A stretch of 64,000 nucleotides of DNA. It comes from Botryllus schlosseri (Eukaryota). Positions 1-64,000 of the stretch are shown here, one piece after another. The notes below the pieces were generated by a model. That model worked only from the letters and a program-made list of their open reading frames with translations. It made no database searches and was not told the DNA's origin. Each line of letters begins with the position of its first letter. Position 1 is the first letter of the stretch. The position numbers and the translations under genes are program-made. The stretch is taken from positions 5,270,001-5,334,000 of the forward strand of contig CM119372.1 in NCBI GenBank assembly GCA_051294905.1, given 5' to 3'.

Positions 1-230
1 GTGATGTTCCCTCTTGTTTCATTATACATCTTCATTCTGTTGTCTATTTTTTCGTTTCTTTTGAAAGTTATATTGTATGATTTCGGGCCATTTTGGTATA
101 CTCCTTGTATATCATGTTTATATTCTTTCAGGATATCGTGTTGTAGTACCATTTGTAATACCTCGGACAAGGTTTGTTCAAGTTTTACAACCAGATCAAG
201 CGATCTAGGCCTCTCTCCTTCGTCATCCAT
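1..230 (-). mobile_element. Probable start of a non-LTR retrotransposon ORF1 (L1/Tx1-like); open to the window edge
   Basis: ATG at 230-228 in an AACATGG context, with an in-frame TGA 7 codons upstream. The frame is stop-free to base 1: MDDEGERPRSLDLVVKLEQTLSEVLQMVLQHDILKEYKHDIQGVYQNGPKSYNITFKRNEKIDNRMKMYNETRGNI. It is absent from the ORF track because no stop lies in the window. The IQGVYQxGxxSYNITF segment recalls L1/Tx1 ORF1p/ZCCHC3-like N-termini (recognised from memory, not searched). Confidence 0.45.
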
Positions 231-626
231 GTTATAGTTGCAGATCAATCAGCTCTGAAAACCACAGCTTTTCGTTTTGTTTATTTCGGTATTTTATTCG
301 CTTATCCGTTATTTTTGGCAGATAGGTCGCGTTATTCTGAGTACCGGTGCACTAGGAATCCTAGTTCGATTGTAATCTCTAATGTTCGTGTTGTATCGTC
401 TTTCGTTTATCTCGTCAGTCTTTTAGACAATCAAATTTCAAATTTGTATTGTCTTCGTGTGTGAAAGACAGTTCCCTTTCTGACGGGTTCTGTTTTCAAT
501 TTTTTGCGTTCAAGTTCAGTTGGAATCTAATAATGTAATAAGAAATAACTCACACACTCAAAAAAACGACACGTCTATAAGCGTGTGCCCAAGTTGGCTG
601 ATATACCGCGACCTGGAACCGGCAGT

Positions 627-850
627 TACGGCTTTTAAAACTAGGCACGACAGGTATGTCAGAAACGGCAGTTACGGCTTTTATCTAGATACGGCAGTCA
701 CGGCTTTGTAAAACTTGGTACAGCTCAATTGTTCAATTAGTTCCCAATTTTTGACAAGATTGACACGGAAACACGTGTAATTATGTACGGCTTTTATCTT
801 AGGCAAGACTGGCACAGCAACCACGTGTAAGACGGTACGACTTTTATCCT
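627..850. repeat. Cluster of about 5 short direct repeats (core ACGGCTTT), probably subterminal repeats of a transposon relic
   Basis: CGGCAGTTACGGCTTTTA occurs twice, plus ACGGCAGTCACGGCTTTG, GTACGGCTTTTATC and GTACGACTTTTATC. No matching termini were found. Confidence 0.5.
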
Positions 851-1993
851 AGGTAAGTCGCACCACAAAAAAATTTTAGGCCAATAAAAATCACGTCCTG
901 TATAAGTTTTTAATGTAATCAGCGTTTGCCACAGCGGCAAAACCACAACTAGTATTAAATCTGAAAAAACAAGCTATAAGACACCTGTCTAGACTCAGAA
1001 AAAACGTACAGTGCTCAAAACATAGGAAGTATGGTTGTATGGTTGTATGGAAGTATGGTTGGGGGGTTTGCGTTACGAAATTGGCTATTGTGACGTCGTC
1101 ATTACGATCACTCGTCTCCACGCCGTGGCGAATATTTATAGTTTAATAATAAACAGAGATTTGCGGTGAGTGGGAGATGTACGAATACGATACAGACATT
1201 GCCTGAAAATCGCGTTTCTTTTACGGTGTGATCGAAAGAAATTGTAAATGCTCTCACATTTAGTCAAGAGCCGGCAAACGCCGCCCGTCTTTAAGCGCCT
1301 AGTTCCGGCCAGAGATGCGCGATTTTGTTGGGTTTTGACGATATTATGCGCACGGTCGGTAGTATCGCAGCGGACGAACAAGCGCGGAAGCATAAAGGCG
1401 GTAGCATAAACGAGGGCGATCGCGATCGCCACAGAGAGGTGTGGTGTGAACACTGAACAGTGTACGTCGTACACGAATGTGTGCTTTTCGATGGCTTTAC
1501 TAGCCATACGGCTGAGCGTGTAGTACGCGCGAAGATAATTAGACTTTAATTGCAAGCACGCAAGTCAGTCAATTAATACAGAGTACACACTGGGATAATA
1601 ACTTGATCGACAGAGAAACTTGTCAGCCGATATAATTAGGTTAACTTTACTACGAGGCCTACTCAATTCTCCCGTTCAGCGACAACATAGGCCTGTATTT
1701 GAACGACAGCAAGCCACCTAACAATCGGGAACGTGGATTGCTAGGCATGTATTTTGAAATGTGAATGTCAATCGTAGGCCATTTCTCGCCAATAATCGCG
1801 AATACAATGTGGATTTAAGAATAGCATTGTCGCACTGGTGCCGTCGTGTCTGCGTCTCGTTGATCAATCAACACGCCGTGCAATTCTTAATTAGGATTTC
1901 AAGGCGAGCAGGTGCAGCGAATTCGCTAGCGATGTTGATTGCCGACAACTTCGTCTTTGCAATTAGGTATCGCGTCGGCCAATTAGATTAGAT

Positions 1994-3421
1994 CAGTGGT
2001 TCCCAACCGGGGAGGAATTCCCCCCTTGGGGGGAATTTCGCAATTTTTAGGGAGGAATTCTGCTTTAGAATTGTAACGGATTTCCCAAATTGTTCGTGTC
2101 CGAACTGTCATGTGTAGTCAACCAGTTATATCCGAATGTATGCTCCTGATTGGTGTTTTTTGTTTGCTGATAGTATATTCAAATGCTATTTGAAATCTTT
2201 TTTCACATACAAATCCCCCCTTTTTTAAACTAGTTCAGATGTGCTGCGGTTTGCAAGACAATTTTGTAGGCAAGCAATCAAATCCTAAGCGAGCAAATGT
2301 CGTGTCGGATCTATCACAACAAGGCCTCTAGTGAAAGAATTTATCTTATATGTCAACATTTTCAGACAGTGACAAAATATTCCAACGTCATCGATTCAAG
2401 TCAAAGAGATCGCTAGCCTTACTTTATTTTTAGTGAACAGCTACCCGATCGAAAAAAGACATGTTAAACTTGGTGCAATGTTACCGAAACGTAATGGGTG
2501 TCCTAAATTTCCATGAGCTCCAGCAGGGAATCTTATCACGTGCATGTTATGTATCAGGGCTGTAACCAAGTCACGAGGCTCCGAGTCACAAGTCAATCTC
2601 AATTTCATAGTTTTGACTCGAGTCAAATTGAGTCATTTTCAATTCACCATTGGGTCACGTCCGAGTTCAAAGGGTCGAGTCTGAGTCATGGTATTATGAC
2701 TCGAGTCCGAGTCCAAGTCAACACTGTTTGGTGATATTGAATGATTTGGATTTATGTTATACTAATATTCCTCACTTTTAGCAGTTTGACATTGTCAAGT
2801 ACCAGGATCAATAGACGAAATTCCATGAGGGTGGTCACTTTACTGTTCTTCGAAATTACAATTTAATGTCGGTCTATAGGCCGTTTTATAGTCTCGAGTC
2901 ATATGGCTTGGTTCGAGTCATGCACAGTGACTCGAGTCCAAGTCGAGTCAATACCCAGATTGTCTCAAGTCGAGTCGAGTCGTTTCTATATTTTGAGAAA
3001 ATGACTCGAGTCAAGTCGAGTCATCAGGAAATGGTGACTCGAGTCTGGTCAACCCTGCTATATATGAAAGTACCAATATTATTGCCCAAATGCATACGCA
3101 AACTTGAGAAAAAAATTGCGATACCAGTAAATTTATGGATAGTGATTTTTCGCAGTGGTTATATTAGTGATTGGTGCATGGTAATCCGAAAACACAAATA
3201 GAAGTGTGGGGGTCTGTTGAGTCAAGCCTTCCAGAATTTGTTTGATTGGGACCAAGACCATTGTTTTTGGAGGTCTACAAAAGTGTTATTACAGCACTGC
3301 TAGAAACAAACAAGGTAAAAATGACCTTTTTTAATCATCGGGCAGATTTATTTCAAGGGGGGAATTTCGGCTTAAATTTCGGCCAAGGGAGGCACGAGAT
3401 GAAAAAGCTTGGGAACCACTG
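1994..3421. mobile_element. Non-autonomous hAT (Charlie/Buster-type) element containing a nested element
   Basis: Terminal inverted repeats (TIRs) CAGTGGTTCCCAA / TTGGGAACCACTG. Perfect 8-bp TSD GATTAGAT at 1986-1993 and 3422-3429. Confidence 0.85.
2555..3057. mobile_element. hAT-like MITE with internal GACTCGAGTC repeats, nested in the 1994-3421 element
   Basis: Ends CAGGG...CCCTG with many ACTCGAGTC/GTCGAGTC units. Flanks TTATGTAT/CTATATAT match 6/8. A homologous copy lies at 7225-7712 and a fragment near 17290-17350. Confidence 0.75.
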
Positions 3422-3806
3422 GATTAGATTTTCCTAAAATGCGTCTCTCGTTTTAGCAAGGCGAGAAAGAAATCGAGGGAAGAAAGTTGAGTACGTCAGC
3501 AACTGCCACAGCTGAAATGTAGCTGACCAAGCGCAGAATTCGTATGGAATTAGCGAATTATAATGACCTATTTTATCCTTTCGACTAATTCGGCGCATAA
3601 TTCCAATATTTTGTAGGGGTGTTAGTCCCCTTAAATAACATTAAGACGCCATATTCGCCTTCTCATACGTAAAAACGAATATGTTAAACTGATAAATTAG
3701 CAAATATTAGAGGCTATATTTGACATCAATTTTTAGGATTTTGAAAAGGGGGGGGTTCCGACCCCCTAAAACCCCCCCTGGATACGCCACTGGATGTGAC
3801 GCTTAC

Positions 3807-6800
3807 CTGCTTCAGCAGAGGTTGAATCCTGCCTTTCAATTCCGCTTCCAGCTCGTCAGCCAATCTATTTTTCAAAGCGTTGATGTCGCGCGAATTTTCT
3901 ATTTGATAGGTATCTGCAAAACGTGACATGTTATCCTCAGTAAGATGGTACGGCGCGTTTAAAATTTATTTACCGATATCATGTTCTCTAGGTGTGCTGA
4001 AAAACTTGACCGTTTTTGCTTTGGACTGTGGTCTCGGAGTGGGCGAGTCCAGGAGCGGCCCCAGGGACGGCGGGCCCACGCTTTTATACGGCGAGTTGGA
4101 TGGGGGACGCCATTCTGGCCGATCGATCATGTCTCCTGCTTCCGGCATATGACTGACTACATCAAAAAATGCGGTTAAAATTAATAGTCATCACATTTTC
4201 AATTTCAATCAAAAGCATTGTGACAAGGTGCCGTGCTGAAAATTAGGACATGTAAGGTACAGGTTATTCTGTACTAGTGTGGAAGCTCACATTACAGGTA
4301 ATAATCAGTCTTCCTAAAATAGCTATCCAAATCCAATCCGGCTCAAAGGTCAAATCCTAGAATCAAGCATTTGACTCCGATCCATAAAACGGTACACAAA
4401 TAAGCTAGACCCACACAATCTGATACCTATTTGTCGTAGGAATGCATTAAAACGTCAAGTTTTCAAGAGATGCACGAAAGAATTCAAAATCTGCATAAAT
4501 TCCATGGGACCATTGAGTCTTTGCCTGATCACATTCAATCCAATGAAAAACCCCACACTGACTCCAATCCTGGCCTGGCTAAAATCTAAAATCCGGGTAT
4601 GGATCCATTCCCATACCATTCTGTACACAGCAAAGTTGAATTACTGGAATTTTTTTTTATCAAATTAGATTATTATTAAAACTACATAGTCTTTTCCAAA
4701 TTAGATTAGAATTACAGAATTTGAAAAAACTTGGAAATTGAATTATATTCCAAATTAGAAAGAAATATATGACAAAATCAAGTTCAGTTCACAGCAAAGC
4801 TGAATTCATTCTCATAAGTAGTCTAATGGCAAATGTCTGTACACCCGGTATGGCTCATTGCGTACTGTACAGTTCTTACATAACAAGTTCATGAAAGCCA
4901 GAAATTAGATTAGAGTTAAAAATTGACCATAGAAACATTTCACAAGTACGATTAGAATTGGACTGTTGATCTAATTAGTCAACTAAAATTATGTAGCAGA
5001 TCGTGATGTTAGGGTAGACCAGGGGCGGGCAACTTCTCCAGTCGGGGGGCCGAATCTAGGAATATTAGGTACTTGGCGGGCCGGATTGCTGAATCGATAC
5101 ATTATTCGCCCATTTATACACATATACACGGAACAATCGTATTTAATGAATGTATTTTAACGACAGCAATCTCACTTCAAAACCATTTCGCGCCGATAAT
5201 GACGATGACAATGTGGATTTGAGAACAGCATAGTCATACAGGCGCCGCCATGTCTGCTTCTCTCTGTTCAATTAACACACTGCACAATCATAATACTGTC
5301 CCATAGTGACCGTCTTGCCGAGCGCGAAATTTGATAAAACGGGTATCAATCGAAAGCTACCGCGGTACTGATTGTGCAAATATAAATTTTATTCTGCTCG
5401 TGGCCCCGGAACCCCCCAAAATCAGCCTCGAATGTTGCATTGTAACGGAGTTTGATATTGTGACACAACAATGCCGTCTGAGAGCAACGGAGAGCAGCGC
5501 AAACCACAAGCGTATTGGCCATTGTTGCGCAACCGATTGAGCATTCACTTCACACTCTCACTCTCGTGCGCACTTGCTCTTGCGCTGCTCAGACGGCTCC
5601 AAACACCAAACTCCGTTACAACAACAACAACAACAACAATCATTGGGTTATAATTTTCATCTGAACAAGTTACACTCAATGTACAATGCGATAAGACGCA
5701 ATGCGATGTAATGAACAGATAGGAGGATGCCGAACGACACGCATCAGTAGCGATCCTTTACTCTAACATCCACCTCGGCCTAGAGTGCCCGATGTCACAG
5801 TTCTTTTCGATGTTGATCTTTTTTTGCAGCCGTGGTCCTTTCTACTAGTTCTTGTCATTCCTTATGAGTGTTTTCTTTCATCGGGTCTTTTTTCTGGGCT
5901 TTTTTTTTGTCGCCGTTCTAACGGCGACAGCGGGGGAAGATGAGCCCAGATGAATCTCCGATGGGAATCGAACCCGGTCCACCGGCTTAGTAGGCACTTA
6001 TCGTTACCACTACGTTATCTACCTCGCAATGCAACATTCGAGGCTTATTTTGGGGGTTCCAGTGCCACGAGCAGAACAAAATTTATATTTGCACAATCAA
6101 TACGTCGGTAGCTTTCGATTGATACCAGTTTTATCAAATTTAATGCTCGGCAAGCCGGTCAAAAATTACCGTCAAATTGCCTTTAGCCAAATGGAAAGTG
6201 TGACGTGGACCAATTTCACTGAGCCGTGAGATTTGCTTGTATCCACACCATATAGGACACTATGATGCAATCCTTGATTAAGATTTCAAGGCGTTCGATA
6301 AGCCCGGTACCCTAAATTTACCAAGATATCAATTCATTAGGGTTGATTACATGGTAAATGCCGATAATGCAAGTCTTCTCGCACGCTGCGCGCACACGTA
6401 TATAATAACATACAGTCACTGAAATTTGACGTTTAAGAAAATAGTGGGGAATCTCGGCAGACTGGGGCCGCAGGCCACATTATCATGTAAGACGGGAGAC
6501 TGTCCGCGGGCCGTATGTTGCCCGCCCCTGGGGTAGACTGTAGAAACTTGTACCCACAAGGCCTTTCGCTGCGTATTATTAACGTACCGACAGCTTGTTG
6601 TGAAGGTCTAGGATTCAAGAAGGACGGTTTCGGAAGACTGGGTTTAGTAAACGACTTCTTAACGACGGTCACGTTTTTAGACTTGAACGAGCGATGTGGA
6701 GTTCGGTCTTTTTTCCTGCCAGACCTCGGAGTTCTACCTGCGAGATGAGATCGACGGTTACCAGCATAAAGAACACGCAACGTTCGCGAAGTAGACATAC

Positions 6801-9800
6801 CTGACGGGAGAGGGTTAGAAGCTGGGACGTACTTGGGTTCAATGAGTTGCAATGCATCGGATAATCTCTCGACTTCTTCGATCTCAGCCAGGTTGAGTTG
6901 TAAAGCACACAAAGATAACTCTCTGTAAAGAAGCAGTGGCTAGAAACATTAGACAATAGACTACCTGCTACTATCAACTAGCGTTCAAGAAATATAACAG
7001 ATGTGGCTGGTAACGAGGTCCTTCTACTTATTCGAAGTATTCGAGTATGTGTTACGGCAGTGGTTCTCAAACTGGGGGGCGTGAAAGCACCGGAAAGGGG
7101 GCGCGAAGCTGTCTGAGAGAAATGACGTTTCTTGAACTCGGATTGATTTTAATTCCTGCTGAAATCTCAACAGCGGCAATTATCCTAAATATTTTACGAT
7201 TTTAAATGTCACAATTGCATCGTGCAGTGTTGTAACCAAGTCACAAGGTTCCGAGTCACAAGTCAATCCCACTTTTATAGTTTTGACTCGAGTCACTTTC
7301 AATTCACCACCGAGTCAAGTCCAAGTCATTGAGTAGAGTGACGAGTCCGAGTCATAGTGTTGTGACTCGAGACCGAGTCCAAGTCATTGTGTTCAGTGTT
7401 CACTGTTCAGTTTTGAGTTCAATCTGGTTCAGCCCACTTTTTCAACTCTGCTCGAGTGATATAGAGTGGCTCGCATTCATAAGATGGTCATTTTTCTCAG
7501 TCCTAGCAGTTTCTGGCCCTATTTTCCAAGAATCAGTCGGACTGACAGAGGAAATACCAATAACGTGGTGACTTTATTATTCTTCGAAATTACAATGAAA
7601 TGTCTGTCTCGGCCGTGCTAGTTTCGAGTCATGCGACTTGGTTTGTGTGATGCACAATGACTCGAGTACAAGTCGAGTCAATACAAAAATTACTCGAGTC
7701 ATTACAACTCTGCATCATACCATCCATAAACCGATGCTAGATTTTAACTGACACCGGACCTTGCACCGATCAGACGAGATCTCTGAATTAAGATGAACCC
7801 GTAAATGCGTGTAGCTGTTGGCTTATGCTGTCATGCCGTGTCTGTCAAGCATCCGTGTAGAGTGCGTAGAACGGCCACTCTTAGGAAGCGAATTTTATAG
7901 CCTAAGAGTACAAAATTGAATTATTCTCTTGACGAACACCTGCGACGCGTGTAGGAAAATTGTTTGTCCCGTGAAAATGTGCCAAGCTCAAGGGTTCGCC
8001 AGGTTAGTAAAGGTTAAGAATCACTGGGGCAACGTAGCAGAACCGAACATTCAAAAACTGAAAATATTTCAAATAATCCGTAGCTCACTTGATTAGTCTC
8101 GATACTTCTTGGAACAACGCCTTCACGGCTACGAAATTGTCTTGAAAAACCAAGTGTTCGGGCAGCTGCGGACAGTAGCTTTGAAGCAGCCGTGACGTCC
8201 CACGGTGCGACGCGGCTACTTTGCTGAACAGGCGGCTCTGCAAAGCAACACACTCGATCAGTTAGCTGACGTCAACGGGAGCGACAATACCGTACTTTCG
8301 CATTCAAGTCGTCCTTAGTAGATGTCCTTCTCAACTCTTCCTTAATAACTTGAACTTGCTGCTGCAGCGTGTAAACTGTTCTTGAATGTTTTCGCATCTG
8401 GTGCAGCAACATACATACTCAATACAGCAACATTCCACACCAACATATTTATGGTTTTAACTTGGAATCATCAATTCAATTCATAATTTTATTGGTATCT
8501 ACAGTGTTTGCTTGAGTGTGAAATGCACTAGCATATATGTGGTGGAACAAATTTAGGAAAAAAATACAGACGCGAGTTACACAGGTGGGGCAGAACTCGT
8601 AGACATAATATCATATTATAATGCTCCATGCACAATTTCCAGATGGCAGCTCGCGTGCTCTTCTGTGGCCATCCCCTTATGTCTTAACGCCGTGGAAGTT
8701 GATGACCAAATATTTTGAGACGATTCTCATAACTGTCATTTATAACCATGTCTTGTCTTCTTAAATTTCATTCCAGATTTTTCGCAGTTAGCTTGATTTT
8801 AGAGTTATGTAATGAACGAGTAGGACATTAAGATTCCTAATATTTGAATTAAAAACAATTAATGCCAAGGAAAATTATTAAAATAGTTTGTGTATTGACC
8901 ATCGTTCCGGAGAAGTTAATGTAATCAAGAATCTTCTACAGTGAGAACTTCGTAAACTCAGTCCAAACCAATAATGTTGAGCTAGGTTTGGAGGTATATA
9001 TATGAAGAGATTCATGGAGGTACTATTGTTGATATACAATGTTCTTTCCAATTCTCTACTAGTTGCTGACGATTACCCCCTGACGAGTGTCAGCCGAAAT
9101 TATTCGGGTTCATTTCAATATGAATATACTTTTCAAAGGTAAATATATATGTTCATTAGGGCTCTTCAAAAATGACTTTTTTCTCAAATCGTACTGGCCA
9201 CTTGATAAAATTGTTAGGTTACCTAATTTAAGCCTACACACAAAATTTGGTTCAATTCCAGCCAGTAACCGCTTTGCTACAGGAGAAGAAAGTTTATATT
9301 TAATATATAAAAATAAATGATGAAAATTTTAAAATTTTCAGTTCACCCCATGAAAGTGTTAGGCTGTCTATAGAAACGATGCTACCAAATTTGGTTCAAT
9401 TCCAACCAGTGGAAGCGGAGTTATTGCCGTCGAAAAATTTGGATTTGAATAAAATAGTATTTACGGTGACCGATTCTTTGCTTATTTATTATAGTTGTGC
9501 TCACCGTAAATACTATTTTATTCAAATCCAAATTTTTCGATGGCAATAACTCCGCTTCCACTGGTTGGAATTGAACCAAATTTGGTGAGCATCGTTTCTA
9601 TAGACAGCCTAACACTTTCATGGGGTGAACAGAAAATTTTCAAATTTTTTATTATTTATTTTTATATAATAAATAGAAACTTTCTTCTCCTGTAGCAAAG
9701 CGGTTACTGGCTGGAATTGAACCAAATTTTGTGTGTAGGCTTAAATTAGGTAACCTAACAATTTTATCAAGTAACCAGTACGATTTGAGAAAAAAAGTCA

Positions 9801-10841
9801 TTTTTGAAGAGACCTAATGTTCATTGCTCAGTCAACAATTATGAGATTGAGGGTGCGATTTCTTCAGATACTATGCCAAGGGGGGCGGAAGAAAGTGGAC
9901 ACATTGACATCCCGTTACCTGCTCAATTCCACCATGGAAACCGCGCATTCTTCTGCGTACAATTGTAGCAATGTTATGTGAGGCAGTTTAGGAGATTTCA
10001 ATGATCTGACCACAGTCCTATTTACATTTTTGGTATTAGTGCTAAAGTGCGGTAGCCAATTTCAATTAGATTGGAGGTGTCATATTACTTATCCAATTAA
10101 GACGAGGGTCACACCACCACAAAGAGTACCATTCAACTACCTGTTCCAAGTGTCGAACGAGCAGTTTTTGTTCCTCTTCCATGTCCATCATAAGAATGTT
10201 TTGCTGATGATGCATCCTCTCCTCTGAAAAATGAATGTAGCAGTTGGCATAGAGTTTTACAACAAAGAGAGGAATATGATACGATAGATTTTACCTTCAT
10301 GGGATTTTTGCAATTTCAATATGACTTGCTGAATTTCCAAACGTAACCTTTTAATGTCTAATACTTCTTGATGTTGCTTAGGTCTAGCCATGTTTGCTTT
10401 TGAAGTATCGTTGACAGAAGCTTTCACATTTCGAACACGAATGCGATCGTTAGGTCTCTTGTCTCTCTTTGGTTTTGAAGATACCACAAGTACACTAGTG
10501 TGCACATCTTCTGGCGCATCCTCAAAGTAATCTTCAATTACATCAGGAGATAACTTGTTTTCCCGGGCAAAGTTACTAAACATTTGTCTGCGCTTTGCTA
10601 GTTTCAAGTCTCTCTTCGCGAGAATAACTGCATTGGACAGCTTACTATGAGACACGGCTTTGAAGCGATAAGGATCATTTTCTTTCTTTATGGGAGACTC
10701 ACGTTCGTACATTATGGCACCAGGGCTCGTGAAGTTTGTCTTCAAATTTCTGAGGTCGACCGGATGGTCGAGATTGAACTGCAATTGATTGGCGTTGATC
10801 ATCGCAGGTGCAGATTTTATGGACTGCTTCTTTGGGTACAA
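3807..10841 (-). CDS. KIAA0753: Moonraker/KIAA0753 (centriolar-satellite/ciliogenesis protein) orthologue; 5' half only, gene continues beyond the left edge
   Basis: Phase-consistent GT-AG exons: (10841 or ATG 10802)-10295, 10223-10141, 8397-8296, 8237-8089, 6922-6588, 4156-3974, 3913-3807. Motifs appear in the order I recall for human KIAA0753: NQLQFN; FKAVSHSKLSNAVILAKRD (cf. FSVISQERLSYAVHLARRD); VYTLQQQV (cf. LYVLQQQV); KVAASHRG (cf. LAAAHRG); LIKELSLC (cf. LIRQLSLC); LADELEAELKGRIQPLL. The true start codon is uncertain. Confidence 0.85.
5289..6264. mobile_element. Older, deleted copy of the P-like foldback MITE family seen at 61321-61936
   Basis: The right end ...CACCATATAGGACACTATG is identical to the 61936 end. 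Both arms carry GATA(AAA)C..TATCAATCGAAAGCT. The left terminus is degenerate and the TSD is not clean. The right arm is split by a SINE. Confidence 0.65.
5619..6026 (-). mobile_element. tRNA-derived SINE with a LINE-like 3' tail
   Basis: Minus-strand head has A box TAACGTAGTGG and B box GGTTCGATTCC. The 3' part (5690-5790) aligns with the LINE 3' UTR at about 23238-23320. It ends in (TGT)n. It interrupts the MITE arm sequence CTCCGTTACAA|TGCAACATTCGAGGC. Confidence 0.7.
7225..7712. mobile_element. Second copy of the GACTCGAGTC-repeat MITE
   Basis: TIRs CAGTGTTGTAA / TTACAACTCTG. Colinear with 2555-3057. It follows the left end of another hAT element (CAGTGGTTCTCAAAC at 7058). Confidence 0.75.
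7745..8005. repeat. Unclassified dispersed repeat (second copy about 45265-45690)
   Basis: Shared blocks in the same order: ACCGGACCTT.CACC.ATCAGA, GTAAATGCGTGT, CAAGCATC...AGAGTGCGTAG, GCCACTCTTA.GAAGCG, GTGCCAAG. Confidence 0.55.
9157..9816. mobile_element. 660-bp hAT-type foldback element in a KIAA0753 intron
   Basis: Near-perfect inverted arms at 9157-9469 and 9501-9816 with a 31-bp spacer. Termini TAGGG.../...CCTA. Perfect 8-bp TSD ATGTTCAT at 9149-9156 and 9817-9824. Confidence 0.95.
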
Positions 10842-11286
10842 ATACGCAGTAGTAATACAAGATTATTCACATCAATTTTCTCGCCGTTTCATTTCTGGAT
10901 GCAAAACATAAAAACATACAACCGGGTAATATAGGGTGGATATAAATTGGTGATGTAACGATGTCAGCCACATATAGTAGACTGTTAGAGATTACTAACA
11001 GTAACAACCAGCAGAGGGAGCCCCTAATCCAAAAATTGTCTATGTGTACTGTATTGTGACTTTGTGTATTTTTACATTTAAATGATTCCCTGACATCACG
11101 TCATTGTCAAAACTGTTTTGACACCAACAGAATTTCAATCACAGGCGACCCTTTCAAATTATCATTGTGGATTTGTGGCTATGCTTGCACCTAGCACGCT
11201 AGTGGCTTTCCTGGCTTATACGCCTGCATGTAGAGGCAGAACACAATCTATCCCTAACCTAACCAAGCTCTCCGCAATTCAACTCA

Positions 11287-11600
11287 AACCGACAAGATAG
11301 CGTAATGGTTAAGCGTCCGGCTTCTTGATCGGTAGGTCGTGGGTTCGATTCCCGGCCGGGTCAGACCAAAGACCTGATTAGTAACACTGGTATCCATGGC
11401 TTCCCTGCTTGGCGCTCATGCATTACTGGGATAGCATGGAGGGGTGGTGCATGACTTAGAAAGCCGTAAAGGCTATATCTGCACTTCCTTGTCCAGCGGC
11501 ATATGCACATCATGCACTCATGGTATGCATATATGCGCAGATCGTGTGCATGTGTATCATGAGTCGGTGTATATGACGCAAAAACATCAAGGACAAAAAT
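11287..11600 (+). mobile_element. tRNA-derived SINE (central domain resembles Meta-type SINEs)
   Basis: A box TAGCGTAATGG (11298) and B box GGTTCGATTCC (11342). The acceptor stem cannot pair. It continues as GGGTCAGACCAAAGAC...GCTTCCCTGCTTGGCGCTCA.GCATTA..GG, which I recall from a widespread metazoan SINE core. The 3' boundary is approximate. Confidence 0.7.
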
Positions 11601-12346
11601 AAACTACGTCTTTTCCTTTTCCCTTTCTAATCTAAACCTATTATAACCACTGAACCAGAAGAAACGAAAACACCAAACCCAACCAAGATACTAACGGCGA
11701 TAACCCTAACATTACCCATTCAATAAAACAATTAATAACATAAAAACCAGTCCTCTTTCCAAAACGTCAACGTACACGTTGAATCAATCTTTCACAGTAC
11801 TATATCAATATATCATTAATTAATGGATGAGATCACCAACATATGAAACGATACGGCATGCCGGTATATCACGGATCGGATGGATGACATCGACCCTAAG
11901 CTAGCAAATCAAGGTTGTCTGATTTCAAAGACTACTTCAAGTCGTTTCGACATCTTCCTATCTTTTCATTTTATCACAATCTCGTGTTGTTTTTGAAAGG
12001 ATAAAGTTATTAAATATAAACTATAATACGGCGGAGTTTTTCCAATCCACCCCAACTAATAAAACGATTTGTTATGCCGCCATTCATTCTTCCTTCATTC
12101 AAGCTGTTTGCAATCATTTAGGCGGAACGATCGTTTCATCCATATCATCGATATTTCCATTGAAATATAAAGTCTTTGAGTATGATAACTTCAAGTATAA
12201 TTGTATATGGCGCATACAGAAGTAAATTATCAGGTCTGAAACTCTAGTTATGTGTTAACTGTGGATCTATTATCCAATGCATAAATGACACGATGTGTCT
12301 TCCGGAGATGAAACCCGAAAAATCATGAATGTTATGTAGGATCAGT

Positions 12347-12774
12347 TAGAGATGAGCGTGGATTAGGATTAGGTTTTGAAAAAACAGGATTTGTGAAATT
12401 TTGTCGGATTTGGATTGGATTTGGATTAGACATTTTTTTCAGAACGGATTAGGATTTGGATTGGATTTACTTATTTTCTGGGAGATTGAAATGTCGTGTG
12501 GCGAATGGCGACAAACTTTATTCAGATCAGTTATTATTGTACTTATGGTTACTAAGTTATCTTGAATCGAGTGAATCGTTGGTTGTGACAGAAAAGTTTC
12601 GAATCCCTCCATTGCATAAATTAGTATTTTTTTCTGAATTTCCAGTTGGAATCGGATTAGGATTGGACATGAACTTGAATATGAAAAAGTTATCGATTAG
12701 GATTAGGATTTGGATTTGAATGTTCGGATTTGGATTGGATTAGGACATACAAATTTCAAATCCGCTCATCTCTG
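12347..12774. mobile_element. hAT-type MITE with internal (GGATT)n arrays
   Basis: TIRs TAGAGATGAGCG / CGCTCATCTCTG. TSD GGATCAGT/GTATCAGT matches 7/8. Confidence 0.85.
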
Positions 12775-12794
12775 GTATCAGTATCAATTTATTA

Positions 12795-13024
12795 TAGGCT
12801 TACCATATTTTGGAAATCTAAAAAGAGGACACTTTTTCAGAAATTTGCAACTTGCAGAACCGGAGTAGAATTCTCAAAAACCGGTGAATCTAAATCTGAC
12901 CTAAATTTTCAAAAAAGAGGACAAAATCTCAAAAAAGAGGACAAAAGGGCGTCCTCCGAGGACACTTTCAAAAAAGTCAAAAAAGAGGACAAATCCTCTT
13001 AAAAGAGGACGTATGGTAAGCCTA
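12795..13024. mobile_element. hAT (Blackjack-like) MITE with AAAAAGAGGAC repeats
   Basis: TIRs TAGGCTTACCATA / TATGGTAAGCCTA. Perfect 8-bp TSD ATTTATTA. Related ends lie near 36244 and 52971. Confidence 0.9.
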
Positions 13025-13305
13025 ATTTATTATTATTTTCATAATTTCAAAAGACCACAAAACTGCAATACAATGAAAAGATAGGAAGGTGTCGAAACGA
13101 CTTGGAGTAGTCTTTAAAATCAGAGACCCACCTTGGTCTAGGCAAAGTAGAGAGGAGGCATGCACATTGCACACTGAATGAGAAGTAAAGCAGAGAATAT
13201 AAAAGGCAAGCGAAAAAATGAGGTGAAATGTGGCGAAAGGTGAGATCGATTAGGTCGTGGTCCGATAATCCTGATGGCTGACTAGAATTCATTTAAAAGC
13301 AGTGG
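13025..13305 (-). mobile_element. Extreme 3' fragment of a CR1/L2-type LINE
   Basis: Homologous to the LINE 3' UTR at 23180-23455. It begins with ...LLLNEF* (cf. ...LLLNKYS* at 23456) and ends in (TAA)n. Confidence 0.65.
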
Positions 13306-14784
13306 TGACTCTTGGAGTGGGCGAGGTGGGCGGTCGCCCGGAGCCCTCCCGGTCGAAGCCCCTCCCTCTTTGGTCAATCATCAAATCTCTGCATTTGTTA
13401 GAAAATCCCCATATCCCGATACTCATCAAGTCTTTGCATGCGGTGGAGGTACTTAGTTTTGATGTAGTCTATCCTTGCCACCATGCAATAATAGATATGA
13501 CCTAATCCAGCGCAAAGCTCAAACCTTGACAGGGTGTGCTGACTCATTACTGCTGTCAGCCGATAGCTTTCCAGATTAGTGTGGGTCTATTTAGCTTGCA
13601 GTAGGGGAGATATGGTACCGATGGATCAAAAATTGGAAAATGATCGCTGGCCCCAAAATGTTCAGCCGAAAACAGCACGTCTTTGCTGGCTCAGCACTTT
13701 GATACAAGCTCTACCTATCGCGCACATATACATGAATATCCGTCTTTTCAAAAAATATTTATGGACATTCAAAATTTGTTGCTCGAACGTGTCATCGATC
13801 CCCACCCGGTGGGTCCAATGGCACACGACCCGGGGACCTATGACACATATACCCTAAATACCTCAGATGTGACAACTTTTTTTGCTTAGTATTATAATCT
13901 AAGCTACAGTAAGTCAAAGAAGAATGTTTGATCGCAACCGTCAAAAAATAGAATAAATATTAACTCAAATGTTGTCATAAAATCACGTTTCGATTTATGC
14001 TCGGACTTATAAGTTTTTTTCGGTATTTTCGGTTTCAGTGATCCATCGGTACCACATCTCCCCTAGCTGTATTGCTATTCTATTATTTCACGCTACATTC
14101 CATACATCTTCAACATGAAGGCATGACGAGCTATATATAGTTAACTGGTTCAATTCTTTTATAATTTGACAATGTATGATAAAAGAAGGCTCAGAAGCTA
14201 GAGCAGTTCAACATTCCGGCCTGCTTTCAAAGCCGTGTCATAGCGCGTCATATACACATCACGTAATCCTGTTCCAGATGGCACACAAATATTAAGTCGG
14301 TATAACAACAGATGCGAAAAGGGGGGTCTGAGGGGCGGAGCCCCCAATAAGCTGCGATTACATACTTATAGGGGGGTCCCCCGGAAGTCTCGCCTAGCCC
14401 CCCCCCCCCCATCCAATCGTAGGGCCACCCCTGTTTAGCAGAAATTGCTTGTATTATGTCCTATTGCTCCATGCCCCAACAATTTGCCGGTGATAGTTCA
14501 ATTCGGAAGGGAGGAATACACCGATGTGGCAAGATATACGCCATCCGAGGTCTAAATGTCATTATGGCGAGAAATTATTGTTTGAAATCTAATCGCCCGC
14601 TTCATCACTTTGCATCGCAAAGACCGTACACACGAGTAATTGGAGTTGGCATATATTATGTAATACGGCATGTATTACTTCTCCCCACCTCCTGTCTCTT
14701 GGCTATTTCTTAACCGGGAGCTAGTGTTATCAGCTAATTGAGAGTGCGACATGCGTATCGGCAGTTATCTACCAGCAATTCAGC

Positions 14785-15630
14785 ATGCCTCCGCATAACG
14801 TCTCAGGAAATCAGGTTGATTGCAAAGGCTTGTATCCTGCGTGGAGTTTGTTGATCGTGTCTGTTTTGACAGCGTGTTTCTGTGTCGCTGTGGCTGTCGC
14901 ACACAAATATGTGAAGAATAGGTGTCGAAAATTGACAATCCAGAGGAAGACAACAAGGAATTCTGTCAAAGTAACGATCGGCAAAAGGTCAACCCTTCAA
15001 TCAAGTTGTGCATCCGAATTAGTGACGGAACGGGATGCTGCCAGGAGTGAATCCGGTATACCAGGAATAGTACAGTGTCAGGGGGAGAATATAGAGAAGA
15101 AGAGAGTTGGCAGTCAAGTTTTCGGTGACTTTGGAAGAAGTAAAGGAAGCGTTTGGGCGCTTTCACCAAACGATCGACACGCCAGTGATCTCTCTTTGGC
15201 GTCGGGGGCTTACGCACATGTGGATAGCTTAGTAAAAAGAATCCGAGCATTGTCGGAAGACGGCAAATTGCAAATCGACGAAGGTTCCGAAATGCTGACA
15301 CCGGGAATAAAATCAGTTTCCAGTGATCCATCGTATTTCACTCCAGCAGTACTTCGTCTTGCCTCCGCTGAACGAAGAAGCCGTTTTCCAACACCGGGAA
15401 TTGCAAAGTTCTCGTTGACCGCACGAAGACATTTTTCTTCGGATGAAGCACGACAAGCTATCAGCCATAAAACCTCAAATGAAAGTCCACGCACCCGCAG
15501 TTGGGCAAACAGTTTGTCTTCTATTCATCCCGAAGCTGATATTGGCAATAATAATTCCACTTATCTTACGTTCAACAACGTGTCTATCGCCATCACTCCT
15601 GCGGCGTCGAACAGCGATTCCGAAGCATAG
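14785..15630 (+). CDS. Uncharacterised single-pass membrane protein (281 aa, one coding exon or a last exon)
   Basis: 846-nt ORF, the longest in the window. Hydrophobic segment LYPAWSLLIVSVLTACFCVAVAVA is followed by a basic stop-transfer region HKYVKNRCRK. An N-terminal NVS sequon precedes it, and a Ser/Arg-rich tail follows. AATAAA lies at 15933-15938. Acceptor-like CAGs just before the ATG mean upstream exons are possible. Confidence 0.7.
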   Translation: MPPHNVSGNQVDCKGLYPAWSLLIVSVLTACFCVAVAVAHKYVKNRCRKLTIQRKTTRNSVKVTIGKRSTLQSSCASELVTERDAARSESGIPGIVQCQGENIEKKRVGSQVFGDFGRSKGSVWALSPNDRHASDLSLASGAYAHVDSLVKRIRALSEDGKLQIDEGSEMLTPGIKSVSSDPSYFTPAVLRLASAERRSRFPTPGIAKFSLTARRHFSSDEARQAISHKTSNESPRTRSWANSLSSIHPEADIGNNNSTYLTFNNVSIAITPAASNSDSEA

Positions 15631-15835
15631 ATGACTGTATCCAAGTGTACTCGACAAGACGATAGTCAAGGATATAATGAGAATATGCACAGAACCTAAA
15701 GATTTATTACTGTAACAAAAGTGAGTAAAACAGTCCAGTGCTACGTAATGCTATTGGGGCTCGACTTGACTAGAAACGTGCAGAGAATGGGAAATTCCTC
15801 GCGCTACGTGTTTTGTTTATATCGTTCAATATCTT

Positions 15836-15894
15836 TACAGAAGATCAAGATGCACCAATCTTGATCTTTACACAAGATCAAGATGCACCAATCT
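15836..15894. repeat. Perfect 11-bp hairpin plus an approximately 33-bp tandem duplication between convergent genes
   Basis: AAGATCAAGAT-GCACCA-ATCTTGATCTT at 15841-15868, then a second AAGATCAAGATGCACCAATCT. Confidence 0.8.
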
Positions 15895-16037
15895 GCATTA
15901 GCAGATGTGATTCGTTGCTTTATTTCTTGAAAAATAAATTATGCATATACTATACAGTATTCGGAACATTAATTCTCGTGCTGGTGTATATATTACGACG
16001 AGATCAGATAAATGATCACTTCAGTTTACGATTATAG

Positions 16038-19000
16038 TCAGTCGCATGAGACGCTGGCTTCGTGGACACATGCGTTAACCGTATCATCGAAGGCCGTGCC
16101 CGCTGAACATTGGAAATGGTACGCTACTCCGTTGGAACAGCGGTAGTATGAGTGGCAGTCGACTTTATGATACCCACTCTCACCCGCCTGTCAAAATAGA
16201 AAACATTTTCCCATTCACTGTGTAATAGCAACGTATAAATTTCTATTAAGGACTCATGCAAAGCTAATGCGCTGGATTTTGTGTCAGCCGATTCAGAGGA
16301 GCAAATATAGTCGTACAGAATACGAATAGGCATTAAATTTGGCATTGGCACACGCGGTGGTGTTAAGCGAATAACTATAAGCGGACATATTTTGGTAGAA
16401 TAAGCAATGGTAGGCTATAATGTCACGGCTCATTCGTTGTAGCCCAAACGCGGTCAAGTCATGCATGTGAAATGTGAATTACACTCGAGTTACCCGAAAG
16501 AGCAGAAGCAGATTTAGCTTCGTCCAGTTACGGTCATCACAGAAATATATAATTATGGTTAGTTCTCGTATGCATCTCAACCTCGACGCTACTACCCCCG
16601 AGGAGTGTTTTTTAGTTTAAAGGGGGAAATACTCTAGGGGCGCTGCGATGCTATGGGCAAGAATATCGTACAACAGTATTCCAATTTAGATCTCACTGCA
16701 AATTTACTTCCGAGCAATTATTTGGGCTCGAATCTGATAGGTTTGAGCTATACCGGAAGCTGTAATGACAGCGTCCAGCAAATTTATATTGTTAATTAGT
16801 CAACAGGTCATTCGCCGACATCCACGCCCTAAATGTTTACGAATTCAAGCACGAGCTCGAAAAGCCCGACCCGGCTTCCACCTCTATCCCATCGTCTTTA
16901 ATACAGCACCAGACCATGAAAAAATATGAAAGGGAGCGCTGGAGAAAGAAATAGTTAAGAACCATCGATCTAGACCAGAGGCCTCAAACACGCGGCCGGC
17001 GATGGCATTTTGGAATTTCAAGTATTCAACAATATATTGAAGTGCCATATATCTTTTTTAGATATAAGAACTTGAAGTTCACGCTAAAACGACTATAAAA
17101 TCATGGAAATCTTAAAGAACTTCACTATCACATCACTTTTAGCACTTTTAAAAGCTGCCATGCGTCACATTTCTAGTTCATAATGATAAAACATCACGCG
17201 TTACTGATTCGTGACTGAAAATTGTGATTTGGTTTGGTGCGACCTTCTCGTAAAATTACTCGATTTTTGTTTGACTGGGTGAATAAATAAAAATGACTCG
17301 AGTTGAGTCGTATCAAACGTTAAAATCAGAGAAGGAACGGTAACTTGGTCATCCTACGGACACAACGATCTATGAAGCTGTCATGGGAACTAGTAATGTA
17401 TTAAAAGGTCGTAGCTTGCGTTGCGTATGGTAAATAGCTATAAGCATTGGTATTCTGTGACACACGTGACGTATAGATGGTTACATGGTGGGCGTTGTTT
17501 GTTCCCTTTATCCATATTGTTATCGGTGGCGAGTAAGCTGTAGCACCAATGAATGCTTCGCCCATTGAACATTTCTATTCCAGTGGTTCTTAACCAGGGT
17601 CCGTAGACCACATCGGGGTCGAAGCACCACATCAGGGTGTACGAGATGCATTGTAGAGTTAGGCCTATATGCTGTGGAATATTTTCTTGGCCAATTTATG
17701 CAACTGGAAAATAGTCTTCGCTCTACGCGCGATTTTATGTGAATAGCCGATACTTATCACGACTACATCAAAACCAGGATTCGGCTACACCACTCAAATG
17801 CTTTGATATCAAATCAATCTTCAGTAGGTTTTCAAATATTCTACATGAAATAGTGGCACGTCAAAGGTTCACTAGCTGCAATACTATAACCCGATAGTTT
17901 TACGATGTCATGATGCATCCTCTCGCATGATGTCTATAACTCATTAATTAAAAAAAATTATGCCCGGCACAGAAACAATATTATTCAAATATTTGAAAAT
18001 GTGATTTTTTTCGTGTCAAGCGTGAATAGTACAATAGTAAATTACATTTCCTCGATGTTAGTGGGATACATGCCTGCAAGGTCCCGTCAAATAGGGCCTA
18101 CGTGGAAATTATACATTGAATATCTCTATTATTGATGCTGCGGCCCACGGCGTCATCAAAAACTAATAAATTGGCCCGCGAGGACATTTGAGTTTGAGAC
18201 CTCTGATCTAGATTATCCAATGTCAACCTCGTTCTCATGTCCCTAGCAACACCATTGGATCAAGAATCTCACCGCGCATTGACTGTTCTGACTTGACGTA
18301 GACGTTGTGGAAGTTGAAGTTGAAGTGGTACTCTTGCTGGTCTCTGGCGCAGTAGTAGTTGTAGTTGTTGTAGTAGTAGTAGTACTAGTAGTAGGGGAAC
18401 TTGCACCAGAGTCTGGTATGGTGGAGCTTGCCGCCGTACTTGTAGCAGAGTTATCGCCGTCCTGTAATAACAGAACAAATATTCGGAAAAGCAAAAACCA
18501 GAGAAGCCGAAGCAACTACCATGGCCATGCAACTACTTACCCTGTAGCCAGGAGGTGGCAACACAGAGTCCACACCAATTGCAACGTCGGCACATCCGTA
18601 AAACTCTTCTTGCGGTCCCTTGCCCAGGCCGCAATCGTTTGCGCTGTCGCATCCCCACGAATTACCTAAAATAACATCCAAATTTCCGAATAACAAACGC
18701 GCATGAATCTCGGCAGTCGCTGCGCGTTGATAGAAGTGGTGACATCTTGCTTACCCGTGCGATATCTCCATTGCAGCACGCACTGATCGCATGTTACATC
18801 GCTCGGCAATTTGACCTGAATATGGTAGTACCCAGTTTTGGGGTTTTCATCTGTAATGTCGTATTGGGTAGTATAATCATTCGTGACCGGAAGCAAGTAT
18901 CTGAAATTTGGGCATCGATAAATTCGACCTTTGGTCAAAAGTATATTATATATGGAGCCGCAGGCCTATTTTTCAAACAAATGAAAATGATGATCCCTGT

Positions 19001-22000
19001 GTATAGTCAGATCGGATTTTAGTATGTCTATGAGACTGATGAACATTTATACTCACTGGTTCAGGCAATCGCGCGTGATTACACTGGTCACGTCGTCCCA
19101 TGGGCAAAGTCGAAATTCGAAGAATCCACGATGATGAGTTGTTATTTCGATCGTAACGGATATCCAAGCACCTGCTTAGAAATAACGATTTCAGTGCAGA
19201 ACTACCAACTACCTTCATACATACTCAGGTATGATAAAAAAAAGTATATCTCAGCGGTTCTTACCATTACTAACATGGGGAGCATTTACACTAATCTGCA
19301 AGCCTTCCCGAAAACCTGAATATTCGCTAAAACTACCAAAATGCGTATCAAATACATCACTGCATATTACTGGTGCACAAATTGAACTAAGCGGCAATAG
19401 ATTGTCGTAAGAACATATTCAATAAAATATTGTTTTCACGCAAATCAAAAACATTACAATGAATATTTCTTGCAAGTCACTGCCACTTGTGCCGTCTCCT
19501 TTAAGATATCAGTTCAGAAATCCTAGGCTCTTCTTTGGAAAGGACTGTCATGTTGATCACAGCAGCATGATACCAATTTCGCAATTGCAAATGAGCATAA
19601 AATATTGGAGATAGAATTACCAGTTCGAAAGGACAGTGTTTCGATGTCGGACTACAATCTCATCTGCGTATATACGCCGCTTCATACGACGTACCACCAC
19701 AAGAGTCGCAATTCCACTGATGATCGGCGTAATTTCTAGAATCCAATGATAGCCAAAACGGGTGTGTTATCGAAAATAGAGACCTCCATGTCTAAATTAG
19801 TTGAGCGTGTGTCGTCACCCCCAGAGAACCCCTGCTACCAGGGCCGTAACTGCCGCCCCCACCCACTTCCCAATTTGGAGGGCGAGATCGAAGGGGACTC
19901 AAAATCATTTCGAAAATCAATATAAATTAAAAAGTGTTTACGGAAAAACGATACACCTTCAAAATTTTATGGAATTGAATGTCTACTTTTTAATATGGGT
20001 ACCCTCCGCGCCCCAAGAAAAAAATACGCATCATTTATGAAAAAAATATACATTTCGGTACCGGCCATCACTGCTCCACGACACACCAAGACTTATGAAG
20101 TTTCGGCCAACATGCGACCTCGCGAAGCAGTGCGTTACCAAATAAAACCTTGACCTAAAATAACCGCGGCATGTTGACTGAAAGCATCAATATATATTTA
20201 GTCCATAGGCGCCTAGCCGGGGCGGAATAGTCCTCTGCTTGGTATTCGAAGTCACCATCGCCCTCAGATCTACAGGTAAATCTGATCACGTGGGCTGGGA
20301 GAGGGTGAAGAATTATTTGCAATATATGCAATTACCAATATTATAAACCAAATTGATATAATTTTTTCGCGCCTCGCACGACTACAGAAAGGGTGACATG
20401 GGTGCCTTAAAACGCCTAAAGCTTTTTTGTACTGTTGCCCGATACGACGGGGGGTCTGGGGGGCGACGCTCCCAGAAAATTGGTATATGACCTAGTGGAG
20501 GATCAAGAACAACGTTTATTTGGGGGGGAGGGCTGCCGAAATAATGATTCGGCCCTGCCTGTGACTGACTCAGTGAACCCCGCGTGATAGGGACACCGGT
20601 TAAGAACTGGACTACAATAATTCTCCAGACTTAGGCTTGAGGTCGAATAAAAGAGTGGGGAGTTAGGAAATTGTAGCGTAAGTACACACATAGCTCCAAT
20701 AAGTAGTGGAAAGAGATGCTGGTATGCCGAAAGCCAACGAATGCCAATTGCTAAAAGAATAATTTCATAAAATATTCATCTTGTTGCCGACGAGGCCTAT
20801 CATATAGCGAAAATATACTATGGCAAACAACTAGAGCTACTATTCGCACCTTGCTGGTACTGACGAACGATGATTCCCTTCGCGTATGTTCCGCCTGCGA
20901 CATTTTCTGGGTTCGCCGCATCATAAGCATCGCCACATACGCCGCACATGCCCCCGAGTGAAGCTTGATGCTGAAAGTTTAAGCGAGGAATATGCTGTTT
21001 TATAACGAATTTCTATTACGATTACATGGGGCTTATAATCCATTGAACAAGCATTCTTGTCAGCTATTCATACCGATAAATACTAATCTTCCCATTGACG
21101 ATGCTGAATGCACACTGTAGGATCCAGCAGGATAACAGATTTCATATTCTTGGAACAGTTTGTCGCATTTACCATTTGAGGTCAAGTTTTTATTATGATA
21201 GGCAACAATTCTGCGAACAGAGCTTATACGCGAAGGCATAGGTAGTTAGGCTTGCGCAATAATCGACTTTTCCGAGATTGCTTATGAAATTTGATTCGTG
21301 AGGCCTTTTCTTTGGCCTATGTTGACCCCGGGGTCACTCATGACTGCCCATGCTTATGAATCCGATATAGGATGTCACTATTCAGACTTCATAATCTAAC
21401 TGTTATGATCATTGAGTCATCAAGTACAGACATATCCATTTCAGTCATCACCACGATCTTTTCGCCTTGGCACTGTTAGTGTGCACTGTGCAGATCATCT
21501 TGGCTACTGTTCAGCGGATATATGTCTAGTTTTCCGATTGACGAAATAGTCTCGTTCTTTCCCTCTCTCCTGCTCATTCTTTAACCCACTCAAAGCGGCT
21601 AACGACACCCTAGTCGAAATCGTGTGTTTCGAGCTCAAAATCGTATGTATTTCTTTGTTAGTGAGTGAAGAGAGGCAATGAATGTCCGATACACCACGAT
21701 GCCAGTGACTATTGGAAAACAGCCTAACGAAAAGTGACACCCACACCTCTGTGATACTGACCTGAGCCCCACCGCAGAACAGTTGATTATCATTGTAGTT
21801 TGGTTCAATGATATCTTCATAGGGTGCAATCAAGGGATTGTCATCATTAATGAAACGCCAAACCGATGAGCGACCGGGTGGGTCCATCAGTCGACCATGG
21901 CCCTCAACAGTTGATTGCCAAGAAGTAAAGAATAGCGCTGTAATTTAATCACTCACGTTACTCGACCAGCGATAGGTATATAGATAGATATCTTACCGAG

Positions 22001-22030
22001 AACAGCAATTGTAAGCATCTTCACAGACAT
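16038..22030 (-). CDS. AA15-type LPMO, paralog 1: signal peptide + LPMO domain + S/T linker + CBM14; intact
   Basis: Eight phase-consistent exons: 22030-21997, 21937-21762, 20970-20850, 19171-19057, 18900-18755, 18665-18541, 18461-18273, 16187-16038. Protein: MSVKMLTIAVLALFFTSWQSTVEG|HGRLMDPPGRSSVWRF...NYNDNQLFCGG...CGVCGDAY...GGTYAKG...EITTHHRGFFEFRLCP...CDQCVLQWRYRTGNSWG...PQEEFYGCADV, poly-Thr linker, then six-Cys CAAGESGYHKVDCHSYYRCSNGVAYHFQCSAGTAFDDTVNACVHEASVSCD*. Mature N-terminal His, second His and ExF motif are all present. Confidence 0.95.
16976..18205. mobile_element. Non-autonomous hAT (Charlie/Buster-type) element in the last intron of LPMO paralog 1
   Basis: TIRs CAGAGGCCTCAAAC / GTTTGAGACCTCTG. 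TSD ATCTAGAC/ATCTAGAT matches 7/8. It contains fragments of other MITEs (GACTCGAG block, CAGTGGTTCTTAACC at 17581). Confidence 0.85.
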
Positions 22031-23179
22031 TCTTATTCCAGACTCTATACCTCAATGTGAGAAACGGCCGCACGCTGTCTCAATATATAGCCTGGGTCTG
22101 CACCGGGCAACTACGATATTTGTGTTACTAACGCATTTCTTAGCATACACCAAATATTTATATCCATTGTGCTTCCGAAATACTCGGTCCCTTTGAGCCA
22201 TCCCATTTATCCTGTAAAAAGTTTTTTTCCGGGATTTTGACCATCTACGCGCGATTACGATTTCGCATTAGTCAATACAATTTCTTTACTTGGTTGTGGA
22301 CATAGTGATTTAATAATAAAAATGCACTGTGTCCTGGTAATTTGTTTGTGACTTCCATTGCAAGCAAGCATTAAAAGTAATAGCGTATACCGTTGAATAG
22401 ATGAAACAGAAGGAGGTTATGCTGACTCCATATTTACACCGTAAGAATTTACGATCATATGACTTAAACGCAATGAAATTGAAGCACCATTAATCGGTCG
22501 TAATCTGTTGACCAGGAGAACTTATTGATCGGTCTCTACAAAGCAACATATCGTGAGAGCGAGATCAACAATTGTGTATATTTATTTGATTACTTGGGTC
22601 AAAGCCCTTGCTCGTACCTGTGTATGTGTACCAACCACTCTGGCATTTCTTACATTCATATGCAGGACGGACGGACGTTTATTCTATAAATAGCAATTGC
22701 TATATTGTCGCGATGATAGATGTATAATTGTATATATATAGGCTGCATGCGATGTAATAAATTGTGACATGAAAATATACAGTTTGAGCAATGAACAAAG
22801 AACACAGTCGCTTGAACTGACAGTCGGTGTTAATATCGTAATTTATATTTCGGTTCCGCGAGAAAAAAAGCGTCTGCAACGCGCGGTCTCGAATTTCAAT
22901 ATCTCAGCACAATATTCAATCCACAAATTCGACCGGAGAAAAGGTACATTCCCGCCTGCCTGTCGGCATACAAACAGAACAACAGACTCTATACGCCAGG
23001 TGTCCCCTAATAACTTTAGTCTTGGGACCCCCATTGTTATAAATCCAACTTCTGGGGGCCTTGCTGCCCAGACCCCCTCCAGATGTAATTTTTTTACCGC
23101 TACTTACCCAGCTATCTACGTGGTCTGTTTGGTTGATCAGCTTTAGTCGCGTAGACGCGCAATGCGCGAAAATTTTCTA

Positions 23180-24530
23180 TCATTCATCATCATCATTGGT
23201 TTATTAGCAATTTTATCAGTTCAATACACCACAAAAAATGCGATACAATGAAAAGAAAGGAAGATGTCGAAGCGACTGGGAGTTGTCTATGGAATCAGAC
23301 ACCCACCTTGGCCTAGGCGATGTAAAGAGAAGGCATGCACACTGAATGAAAGGAAAGAAGATAGCATAGAAAAAGGAAGCGACAAGAAATAGGGCGGCAT
23401 GTCATGGGAAGCGAGATCGATAGGTCAGTCGTGGTCCGGTAATCTTGAGGATGGACTAGCTGTATTTATTTAGTAATAATTGCTTGTATTTCGACTTGAA
23501 TGTGGACATGCTCGTCGACTGCCGGATGGCCGGCGGGATACTGTTTCACACATCAGGTCCGGCATATTTGATAGAGCGATGATCTTTTCGGTCGATCATA
23601 TGATATTTGGACGACGTGGACGCGCGTGTGTTGTAGGCCTACTTGTGCGCTTTTGATTCAGAGGTAAAGAAGTCATTGAAATATTCGGGGCAGCGACCGC
23701 AGTGAAACTGATACATAAACTTGGCGATTTCTAGTTTCCGCATATCTTCTATGTTTAGGACGCCGAATCTCTTCAGCAGCGACTTATTGGATGGGCAGCC
23801 AGGCCCCTTTGGGGCCCTAGCTATGATTCGGAGTACTTTATGCTGTAGTTTCTGCAATGGCTTGAGTGCAGTTTTACTGGCAGCCCCCCAACAGAGGATG
23901 CCATAATGTAACTTCGATTGGATTAAGGATTTAAAGAGTATCAGAACAACCCATGCTGGCATGAAGCGCCTAAGGCTGTAGAACAGGCCGCACTTCGGTG
24001 ATAATTTAGTTTCTAGGGACTGAATATGAATCTTCCAGGACATGTTCAAGTCCAGTAAAACCCATTATCTGTGTTGGAAACGGGCAGACCAGCGACATTA
24101 ACGGTTAGGTTATTTTTTGAATTTACTGTCAGCGATTGGGATTTCGCGGCTTTTATGCAAAGGTTGTCCTGGGCCGTCCACTCATGGACTTTAGGCATCT
24201 GGTCACCAGTCAGGGCATCCAGCTCTGCCGTCGAAGATGCGGAAGAGAGGAGGTGAGTATCATCAGCGAAAAGTGTGGTGTTCAATGAAGAGGTTCCAAA
24301 AATGTCGTTGACATATAAGGTGAAAAGGACCGGTCCAAGTACTGAGCCTTGGGGCACACCACAGGTCACCAGGTGAGGAGAGGACAAGGTGTCTGAGATT
24401 GCAACCATTTGTTGGCGTCCAGTGAGGTAACTTTTCATGAGCTCAAGTTGTGGGCCCCGAAGTCCGTAGCGCGCCAATTTCGAGATGAGAATTTTATGAT
24501 CTACGCAGTCAAACGTTTTTTTTAGATGTT
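23180..24530 (-). mobile_element. 5'-truncated, inactive CR1/L2-group LINE (RT C-terminal half + 3' UTR)
   Basis: RT motifs LKKTFDCVDH, GVPQGSVLGP, LFADDT, then LHYGILCWG and YNTR...SIKYAGPDV*NSIP...FKSKYKQLLLNKYS* (native stop 23456-23458). A frameshift near 24050 and two premature stops are present. About 270-nt 3' UTR ends in (TGA)n. Confidence 0.9.
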
Positions 24531-25649
24531 GTGTAATAAGAGGTAAATACTTCCAAGTTAGCATGGACATCCAATTAGTGCCAATGAGTGTTTGAATAGA
24601 CGAAGAGTAGATTACCATCAGGAAGAAAGACTGCTGAAAATAGCAGCGCTAATGTATGCCTTATTAAGCGGACATATCCGCGAAGAAAATGGGTGCTAAT
24701 AGATCTTCAGCAATCCAAATATTAGTTACAAACCTCATCGTGTGTTTCATCATATCGTGGAACACAAAACAAACGAAACGAGCATCTTGTACTGGTCAAA
24801 GTGGCCAGCGTGTCGAATCGAACAAAAAGTATCGATATAAAAGTCATTTCAAAACTATCTCAGGTGGCAGTACAAAATGAAGATCTAACTTGTTCTATAA
24901 AGTACATTTGGTAGAGGGACCACAAACTTTTAACAGTTAATAAGAGGTGCATATTCTTTCGAGATTGCGGGACGCAACGCAGAATGACTAAATGACACTA
25001 TGGGCGATTTTAGAAGATATATTATATCCAGTTTCCGTGTTACTGGGGCTCTTTATGATAATATCAATCGTGAGATTATATTTTCATCTGCCCCAGACAC
25101 GCAGCACACACGCAATGTAAAATGTGATATACAAGGCAAAATGCGACACAGCTGCGACACCAATGTGTTGCGGGTTATAGTCCGATTGAGGTCGAATCCA
25201 GAGTTCCTACCTAAGTGTTGGGAGTTTATCTAGGCTCCCCCTCGTCATCTCATCCGCGTAAGCGGTGTCTTATAAAAAGCCTAGAAGTGGGCCGTGCTAC
25301 AAGTCGGAAGCTACCAAATAAAATATGACGAATATTGACCTAATGTAAATGACGATAGTAGTCGACAAACACCATGAATACCACATGGATACAATATAAC
25401 CACTTGACAATTATTATTAGTATTGTTAAAAGTTTACAGTGGCACTTATCACCGGTTAAGGTCGTATATTCCACTTGAGTAAGTATAGCGCAAGTAGGCA
25501 AATCGTTTTTGAGTATTCCCAGAAAGTAGTACTTCGTTACTGACCAGCACTGTGTATTCGTATCGTACTTGATCAGACAGATGTTACAATATAGCCTTTT
25601 AGGCATCTCCAGACATATGGCCAACTTGCCTCGTTCACATTCCCCATGG

Positions 25650-26935
25650 CAGAGGTGGTCAAAGTAGTCAAGAAAGTTACTCAAATAGAAGTAAAAGTAG
25701 CGACGGAAAATCTACTCAAGTACAAGTAGAAGTACTTCTTCCATAAGCAACCTAAAACTACTTGAAATAGAAGTAGAATCGACTGACTTTAAATCTACTC
25801 AAGTAAGTAAGTTGTGAAAACGATCGTAATGCGTTCGCATGGATAGTCAAAAGCTCTAAATTGAGTTATGCGAAAGGTGCAGAGCTTGGTTCATATTGAT
25901 GCATTCCTGGAGGTATCCAATTTTCGACAGCATAAGCGTTCGTCCGCATGATGGGATGAAAATGATAGTATTGATGTGGAAATGCGATACTAATCCTCTG
26001 CTTACTCGAACAGCACGTTTTAGAAAATATCATGGTATGGCACCCTCCCCCATATTATACGGCCCGGAGTTTAGTCGGAGAGCGATACGGAGAAGCTGTA
26101 TTGGATACGGTGCAAATACTTTGCGCGATTAGTAAACGTTAATAAAAAAATATTGTGGATCGTCAAAATGCCATATTGTGTAGCTTTATTTCCGGAAATT
26201 AATGGCATTACTACACTTCCTTTTATACTTAAACATGTGTGTTCTCAAGACTAAAGAACTGATACTATAATTAGAACTCAAAGGAAGATACTGGGAATTG
26301 AAAGTGAAGTATAAATACATACTTCTAAAAGCGGAAAATGTATTTCATGTCTTTAGTTCAGAAAGTTTCAAATGCTGTATGCTAAAACAGGTCTAAAGCT
26401 GAAAAATAGTCGGAGCCCATTTTTCCAGATTACGACACGTCATGGAATGCTAGACTACGATATGATAAGTAAATGCTAGATGGAGAAACATCAGTTTCAA
26501 ACGTTTTAATGGGCCATATATACTGTGGCGAAATATTCCATATGTGCGACAATGCAGCGTGAGCGGGACCACGCAACCCGCTACCTAAATTATATTCGCC
26601 GATACTTTCGTGAAATCATATTGGTCACTCCATATCCAATGTGCGCGAAGCCCGACGAAAATTGTGGGCTTTACTCAACTTTTCTGAAAATTAAATGTTG
26701 ATATACTCCGTGAAAACAGCCTCGAAATTCCTCAGGTCATCTTTCTGATTTTAGGATTAAACTACTTCTATTTGACCAACTGAAAGTAGCGAATAGTAAG
26801 TAAGTAGATCACAAAATATTATGAAGTGGAAGTAGAAGTAGAAAAAATATTTCTACTTGAGTAAGTACCACAAGTAGAGGAAAATTACTTGAGTACTTCA
26901 AAAAAGTAGAAGTACTTCGTTACTGACCACCTCTG
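25650..26935. mobile_element. hAT-like non-autonomous element with AGTAGAAGT-rich subterminal repeats; possible transposase relic
   Basis: Termini CAGAGGTGGTCA / TGACCACCTCTG, with no clean TSD. A frameshifted T-R-W-N-x-x-Y-D-M-I-like relic lies at about 26430-26470. Another right end of the family is at about 25530-25552. Confidence 0.6.
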
Positions 26936-27274
26936 TACACACAAAAATCGAATGCAAAATACGTTATCTATAATTCGTAAAAGATCCATAAGAGCAATTG
27001 AATGAATTATGTTGGGTTTGTATTTGTGATGTGTCAGTCATGTGTGATTGCGCCAACCAAGTCTGTGCCTACAGAAGGAGTTCGTGTACCATCTAAAAAT
27101 AGTACTTTGAGCTTAAGCGCTTTCATCGCCCTGATTGTTCGAAATTTCATGCCGGTGACGTCATATTTTGTAATACGATTGTCAGCCGAAAATATTCGGG
27201 TCCATTTCATTATGAATATAGTGTTCAATTGTATATTGAAGTCAATTTCCTGTAAAAAACAGTTTAGCTCAAAG

Positions 27275-27866
27275 TGATATTCCTGGTTATACGGTTGCTC
27301 GTTCTTTTTGAGAACAAAATACATTCTCCGACATGGTATTCCAATAACTCCATGTTTGAAGAGCCAGGTTAATTATCACTACTGCTCTTACACATGCACG
27401 ATCAATTGTAATCAAATCAAGCATACAGTTGGCATTACAATGCGCTAATGTTTTTGCAACATGAAGGAGAAATTACGCTCTTTTGGAATCAGAATTATAT
27501 CCAACCTTTGATTTTTGTTGCAGTAGCGGACATTCGTGGTGTCGCCTGCTGGGTGTCGTAACCTATTTTATTTTATGTCATCACAATACTCAATGATATA
27601 ACTTTGCCATAAATGAATGATTATGAAGTCATAACGTTTTAATGCCTGTATGGAGAGATGTTGGTTGGCAATAAAAAGGAGCAAGGACTATGTAGGTTGA
27701 TTTAAGTATATAGAAATATTGGGCTAAATATGGGTCACTGTACTCTAGGTCCAAGAATCTTATTGCTATTTCTGTTTTTCTAACTAGATAAAAGAATTCA
27801 TTCTCTTACGGAAGGAATAGACGGTGGTGTTATCATATCAACTCCGATATGTGTAATGTTTAGTGT
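27275..27866 (-). pseudogene. Decayed partial duplicate of the 3' region of LPMO paralog 2
   Basis: 27810-27850 encodes IGVDMITPPSIPS|GTAAGAGAATG (paralog 2: IGDDMITPPSTPS|GTAAGAGAATG). 27506-27562 and its flanking intron match the linker exon 29019-29111. About 27275-27390 matches the intron at about 28805-28915. No CBM14 exon copy was found. Confidence 0.7.
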
Positions 27867-28490
27867 CTGCACTGAAGGATATGTCTCTTGGGTCATTGTT
27901 TGAATGCAAGCTCAATATAGAAATGTGTTAGTGCATACTACCTGATCCGTGTCATAATAACAGTAATCTAATATTTTGTGGTAATATGTTTCGTATAGAT
28001 TCAGGACGATATCACAACCAACTAAATATTTATCATTTGAATCACCATAACTATACCGATGCTATAGTATAACATCGGCGTTGTGACTTTGCCCGGCGAA
28101 ATTTTGCGACACAATTAATGTGAAGCTCTTTGAGCATCAATTTCATCAAATCCTAACTAACAGAACCACACACAGAACTTACAATTCTTTCCAGTCCAAC
28201 TCAGAACTAAACATTCCCAGACGACAACAATATAGCTGCGGATAAGCACTGGTAAATTACATCGTGTTAATACTTTTAGTTATTACAGAAGATATTGTCG
28301 CTCGACACAAACGAAACAACCACCAAGTATTCTTGACCTTCCTAACTTAACAGTCTCAGTCGCAGTCCCAATACACACAAATCCGAATGCAACATACTAT
28401 GTTTAATTCAGATAAGATGCATGAACAATTGAACATGTAAGTATCGTGGGTTTGTGTCGTTTCAGTCATATGAGATCGTCCTTGGTGCAG

Positions 28491-31400
28491 TTAATTCTTC
28501 AGATTGTCTTTATCTAGTACATATTGCAAATGTAAATATCTTATTCTAAACCCGAAGGATGTGTATCCTCTCCTCACCCCACAAGGTGGAATCACGTTAT
28601 ACACCCAATCGCATGGCGGCATCCCGTTTTGACCGACTACCAATCCCGCCGGACAGTCGTTAGCAATCCATTGCGAATGTACACACCAATAGTAGCTGTA
28701 GCAGTCCCTCGACGAAAACTCACCTTCCTTTATCATGAAATAACGGAATAGTATTTCAATCAAATGCGCATAGATATATGATCGAGCTGCGTGCGTACTA
28801 ATGCAATATATTTCTGGTTCTGCGTTTACGCGCTTTTGGTAATGACAAAATACATTCTTCGACATGCTACTCTATACTTGAAGGACGATTCGGGTAGATG
28901 TCATTACTGTTCTTAATTAGACTCGATAAAAATTGGTCATTTTACGTGCAGAGTTGATATTAAAGTTTCCGACATGAAGCAGAAATACAGCTCAATCAGA
29001 ATTCGGAATCCATCCTACCTTACATTTGACAACATTTGATTCTGTTGTTGTTGTCGTGGTGGTCTTCCGAGTTGATGTCGATGCCGGCGACTTTCTTGTC
29101 GTTGTTGTAACCTATTTTTTTTTTATGTAATCACAATATTCAATGATTTAAGTGTGACCTTAATGAATGATTATAAAAGTCGCTATACGTCCTACAATAA
29201 AAATAAGAAAAAATAAAAACGAAAATGATATAAACAGAAACATTTGAACATTTGGCAAGATTCGTTGCACAGTGACTGTACTGGTACTCTCCCAGGCCGA
29301 TATGAGCTGATTAGCATTACTCATGTTCTCAGTGTCAATAATATTTCTCAGATATTGGTTACGCTCACTCTTACCGGATGGATCTGTACAGTCTGTAAAC
29401 GATTAGTAGACCTATAATATACTACATATGGATACTTAACAATCCTGAAAATTCACCGCCCGTTCGTGACTTACATAATGTTACCTGTGATTTTGCTGAC
29501 GTAACTTACTGTAACTATGAAACACAACAGGCTGGAAACCAAATTTCATTCTCTTACCGACGGAGTGGACGGAGGCGTTATCATGTCATCTCCGATCGCT
29601 ACGTCCGCGCACCCGTAAAATTCTTCCTGTGCGCCACAGCCGATGCAGCCTACTCCATCAGGACCAATCCCCCACGAATTCCCTTTTTTATTGCGACGAA
29701 AAGTGTGTGTTTATCTTATGTCCCCAAATAAACCAATCAGGTGTTCGGAAATCTATCGCTTTGACAATACAGGTGAAAATTTTGTGGGATATACATATTA
29801 TGCTGATACTCTAAATTTTAGATAAATATACCTTTCTGGACGTTTGTAGGCTCGCCACGTGTTAGTTATATATACTTAAGTATAGTACCAGAACCGTAAC
29901 AGCACTTCGTCAGCCCTCCCCCAAAACGTTGGTCTTAGGCTCCCCATAGGGTGATAAACCGAACTTCTGGGGGGCTTTGCCCCCAGACTCCCCTCACTTT
30001 CTACGCCTTTGTCCTGTTGTTTATCATCTACATTGGATAGTATATTCATATTGAAATGCAGCAGATGCAATATGAATATACTATTTAATTGTATATTGAA
30101 GTCCTGTACCTCCAAGAACATCTACATTGGGTATCAGTCTAGTCAGCGAGCATGTATTGCCCAAAAATTCTATAATTCATGATTGAATCGATCAATATAA
30201 TCGGGAATTGCATATATATTGCTATCAATTTTTATCCTCTCTCTGCTCACGTAATCGGATTTACTAGTAGAGCTGAGTGAGGTGTGTTGGAAAAGGTAGG
30301 AACCCGAAATAATAATTATACATCTTCGGGGGTACCCGTTGGTATAATGACTTCGTTACATGATGCTATTTCGGGACCTCCCATCTGCTGTGTCAAAAGA
30401 TATTGAAATCGCCCAAACGTACTAAACTTAAAGACGTGCACGATTTCCAATTGGTATTTCTTTACTGACAAAAAATATTCCCTGTGGGATGCCATTTGTC
30501 TTGTGGGGCTCAGATTGCCAGGATAGGGACATTCGGCACCAGCCATTTTTCGGCCTATGGACAATTAAACATATATGTATATTGTAGGGATGGTGTGAAC
30601 GTGACGTTCACGTTCACGTTCTGTGTGTTAACCGCAGAAACCGCAGAGGTCCACGTTCACAAACGAACCTTGGTAGTTCCGCACTGTGAACCTTTTTCAG
30701 ATATTACGATTTTTGACGTCATTATAATATCTATGGTTAAAATTTATTGCATTTCAACGGCGGGTCATAGTCTATGCATGACCCAGACAACATAAAAAAA
30801 TCAAAACTAAACGAACATGCACCTTGACAATTTTAAAAATTTACTTGCTTTGTTACGAAAGTTTGCTCGAAATACCCAGCTTCCCGTTTGTGAATATTTC
30901 GTGAATCTCTGCTGTGAGCTTGACCCGCAGTCACACAACATCAAGAGGTATAGTCAGAGAATGATGCTTATTCAATCAATCAATGAAATTGATATCGTTG
31001 TCTAATGTGAAAAAATATTGCAGGGTATATACTGTTGTGTAACTTGTATGGGGTAATCTCGGTAGCAAGTATAGAAACCCATTTTACACTCTGCTCAATA
31101 TCAAGGTAACAATGCTCAGGCGCCGAATACATTGTCCGGTCTGGCCTAGACCGTCGAAATTGTTGACAAAGCGACGGAAGACATTGATTTTATGGGATTC
31201 TTATATTATATAATTTGATTGCACCGTGCAGTTGATACATTTGGCGACGTTTAAAAAGTCAGTATGTACTTCATCATTGCGACATAATGCGGCCTGAGCC
31301 GTCGCTTTAGGTATCGTGTACTGTACATTAATATTTTACTACACTGAAATGTAGGGTTGGAATTAGCAATATGACGTCACGAGGTTCACGTTCGCGTTCA

Positions 31401-33963
31401 CACGCCCCTCAACGTTTCAGAGGTTGACACCATCCCTAGTATATTGTACACATATCGAAGTTTTCGGTCAGCACAAGGGCATAGTCCTTTTCGGCCAAGG
31501 TCTTCTCGCTGCCGATCGTTCTGGCGCACTTCTCGGAGTCGCATGTTACATGGCCTATAACTTCATATGTCTTGGTGCGTCGTGCAAAGCGCCCATTTCT
31601 ATAAATCATGCGCATTTCTTGTTGGGGGAAGGGTACACAATAATCAACATATTTGACAACATTAAATTGCGCGCAGTGCGGAAAAAAAGTTTCATAGATT
31701 CCCAAAAATATACTCTTTGATTTATGTTAATTCACGAATCAATTTTGGCTCCCCTTCGAGTTCGCCCCCCCCCCCCGCCAATTGGGAGGTTTAGGGTGCG
31801 GCAGTTACGGTCCTGCATAGTACAATTCTATTTCAAGAGTATTCTCACCTGTGTGATAGCGCCATTGCATCACACACTGACTGCATTCTAAATTGTCAGG
31901 TAGTTTCACAAGAAGTTCGTACACTTTCTTGCTAGGTGCACCCTCTGGCAAATAATATCTTGTTTGTCCCGTTGCCGTAAATGTGAGTAAATTGCTGAGA
32001 CGACAAATGAGAGGAGTAGCATTGTATATTACGAGAGCTTATTTTTAGGTAATATTACCTATTCAGGCAGTCGTGAGTAGCTGCATTAGTAGGGTCATTA
32101 ACTGGACATATTCTGAATTCGAAATATCCCTTGTGACTGGCGGTAAGGTCAACTCGAACAGCGATTGTTTCCCCTGATGTAAACTAAAGGTAAGGTTCGA
32201 AATACTCTACAACCGTTGAAAAGATATTACCGATCGCGTATTGAGCCACGATGATCCCTTGAGCATATTTTCCACCTGCTTCGTTCTCTCTACGTCCGTC
32301 AAAAGGGTCCCCACAAACTCCGCATTTGCCGCCTTGAGACACCTGATGCTGAAACAACGCTCATATACTATTAGTATTGGTTGTAGTTTTGATATGGCTC
32401 CCTTGCAATATGATTCGATTCAAGCTAGTAGGCCTACATATAAGCTTTTTCCAGGAACTGCTTGCAGAGTTTGTAGAACATCATTGCATTGGTATTTAGA
32501 AATCAAGCCAGAACAGTTTGATTTCGCAGTAGCAACATGCATATTGAAGTAGTTGTAAGTTGGTTTGGCTGAACTTCGCTGACTGCGTAATCGCGTCTGG
32601 CTTTTAGATCCCCATGTCGTATGCTGCATGACAATTCCAGTCTCTAACAGGCCTCGGACGACACAGCGAAATTCCAGTCAGCTAATTTGAGTGGTTACCA
32701 ACCTTTTTCGACTCATCGCACCCTTATCAAGTTCGACGCAAATTTTCGGAACCGAAAAAAGAGGACATATAAACTTGAAATTTTATACAACTAAACTCTG
32801 ATCTCTGTTGAATCAACTAAAAATCGATATTACCCCCGAAAGACCCGTCTCCACATATAACACTGGTCAACACATATTTTTAGGCGGACAAAGTAAGAGT
32901 GGTTTTGGGAGTTCTTCGTTGGCTCAGCGGAAAATTGTCCATTTACAAGTCAAAAGAGATGAACGTATATTGACAAATTCGATAGCTATATATTCCTCTT
33001 TCATCTTGGTAGAATGACGAATTGGTACAGGAGAAAATATATTTGCGTCGTGCAAAAGTGCAATTTTTAGGCTTGAGAAACTGCTTTTTTATCAAACAAA
33101 GATCTCGCATAAGGTCATGTTAATATTGATGGAATAACTGAGAACGACATGAGAGTTCTTCATAGTCAATTATCTATTTAGGCGCAGTATAAAAGTAGAA
33201 AAATCAAAGATTTACTTCCTACCAAGTGAAATATTCAGAGTGAATACAGTGATTTTCGGCTTTTTTAGGGATTTAAGTATCTTCTTCTCTAGAGCCAATC
33301 TGGTAAAACTAACGTGATATTCGTAATCAGCAACCTTGGAAACCCCAGAAACGACTACTAGATGTTCTGTCAATATTTTTCACTCTGTTATCCAGTGTAA
33401 TTAACGGGGCTAACCTTCTTTTTAGTCAACTTTCGAGTCAGATCCAACACAACTCGTTTTTCACCAGCATTTCATGCCGATTAGTTAAATAATTAAATAT
33501 ACCCGTTCTAACATTCCCCCTATCGCCCCCTTCTTACGCTTTTGCCCTCCAATCGGCCGTTCTTTATCTGCCCCCCCCCCCCCGTTTCTCAAAATCTCTC
33601 ACTGGGGAGGGAGTATCTGCCGCGTTGGGAACCACAGAGCTAATATGTTCGAAATGCTTTCCATTCAATTCAGTTTCTACCTGGAAGCCTCCGCAAAAGA
33701 GCTCGTTGTCATTATAATTTGGTACAACTTGAGACTCGTACGGTTTAATCAGCGGGTTGTCGGTAAACCTCCAAACGGAAGATCGACCCGGTGGCGATAT
33801 CAGCCTTCCATGACCGAAAACCAGAACTGGCGCGATAACCAGCACGATGCAGATTCCTATAAAACACGAGACATTGATTTTGATTTTGCATACGCTGTTA
33901 TACGTATTCACGCTAAATGGAACGTAACCAACCGTAATTCAACTGTAATTCGCGAAGTAGCAT
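28491..33963 (-). CDS. AA15-type LPMO, paralog 2: signal peptide + LPMO domain + Thr linker + CBM14; intact, exact C-terminus uncertain
   Basis: Exons: 33963-33933, 33856-33681, 32348-32231, 32173-32059, 31994-31849, 29682-29558, 29111-29019, 28727-28578 (GTGAGG donor) or read-through to the stop at 28491. Protein: MLLRELQLNYGICIVLVIAPVLVFG|HGRLISPPGRSSVWRF...NYNDNELFCGG...CGVCGDPF...DLTASHKGYFEFRICP...CSQCVMQWRYHTGNSWG...GCIGCGAQEEFYGCADV...KCKEGEFSSRDCYSYYWCVHSQWIANDCPAGLVVGQNGMPPCDWVYNVIPPCG. Confidence 0.93.
30585..31438. mobile_element. hAT-type MITE (TAGGGATGGTGTGAAC family) in an intron of LPMO paralog 2
   Basis: TIRs TAGGGATGGTGT / ACACCATCCCTA. Perfect 8-bp TSD GTATATTG. Contains GTGAAC/GTTCAC repeats and is colinear with 46209-47176. 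Confidence 0.9.
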
Positions 33964-35712
33964 TGCTGGTTTCGATACGTGTTGTCTGTTGTCGTTTTGT
34001 CTGAAAAAGGCAAAAGTATAATATTTTAAACTGCAGGACACGAGGTTAGTCTGTCACACATATTAGCCACACTTGGCAGCCCCCGAAGTAAAGCTGTAGC
34101 GTACCACACTTATCATTATCGAATTTGATCTTAGCACAAACGAATACCGCCTGTAAACTACAGGGCGAGGAGGAATCTTAGATAAATTAAATAAAATTGC
34201 ATTCCCTTAAATTATGCCCTTTTGCACACAGGGTCGCTGGAACAGAACAAAGGATGAAGCACCCTGCAGTAGGTATGGATTTCGCCTACCTTACTGTCTT
34301 CAGATGGCGACACCGTTCTATCGACGATAACGCAGAGACCGCTATATATGTAGCCTGCTAGATGAGTCAAGGGATAATATTAGAATGTAACTGCATATGC
34401 GTTGTTCTGTCAAACATCCGTGCCCATTTTACAGTAATTGAAATGCGATATACAGCTTGAACAATTTGTTTCCGACGGTGAGGAATGTGACGAATACATA
34501 CGGTTTGTACTATATGACAAATTCGATGCCTCATACGAATTAGATTCAAATTTTTAGCCATAAGCGTTATCCGTAACAACCAACGCTTATGCATCTTTAT
34601 ATTATAACGATAGCGAATATGGAAATGTAAGCTTTACTGTCGTATGATGCGTGTATTTAGTCACCAATGAATGAATTATACTTTAAGGGAATGTTAGGCA
34701 CCGCCTAGGCGCCTAGTACGTTATCACAATATATATATTATAGGCAATGCTGCCTGATATCCAGGACGAACCATAACATTTTATCCTCAAATTTTTGTCT
34801 AATCTTTCTCACCGATCCTGCAGATGAACCTGTACTTTATAAATGCGCGCTGTGTCCCTGCGAGCGACTGGATTCATGTTATAATAAATGGGATCGACGA
34901 GAGTTTATGCACCTATTGCTTGCAATATATATATATATATATTGCCCCTATTACCTGCCCCTATTACCTGCCACTATTACCAATATAGGCTATGCATTGG
35001 GTATTTGTAGATCCACGCCCCACTACAACTCCGACTCATTGCGATTGAAAATTGAGACTATCTCCACCAAGACATTGATATCAAAATTAGCCACCCTATC
35101 CATCGTGGACAAGTAAAAAATGTATGCATAACCGTAAAATTCCCCTGCCCCATGGTAGATTAACATAGCTATGGTCGATTTGTTAAAATGCTCGATTTTA
35201 ATTGCTGAGAGTATGACCTGGCTATAATATGTTCATTATATAGTGCGAAGTAGGCCTATTGGATAAAAAAAAGTTGTTTGAATATTGTATTATTCGTTTC
35301 ACGGATATAGTATATGGAATGACATCATTCTGCGGAGGTCGTGCGATACCGGTGTTCAATAATTTCCTCCATTCTGTAGTTGATATTTGATCTAAAAGTG
35401 CAAGAATATTTCCACGAAACCGTTGATGTCACCGGAACGAAATTCTCCATACCCAGCACGGTGGTTCCACTGGCTTGGTGAGTGTGCGCAAGCTCGTCAA
35501 AAAGTAGAGGGAACATTGGTTGTAGCCTACTGCTTAAATGCTTAAATAGCCTGAATTACTAACTATCCGTACAATATATATGGAAAACGCAACTGTCGTC
35601 TGTTGAACTGTCAGTCAAGAACTACACAGGACGTTCGTATCAGCCAGTTAAGTATTTTGTAAGCCGCCATCCGTAGACCATCCGTATACTATCGAAGTGG
35701 ACCCGTTAAACA

Positions 35713-35865
35713 AGTGCTTTGGAGCCGGAGCCGGGGAAAGGAGCCGGAACCCCGGAGCCGTGTATTTTCAACAGAGCCGGAGCTAGAGCCGAAGCTCGGA
35801 ATAAAATTCTGATGGAGCCGGAACCTGAGCAGGAGCCGGTTGTCTGAAAGTAGCTCCTGATCCGA
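35713..35865. repeat. GGAGCC(GGAGCC) repeat cluster, probably the subterminal region of a hAT-like MITE relic
   Basis: About 9 GGAGCC/GAGCCG units in 150 bp after CAAGTGCTTT. No partner terminus identified. Confidence 0.5.
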
Positions 35866-37741
35866 TGTATTTCATAAGATGCTATATACTAATACTTTTG
35901 GCTGAATTCACAAAAATTTTCGGTAATCGTTCAAAAAATTAGGAATTGTTGCCTCGTTGGCGCCACCTTTTTTAAACTAAAATGTTTCAATTGTTCATGT
36001 TCAATTGATCATACATAAGGCGCTAAACCTCGGTATGCGAGATATGCCGTGCATACTCCGTATTTACTGTATTGTGGAACATGGTTATTCGTCATACCCG
36101 CAATTTCGTCATCAGCACAACAATGATAGAGCGGTTCGAAAAATATTGATCACTATTTATTTTACAAAATAGGACGGGTGCTCATGTGAGCTGAGCAAAT
36201 TAACTAATGAGTAATTAGGGGATAAGACGAAGCGATGCTAGAGTAGGGTTACCATATTTCTGTAATCCAAATTCCGTACACTCTTTAGCGCCCACTACTG
36301 GATTTCAAAATGAGTTGTGACGTCACACTAGCAAAGCTTTACTCATAGACCAGAGGTGGTCACGATGCGGTTCAGGAGTATGTGGCTGTGTGTTGTGTAA
36401 CCGGGACCGAAACCACTTTTTTCATCCCCATCCCGCCAAATAAACAATGATTTTGAGCCCACCATAGAGTAATCGATGCCACTTTTTTTTTTTTTTGGGG
36501 GGGGGTTGCTGTATGATTCCATATGCATCTAGTCGTTAAATTGTTTTGAATGAATTCTGTCAATAATATTGGTTGTTTCATATATTACTATATAGTTACT
36601 ACTCTACGCCCACATGATCAGAGTTGGCGGTAGAGCTGGTGGAGGATGATGAATTCGAAAATACGGGGAGCGTAATTGTACATCGCTAAGTCATGTTCAT
36701 GTCCCACCAATAAGATTGTTTATCAGCCTTATGCCGGTGCGCACCACGGAGCTTTATAAACACGCCACATCCAGTGGTTTCCAACCTTTTATGGTCGCGA
36801 CTCCATCTCCAATTTGAAAATGTTCCGCGACCCAGATCAAAATTTGACGAGCTGATTACTAAAAGAAGTCAGCACCTTTGCCCAGACTTACCTGCGGGCT
36901 GTTTTGGAAGCTGATTACGTTCAACATGTTCGCAAACCCCAGAATAAAGGCAAACGACACCCACGTTTGGAACCACTATCTTTGAATAAAGAATTTTAAC
37001 GGCCTGAACGATATCTAGGAATATACCGTTCTCGTATAATTGCCATTAGAGTTATTTCAGTAAATGAAGGTTGTTTTTATTTATATTTTATTGCAGTTTT
37101 GGCGAGGGTGGTAGTCCCCATATTAAAATTAATAAATGTGATAGTAAATCGCGCGCAGCGCGAAGAAGAATGTCATGCATCAGCATAAATATTCCCCAAA
37201 ATAATGTTATTATGTTGATTTACGAAAAAATTATGAGGCCACGTCAAAATTCCGGACAGTTGGCATATTTTAGAAATTCCTCACGGACGCTACTTTGAAC
37301 AGTGAAATTCCGGACATGTTCAATCATACATCACATGCGCATGATCGTGAATAACTACAAGAGGTGTCATTTTCGTAAATATATTCAGTTGGTAGGAGAG
37401 CTATTTCAACCAGTTGCTTGCTATGGCAATTAAAGGTGATAAAGGTGATGTGAACATACTCCAAACTGCATTCTACTTTACACAATACAAAGTGTCAAAA
37501 GCAAGTAGCTGTGCCTTTAAAACTAGTAAGTAGAACTTGTATAGTAGTCTAAAACATATCCACTGGAGTAAGTAATGCAGGTAGGCAAAACCTATGCTTG
37601 AGTAATCCAAAATAGTGTAAGTGCTTCGCTAGCGACCGCTTCCGGAAACAAATCATGATATACGTATTTATAGATGACTCCTCCTGTAACACAAAACAAA
37701 TTGAACTGACGGTGCATTTTTCTTCTCCTTCCGAACTTCAC

Positions 37742-40700
37742 CGGGTGGCAGCGACGTACTCGTTGTTGGATTTATAGCAGTGATCGGTGGTGACTTGGTC
37801 GTGGTCGTTGTCGTAGTGGTGGTCTGTTATTTGTTTTTAATACTGTTTTGTTGGTCGTATTTAGGTGATAACGAAATACAAGGCGTATTTTGGTTACAAG
37901 TGGTTTATTACCATCCCACCTGCCCATCTCCAATTGCAATGTCTGCACATCCAAAGAATTACTCCTGCGGCCCGCATCCGACACACCCAGTACCATCCGG
38001 GCTTTTGCCCCATGAATTTCCTAACGAAATTATTCAGGATCGCTCGTTACTTGATTGTATATTTGCCGCTTCCATTTCGAGATAAAAACAATTAAACAAC
38101 GCATTTCATCCCTAGCTCGAGATATGCTCTGCCTGTTTTTTTTTTGTTGTTGTTGTTTGTTTGTTTGTTTGTGTGTTGTGGTCTTCATGGTGTTTGTCGG
38201 CTACTACGGTCATTAACACCAGGCCGATATTCTTCGTTTTTAGTTCGTTAGCCGCCGACTTGCAGTGCGGTCCACTTGTAGGCTTTTATATAACACCGCC
38301 TACGCCAGGGTTGGCCAACCGGTGGCCGTAGAAGGAAATTTGTGCAGCCGTGGCACGTAATTAAGTTAGTATGTGTTGTTGGCGACCGTCGACTTGAAAA
38401 TTGAATTTACGAATTGACTGCCAAATTTTCAAGAGATTTTAATTAGCCTATTTTGAAATTTTCTTCGCAGGGTTAGGGGTTCGTACCCCCCCCCCCTTTT
38501 CAAAATCATCAAATTTGCTGTCGCATCGGCGACTAACACAAATGACGAATTCGATCTACCCGTCATCGTGCGCCTCGAAATCTTGGATTGCACGATACCT
38601 TGATTGATACCTCGACATGGCGACGCTTGTAGGACAATGCAGTTTTCAGATACACATTGTCTTCCATGATCTACGCCGATAAATAACTTCCTTGTGTAAG
38701 TTGCATAAACAATTACAAATTCAAATTAAAAACAACCCCATAACTATTCGGTTGTTGAGTGGTAACGTAAGTAGCTTTCTAGAATCGCCGTAAAATATAG
38801 GTGTGTAGCGTTATGTTACGCGGAATACTTGAGAAGTCGATCAATACATAGATTTTCGGAATCAGCGCGACAATTTCATTTGAATAATATCAGTGATGAT
38901 AAATTCTAAGTAATTTACGATGAGTTGCGCTATCACAGGTGAGGCTTGGCCCATCTGCGCCGCATCTGTGCCTTAACCCTCCTTTTGCGCTTTATATCGA
39001 ACAATAAATATAAAAATTCCGTTATTTTGGAAAAAGAAATGCTTAAAATCTAATCATTCCTAAACATCGATAAAAATACCAATAATCATTGAAGGTCTCA
39101 CAATTTTCCCTCGCTCATCCCTGACGACATGTGAGGCACTGCCTCACTTGCCTCCCCTAACCCCACGTCACTGACATATCACATCCTGCAGTGGGTATGT
39201 ACTGCTGTAGTGACCATGTTTGGCTCATCCTGCGTATGTGGGCAGAAAAATATGGCGCACACTGCGAATCCCATACATCAGTGCTACCAATACGTCACGA
39301 ATTTTCAATTGTGACATAACAGTTGATTGACATGTATGGCCCTTTGAGAAATACAATTAGAAATACCGGGTCAATATGACTTTTCGGTCGAAAAAGGTTC
39401 CCGACCCCTGCACCATACCGACAATCCTGATGGGAGGACAAGAAATAACAGCATGTTACAAGGTGAATAATTACAATCGGCCCACCCGAAAATACATCAT
39501 CGTTTATAACTTGCCCTAAATTTTTGAAAACACACCCTCTACCGGTGAATGAGATCACATAAGCTGAGAAAGGATAAATGTTTGATGGTAATACGTGAAA
39601 CTACGAATATAATTTACGAAATTCATCTGTGAATCTGAAGCTCAGCGAAAAATGGATATGTACAGTTTAAAATGGGTATTTGGCGTTCATTTTGTTCATT
39701 ACGAACTATGCCACATGACTAATCGAAATGAGGCCGTGAATAGATTGGCCACCCCTGGCCTATTGTTGTTGTTGTTGTTAGTACTTGAATATGATGATCG
39801 GCTACTATGGCATTTTACACCAGGTCTGAAGAATCTGAAAGTTCGTTACGGTTACAATTCTCTGCCGATGACCTACCCGTATGATATCGCCATTGGAACA
39901 CGCACTGGGCGCAACCGAAGTCGTCTGAAAGCTTTACTTGGATTTTGTAGGTGCCAGCCTGCCATGCGTTTGTGGATAGGAAATACTTGGTGTCTCCGTT
40001 TTTCAGTTTCAGAAGGTTTCTGCAAAGTTGTTCAACAATAGCTTCGCACATCGATTCGACATCAAATTGTGATAAGGACAAGAAAGGTCAATACACGCTA
40101 TATTTTATAGAGCCTATCCGAGTCCATCAACTCTTGTCTGCAATATATAGGCCACATCACAACCACTTGGGCGGTTTATATGGCGTTTAGCAGAATCAGG
40201 AGGCCTTAAGCCATGCGTACAGTGACTTGGATTATTTGCTAGCCAAAATTATACTGATGGAGGAGCAGGACAAAGCATATTAACCACACAAGTACATAGA
40301 TGCGCATGCGCATTGCGCATACACGGCACGCACGGCACGGCATACACGGCACGCACACACCCGTCAAGGCATTCCCTGGTGGCACGTCCGTTGGGGTATG
40401 CCAGCGGGTACAGCCTGAACTCAAAGTAACCCTTGTGGTGGGCGGTGATTTCGACGGATACGGTGATCATCTCACCTGCAAAAGGTACACGATTTGTTCA
40501 TCAATTCGCTCGCGAGTTATTGGGTTAAATTTGCGACATTATCTTCGTCGTATTTCCCGACAATGATTCCCTTGGCGTACTTACCGCCCGCTTCGTTGTC
40601 TCTCGGTCGGTCGTAAGGGTCGCCACAAACACCGCATTTCACACCGACTTCAGGTTGATGCTGAGCGTTAAAAAAAGACTGAATGAATTTGGATGCCAAT

Positions 40701-41375
40701 ATCGGATAATCAATTGAGGCTCTTATCGTAGTATAAAATATTTATGCATAAAAACGCGAAAGGGCAAAAGCGACGGTTTTGGTTCTCAGCCTTTTTCTCG
40801 TCTCGTACCATTTCGAGGTTTCATGATTTGGTTGCATACCAACAAATTAACGAAAAACTACTTTATACTCGAAATGTATCTAGGATTATTAACATGGGTG
40901 GATTAGCGGAGAAGTCGTCCGAAGCACGAGCTAATCAGCCCCTATTATTAATAACACACACTAACAAGGCAAAATTAATGCTATTTTTTCTTTTCTTTTT
41001 CTCCACAAGCTGATCTAGGCGAGGTGCAACTAAATTGAAAGACGCATGAAGTATTTATATATGCATTCGATGAAGACAGCTCTTGCATTAGAAAAAAATA
41101 CGTTGAAGATTTGTGAAAACAGTACTTTTGCTTCAAACGAAATGCATTTACTAGATACCATCTGCAAATGGCTTTCCGTATTACTAGTGGGCGTCTTACC
41201 TGTCCCCCGCAGAACAATTGGTTGTCTCCGTAGTTTTTCACTATTTTGGACTCATGCTGTTTGATCAGAGGGTTCGTGTTTACGAATCTCCACAAAGATG
41301 ATCGACTGGGGGGATCAATCAATCTACCGTGACCCTCGACGGTGTTGGACGCGTGTAGCAACACGACAGCCAAGC
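37742..41375 (-). pseudogene. AA15-type LPMO, paralog 3: pseudogene or null allele
   Basis: Exons: 41375-41200, 40660-40543, 40475-40361, 40019-39877, 38020-37920, 37823-37742; the first four sizes are 176/118/115/143 nt, matching the paralogs. Lesions: donor GT>AT at 40542 (intron retention hits TAA); TAA in place of GAA at 37959-37961 (PQE*FFGCADI); conserved RLCP reads RLYP. No ATG exon or CBM14 exon found. Confidence 0.88.
38306..39757. mobile_element. Aged hAT element with nested fragments in an intron of LPMO paralog 3
   Basis: Termini CAGGGTTGGCCAA / TTGGCCACCCCTG. Flanks GCCTACGC/GCCTATTG match 5/8. An internal right end GGTTCCCGACCCCTG lies near 39410. Confidence 0.6.
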
Positions 41376-44300
41376 CTACAAACAATATATGAAGCGTGCT
41401 GCTTAAAGAATTATGTCGCGTGCGGCATAGGTGCAAGTATCAGTGCCTGTCTTGTTAGGCTATATTATTCGGAGTAGATGATGCAGTATTGGATTTAAAA
41501 TCCCGGTGAGAGCTTGCTCCACTTTAAGGTCAACCCATAATGCGTCAGAAATACCTCTTGTCTCAACAAAAGTTCAAGATCGTTGGAGCTTACGTTGATA
41601 GTTAGTTAGAATCGGCTTTCCGAAATGTCCTCCATTTTCAGGAAATCGAACATGTCGTCCGATGACGCCTAAATCTCCCCTTTTTAGAAATTCGTCCTCA
41701 TTTACAGCCTTGGCAGCTATAGGCTAATGGATATGGTCAACTGAAAATCGTCATAAATCACGCGAAATACGTAATGGGGACGTCCGAGTGGATCATTCGT
41801 GATTTTTTTGATCGACACCAAAGAAGTATCGTGGGTAATTCGGGGGTCGAGTGAGAGTGGATACCTATTTTTTAATAAACCCAAAAAGATTTCCAGTAAA
41901 TATTTCAAAATCATCTTTCGTTAGTAGGCTACATATTGCATACGACCTACTCCGATTGATACAATGATCTAATCTAATCGGCTAATACATCTCGTATTGA
42001 TTCATAACGATTTCCTCAATTGCTCTTGTTTATGTTTACTGGGCTTGGCTTCAACGCTACGTACTTGATGTGTATATCAATCATTCGAACCATCATTCCG
42101 ATTAGTACCGATGTAATTAGCAAACATGGACGAAATTCCTACGACACAATAAATGTGAAGCTACATTAACTTGAAATTCGTCAAATCCTGATAAGTAGGC
42201 CTATAACGATACAACGCTAAAATCTATCGCCATTCTAACTCGCATTGAAAATATGAACGGACTAAATTATGTCTACATACGTACCGACCAGCGCACGATA
42301 TCTCTGGGCAGACATTGTCAAGAATGGTGCAATTAGATACATTCAGATTTATGTAATGCCCTGTCAAACACATTCAGTGTTGTAATTTCTTCATGGTCTA
42401 TCACAACTTTGCACAGCTTATAACATTATATAAACTATTCTCCACGTTATACCTCGCCCTCCTGTCAAGCAAACCAAAAGCCCCACGTCATCCCGTAAGG
42501 TGTTGTTTCAGAGATATGATCAATAAATATCCTACAATTTTGCTACTTATATGTCTTTTACTGATCCTTATCACACCCATACATACAATATATAGGTCTA
42601 TGATGATATTTAACTTCTTTCAGTGCTGTGAAATTTTGTAACTGGTCAAGCGCAATAACCCCCAAGGTTGTCCGAAATTATATGCTGGAAATGAAACCTT
42701 TCAGCGTGAACCAGTTATTTACAAGCGAAATAGCGATTCATTCCATTCCGGGCGCTCTCATTTGTGAGAAAATTTCGCCGGAGCTATTGCTATTTTTGAG
42801 GCCGTGATCGCGATTGAAGATTTTACATCCATGGTGTAAGCATACACAGCTTGTTGGCACGCAGTTGCCATCCGCATATCGTAATGTATGGGAAATGGAT
42901 ACACACACGGACATCACCTATACGTCCTTCTACCGTTTGAATGATTTATCGCATGCCACCCAGGCCACTCTGTAGAATGAATATACCATGCACCGAAAAG
43001 GAGTAACACTGCAATAACGATTGGGTACAGTAATATATTCACGCTCCCCTTATATCATATCACGGTCCGCGGCTGCGTTAGGGTTTTGTTGTAAGTATAT
43101 ATATGCTTTGAAATCATGCCATTCCACTTGAATATTTTTTCACACTTTTCGAGATTATTCGCGGTCTATATTCATGCATGGTACACCTGCAGTGCTTGGG
43201 AACTGTATCGTTTCTATAGTGAAACTTTGGCCGTGATTTGTTTGCATATACTCATCTTGCGGTGCTGACACAACGTCTCACGGGACACAGAGCAATATCT
43301 GATGTTTTCACTCGATGTTTTTCGAACGGGTCATTGGCTTCGCGACAAATCTAATCCAGAATATGATGCACCTGCGACTTTATTTGATCAACTATTTGCA
43401 TATTTATGTTACGACAGGGAAGGAAATATCACAATGTAACAGCGGTACCGAAATGGCTTAAAAATTCAACTACATGGCATAGTTGAACGCCCCGCAAAAT
43501 GTGATTGTAGTCGTAGACCGATGACACTATACTTATAGGACAAGTACAGGCCATCGTAGTTAATGCGAATGTAGTAAATTATGAAATCTAATTCTTAGTG
43601 GTCGCCATAAACACTAGGTATACGCGTTAACTTATATCATCGTCGTCGGACAATAGCCCAAACTTTAACCACGCAGATGAGTGCTGCTCACCCTTTTTGT
43701 CTTCGCGGACCCCTTTTGGACCGTCACAGACCCCGCGGACCACTTCAACTTATAGTCTAAATGTGGCTCAATGTGTCATGCACAAATATGACATGCAGGC
43801 TTGTGATAAACTGCAGCAGAATGACTTTTCTTAACATCATACTATATGTAGATATTGGATGGAATTTTATTATTTCAAAGCAAATTTTGCAGCCGTATTT
43901 CGTGAAATACGTTGTCGTGTCTTGAAAGTCCAGCCTAGTCATTTCTATCTAACATCTCATCTTGAAGTATTCTGGAGTAGTTGTGTGTATCAAAGGAGAA
44001 AATGGATTACGTGACGAGGTTAACCCTTCATTGAGGCAGATTAGGAAAACAAATTCAGGAATTTATATTTCAATAAACGACTGTTTATTAACTTTCTGAG
44101 ACTTCAAATTCAAAGTGTTATACAAACATTTCGAGCTCACCCTGATTGACCTTACTATCTCAAACTTTTATATTTTTCCACAAACCTCAACAAAACAATC
44201 TAAACAGCAATATCTTTGTATTAGTGGGCTATTGGTAATTTGACAACATGAGTTTGCACAGTAGGATACTTCATCTCACACGACCATTCTGATGATGTAA

Positions 44301-46208
44301 GTCCTGAAGTTTTGGCAGTTATGAATCGACACTGCCTCATGCTTTTCCTAATTTAAAACATTCCGAATTAGGTCATCAATCATTTTGCAAATTTAGAGGT
44401 TTCGCGGCCCCCTGATTGAGATCGACTGAACTAGATATTATCAAACATCGACGATGGGTAGGAAAGGACTTCCACAATCCTTTCATCAGAACTAAATCAA
44501 GAGCAAAATTTTGACGCGAACTAGTGGGGTATACGTCCAAGCACAATACATGAAATAAGTCAATGAATTAAATCGTGTCTTGTAACATGTAATACGTGCA
44601 CGGACAATTCATAGGTTTTGTGCGCTCATACCACTCCAGGATGACTGTGGACTCTGTCAGAGAAACATCAGGTAATTGACCAAGCAATGCCTTACATCTA
44701 TAAAGACTTAACACATACCGCGGTCTACGATGATTTATCCAAGCCCCCGCATATACCTTAATAAAGATATACGTAAAATGCAGTCATGGAAGAAAAGATA
44801 CGGAATACCTTGTTTTGTAAAGGAAGAATCCTACTTGAAATTTTATATTTTGCCAGCTGGTGGTACCAATTGCCACTGTTAACGAATAGTTTGTCGCGTA
44901 ATGCCCAGCTGAGCAATGATCCGAATCAAAGCAAATTCGACTGTCCAGTTTCTAAGAAATAAGCAGTCAAGTTATCTTCGTTTGGAAACTGGATCCCGCT
45001 TGTAATGTAGGCCTCAGGTCGATATCGTGTACCTAATTGCGTGATTGAATTCTGACACTACTTTATGTGGATGGTGATAACGTTCGGTTAACATTGGGGT
45101 TTATGTATGCGAAACTCAATACTCGGGTTCACAAGGATAGCCTGGACGGTTCTACACGGTGAACAAAATTGTGAAATATCAGAACATTACGTTAATATTA
45201 ACACCCTTAAACTTTGGCTACTTATCACTCACGGCGTCAGGGTAACAGCATGGTAGATTGTGACTGATACCGGACCTTTCACCAATCAGAAGATGTCTCT
45301 GAATTCTGGTAAATGCGTGTGTTGTATTGGTGTTAGCTGATGCTTTTGTGGTCTGTCTCGCAAGCATCTTAACAGAGTGCGTAGCAACACACAAAGGTAT
45401 GGAGAAATAAGATATTTCAATCTTAGGTCATGTCATACGCCATGTATAATAAACCTTTTGAATCTAAGAAGGTTGTACATCGAAGTGGCTTGCAACATCG
45501 AAGTATGCACTACGAGTAGCCTATAGGGCCAACTCAATTAAGACACATTTGGCAGCATGCCACTCTTACGAAGCGCGTTCTGTGGTAGCCCAAAAACAAT
45601 CAAACGAATTATTCAGTTGCCGATCACCTGCTACCGGATGAAAAAAATTGTTTTTTTCCATGAACAAGTGCCAAGTTTGAACGGTCCGTACAATTCGCTT
45701 TTTATGTAGCTTATGGTCAGGTACATTTGAGTCAGGTCCAAGTCAGACAATAGAAGAGAATAAAGACCACAATCGCTTAAATGTTCATATGCTATACCTG
45801 GTACCGTTGCACATGGCTATTTTTCGCACTTCACGCGATTTACCCCAGCTCATGATTGTTGCTTCGTATATAGTCAGAATGTCATATGCGAGAGGTAGCC
45901 TATATATCTCAACAGTCATAACCTTCCATGCCATCGCACTATGCGTTGGAATTGCAAACATGCATGGTTACTATATGTTTAAGATTTTTGATAAGACAAT
46001 GATTGTTCACTTTCATCATGGGGCGTATCTGAAAAAAAGTTTGAGAACCACTGTATTAAAATGTTACCATGGAGTTACGATAAGATATTATGTCAAATAC
46101 TTTTCGTCTCAGTCACATCGTCATGAGCGAAATCTTGTAAAATCCAAATGCGATTAATTGCTTTGAGTAATTGATTGCTATGGCATACTTCGAAAATATT
46201 GTATATAG

Positions 46209-47176
46209 TAAGGATGGTGTGAACGTGAGGTTCACGTTGGCGTTCTGTGTGTGAACCTCAGAAATTTCGAGGTTCACGTTCACAAACGAACCTTGGTAGG
46301 TTCTGCACTGTGAACCTTTTCATATATTACAATTTTCACGCCATTGTAACATCTTTTGTCGAAAGTTATTGCATTTCAACAGCGGACCGCTATATCTGCA
46401 TGGCGCTGGCAGCATAAAAAAAATCAACACTAAACGAGCATGCACATTGACAATCTCAAATATTTTACTTGCTTTGTTACAAAAGTTTGCTCGAATATTT
46501 ATTGATTCTCTGCTGTGAGCTTGACCCGTAATCACACAACATCAGAAGCGAAATACACTACATGTAAGTAGCCAGCGGATGATGCTTATTCAACCAACCA
46601 ATGAAATTGACATCGTTGTCTGATGTAAAAAATCTAGCAGGCGTACGGGGCCAATCTTGATTTCATATTATGGCTACGATTGGGGTGTTGGCTACTGTTG
46701 TCTAGCTTTTTAATGGAGTAATATCGGTAGCAAGTATAGAAAACCGTTTTACACAGAGCTCAATATCAATGTAGCAAGGCTCCGACGCCGAATATATTGT
46801 CCGGTCTGGCCTACATCGTCAACGCGTAAGCTTATATTCCCTTGCAAGTCCTCGCCGAAATTTTTGGCAAAGCGACGGAAGATATTGCTTTTATGGGATT
46901 ATTATATCATGTGATTGCCCCAGTTGATATATTTGGCGACGCTTAAAACGTCAATATGTTCTTCAGCATCATGGCATTATGTGGCCGGAGTCGTCGCTAG
47001 GTATCGGGTACATTAATGTAGTAGTAGAGGTTATCACTTCACGGAAATGTAGGGTTGGAATTGGCAATATGACGTCACATGACGTCACGACGTTCACGTT
47101 CGCGTTCACACAAAACCTTTCAAAAAGGTTCGCGTTCACACGAACCTGAACCTTTGAGAGGTTCACACCATCCCTA
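46209..47176. mobile_element. Second copy of the TAGGGATGGTGTGAAC MITE family
   Basis: Ends TAAGGATGGTGTGAAC / GTTCACACCATCCCTA. Colinear with 30585-31438. TSD not preserved. Confidence 0.85.
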
Positions 47177-50100
47177 GATAGTCAGGACAGTGAAAAGTGT
47201 CTTTAAATAATTATCAAAGCAGACATGTCAAGTCAGACCGTTAAAATACAGCTGAATGTTTAAAAGAGTTGCCGAGTAGCCTATCTCAAACACACCCTTC
47301 ATTTCGCGTTGTTTCGACGATTCGTTGCTCCATTGTAACATCAACTCAATACTGAGTCATCGAATCTTGGACATCGGTAAAGAGGCCCGGAAATATCAAT
47401 GCAGATGCTAATGTCCGTGTTCTGCTTTGTGTTCACTGTTCAAGTGTTCATGCATACACAGCGCAGGTCAGTTCTATAGCCATTACCTGCGAACGAAGTG
47501 CCGAACTGGCAGTGGGCGCCGGCTCCTCGAGTGATATTAGCATAAAAGATATCTCTAGTCCCTAGGTGTTGTTTCTCGTGAAAGTCTATATAATTTTCGT
47601 CGCTACTGCTGCCCCCTTTTACCGCCGTAATGTTACAATAGTGACTTCTTTATAAGAATGACACAGTTCTCACGATTAACAACATCAAGATATATCATGC
47701 TTAAAATAAGCATAACGCCACGGCACCCGCGGATGACAGGCAGAATAGTGTAAGCGCAGAATAGATACGTAACGAATGGACAGCTGATTGAGAATGGTCA
47801 CTCAGGTCTCACATAATATATGGTAATGTGACGTTGCCGAAGGACACTTCAAGTGAGTAATCGTGCCTTCCATTTGCTGAAAGGGACTGTCGTTCAGCGG
47901 GTCATAATTCATCCGCTATGGAAACGAATCAATTTTGTAAATTATTTAACATTAAGCCACAAGATACATTTTATCGCACTTTCAATCCACCGAACTCTAT
48001 TTTTATTTTATGTAGGAGTTAGCAGAACCTAAGCTGTCACGGCGCGCGAGTAATGTTAGGGAGGATTAAGTCCGTTGCATTATTACTCATTAAAAACGGC
48101 CCTAGTGAGGCAATGCATACGGAATGCATATCTATATTGTGCGGCTCTTCACAAAGTATAAAGTTCGTCGAATTGGGTGTAACTTCACAGGTGATAGTCG
48201 TATAAAAGTTGCGTTTTGTTTCCACTCAAGTCGTAAACATAAGCCGCCTCAATTTTCGTGTGGCGGAGATGGCATTGGAATAATGTATTGCCACAAAAGT
48301 TCGTCTGGGGCTTCGCTTGCAGGAATTTAGAAAGTCGGATGTAGGAATTTCAGAGGAATTTTAAGAATGTGGAATCGTACATAATCCTCATCAGATCCGC
48401 TTTCAATTCCAATTATTGATTGTGTTTGTGGTCTTATCAGGGAGGTATAGTCCCGATATATTATGAACAAGGATAGACTCTAATATTCCGAATTAAACCG
48501 CGCTATGGCGATACAAAATAAAGTAATGAATGAATGTGATATTAAATCCCAGTGCAGGTAATTTCCTGATTTTAATGAAGTGTGTTGTAATTCTATCCTT
48601 AAATTCCTTCCTAAATCGAGACCTGCTTCAACCCAGCTTTCCAGATCTCTCAAAATCTATGAGTAGCGCCGAATAGAGTCTTGCTGTCGAGTCAATTATT
48701 AGGTCAAGCTTGGATGTGAATCACCCGTGCGACATATCGCTGGAAATGCGAGTATCGTTTACACCAATATTTGCAAAATCACGGGCTAGCTTCGTGTCCC
48801 AGGGTCGCTTGAACCCTGAAGCATACGTGTTTGGGGTGGTAATTGGTAATTACGGGAAATCGCATGCCCACATCTAGACGTTAGAGTGCGCATGGTATGG
48901 AAATGTCGCATGAGTAATTATAATTTAGGGAATGACAGTCCATATCCTCTAATAAATTCTTAATCCCGTACATATCATTCGGGGATTATATCGCAGCTCT
49001 CAGTTTCTCTTGGCGAAAACCGTAATCGTGTAATCCAAAGTCCGATCCGGGTGCTTGTCGTGCCTTGATTCTTGGTTTGAATTCTACACGATTACGATTT
49101 TCGAATGTCTACAATGTAGCCTACATTCTGCATTCTACATTAACCGTTTTAATGCTGGTTTCCCTGGATTGCGTGAATACTATCTAATTGCCCTGGAATA
49201 CCAAGGCCAGGGAATTTATTAACCCTATATGGAACACTCATATAGCATTGATGCATATTGATACTTTACAAAATTCCACAAGATGGCTTAATTCCTCAGA
49301 GGATAACAATTGCATGTTCCACTAGGTGCTGATTCTGATTTTGGTATAGTTTACAAGGTGGTCAGAGGTCATTCAATAGGAATATTCATACCGAACACGG
49401 TCTGCACACCCGACATCTTCAATTTCCACGGGGTACATTCAGTATTTTCTAAAGTGCATAAGAACATTAGAAAATATTGATACCTGGCAATTTGCGATGC
49501 ATTACAAAACTTTTATGGTTCTCATATGCCGCTACACAAAAGACTTCTCGTAAAATTAATTACTCGATGTTTAGCGTCTTTTGAGGTTTTACCATCCGAT
49601 GTTATGGTCCATTATCTGATGTTATTGTTCTTTGTGGTGTGGAAATCCAGTTGCGTGTGTTGTAAAAGGTCATGCCATCATATCAACAGGAAGATGTTAA
49701 TAATTACATCAGCTACCTTAGATGTTCAATCACCAAGCCAATCGTTCGAGTCTCTTTATTACCCGCATTTGTTTTACATTTTGTCAGCAACCGTTCCATT
49801 GCGACGACGTTCATTATGTTCAGACTTCAGATAGACGTGGACTGGAGCTGCAATTACATAATATATGGGTCGAAATTCTGCTTTGAACTATGTTTCATAC
49901 AAAAGTCAAATGCACTTTACACAAGTCCCTGAGCCAGTGCCCCTAGTTTTATAATATCTAACCGAGCTGTGCATGTATGGTGCTGGAGCATATGTAGCAA
50001 CGCTATTCAACTATATATATTTTCTCTCGTGGTTTCGGGAGAAAAGTCGATTATGGACGACATCAATGCTTTTTATTGGGATCAGACTTTAACATAGACA

Positions 50101-52970
50101 TCGGAATGTCCAAATCCACTCGAGCAGACAATAAGAATCCATTTTGTACATGTTTGTCACCAACAGCTGTCAAATGATTGAACACTATTAGTTTTGAAAC
50201 AAACTGAATCCCCATTCCAGCGATACATAAAGGGTTATGTCACATAGGTTATTAGTCATTAACTTCGTGTACCCAGTACAACAAAATGATTTTCTTCAGG
50301 AGAGATATTCATTTATCCCACACGCACATTCACCAAGATCTCGCCATTGTGATATTACAGTTATCATGGAGCAATGTAGTAGCTGAATCTACTTGTGTAG
50401 TGGATTGTCACTTACTTTTGGTCGTTTTATTCGAAGACGCGTAAAAGATCGAACTCGCCGCAATTTTGCATGCTTCAAAAAGCAATACGTTGCGATAAGT
50501 TCGATGTCGGCAACTGATTTACTATAATTTAAATCGGAGCTTATATCCTACTAAGCACCTGATAATGCCGTCGACTTCCGATTTTAAATCCCCCACCTCT
50601 AATACACAAAACACATGTATGATGCCGAAAGGCCCGTGTGATCAGACAGCAAAGAGGATGCGAAGAACTTTAATCTTCGGACCGTGAGAAAGCTCGGATG
50701 CGTTGTATAAACACTTGAAAACCGTATCACCATAGTGATTACTGTAGAGATCTGCCATTCCTTATTAAATATGGTTAGAAAGAGCTTTGTTTGGATGCTT
50801 GTAATAAACATGCAAATCCCAAAGCCGTATTCGTGTTAAACTGTGACATTCCCACAAATTTGACATAATTTCTGGAGCGATGCATTTTTTAAAAATCTAT
50901 ACGTCATATCAGATTTGTCCCGTATACGTTGAGAAACATGTGACTGAAGTATAGATTTCAGCAAATATATCCACCCAAAATATATCCACTCCTAACCGAA
51001 TATTTTATAAGTTGTCTGCTATAAAATGTATTCATTGTCGGAAAGCCAAGTCCGACCAAACATGGCCTCGGAGAGCCGTTAGGCGGGAGTCGTCATAACG
51101 ACAAAAGCAACAGAGAAAGTTCCAAGTCCAGAAATAACCATCACTCGATTTCGAGAGCTCGAATACAAATGTTGCTTGAAACTGAGGATTAGTAGCACAG
51201 TAGATAATTTATAGGAAGTATATATCTTGTATCAGGACTGGATGTGGGACCTACGCATGTGCGCCTCAAGATTTTAATGTTATTACTGCTTCCGAAAAAC
51301 ATGATGCAGGAAAATGCATAGCCTACGTAGATTAGACTGGATTTGTTTTGGGGGATGTGGTCTGAAATGGGAATTATATCGAAGCGATGTCTTCAGCCAT
51401 CGTAAAATTCGAGCATCGCCGCTCTCGTCCTTTAAATTACGTCCCTAAATTTAAGAGTGGATATTGTTGATTCTGTTATCGTGACTAATACGGTACAAAC
51501 AAATTTACAATCCGCGCATTCCGCATCACAGATCCACAGTGCATTGTCCTCTCCTTCAATTGACAGACAAGTTTGAAGCAAGTTTTCTTCCATGTCATTA
51601 CGTTTTTTTCCGTATATTCAGTCGAAATTAGATTACTTACCGCGAATAGTTTACTGAATCCCTGCCCGGTTATGAACATGATCCATCGGTTTGTTTTGTT
51701 TGGTTCCGAGAAAAAATATGCGGGTAATAATTGAGCACCTGCCGATGCTTCTAACAATCAGCTCTCCCGTGCCGTAACACAAAATTACACCTCGAGGCTG
51801 ATTGCGAGGCGCTCGGGATTCCTGTTTTTCGGTCAGTCAGATTCCCGTCCGACAGCGATCGGTATGGAACGCTGGGTACTGCAATCGCCGAATATAACTG
51901 TATCAGTTAGAAATGCATTATTTATTTGTCGCGGGTAACCGGACCGACCATCGTAGTAACGCTGCTTATGGTTTGATGTCATCGGATAAACAGAATTGAG
52001 CATGAGACTTACGCTTGTAATCAGATCAGGAACGAAGTAGTTCATTGAGGGTTGTCAGGTACCGGCGTAATGGTGCGACCACAAGTTGCTGTTACCGATA
52101 GATGTTACCTCTTTCATTGGCCTATTCAATACTATAATAACTCGATTTTTATTTCATTTTTGCAACTTTGTTGCAGATATCTGAGTAGTATTTCGCCACT
52201 GTTATTGTTACTGTTATACGATTGATCAAATTCCAACACCTTGCGAAAGGATATGGCATCGACCAAATCGATATTTGGATGGGGCTCCTTGCTGTTTATT
52301 TTGCTCACGGTTCTAGGTGAGACGCAACAGTTAGATATGCAATTAGATTCGTGACTGTTGTGACCATTTACTCGTTTGCAGAGTCGTCGGCGTACCCGAG
52401 AGCTGTGCCTCGATATTCTGTGCAACGACTGTGCGCCTATTATTGTACTATTTACGATGGGGCATTGTATCCGCGATCTTGTGCTTCAATCAACAACTCA
52501 AGTAAGTCGGTTGTTCAGGCTTAAGTCAATGGTCAAGAGCCGAACGCAACTGAATGCATGTGATGTCATCGTCATAATCAGCAGTACTAGTATGTTTTGT
52601 TATCATCATGGTGTCACTGATATTGCTTTGTCGCCTTCCTCTTTTGTCCTTTGGGTCGTATTTGTTTGGTAAATCTCAGTGTGAATAGCAACGCAGACGT
52701 AAAGGAGCTCACCCTCCGAACGAAACTAGCTACAACCGAGATTCGAGCCTGCAATCGTTAGTTGATCGTAGGCCCGACCAGAATGAACAGTGAACGCCAA
52801 CAATATATGTTGATATATGTATATTTTGAGTTGTGTTAACTGCTATCCCCGTAGTCCCATGATTTTGAGTTAATTGTTCGAAAATCCAGGCCTCAGCTCT
52901 TCGCCAAATTTCCATCATGTAGGCTACTGTGCGTGATTTCACAATGGACATTGTACAATCGTCAATTGTG

Positions 52971-53360
52971 TAGGGTTACCATACGCCCTCTTTCAAGAGG
53001 ATTCGTCCTCTTTTTTGACTTTTTTGAAAGTGTCCTCGGACGACGCCCAAGTGTCCTATTTTTTGAGATTTTGTCCTCTTTTTTTGAAAATTTTTGTTAA
53101 ATGCACGTGGAAATTGAGACTGAGATGCAGGAAATCAGCGCTTCAGTAAAGGTGCGGCGGTCTTTTCGGGACTTGAGCTAGAAAAATGACCTTTTTTAGT
53201 CAACCAACGCAAGAAGCTCACAGAAAGTCGGTGTATCGGGAATTATGAGCCGGAGAGTTCACCTTTTTTTTAGTCAACCAACCACATACTTGGGAATAAT
53301 TTACCTTTTTTCCGGATTTAACTCCAGTATCGGAAGTCTGAAAATTTTGAAAAAGTCTCC
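52971..53360. mobile_element. Fragment of the Blackjack-like hAT MITE family
   Basis: TAGGGTTACCATACG followed by the reverse complement of the AAAAAGAGGAC repeats of 12795-13024. The far boundary is approximate. Confidence 0.55.
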
Positions 53361-55003
53361 CTCTTCAGATTCGCAAAATATGATAATAAGTCTACAATTG
53401 TGCATTTGTACATTGTACAAGCATGCCAATGGTCATAGTGTTGTGCTTGGAGTAAAAATTCGGACCTTCAACGACTGCGCATTAGCACGACCAACATAGC
53501 TGCGAACAATTTATGTTGATAACAATAACTATTATTATATATAACTGATATCCATCGTTATGTGAGTGGATCGTTCGTAAAACTAGTTCTTCTCCAAATT
53601 CCCATCCTGTACGAGCATATCAATTGTTACAGTTAGCGGTACGTCAACGACGAAGTGACCCAGCGTGAACTCGCGATATTACATGGACGAGGGCCAATTA
53701 CATGTTACTATTACGAAAACAGGCTCAGGTATTGGCCGGGCATGCGTTTTGGTGCATACGAGGGAAACTTCATTGACCGGACGTGCGTTTTGGCGCATAC
53801 GAAGGAAACTTTCTTTCTGACCTCATAGCGACCCTAGTAGACTGCTTTGTTTCCCAATCACGGTTACAGTTGGGGAGCTAGGCCCTTCCGAAAACGCGAA
53901 CACTGAACAATGAACAATTTGAACATGATCATCAACGCCTGAAAATGGCTAATTTCTTTTTGATAAATGGCAATGTTTTACATTTCTCAGTGGCGCAGTT
54001 GTACGCCTTGTGTTTATAGTTCAAGTAAAGTCACCTGGATTCCTTGGCGTGTCCTTTATGCGAAAATGCAATATAACGATAGACTCGACCAATAATATCG
54101 AACGGGACGAGATAATTCGAATTGAAACAACATGCATCAACATTCCTCCTCAACTTTACGAAACCGTGGAGCTGTAATACATGCATACCATACAAGGCCT
54201 CGCACCAAGTAGTGGTACAGAGAAGAATATCTTCCGCCAATTAGTTACACAATCTTTCGACGGGTCCGCTCCTTCGTCATATAATAACAATGACAATATA
54301 ACGTTATATTCATTACTTGGAACCGGCTTGACATCATTCAAGGTGCGAGGCCTTCATGGCATCATAGTGATAGAATGAATTAGTTTCTCCCGCTCACATA
54401 ACGTGCTCTGACGTCGTCGGTGTCAGTAATATGCTTATTGCATGTTTAATACATTTTTGTACCTAATATTTACGTTCTTCCGTTTCCATTTAGATTTCAT
54501 CCGAATATGTAGATTCTGCCGGTATCGCATGGGATGTCATTACGCTACGGGGTTTCACTGAGTCTTTGCAATAGTAGTCGGGTGTCGTCGATTATTTTAT
54601 GTGATTATTGGGAATTTCTTTACTCTGGTAAGGATCCTATACCCTTCCACGAACTGTAACTGTCAAGATCTAACACCAACGGCTATATGTTTTCGCCAAC
54701 CTGCTCACTCTCTACCGAGTCGGAAGTGCGGTGCGCTACGCAGTATTCGTGAAGACCAAAAGACAGTGAACATTCGACTACAAATCTTTACCCGTCTGAA
54801 GCAGTCCTGCACGGCCGTCGTCAATCGATTATGTGACGAGACCACAGCGAATTCGTCGACTGTATCAAATATTTGTGTTCGCTGTTCGTATGTGTCTAAT
54901 TGTCTATGTTACCGTTGTAAGCATGAAGAAATCACACCATATATATTGCAGTTTCAGTTTTTGGCCGATAATAAGCTATACTATAAGCTTGCTTTATATA
55001 TCG

Positions 55004-58000
55004 TCACTCCTCTCTTAAATCGACAGGCTCCTTGTATCCACTGTCGACGCTGAGCGTTGAATCCGTTCGTTTTGGGGTTTGATTCGGTGAATACAACCCT
55101 GTACTCTTTTTCTGGTGTTTGTTATTATTGAAAACGTCGTTGCCCAAGGGCGAGTGTTTGACGTTGGGTAGCTTGGAGGGGTCTTCGGATAGCTCTTCGG
55201 CTATCGTCGCTAGCTCAAGGTCTATGGGGTGCTGTATCCTCGCGTTTTCTTGAGCAGCATCCAACAGCTCGGTGTGTTTTGATTCCGCGTTCTCGATATC
55301 GTTTCGGTAGTCCTCGTCGGTGAACGAATCGATGTCGCTAGTGTCGCAGCTGCCGGAGGTTTCGCTGGTTTCCTTGTAGACTTTGATCTGTCTCGAGCAG
55401 AATTTCTCGGGAGACAGATGATTCTCGTCTGAGTCCTGGAGGCTTCGTGCGGAAGAGTCGCCGTCGGAAGTGCTGCTGCTACTGTCAGTCTCTGCGTGGT
55501 CATCATTCGCGTCGGGATGAATCGGGGCCGTGATGCGTATGGAAGGCGGCTGTAAATATTGAAATTCTATGTCTGGAGCAGTGATCTTCAACACGGCGGT
55601 GTACAGGAATGAAATACGCAACGTATGATTGATGCGTTAAATAGATGAACTCCTGATGCAAACCGTATTGTATAAATATGCCCGTGGATTTAAGAAGGGG
55701 AAGAATAAGATCTTGTAACATGTCTACTGTATATGGGACGGACTACTAGAATTATCGGTATCCGGAAACCCAATCATCCGTTTCTCAATTGAATTTAAGT
55801 CTGTAACTAAGATTTACCTGATATGAATCCTCGTATGGTTGAAAAAGTCAAGATCTAATAAATTTACGAATACTAGTGATAGACCTATTTGTACTGCCTA
55901 TATGTGTAGACCCGCGCTCTGCACGAATATCAGGATGAAACACACGCTTTGGCTGCACAAAAATGCATGCCACACTTGTGCGATACGATTGACTTTTGAT
56001 TAATCGGTGGCTTACGCGTTTTGTCAAGGGAATAGCCTTCTCTTTCATGATTGCAAACTTGACGCAGGTTTCGGCATTAGGATTCTGTTGTACATCTCGC
56101 GTCGAGCTCCATTTCGTTTCGCCCTCCAGACACATTCCAGTGAAAACAGGTGGCGTTAGGATATCTTGCGGTACTTCGTCGGTAGAGGTTCCTTAATTGA
56201 GTTCGAGAGGTTCAGATACAGGTTCACACGTACGGCCATTACGTATTTCCAATACATGAGTCATCCACAGGGTTTACTGATACATTGCTCGGGCAGTGAC
56301 CCCGATCGAAGGCATATTAGCATATTCTATGGATGGGGTCTGGGTTACATTTTTGAGTCGGGTCAAAAGTGGTACAATAGCAAAATTCAGGCGGGTGGTG
56401 ATCCTCACACACCACACGAATAAGTCGTGATCGACCGTACGCTAAATGACTACGATCTAGTTGTTGCGAAATTTTGACTCCTTACAAACAGGTAAGCTAT
56501 ATAATCTTGGTGGGATAGATCCGCAGATGCCTACATTTGAGTGTGCGCATCACTATTGGTATCTCAGCATCGACTGTATTCTCTCAGCTCTGAGGAGTGG
56601 CATGTGGTATATAGATGTTTGCCAATATATCGCTAAATAGCGTATACGCGTCTATATTGCATTACCTGGCAGGGCAATTGACAGATCGAGTTTTATGTTG
56701 CATTGACTTAAATCGGGAATGTTTTCTTCATCCGTCGAGTCAATAGTAATCTACAAAGGACGAGTTGCTGTCGTAAATCGAAAAATAATAACCTGTTAAA
56801 CGCGTCTTACTTGCATCGAAGTGCCTAACGGCATGGCGTCGGGCGGAATTATGATTTCTTTTTTGCAGGGGAGGTGTATTATGCCATTGCCGCCACCGCC
56901 AGCAAATTTCTGAAGGTAAGAGTTTCCTCTTGACAAACGCCTGCGGAACGCATTCAACTGTGAGTTGCTGACGGACTAGATGCTTCCCGTTACGCATCAA
57001 GCCACAAACCTGTCACTTCCCGACAATTTCGTTCGGCGCGGATATATTACCCGAGGATTGTCGTGGTTTCCATTGGACGCAGAGTCGGTTACGTCTATTT
57101 CTAGGTGGCCGTTTATTGATCGCTGATTATTAAGCCAGTTCTGTACGGAAGTTGATGATCGCATCGACGGAGAACACATCAATAAAGTATCTTCCCTGGC
57201 TACAACATCTGACATCTGCACCGTTCTCTCTGTAACAGAAGTAGAATAATCATGAAATCATGGTATCTGTCTTGGACTCTTAAGGGTGATGACGGGACCG
57301 ATAGTTTATCAAATCAATCTGATATCAATAACGCGACGTTCAGACGTATGTTTTGGCTGAGGCTTACTAGATATCATAGTCAAATCATCGTCATCGTCAT
57401 CTTGATATCGATCTCGCGTTACGTAGTGTTATTAAAAGGCACAAAAATGAACACCGCGGTAGCCAGCGACCCATTTGCTGAGTTTCGGTTTCGGGTGTTA
57501 TCACTGGATGTCACTGCCTCGTCACTGCATGCCTATGTCATCATGTTTTTGTTTAAGTTTCTCTTGCTCTAAATTTGATGCCATCTGTACCATTTAGTGT
57601 AGGCCTATATGAGGTGTACCGACATTTTATGACTATTTTAAATCGGTTCGATCATTTCAGTCTATAAGATTGCGTGAGGTTCTAGATTCCGATCACTTAT
57701 CCTAGCACAAACATTGTCAATCAATATATTCATCTAATTACGCGTAAATGTAAATAAGGATTAAAAATCGTAAGCGGCCTTGTTATTTCGTGTAATGATA
57801 ACACCCTGTTGCTGTTATTAATCCCAATAATCCGCAAGACACGTAATGGTCTCCTACCCATCAAATCATGCTCTTCCCCCTGCAGCAATAGTTTAATATC
57901 CTCTGTAGCAGCGACATCTGACGGACGGTGGCCGTTGTTGTCTCGAAGACGAACCTGCATAATATGGTATGCTGTCATGGTGAAGCGGCATTTAATAGTG

Positions 58001-60174
58001 TTTTTATTCGTGATTTTATTTACCTTTGCGTTGAACTTCAACAGCAGCAAAACGGCATTATTGGACGTTTCGGCCGCAACGTGTAGAGGTGTCTGGCCTG
58101 AACGGATGTTAGTAAGCGACATTAGGCCGTGTCATGACTTAGGCCTACTTACGCAATTCGCAGAATACACGTACCCAGACGGTTTTTCAGATTAGGGTTA
58201 GCTCCGAAACGCAGTAGGATACCGGGAATCAACGGATCAATTCCTCTCCTCATTGCACACGCGTGTAAAGGCGTGTCACCATCGATGTTGCACATATCGG
58301 GATTGGCACCGCTTTTCAGCAGCCATTCAATTGCCTTCAGATCGCAGCCCGTCATGACGGCGCTGTAAATGAATATATGTAATCCATGTACTTGAGCAAG
58401 CATTCGAACCTCATTGCTAAAACCGACAGCGTTATGATCTGCGTAAGGGGTGTCTTAAAAATGCCTTGGACGAAAGTGGTCTGTGCTACAACCTACAAGT
58501 GGCAGATCAGGAATTATTAAGAAGTAATACCGGGCCGGTGTAAATGACCATATTAGTCGAAATACCATGAAAATACCAAAACAACAACAGAGTTATGCTT
58601 GTTACTACAAAGTACAATCTACAGCGCAGTCTCGCGACAAATATTACAGAAGGCATCATTTTATACTAAAAAGTAATTTAGCGATTGGTCCGTTGCCACG
58701 CTGTGACAGAACATAGTGATGCTTCGGTACCGGGTGACATCTTTTGAGGCGGTGGCTTTTCGGGCATATTAACTATCTGTTATATTGTTTGTGAACTATC
58801 CTGTTCATCGTATTGAGGCCGGGATCTTAGTTATTATCCCCCACTGTTCTTCCGACATCCGTCCTACGCCTACAGCGGTATACGTTGGGTGGAGTGTCGC
58901 CCTTGCGGCAGAATATGGCCTGATGCGGCATGACTTGATTATATCAATCGATATGCGCTACCAATTAGGCTATTGGTACATGTCAATAATTCCAACTACT
59001 GGACATAATAAAGTTCATCTGTCCCGTTTGTTCGATAGCTTGTTCCACAGTATAGCTTGTTTCATACTTCATCATTGTGAATTCTATATAGTGATGGACA
59101 GAGATGTGGAAATTATGTGCATGAATCGTGAATGGAACTCCCGGTTTATTGCATGGATTTCATCGCAATTCAATATTTTTAAATAAACATTAATCAGCAC
59201 TTATATATTTAGTGATAGTGTTCAGATAATGCGAATCGCTTACGAAACTTCGCAAACTCATCATATATTAAATCGTGAACCTGAATAAAGGAGTCTCCCC
59301 GCGATCATTTTGGAGATTTATGTTTGGTCTGAAGTTCAGCAATATTGCAAGGGTCTGGTCGTTGTTATGGAACATCGAGACGTAGTGCAACGCCGAATCT
59401 CCGTGCGAATCTTGCTCATCTGAAACACATCGCAGAAAGTTTATTATTATGCACTCAAGAATCATCTGGCTCGGGGATCCAGAAGCTAGGTGTTTGCTGG
59501 ATTCTCTGAAGATGTAATTAAGCATATTGTGATCGCCTGGAAATCAACTCACAGTAGGCCTACTCTGACTTTCTCGAGTGTATATGTCGTGTATCTGTAA
59601 ACGTGATGCCTGTTATTTTAGTGACAATTGTTCTTTTATGCCTGTGCAAATTTGTTGTGAGAATACAGTGATGTTTAGATGTATTTACGACATTTAAGGT
59701 ATAATGGTCACGATCGAAGACTCTTCTATTGCAACAATATCTTTAATTCTTCTTGGGTAGCATTGGTGGTGTAGGTCCCTTCCCCACGAAATAGCATCTA
59801 TCGTAAGTAGACTCACCCACATCTGAGATGCGACTCAGTACGTATTGCAGTGCTCTGATGTTATTTTTTCTGCTTGCTGCCCGGTGCAGAGCATTCATCT
59901 TCAACTCTCTGGCTGTAGTCGTCGACGTGGCAATTGAGGATCTTCTCTCTGTCGGAATGTCGGCGGCCAGCGAATTAACCGAGGATCCGAAGCCGCCTCT
60001 TTCTGATTGAAGCTCCGGTTTTATGCATTGGGGCTTTTGAATATGTCCAATCTCAATATGTCTGTTCAGATCGCCGCCTTTCTTGACGTATTTCTGCAGC
60101 TGTTTGAGGTCTCCCTTCTCTGCAGCCTCGTGCAGACGTTTGTTGATTTCATCATTGGATAAAGAATTTCCCAT
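55004..60174 (-). CDS. Ankyrin-repeat protein (6 repeats) with a ZU5-like domain and acidic tail; predicted N-myristoylation
   Basis: Phase-consistent exons: 60174-59817, 59419-59281, 58362-58175, 58097-58024, 57954-57858, 57229-57010, 56940-56811, 56750-56666. Less certain: 56191-56016 and 55549-55004; one or two further small exons are possible at 56350-56580. Repeat cores: LHEAAEKGD, NALHRAAS, GDSALHY, GETPLFSAV, GDTPLHAC, GQTPLHVAA. The N-terminus is MGNSLS. GGGGNGIIHLPCKKEIIIPPDAMPLGTSMQITI resembles a ZU5 start. The ankyrin call is firm; the ZU5 call is about 0.5. Confidence 0.85.
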
Positions 60175-61320
60175 AGCAATTTATATAGGCTATTATATAT
60201 ATAACCTATATCGATACAAATGAATAACCATCCCGCCAATGTAAACTGTGCAATGACTCGGAACTGCTGAAAATTGTCAACATATAAATCGATCGTAAAT
60301 AACAAAGCAAGGACTTTAATCATAACTATCTTTACATTGCGATTGATACGCAATTGACGATCAGAAACTTAGATAAGCCTTGCCCTCAGTGCTGGGCGCT
60401 CTGTGTGTTGGGAACTTGGGATTAGATAGAAACTTCCCAGTTCTAAACACGAACACAGTCAACATTGTGAGAGTACATTTCCGAATTTTCAAAGGCTTTA
60501 TAACTTTATCATAGAATCACAATAGAATTTCATCGCGGTACATAATTTGACAATTGCAACGAACAATACATCCATATTGGTAGTTACATATTATACCATA
60601 TAATATAGACAATCTGTATACTATATTAGTATTATTGTTTACGCGCATACCACTCCCGAATAGTATTGTTTTTCTGCCATTCTTTCGGCACCATTGTTAT
60701 TACCTCGCCGTCAAATTTCGAATTCTGATTATCAGCATGCACTTACGGTCGCTCAATAGGAGAGGCAGTTCTAAAGCTTGTCATGATTACGTCACAACGA
60801 CAAAATTCTTTTTGTATTTCGAATTTGGTTAACCTCATTTACTGACGTTCGCTCCTGATGAGAGTCAGTCGAACAGCTTCGAGTGGAATAAATTTGGCAA
60901 TATGAACGTATTGTTTTCGCGGTAATATTGAAGTTCTGTACTTCCAAAAGCTTATTAAGAGCTTAAGGTGAATAGATACAACAATATGAATGTATTATTC
61001 GCTTCAAGAATGACTATAGCAGTTCTCTCTCCACGTGATTAATACTATGCCACCAATCCTTACTTAGCGCCTTATACGCTGGTAGCTAACCCACACGTTG
61101 GAGTGAAAGTGTGTCTCTATCCAGGGTCCACCACACGGAAGCATAATATGGAACCATAAATTATTACAGTGATTCTAGCACCTCGTCGACAATCGGAAAT
61201 TAAAACCACTCAATACTTACGACATATTCTGGACATGGGGATAGTGAAAACGCGAAAGTTGTAAACATCACATCCAACTCCTTTACATGCATGGGTGCAG
61301 ATAACCCGTAATGATTTCAC

Positions 61321-61936
61321 CATAGTGTCCTATATGGTGTCGACACAAGCAAATCGCACGGTTCAATGAAATTGTATCACGTCACAGTTTCCATTTGGCT
61401 ACAGGCAATTTGACGGTGATTTTTGACCGACTTGCCGAGCATCAAATTTGATAAAACGGGTATCAATCGAAAGCTGCCGCCGTACTTATTACGAAAATAT
61501 AAATTTTATTCCGCTCGCGGCCCTGGAACCCCCACAATCAGCCTCTAATTTTTCATTGTTATGGAGATTGGCATTGGGACGCAACAATGCTGTCTGGCGA
61601 AACGACAGACGCAACAATACTGTCTGGCTCCCTTTTTCTCGAGCACCTGTCTCGTTTCGCTAGACAGCATTGTTGCGTCCCAATGCCAATCTCCATAACA
61701 ATGAAAAATTAGAGGCTGATTGTGGGGGTTCCAGGGCCGCGAGCGGAATAAAATTTATATTTTCGTAATCAGTACGGCGGCAGCTTTCGATTGATACCCG
61801 TTTTATCAAATTTGATGCTCGGCAAGTCGGTCAAAAATCACCGTCAAATTGCCTGTAGCCAAATGGAAACTGTGACGTGATACAATTTCATTGAACCGTG
61901 CGATTTGCTTGTGTCGACACCATATAGGACACTATG
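61321..61936. mobile_element. 616-bp foldback MITE A with P-superfamily-like termini
   Basis: About 285-bp near-perfect inverted arms. Termini CATAGTGTCCTATATGGTG / CACCATATAGGACACTATG. Flanked by ATTTCAC at 61314-61320 and 61937-61943 (7-bp TSD). Confidence 0.9.
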
Positions 61937-61943
61937 ATTTCAC

Positions 61944-62534
61944 TATAGAAATTAAACATGGAACGGCAACGACCGATTTTGCAGCTTCGTTCCGCTTCGC
62001 TGAGGCTGGAATGGAGAATTGTTTTGCGTAAGCGACTGTAGGATTTCTGGCAATCCAAAAGCTATCTTCCCGAGCGCAGAAATTACTGAATCTGGTCTTG
62101 ATCGAAAGCTACTGTTGCACCGATTCCGAAAATATAGAATAAAATATTGATCAGGCACTGATCCACCTAGAATCTGTCCTCCAAGTCTGAAATATCGGCA
62201 TTGTTCAGAACAATCGGGTAACCGCAATACAATGGCCATAACAATGACCCGTTGCGACTCTCCGATTGTTCGAACAATGCCGATATTTCAGACTTGGAGG
62301 ACGGATTCTAGGTGGATCAGTGCCTGATCATTATTTTAATTTATATTTTTGCAATCTGTGCAACGGTAGCTTTCGATCAAGACCAGATTCAATAATTTAT
62401 GCGCTCGGGAAGATAGATTTTGGATTGCCAGAAATCCTACAGTCGCTTACGCAAAACAATTCTCCACTCCAGCCTCAGCGAAGCGGAACGAAGCTGCAAA
62501 ATCGGTCGTTGCCGTTCCATGTTTAATTTCTATA
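61944..62534. mobile_element. 591-bp foldback MITE B, directly adjacent to MITE A
   Basis: About 270-bp inverted arms. Termini TATAGAAATTAAACATGG / CCATGTTTAATTTCTATA. Flanked by ATTTCAC at 61937-61943 and 62535-62541. Confidence 0.9.
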
Positions 62535-64000
62535 ATTTCACCGCGTATTATAACAATCATCATCGTCGACCTTTTGCACTCCTGTGGCGTACGGCTGTGG
62601 TGATACTTAATTTCTTAAATTACAACTCTAATACATGCCAACTTTACGGTGCCATCACGCATAATGCCTCACTTGCATCTCCCAAGTCACTGGAACTTGA
62701 TACTTATTTCAATCTACGAATACTTTCCATTTATCCCCAGCATTTCTCCACAAACGGCAGCCGTGCGGGGATCAACCTAATATTCAAAAATATTGGATCT
62801 AATACACTTATATTTCTTGCACCCTATTATCACTGCAGCTAAAGCAAGGCACTATTGACGACTCACTAAACACATGTTGTTTCGGCTGGAACTATGCAAA
62901 AATCTTTGACTAACAAATGTGGAAATATATGACACATGTGAGACGAGCAATCCCAATGATACAGTCACTGCTCAGTCTAGTCTCTTCACTATCATACGTA
63001 TTCCATTGTTGTACCCTTTGTATGTGTTCATTCGACTGTCTTAAATCCATAAGACGCTAACTTCGTGATTCTATAATGAATAAGACGTATCTAATTCTTG
63101 AGGGATATCGAGTTTTGTTTCTAGCTGATTCCATCCAACCGCAAAATTCAGAAATTCAATATTACAACTTGAGTTCACACGCGGTACCCTACCTAGTGAA
63201 TCCTACACGCACGTCGGCTATTCGACTACTACATACGGAGAATAAAGAACTTTCGGTATGCACGCGACGAATTCGTGGAGGTTAAATCGTGGGTTGAACT
63301 ATCAAATTCAGTCCAGTATAATTGACTTTCCGGGTGTGTCGACCAACAGTAGTAACACAGCCAGGGAGTTTACGTATTCGCTGAAGTGATCTTACCGGAA
63401 TGTGTTAGCATAGGTCGGTCTACTCGGAAATGATTTAGGGCCGTGTGTCTTACTCATAAAGCACAATAGTACGATTTCCAAGGAATAATCTCTCTCTGCA
63501 AATATTTATCCTTGGGTTCGTAAAGTTTAGGTTAGGATATAGTAAACTATCGCTTATTTACGACATTAAACGTCTCCTGGATACGATGGTTCTTATAGCA
63601 TATTCAAGACAATGCCGGTATAATATGTGTATATATATATATATATAATATATGGAGTTTAAGTTCAATTCCAGTATTTGATATTGATTGAGTCCGGATC
63701 CACGCTCCATTTAGGACTACTGTATGTTCGCTACATTTGCTAATTTTTACCAAGTATGACGTGATATGCGAACCCGTCCGTTCCCTCAGTTGATTGCGAA
63801 TCTACCCCACCCCACATGCTCAACTCGTTTCGTGTGTTTTAGCGAATCAAATGTTATGATTTATTACAATTAACCACAATGATTTATTCTTGTTCGTTTA
63901 GAATTATTTTTATCATTTCAAAACGCTACAAAATTGCGATAAAACCGAATGTCGCAAGAAAGCGAGACAGATATAGCCTACACAGCATCTATTCAATTCA

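Follow-up and report, generated by a model that had tools for sequence, protein, structure and literature searches.

Most of what is known of LPMOs comes from microbes and, within the animals, from arthropods. Among the closest described systems to the locus reported here is TdAA15A of the insect Thermobia domestica (PDB 5MSZ), whose copper site is made up of His1, His91, Tyr184 and Ala89 (PMC5823890). According to the same study, the ten AA15 cysteines are conserved and AA15-CBM14 fusions exist. Tunicate AA15s have already been mentioned there (Sabbadin 2018, PMC5823890) and in the Didemnum genome paper (PMC8704543), and AA15s are annotated in the Styela, Clavelina and Ciona genomes. No functional study of any tunicate AA15 (biochemistry, copper binding or localisation) was found in the literature searched. 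An earlier note on this DNA had suggested, on the guess of a tunicate host, a little-studied chordate LPMO system; the family itself had already been noted and annotated in tunicates. Because of these earlier mentions and annotations, the existence of AA15s in chordates is not new and the novelty of the locus is modest. It offers two AA15-CBM14 genes that are intact, expressed and well diverged and whose exon models are exact, and its value is that of a clean curated example, not of a discovery.

The 64,000-nucleotide stretch of DNA analysed here (the window) very probably carries a long-established tandem family of animal AA15 genes in an ascidian genome, with two members (B and C) intact and transcribed, a third (A) decayed, and a small relic of the 3′ part of B. 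An all-against-all comparison of the stop-free segments in the window yielded three colinear sets of paralogous exons, and a blastn self-comparison yielded the relic:

41375-37742, minus strand: copy A, a decayed paralogue with exon-by-exon homology to B and C
33963-28499, minus strand: gene B, an intact AA15-linker-CBM14 gene of 322 aa in 9 coding exons
27277-27848, minus strand: relic, an incomplete second copy of gene B's 3′ part
22030-16038, minus strand: gene C, an intact AA15-linker-CBM14 gene of 351 aa in 8 coding exons

Coding exons measure 31, 176, 118, 115, 146, 125, 93, 150 and 15 nt in gene B and 34, 176, 121, 115, 146, 125, 189 and 150 nt in gene C; those of copy A measure 176, 118, 115, 143 and 101 nt. 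Where domain matches are given, the 176-nt exon, the first catalytic exon, counts as exon 1. The earlier note had described three same-strand paralogues sharing exon sizes (176; 121/118/118; 115; 146/146/143; 125/125) and intron phases, and this description is accurate. The strand, which it left out, is minus throughout, its sizes are exact when read in plus-strand order (C/B/A), and the phases (1, 0, 1, 2, 1, 0) are identical in A, B and C. The ends of its range are also exact, 16038 being the stop of C and 41375 the base with which A's 176-nt exon begins. Absent from it were the disabling changes in copy A and a short start exon that lies upstream of the 176-nt exon in both intact genes. A search of the whole window gave no fourth AA15 copy. 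The relic consists of three colinear blocks with 75-85% identity to 28808-29596 and contains a copy of the end of gene B exon 5 (..DMITPPSIPS|VRE). The window's long open reading frames yielded nothing beyond a weak match to moonraker/KIAA0753 and a reverse transcriptase. Host repeats were seen inside the introns of the AA15 genes, and a retrotransposon fragment in the DNA that separates these genes.

Both intact genes have GT-AG boundaries at every intron, and their coding exons are placed as follows:

33963-33933, 33856-33681, 32348-32231, 32173-32059, 31994-31849, 29682-29558, 29111-29019, 28727-28578 and 28513-28499, minus strand: coding exons of gene B
22030-21997, 21937-21762, 20970-20850, 19171-19057, 18900-18755, 18665-18541, 18461-18273 and 16187-16038, minus strand: coding exons of gene C

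For gene B, the RNA-seq test of the junctions named in the earlier note came out in favour of the model: a single 1101-nt RNA contig (run X1) spans all eight splice junctions, each of them CT..AC on the plus strand. The same junctions are partly supported by run X5, part of a second study, and by raw X11 reads. The untranslated regions of gene B reach past both ends of 28499..33963. The gene C model was read from the DNA, in which the frame is open from ATG to TGA; 0.37 of the words of this stretch occur in RNA run X2 and 0.26 in X1.

By sequence, B and C are each an AA15-type LPMO catalytic domain joined to a CBM14. The domain calls were made from single exons and from homologues. Exons 1-5 of gene B match 5msz_A, the Thermobia AA15, colinearly (residues 1-34, 39-75, 80-114, 126-162 and 165-193), and the exon 1 profile aligns from residue 1, the His1 of 5msz_A. 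E-values range from 4.4e-6 to 0.48 over the five exons, with 4.4e-6, 1.1e-5, 0.022 and 0.0016 for exons 2-5. This chain was the only LPMO among the matches listed for the five exons, and no AA10 chain was among the matches listed for the gene B catalytic exons or for Styela P0029. The latter, the nearest full-length homologue, matches 5msz_A over residues 1-193 at 9.8e-42. The Pfam check proposed earlier likewise favoured the assignment. In gene C, exon 4 alone gave LPMO_10 (PF03067) at 25.4 bits, above the gathering cut-off of 23, and the last exon gave CBM_14 (PF01607) at 46.9 bits (cut-off 22.1). In gene B, CBM_14 scored 26.6 bits on exon 7 (cut-off 22.1), and LPMO_10 reached 17.8 bits on each of exons 3 and 4 (cut-off 23), which cover colinear parts of the profile (91-113 and 138-170). 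Exons 1 and 5 of both genes gave no Pfam match, though both exons match 5msz_A. Ten full-length homologues carry LPMO_10 and CBM_14 together, with LPMO_10 at 69-95 bits across the full profile (Pfam).

The motifs within these domains agree with this assignment. The B and C proteins each run from a predicted signal peptide, ending immediately before His1, through a catalytic domain of ~200 residues and a Ser/Thr-rich linker, probably O-glycosylated, to a C-terminal six-Cys CBM14 (peritrophin-A). The two copies earlier credited with a signal peptide, His1, a second His, ExF, an S/T linker and a six-Cys CBM14 are thus B and C. The junctions between signal peptide and His1 were assigned by eye (..APVLVFG|HGRL in B, ..QSTVEG|HGRL in C), and in each case there is a hydrophobic core, and the residues at -1 and -3 are small. 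Together with His1, the His of a T-A/T-x-H-K/R-G-F/Y-FEF motif would form the copper histidine brace. This motif reads TASHKGYFEF in B, where it aligns with QAPHIGFFEF (residues 88-97 of 5msz_A), and TTHHRGFFEF in C. The predicted axial residue is the Phe of QEEFYGCAD in both genes; in 5msz_A the motif is QEEYRNCAD, so that Phe replaces Tyr. An axial Phe is the state found in most AA10s. Each catalytic domain has ten cysteines that align with those of 5msz_A, at the sites of TdAA15A's five disulfides. The six cysteines of the CBM14 are spaced 9, 5, 9, 13 and 9 in B and 11, 5, 9, 12 and 7 in C. Once secreted, such a protein would be held on chitin by its CBM14, and the reduced copper centre would oxidatively cleave crystalline polysaccharide chains with O2 or H2O2.

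The duplications that gave rise to this family are old: the copies are 56-63% identical in amino acids and similarity between them at the DNA level is limited to one exon. In the free tree, gene C fell among other ascidian genes and A+B fell apart from them; an AU test did not reject A, B and C as a single clade (p 0.12). The 9-exon plan and its phases are common to the Styela clava gene P0153, and two intron positions are common to the oyster gene P0176. These matches support the earlier suggestion that the family arose when an animal gene, long resident and already carrying introns, was duplicated. The guess of a tunicate host also fared well. The host is most likely an ascidian, because the nearest full-length homologues built in the same way come from ascidians, gene C falls within a set of ascidian genes and the 9-exon plan is that of Styela; an all-tunicate clade was not rejected (p-AU 0.48). 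Neither a search with the exon 1 profile against 1.8 billion representatives nor a word search that started from the Styela homologue found a protein near-identical to B or C, and the best full-length homologues from these searches were 40-59% identical.

Two alternatives concern the status and origin of the genes. The title of the earlier note implies that the third gene is a working LPMO gene like the others, and the features of copy A on which this claim turns are the following:

41375-41200, 40660-40543, 40475-40361, 40019-39877 and 38020-37920, minus strand: catalytic exons of copy A
37823-37742, minus strand: Thr-rich linker exon of copy A
40541..40542, minus strand: exon 2 donor of copy A, AT (GT in B and C)
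37959..37961, minus strand: TAA stop in frame within exon 5 of copy A, in place of the Glu codon of QEEF(Y)GCAD (GAA in B, GAG in C)

The stop and the odd donor might be assembly errors or alleles of the sequenced individual, and locus A may carry a polymorphic null allele. The five catalytic exons are still open except for one codon, and upstream of the stop the copy keeps His1, the second His (TAHHKGYFEF) and 9 of the 10 cysteine positions. A cryptic in-frame donor, G|GTAAGT, lies at 40585; its use would delete 14 conserved residues. That all three copies are working genes is nevertheless very unlikely, given that five independent defects coincide in A. Besides the TAA in a catalytic motif and the AT donor, its exon 5 is 101 nt long instead of the 125 nt of B and C. 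No ATG exon lies at the place expected from B and C (up to 500 nt upstream), with only weak candidates farther upstream, and nothing above chance resembled a CBM14 exon between 37900 and 34000. Judged on these grounds, copy A is a decayed copy and not a working LPMO gene. Still harder to credit is a foreign source, that is, assembly contamination or genes that an arthropod, mollusc or microbe passed on recently by horizontal transfer. Such a source would sit with the tree to the extent that the tunicate sequences form a well-supported group with lophotrochozoan ones, away from those of insects. It is contradicted by the seven or eight spliceosomal introns per gene, with the positions and phases found in a Styela clava gene and two positions found in an oyster gene. 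Host repeats within those introns, the retrotransposon fragment between the genes, transcripts in RNA runs labelled as this species and the single tunicate clade that the AU test did not reject also speak against it, and the genes are best read as resident in an ascidian genome.

What B and C do is a separate matter. Their secretion, copper binding, activity, use of chitin as substrate and site of action (the gut chitin barrier, food digestion or the tunic) are points that we only infer from sequence; the presence of a CBM14 makes a role in chitin remodelling or digestion a reasonable reading. The two genes might instead act mainly on cellulose, in tunic remodelling or the digestion of algal cellulose: cellulose is made by tunicates, it is cleaved by TdAA15A, as is chitin (PMC5823890), and the Didemnum genome paper places a tunicate LPMO orthogroup under cellulose degradation, by annotation alone. 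We regard this as unlikely, as the appended module is a CBM14, chitin-specific according to PMC5823890, and B and C lack a cellulose-binding module. Less probable again, and by a good deal, is the reading that B and C lack catalysis and serve as chitin-binding or structural proteins with nothing of an LPMO except its fold. No tunicate member has a known activity, and the axial Phe and a Thr in C depart from TdAA15A; against this, the predicted cleavage of the signal peptide falls right before His1, and B, C and the aligned Styela and oyster homologues all keep the second His and the disulfide cysteines, despite only 56-63% identity between copies. A wider reading is less likely than not. In the tunicate AA15-CBM14 proteins, LPMOs may have been put to a use peculiar to chordates, acting on extracellular polysaccharides that belong to the animal itself. 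The material remodelled might be the gut's chitin nanofibre barrier, or else tunic cellulose and chitin as the animal grows and metamorphoses. Each of the old paralogues B and C would then be specialised for its own matrix or tissue. If true, no endogenous LPMO function would have been described in a chordate before.

Set beside TdAA15A (PMC5823890), B and C have a homologous catalytic domain from His1 to the C-terminal strand, with the His brace, all ten cysteines and the motifs GGKCGxCGD and HxGxFEFRxC in common. The Thermobia enzymes consist of the catalytic domain only, whereas B and C add a Ser/Thr linker and a CBM14, and their host is a chordate rather than an insect. The copper sites are not identical, since Tyr184 of TdAA15A is Phe in B and C and Ala89 is Thr in gene C. 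Styela P0029 differs from TdAA15A by an insertion of ~9 residues between WR and NYND, and the same stretch is present in B and C. Insect AA15s (LPMO15) of cuticle and peritrophic-matrix turnover (PMC9156745) are likewise encoded by the animal and thought to act on its own chitin, but they form a different clade, with moulting roles that have no tunicate counterpart. The same architecture and length (320-380 aa) are seen in annotated, uncharacterised LPMO_10+CBM_14 proteins of other ascidians: LOC120341781 and LOC120339509 of Styela clava, LOC143446325 of Clavelina lepadiformis and LOC104265352 of Ciona intestinalis. Gene C groups with such proteins in the tree, and Styela P0153 resembles gene B down to its 15-nt terminal coding exon. 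At about 40-59% identity, none of these annotated proteins is the window's own. No second LPMO gene lies within 10 kb at the Clavelina and Styela loci examined, whereas the copies in the window stand in tandem.

The window DNA is eukaryotic (G+C ~41%) and contains no long ORFs in the LPMO region. When all stop-free segments were translated and compared all-against-all, three colinear sets of similar segments emerged, all on the minus strand. Exon models were built by reading the DNA at every boundary and then assembling the pieces:

41375-37742, minus strand, copy A: exons of 176, 118, 115, 143, 101 and 82 nt
33963-28499, minus strand, gene B: nine coding exons of 31, 176, 118, 115, 146, 125, 93, 150 and 15 nt; 322 aa
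27277-27848, relic just downstream of B: the 3′ part of B is matched at 75-85% identity by three colinear blocks
22030-16038, minus strand, gene C: eight coding exons of 34, 176, 121, 115, 146, 125, 189 and 150 nt; 351 aa

Introns are GT-AG throughout B and C, and intron phases are identical across A, B and C. The boundaries read in the DNA confirm the three paralogues described in an earlier note, whose range ends (16038 and 41375) and exon sizes, given in plus-strand order, are all exact.

A profile of the 176-nt exon retrieved 879 proteins from a representative library; LPMO_10 was present in 10/10 full-length matches scanned, and CBM_14 as well in 2/10. The closest full-length homologue, Styela clava LOC120341781 (P0029), matches 5msz_A, the structure chain of the Thermobia domestica AA15 enzyme TdAA15A, over residues 1-193, from His1 onward (E 9.8e-42). 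The exons of B, submitted separately, match the same chain in order, and AA10 chains are absent from the matches listed by the structure-chain searches with B exons or P0029.

Matches of gene B exons to 5msz_A
Exon 1 (three-copy profile): residues 1-34, E 0.48
Exon 2: residues 39-75, E 4.4e-6
Exon 3: residues 80-114, E 1.1e-5
Exon 4: residues 126-162, E 0.022
Exon 5: residues 165-193, E 0.0016

Pfam domain scores were taken exon by exon. Exon 4 of C alone reaches 25.4 bits for LPMO_10 (cut-off 23), and single exons score 46.9 bits in C and 26.6 bits in B for CBM_14 (cut-off 22.1). A Thr/Ser-rich linker of ~40 residues in B and ~70 residues in C joins the catalytic domain to CBM14. Both proteins have ten cysteines in the catalytic domain and six in the C-terminal module.

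The gene B stretch is present in RNA runs whose label names the window's species. Among four RNA runs aligned to 28450-34449, X1 yielded a single 1101-nt contig with all eight B junctions, each CT..AC on the plus strand, so that the RNA-seq check proposed for the junctions was borne out for this gene. The contig also exposes two exons absent from the earlier description: a start exon with ATG, which precedes the 176-nt exon by 76 nt, and a 15-nt last coding exon, separated from the CBM14 exon by a 64-nt intron. Run X5, from a second study, contains pieces of several B exons with two joints, and two more joints are each covered by two raw reads of X11. For the gene C stretch, 0.26-0.37 of its words are present in the same RNA runs, which agrees with transcription of C.

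At the 5′ end of the B mRNA (34000-34003, minus strand), the X1 contig has 88 letters past the first intron, 72 of them matching the genome. The match halts at a strong polypyrimidine-AG site (TTTTGCCTTTTTCAG/ACAAAAC), and the ~16 unmatched letters would suit a candidate trans-spliced leader. Within the B introns, 29850-31650 and 32650-33450 have word depths in the thousands and many loose ends in the RNA contig sets, and are thus high-copy, transcribed repeats. A portion (30588-31210) is found again at 46212-46911, in a repeat region at 46200-46900. Other features in the window are:

5275-6285: copies related to the segments at 61265-62840
10257-10838, minus strand: 193-aa open stretch with a weak Pfam match to 'Protein moonraker' (KIAA0753; E 4.4e-4, below cut-off), in agreement with the nearby KIAA0753 noted earlier
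14785-15630, plus strand: ORF of 281 aa with an ATG start, longer than any other in the window and without a Pfam match; it lies shortly past the 3′ end of gene C, on the opposite strand
23642-24648, minus strand, between B and C: non-LTR-type retrotransposon fragment of two adjoining open stretches, the first matching Pfam RVT_1 (E 6.9e-18)
61265-62840: dense set of inverted segments that are nearly identical (translations agree at up to 100% over 40 aa); together with 5275-6285 they resemble a transposon family of palindromic or nested form

Copy A differs from its paralogues in several respects. Its exon 5 is 101 nt versus 125 and carries a TAA at 37961-37959, at the codon for the Glu preceding the axial Phe (GAA in B, GAG in C). 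The exon 2 donor is AT at 40542-40541, as opposed to GT in both paralogues; the sole in-frame alternative, a cryptic GTAAGT at 40585, would cost 14 conserved residues. No start exon with ATG was found at the B/C position (59-76 nt upstream) or within 500 nt, and no CBM14-like exon between the Thr-rich exon and the start of gene B. On these five grounds we read A as a probable pseudogene, though the sequenced individual might instead carry a null allele here. With A taken as a pseudogene, the earlier interpretation retains its two AA15 genes with CBM14 and loses its third.

Catalytic-domain identity is 63% for A/B, 58% for B/C and 56% for A/C, and DNA similarity among the three is restricted to one exon, which together indicate that the copies duplicated long ago. 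Maximum-likelihood analysis pairs A with B (84/82) and nests C among genes from Styela, Clavelina and Ciona savignyi (90/95). The tunicate sequences as a whole share a well-supported group with those of molluscs, annelids and brachiopods, and the insect sequences fall outside it. Under the AU test, an A+B+C clade (p 0.12) and a single all-tunicate clade (p 0.48) both escape rejection, and thus a B/C split before or after ascidian speciation fits.

Gene structure in relatives points the same way as the proposed descent from a long-resident gene. The Styela clava P0153 gene has nine coding exons (25, 173, 124, 112, 146, 122, 138, 147 and 15 nt) and the intron phases of gene B; in the protein alignment, four catalytic-domain and two CBM14-flanking introns coincide, the first five of which are also in C. 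The oyster (Magallana gigas) P0176 gene has two of these positions, with the same phases. These matches rule out a contaminant or recent transfer and, judged by intron structure, the LPMO gene is evidently a long-resident animal gene. No second LPMO gene lies within 10 kb in the Clavelina and Styela relatives examined; a tandem arrangement is thus not a general feature. In the oyster (L003, 1-704), the AA15 gene used for intron comparison has a second LPMO_10 gene ~2.3 kb away in the other orientation, so molluscs also have local AA15 clusters.

The data show the gene structures, the splicing of B, the domains present and the conserved residues. By homology, B and C would be secreted copper enzymes, and we infer their metal binding, activity, substrate and tissue likewise. 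CBM14 would tether them to chitin, with a flexible glycosylated linker providing reach, and the reduced copper centre would cleave crystalline chains oxidatively. Action on cellulose is a live rival, as TdAA15A cuts both cellulose and chitin, but CBM14 favours chitin as the predicted substrate.

AA15 has been defined and found across invertebrates, AA15-CBM14 fusions were already noted, and tunicates were mentioned among taxa with AA15-GH18 fusions (Sabbadin et al. 2018, PMC5823890). An LPMO orthogroup is present in all tunicates studied and 0 other chordates compared (Didemnum vexillum genome paper, PMC8704543), and LPMO_10+CBM_14 proteins of Styela, Clavelina and Ciona carry the NCBI label 'uncharacterized'. 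The family is therefore already on record in tunicates. The locus is correct and well defined, but no discovery of a new system; it is of moderate interest as a chordate LPMO of presumed activity, and the literature searched gave no functional study of a tunicate LPMO.

Every one of the best full-length matches that share this architecture comes from an ascidian, with a top identity of 59%, and the exon plan is shared with Styela; together with the place of C among ascidian genes in the tree, this points to an ascidian host. At that identity none of the ascidian proteins listed belongs to the window itself, and the host is thus a species other than Styela clava, Clavelina lepadiformis or the Ciona species in the database. 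Against the catalytic residues named for TdAA15A (His1, His91, Tyr184 and Ala89; PMC5823890), His1 is kept directly after a hydrophobic leader ending VFG in B and VEG in C, and His91 has its counterpart within TASHKGYFEF in B and TTHHRGFFEF in C. B keeps Ala89, C has Thr in its place, and Tyr184 is replaced by Phe in QEEFYGCAD of both; the ten cysteines of TdAA15A are equalled in number in both catalytic domains.

What the first reader, a model, noticed from the sequence alone, without database searches (positions are those of the whole stretch)
21790..21860. All three LPMOs carry an approximately 10-residue insertion between WRF and NY(N/G)DN
Seen: spacers between WRF and the Tyr are INDDNPLIAPYEDIIEPN (18 aa), TDNPLIKPYESQVVPN (16 aa; about 33715-33765) and VNTNPLIKQHESKIVKN (17 aa; about 41230-41285), with a conserved NPLI core. 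From memory, arthropod AA15s have about 7 residues here (GFxTPxN). The following Tyr is the position I recall as a surface aromatic (Tyr24 of Thermobia TdAA15A). Inference: a conserved, probably helical insert next to the binding face may define a lineage-specific subfamily with altered substrate or regioselectivity.
Basis: partly seen in the sequence, partly recalled or inferred. Interest (0 to 1): 0.7.

Follow-up and report, generated by a model that had tools for sequence, protein, structure and literature searches.

The report
Tunicate-specific loop insert in AA15 LPMOs
The three tandem copper enzymes (AA15 LPMOs) in this window really do carry about 10 extra residues beside a substrate-face tyrosine, and the insert is a conserved hallmark of sea-squirt and other tunicate AA15s that protostome AA15s lack; its effect on function is untested.

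Summary
Confirmed. Three tandem, intron-bearing, minus-strand AA15 LPMO genes have 18, 16 and 17 residues between WRF and the Tyr of NY(N/G)DN. TdAA15A (PDB 5MSZ) has 7 (GYNVPPN before Tyr24).

The insert marks a clade.
- All 13 named tunicate AA15 domains place this aromatic at mature position 31-34 (Styela, Clavelina, two Ciona species, Oikopleura).
- It sits at position 24 in 51 of 53 mollusc, 7 of 8 annelid and 4 of 5 arthropod domains.
- A tree built without the insert columns separates long from short forms at one branch (support 87/88).
- An oomycete AA15 has the aromatic at Tyr26, so the short form is probably ancestral.

The family-wide motif is D-P-x-[ILV]-x-P-[YF]-x-x-x-[IV]-x-P-N-[YWF]. 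"NPLI" is this genome's own version. An AlphaFold2 model of a Clavelina orthologue (pLDDT 97, TM 0.90 to 5MSZ) puts a short helix inside the insert.

Genes 1 and 2 look like intact secreted enzymes with an axial Phe and a CBM14 module, so they are predicted to act on chitin. Gene 3 looks like a decaying copy, with an in-frame TAA, a lost disulfide Cys and a lost splice donor.

Any change in substrate or regioselectivity is untested. I could not measure how far the insert lies from the copper site. I found no paper describing the insert. I class it as a new variant of a known kind, of moderate interest.

The parts
16038..22030 (-). Gene 1: complete AA15 LPMO of 351 aa, made of signal peptide, AA15 domain, Thr-rich linker and CBM14. 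Exons: 22030-21997, 21937-21762, 20970-20850, 19171-19057, 18900-18755, 18665-18541, 18461-18273, 16187-16038.
   Evidence: Hand-built GT-AG model that translates without stops. Ten Cys in the catalytic domain. CBM14 exon matches PF01607 at E=3.4e-12. 61% identical to Clavelina P0169.
21798..21851 (-). Gene 1 spacer I17-N34 (18 aa) between WRF and Tyr35. The residues in excess of the short form are about L23-P33 (21801-21833).
28560..33963 (-). Gene 2: AA15 LPMO with Thr-rich linker and CBM14. Catalytic exons: 33963-33933 (exon 1, tentative), 33856-33681, 32348-32231, 32173-32059, 31994-31849, 29682-29558. The linker exon is near 29111-29020 and the CBM14 exon near 28727-28560 (its ends are not fixed).
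   Evidence: CBM14 matches PF01607 at E=1.2e-5. RNA reads of run X11 cover exons 2 and 3.
33717..33764 (-). Gene 2 spacer T17-N32 (16 aa) before Tyr33.
   Evidence: RNA reads span it with no gap or joint. All variants seen in the mature part of the exon are synonymous.
37920..41375 (-). Gene 3: AA15 catalytic exons 41375-41200, 40660-40538, 40470-40361, 40019-39877, 38020-37920. Probably a decaying copy.
   Evidence: In-frame TAA at 37959-37961, also flagged '1 TAA'. Cys-to-Tyr change at 40408-40410. The homologous splice donor G|GT reads G|AT at 40541-40542. No CBM14 exon was found downstream.
41233..41283 (-). Gene 3 spacer V17-N33 (17 aa) before Tyr34.

Best explanation
The window comes from a tunicate genome. 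It holds that genome's only detectable AA15 LPMO genes, as a tandem trio. All three carry a roughly 10-residue insertion in the loop between strand beta-1 and the conserved NY-D-N-LFCGG segment. This loop corresponds to the L2 substrate-face loop of AA10 LPMOs.

The insertion is shared by tunicate AA15s and probably arose once in the tunicate stem lineage. Its motif is D/N-P-x-[ILV]-x-P-[YF]-x-x-x-[IV]-x-P-N-[YWF].

It folds as a packed short helix followed by a turn, ending one residue before the surface aromatic equivalent to TdAA15A Tyr24. Geometry therefore places it at one edge of the flat copper-containing face, where it most likely enlarges or reshapes that edge without touching the histidine brace.

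The enzymes are otherwise canonical. Each has a signal peptide cleaved before His1, a second brace His in T-H-H-R/K-G, an axial Phe, ten Cys, and a Trp at the Tyr166 position. With a C-terminal CBM14 they are predicted to be secreted, C1-oxidising, chitin-directed LPMOs. Plausible targets are the animal's own chitin-containing matrices, such as the gut envelope membrane.

Shown: the sequence facts, the taxonomic distribution, the single tree split, and the helix in a high-confidence model of an orthologue. Inferred: the exact position relative to the copper, any effect on binding, the substrate, and the polarity of the change (insertion rather than loss).
For: - Sequence and coordinates.
- TdAA15A has 7 residues and Tyr24 at this site. 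Tyr24 and Tyr166 bound the flat face: PMC5823890.
- A profile of the three exons against 1.84 billion representatives gave 536 hits. The best roughly 40 have full-length spacers, and the rest mostly have the 7-residue GFxxPxN form.
- Named carriers are Styela, Clavelina, Ciona intestinalis, C. savignyi and Oikopleura.
- Position of the aromatic residue by taxon.
- Careful maximum-likelihood tree without the insert columns: long versus short is one bipartition, support 87/88, present in 89% of bootstrap trees.
- AU test does not reject one clade, p=0.81; the constrained tree was better than the quick free tree.
- Oomycete AaAA15A has Tyr26, His96 and Phe187, which is the short form (PMC8393829).
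- AF2 model of P0169:19-216: pLDDT 97, helix at residues 24-29, no low-confidence segment. TM 0.90 and 46% identity to 5MSZ.
- Motif conservation over 32 sequences: D 26/32, P 25/32, aliphatic 31/32, P 23/32, Y/F 26/32, I/V 31/32, N 30/32.
- RNA reads cover the insert-coding part of gene 2, and all variants in the mature exon are synonymous.
- CBM14 hits.
- Axial Phe goes with chitin-only activity in TdAA15B and AaAA15A.
- The Ciona gut membrane is made of chitin with some cellulose (PMC6109156).
- The LPMO orthogroup is present in all tunicates compared and absent from the other chordates compared (PMC8704543).
- AA15 exons in the whole 495 Mb assembly lie only in this cluster.
Against: - The model is of a Clavelina orthologue (61% identical to gene 1), not of the window's own proteins. 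I had no coordinates, so the distance and orientation of the insert relative to the copper and the binding plane were not measured.
- The insert region is less conserved than the rest of the domain (mean pairwise identity 0.36 against 0.53).
- Appendicularian-type sequences have a shorter 14-residue version that lacks the P-[YF] pair.
- One Styela paralogue (P0106) has a divergent insert.
- The same loop also varies in protostomes: 10-12 residues in springtails, Lingula, Paralvinella and some bivalves, and an unrelated 14-residue spacer in a scallop. Loop length here is evolutionarily plastic and could be neutral.
- Many long-spacer hits come from unnamed assemblies, so carriers outside the tunicates are not excluded.
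- Polarity rests on one published oomycete numbering, not on a rooted tree.
- No biochemical data exist for any tunicate AA15.
Confidence: 0.6

Rival explanations
1. Neutral, lineage-specific loop expansion. The insert was fixed once in the fast-evolving tunicate lineage. It is kept only because its hydrophobic residues now pack against the core. It does not change substrate range, regioselectivity or partner binding.
For: The same loop shows independent, unrelated length changes in springtails (11), Lingula and Paralvinella (10), bivalves (10-12) and a scallop (14). The insert is less conserved than the rest of the domain (0.36 against 0.53). The brace, the axial residue and both surface aromatics are unchanged.
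Against: The motif has been kept across appendicularians and three ascidian orders, and across old paralogues only 56-61% identical. The model is confident and helical rather than disordered. The insert abuts a residue implicated in substrate binding. Only synonymous variants were seen in the mature exon of gene 2, though the sample is small.
Confidence: 0.3
2. The long loop is ancestral to animal AA15s and was lost in protostomes, so it is not a tunicate innovation.
For: The tree is unrooted. One bipartition cannot distinguish gain from loss. No cnidarian, echinoderm, hemichordate or cephalochordate AA15 was examined.
Against: The oomycete AaAA15A has its surface aromatic at Tyr26 and its brace His at 96, which is the short form (PMC8393829). 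Every arthropod, mollusc, annelid and brachiopod group sampled has 7 as the commonest length.
Confidence: 0.07
3. The extra residues are an artefact, either an unspliced micro-intron or an assembly or annotation error, and are absent from the mature protein.
For: The gene models here are hand-built. No RNA joint was recovered for these genes.
Against: The extra 27-33 nt are in frame, have no stop, and are too short for a spliceosomal intron. RNA reads of run X11 run through the insert-coding stretch of gene 2 with no gap or joint. RefSeq models of four other tunicates include the insert, as do short contigs of about 1 kb that encode the whole protein in one uninterrupted frame.
Confidence: 0.01

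Closest known systems
TdAA15A, Thermobia domestica AA15 LPMO (PDB 5MSZ; Sabbadin et al. 2018)
   Same: Same family and fold. The orthologue model has TM 0.90 and 46% identity to it, with HMMER E=1.3e-46. It shares His1 directly after the signal peptide, a second brace His, ten Cys forming five disulfides, the NY-D-N-L-x-CGG segment holding the Tyr24-type aromatic, and an aromatic at the Tyr166 position (Trp here).
   Different: TdAA15A has 7 residues (GYNVPPN) between WRD and Tyr24; the window genes have 16-18. Its axial residue is Tyr184; genes 1 and 2 have Phe. It is a single-domain gut enzyme active on cellulose and chitin; the window genes carry a Thr-rich linker and a CBM14.
Chitin-specific AA15s with axial Phe: TdAA15B (Thermobia) and AaAA15A (Aphanomyces astaci)
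   Same: Both have an axial Phe and the short loop. AaAA15A also carries a C-terminal extension thought to bind chitin (X474). The window genes share the axial Phe and a chitin-binding module, so the same substrate is predicted.
   Different: Their surface aromatic is at position 24-26 and they have no helical insert. AaAA15A has only two disulfides in its homology model and a different C-terminal module. AaAA15A is an oomycete virulence factor, not an animal's own enzyme.
Annotated but uncharacterised tunicate AA15 proteins (Styela clava, Clavelina lepadiformis, Ciona intestinalis, C. savignyi, Oikopleura dioica)
   Same: Same insert motif and the same AA15 + CBM14 architecture (PF03067 + PF01607). 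They are 51-63% identical to the window genes. A tunicate-wide LPMO orthogroup has been noted before (PMC8704543), as have tunicate AA15s (PMC5823890).
   Different: In the papers I could search, none has been studied biochemically and the insert is not described. The window genes use N-P-L-I where most others have D-P-A/x-I.
L2 loop of AA10 LPMOs, e.g. CBP21 of Serratia marcescens, with Tyr54 on the binding face
   Same: The topological position is the same: a variable region containing short helices between beta-1 and the next core strand. It forms much of the substrate face and carries a key aromatic. This comparison rests on my own knowledge of the AA10 literature. CBP21 is named as the best structural match of TdAA15A.
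   Different: AA10 is a different family, only 12-20% identical by Foldseek. Its L2 loop is much longer and cannot be aligned residue by residue.

Membership tests
AA15 LPMO (CAZy Auxiliary Activity family 15) | N-terminal His exposed by signal-peptide cleavage (His1 of the histidine brace) | tested here: met
   All three genes read a hydrophobic leader, then G|HGRL. The exon 1-2 splice of gene 1 gives MSVKMLTIAVLALFFTSWQSTVEG|HG. The cleavage site is inferred, not predicted with a tool.
AA15 LPMO (CAZy Auxiliary Activity family 15) | Second brace His (His91 of TdAA15A) and axial aromatic (Tyr184 or Phe) | tested here: met
   T-(H/S)-H-(R/K)-G aligns with A-P-H91-I-G, and Q-E-E-F-Y-G-C-A-D aligns with Q-E-E-Y184-R-N-C-A-D, via orthologue P0169. 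In gene 3 the codon just before the Phe is a TAA stop.
AA15 LPMO (CAZy Auxiliary Activity family 15) | Ten conserved Cys (five disulfides) | tested here: met
   Genes 1 and 2 have 10 of 10. Gene 3 has 9 of 10, with F-E-F-R-L-Y in place of F-E-F-R-L-C. The ten-Cys rule is from PMC5823890.
AA15 LPMO (CAZy Auxiliary Activity family 15) | Significant sequence and fold similarity to a characterised AA15 | tested here: met
   Orthologue P0169 (61% identical to gene 1) hits 5MSZ at E=1.3e-46. Its model has TM 0.90 to 5MSZ. Direct exon-level tests on the window are weak because the exons are short: PF03067 at E=0.022 and 5MSZ at E=4.2.
AA15 LPMO (CAZy Auxiliary Activity family 15) | Copper-dependent oxidative cleavage of chitin or cellulose | not testable with these tools
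   Needs recombinant protein and activity assays.
CBM14 (peritrophin-A chitin-binding module) | Match to PF01607 above the gathering score, with six Cys | tested here: met
   Gene 1: 46.7 bits against a cut-off of 22.1. Gene 2: 25.8 bits against 22.1. Gene 3: no CBM14 exon detected between 34000 and 37700.

The most novel reading that the evidence does not exclude
The helical L2 insert is an adaptation of tunicate AA15s to the polysaccharide matrices peculiar to tunicates, the only animals that make cellulose. By extending the aromatic and polar platform next to the Tyr24-equivalent residue, it would let a chitin-type (axial Phe, CBM14) LPMO bind or cleave mixed chitin-cellulose fibrils. Candidate targets are the gut envelope membrane, the tunic and the appendicularian house. 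That would make it an animal LPMO that remodels the animal's own cellulose-containing matrix.
Probability: 0.12. Interest if true: 0.7.

Novelty: new variant of a known kind. Interest (0 to 1): 0.45.

Why it matters
AA15 is the animal LPMO family. Only one structure exists (5MSZ) and only a few enzymes, from insects and an oomycete, have been characterised. No member from a chordate has been studied.

A conserved, clade-defining helix next to a substrate-face aromatic gives a concrete handle on how loop architecture sets substrate recognition in AA15s. It also provides a sequence signature for recognising tunicate AA15s in marine metagenomes.

Tunicates have chitin in the gut membrane and are the only animals that make cellulose. 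Their LPMOs are therefore natural candidates for remodelling the animal's own matrices. If the insert proves neutral, the finding is simply a useful phylogenetic marker in a known enzyme family.

Tried and rejected
- Exon-by-exon Pfam and PDB searches of the window gave only weak hits because the exons are short. Membership was established through full-length orthologues instead.
- A word-indexed protein search with a stop-free read-through of exon 2 found only two proteins. The exhaustive profile search was needed.
- The quick tree of 118 domains did not recover the long-spacer sequences as one group, needing 4 changes. However, the constrained tree had a higher likelihood. A careful search on 64 rows recovered a single split, so I discarded the quick topology.
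- I tried to name the organisms behind the unnamed long-spacer hits. Cluster look-ups gave no names. Contig look-ups gave only an ENA assembly accession.
- Reads: the contigs listed for the DNA run stop at 37950, just short of the gene 3 stop codon (37959-37961), so that stop is not confirmed independently of the assembly. RNA depth was too low to give splice joints.
- The window's own spliced proteins could not be passed by reference to the structure or search tools, so an orthologue was modelled.
- I considered and rejected the idea of an unspliced micro-intron (see the rival explanations).
- Literature searches for tunicate, ascidian or Ciona together with LPMO or AA15 found no description of the insert.

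Full report
**1. What is in the window**

The finding lies on the minus strand of a eukaryotic, intron-containing region (41% G+C, no N). Six-frame translation finds three copies of HGRL..PP.RSS.WRF...NY.DN.LFCGG, at 21795-21860, 33714-33773 and 41230-41292. I built GT-AG gene models by hand.

- **Gene 1** (22030-16038, eight exons) translates without interruption to 351 aa. It has a signal peptide ending VEG|HG, an AA15 catalytic domain with ten Cys, a Thr-rich linker and a CBM14 module (PF01607, E=3.4e-12).
- **Gene 2** has the same exon phases and also ends in a linker and a CBM14.
- **Gene 3** has the five catalytic exons but is damaged (section 6).

The three catalytic domains are 56-61% identical to one another, so these are old duplicates. 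A six-frame search of the whole 495.5 Mb assembly used the exon profile and an 82-sequence AA15 domain profile. It found AA15 exons only inside this cluster: 3 of 3 and 15 of 15 matches (the tool warns that such counts are lower bounds).

**2. The observation**

N-P-L-I and one Glu are invariant.

HMMER aligns a tunicate orthologue to 5MSZ at E=1.3e-46 and shows TdAA15A as MWRD-GYNVPPN-Y24-NDD. Sabbadin et al. 2018 describe Tyr24 and Tyr166 as coplanar surface aromatics. [quoted passage not shown] The excess is therefore 9-11 residues. Multiple alignment places it after the shared [DN]-P and before P-N-Y.

**3. Who has it**

A profile of the three exon-2 peptides was run against 1.84 billion cluster representatives and gave 536 hits. 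The best roughly 40 match over the full 43-45 positions and have 15-19-residue spacers. Most of the rest have the 7-residue G-[FY]-x-x-P-x-N form, and a minority have 8-12.

Cluster look-ups and a second search, using a Styela protein as query, named the carriers:
- Styela clava: 3 genes
- Clavelina lepadiformis: 5 genes
- Ciona intestinalis: 2 genes
- C. savignyi: 2 genes with the relevant region
- Oikopleura dioica: 1 gene, with a 14-residue version

I extracted 118 catalytic domains and located the Tyr24-equivalent aromatic in each.

| Group | Position of the aromatic |
|---|---|
| Molluscs | 24 in 51 of 53 |
| Annelids | 24 in 7 of 8 |
| Arthropods | 24 in 4 of 5 |
| Lingula (brachiopod) | 27 |
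| Named tunicate domains | 31-34 in all 13 |
| The three window genes | 33-35 |

Unnamed metagenome and transcriptome-like sequences with long spacers group with Oikopleura with strong support. One is nearly identical to it, so they are most simply explained as pelagic tunicates.

The window's organism is therefore a tunicate. Its species name is coded by the tools.

Other loop lengths exist but are unrelated in sequence. Springtails have 11 (P-E-F-...; Allacma, Orchesella). Some bivalves, Lingula and Paralvinella have 10-12. One scallop protein has 14. This loop is clearly a hot spot for length change.

**4. One origin?**

I removed the loop columns and built trees. A quick tree of all 118 rows was poorly resolved and needed four changes. 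Forcing the 32 long-spacer rows together gave a better likelihood (+30.7), and the AU test did not reject it (p=0.81).

A careful search on 64 rows recovered long against short as a single bipartition. Support was 87/88, and the split appeared in 89% of bootstrap trees.

The tree is unrooted, so it cannot say whether the residues were gained or lost. The only outgroup evidence I could obtain is published numbering for the oomycete AaAA15A: surface aromatics Tyr19, Tyr26 and Trp170, brace His96 and axial Phe187 (PMC8393829). That is the short form, which favours an insertion in the tunicate lineage. This is an inference from one taxon.

**5. Structure and likely role**

I could not hand the spliced window proteins to the modelling tool. 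I modelled the closest named orthologue instead: Clavelina P0169, residues 19-216, 61% identical to gene 1, with an 82-row alignment.

- The model is very confident: mean pLDDT 97, pTM 0.92, no segment below 70.
- Its best match in the PDB is 5MSZ (TM 0.90, 46% identity), followed at a distance by AA10s.
- 5MSZ was the only AA15 entry among the matches in this copy of the PDB, and the only PDB sequence matched at E<=0.001.
- DSSP on the model shows the short helix at 13-16 (M-W-R-x) and a new helix at 24-29 (I-P-Y-K-D-I) inside the insert.

Across 32 long-form sequences the motif is D(26)-P(25)-x-[ILV](31)-x-P(23)-[YF](26)-x-x-x-[IV](31)-x-P(19)-N(30)-[YWF](32). The spacing of the hydrophobic residues fits a helix packed against the core. 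The insert region is less conserved than the rest of the domain (mean pairwise identity 0.36 against 0.53).

In gene 2, the variants seen in the mature part of the exon are all synonymous: the contig haplotype of the DNA run carries four there (a fifth lies just outside the exon), and the RNA reads add one more and share one. Two variants in the signal peptide change residues. RNA reads run through the insert-coding stretch without a gap, which excludes a retained micro-intron.

Both ends of the insert are anchored within two or three residues of the Tyr24-equivalent. It must therefore sit at that edge of the flat face. I could not measure whether it is coplanar with the face.

The catalytic machinery is unchanged. 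The brace His residues are present, the Tyr166 position holds a Trp (G-N-S-W-G), and the axial residue is Phe. Axial Phe goes with chitin-only activity in TdAA15B and AaAA15A, whereas the cellulose- and chitin-active TdAA15A has Tyr.

Together with the CBM14, the best-supported reading is a secreted, chitin-directed LPMO. Tunicates have their own chitin: the Ciona gut envelope membrane is chiefly chitin with some cellulose fibres mixed in (PMC6109156). No evidence here shows that the insert changes substrate or regioselectivity.

**6. Gene 3**

Gene 3 keeps the insert but shows four defects relative to its paralogues:
- an in-frame TAA at 37959-37961, inside the conserved Q-E-E-F-Y-G-C-A-D motif (flagged independently);
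- Tyr in place of the fourth conserved Cys, at 40408-40410;
- the homologous exon-3 donor G|GT reads G|AT, at 40541-40542;
- no detectable CBM14 exon. The downstream 35.3-37.3 kb is high-copy repeat.

No RNA reads covered its exon 6 or linker exon (the only gene 3 exons in the stretch laid) in three runs, each sampled at about 6%. The contigs listed for the DNA run stop just short of the TAA, so the stop is not verified independently of the assembly. Gene 3 is probably a pseudogene or a decaying copy.

**7. Novelty**

It is already known that tunicates possess AA15s (PMC5823890). It is also known that an LPMO orthogroup is present in all tunicates compared and absent from the other chordates compared (PMC8704543). 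Full-text searches found no description of this insert and no biochemical work on a tunicate AA15.

I class it as a new variant of a known kind. It is a clade-defining structural elaboration of the substrate-face loop in a well-known enzyme family. Interest is moderate. It would rise if the insert were shown to alter binding to the chitin-cellulose matrices peculiar to tunicates.

An earlier-findings look-up returned only this same finding.

Noticed in passing
window 37920-41375 (-): stop at 37959-37961, Cys-to-Tyr at 40408-40410, donor at 40541-40542: The third LPMO gene looks like a decaying copy. It has an in-frame TAA within the conserved QEEFYGCAD motif, one of the ten conserved Cys replaced by Tyr, and the homologous exon-3 splice donor changed from GT to AT. 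No CBM14 exon was found, and no RNA reads covered its exon 6 or linker exon. The stop is not verified independently of the assembly.
   Followed up: partly
whole assembly G000 (window = contig C2:5270001-5334000): Six-frame profile searches found AA15 exons only in this three-gene cluster of the 495.5 Mb genome. Other annotated tunicates have AA15 genes on several scaffolds. The tool's counts are lower bounds.
   Followed up: partly
window 23642-24618 (-): A reverse-transcriptase fragment (PF00078 RVT_1, E=6.9e-18) lies between LPMO genes 1 and 2. It is a retroelement remnant in the intergenic space.
   Followed up: no
window about 32576-33367 and 35348-37327: Contig depth in the DNA run rises from about 12 to between 10^3 and 4x10^4, with many internal joints. 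These are high-copy repeats, in intron 2 of gene 2 and downstream of gene 3's linker exon, where a CBM14 exon would be expected.
   Followed up: no
window 33681-33856 (gene 2 exon 2): The DNA-run haplotype and the RNA reads differ from the window at several sites. All differences in the mature-protein part are synonymous. Two in the signal peptide change residues (I to S, V to I).
   Followed up: yes
window 33857 (acceptor of gene 2 exon 2): Three RNA reads of run X11 continue for only three or four letters beyond the exon 2 boundary and then read adapter. The letters agree with the tentative exon 1 end ...TACG. The very short extension might instead mark a transcript 5' end or trans-splice site. 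Exon 1 of gene 2 is therefore uncertain.
   Followed up: no
related proteins P0049, P0055, P0089, P0002, P0270, P0269, P0212: The same loop has independent, unrelated length variants in protostomes. These are a 14-residue spacer in a Mizuhopecten protein, an 11-residue P-E-F... class in springtails (Orchesella, Allacma), and 10-residue versions in Lingula, Paralvinella and Pecten (P0212).
   Followed up: partly
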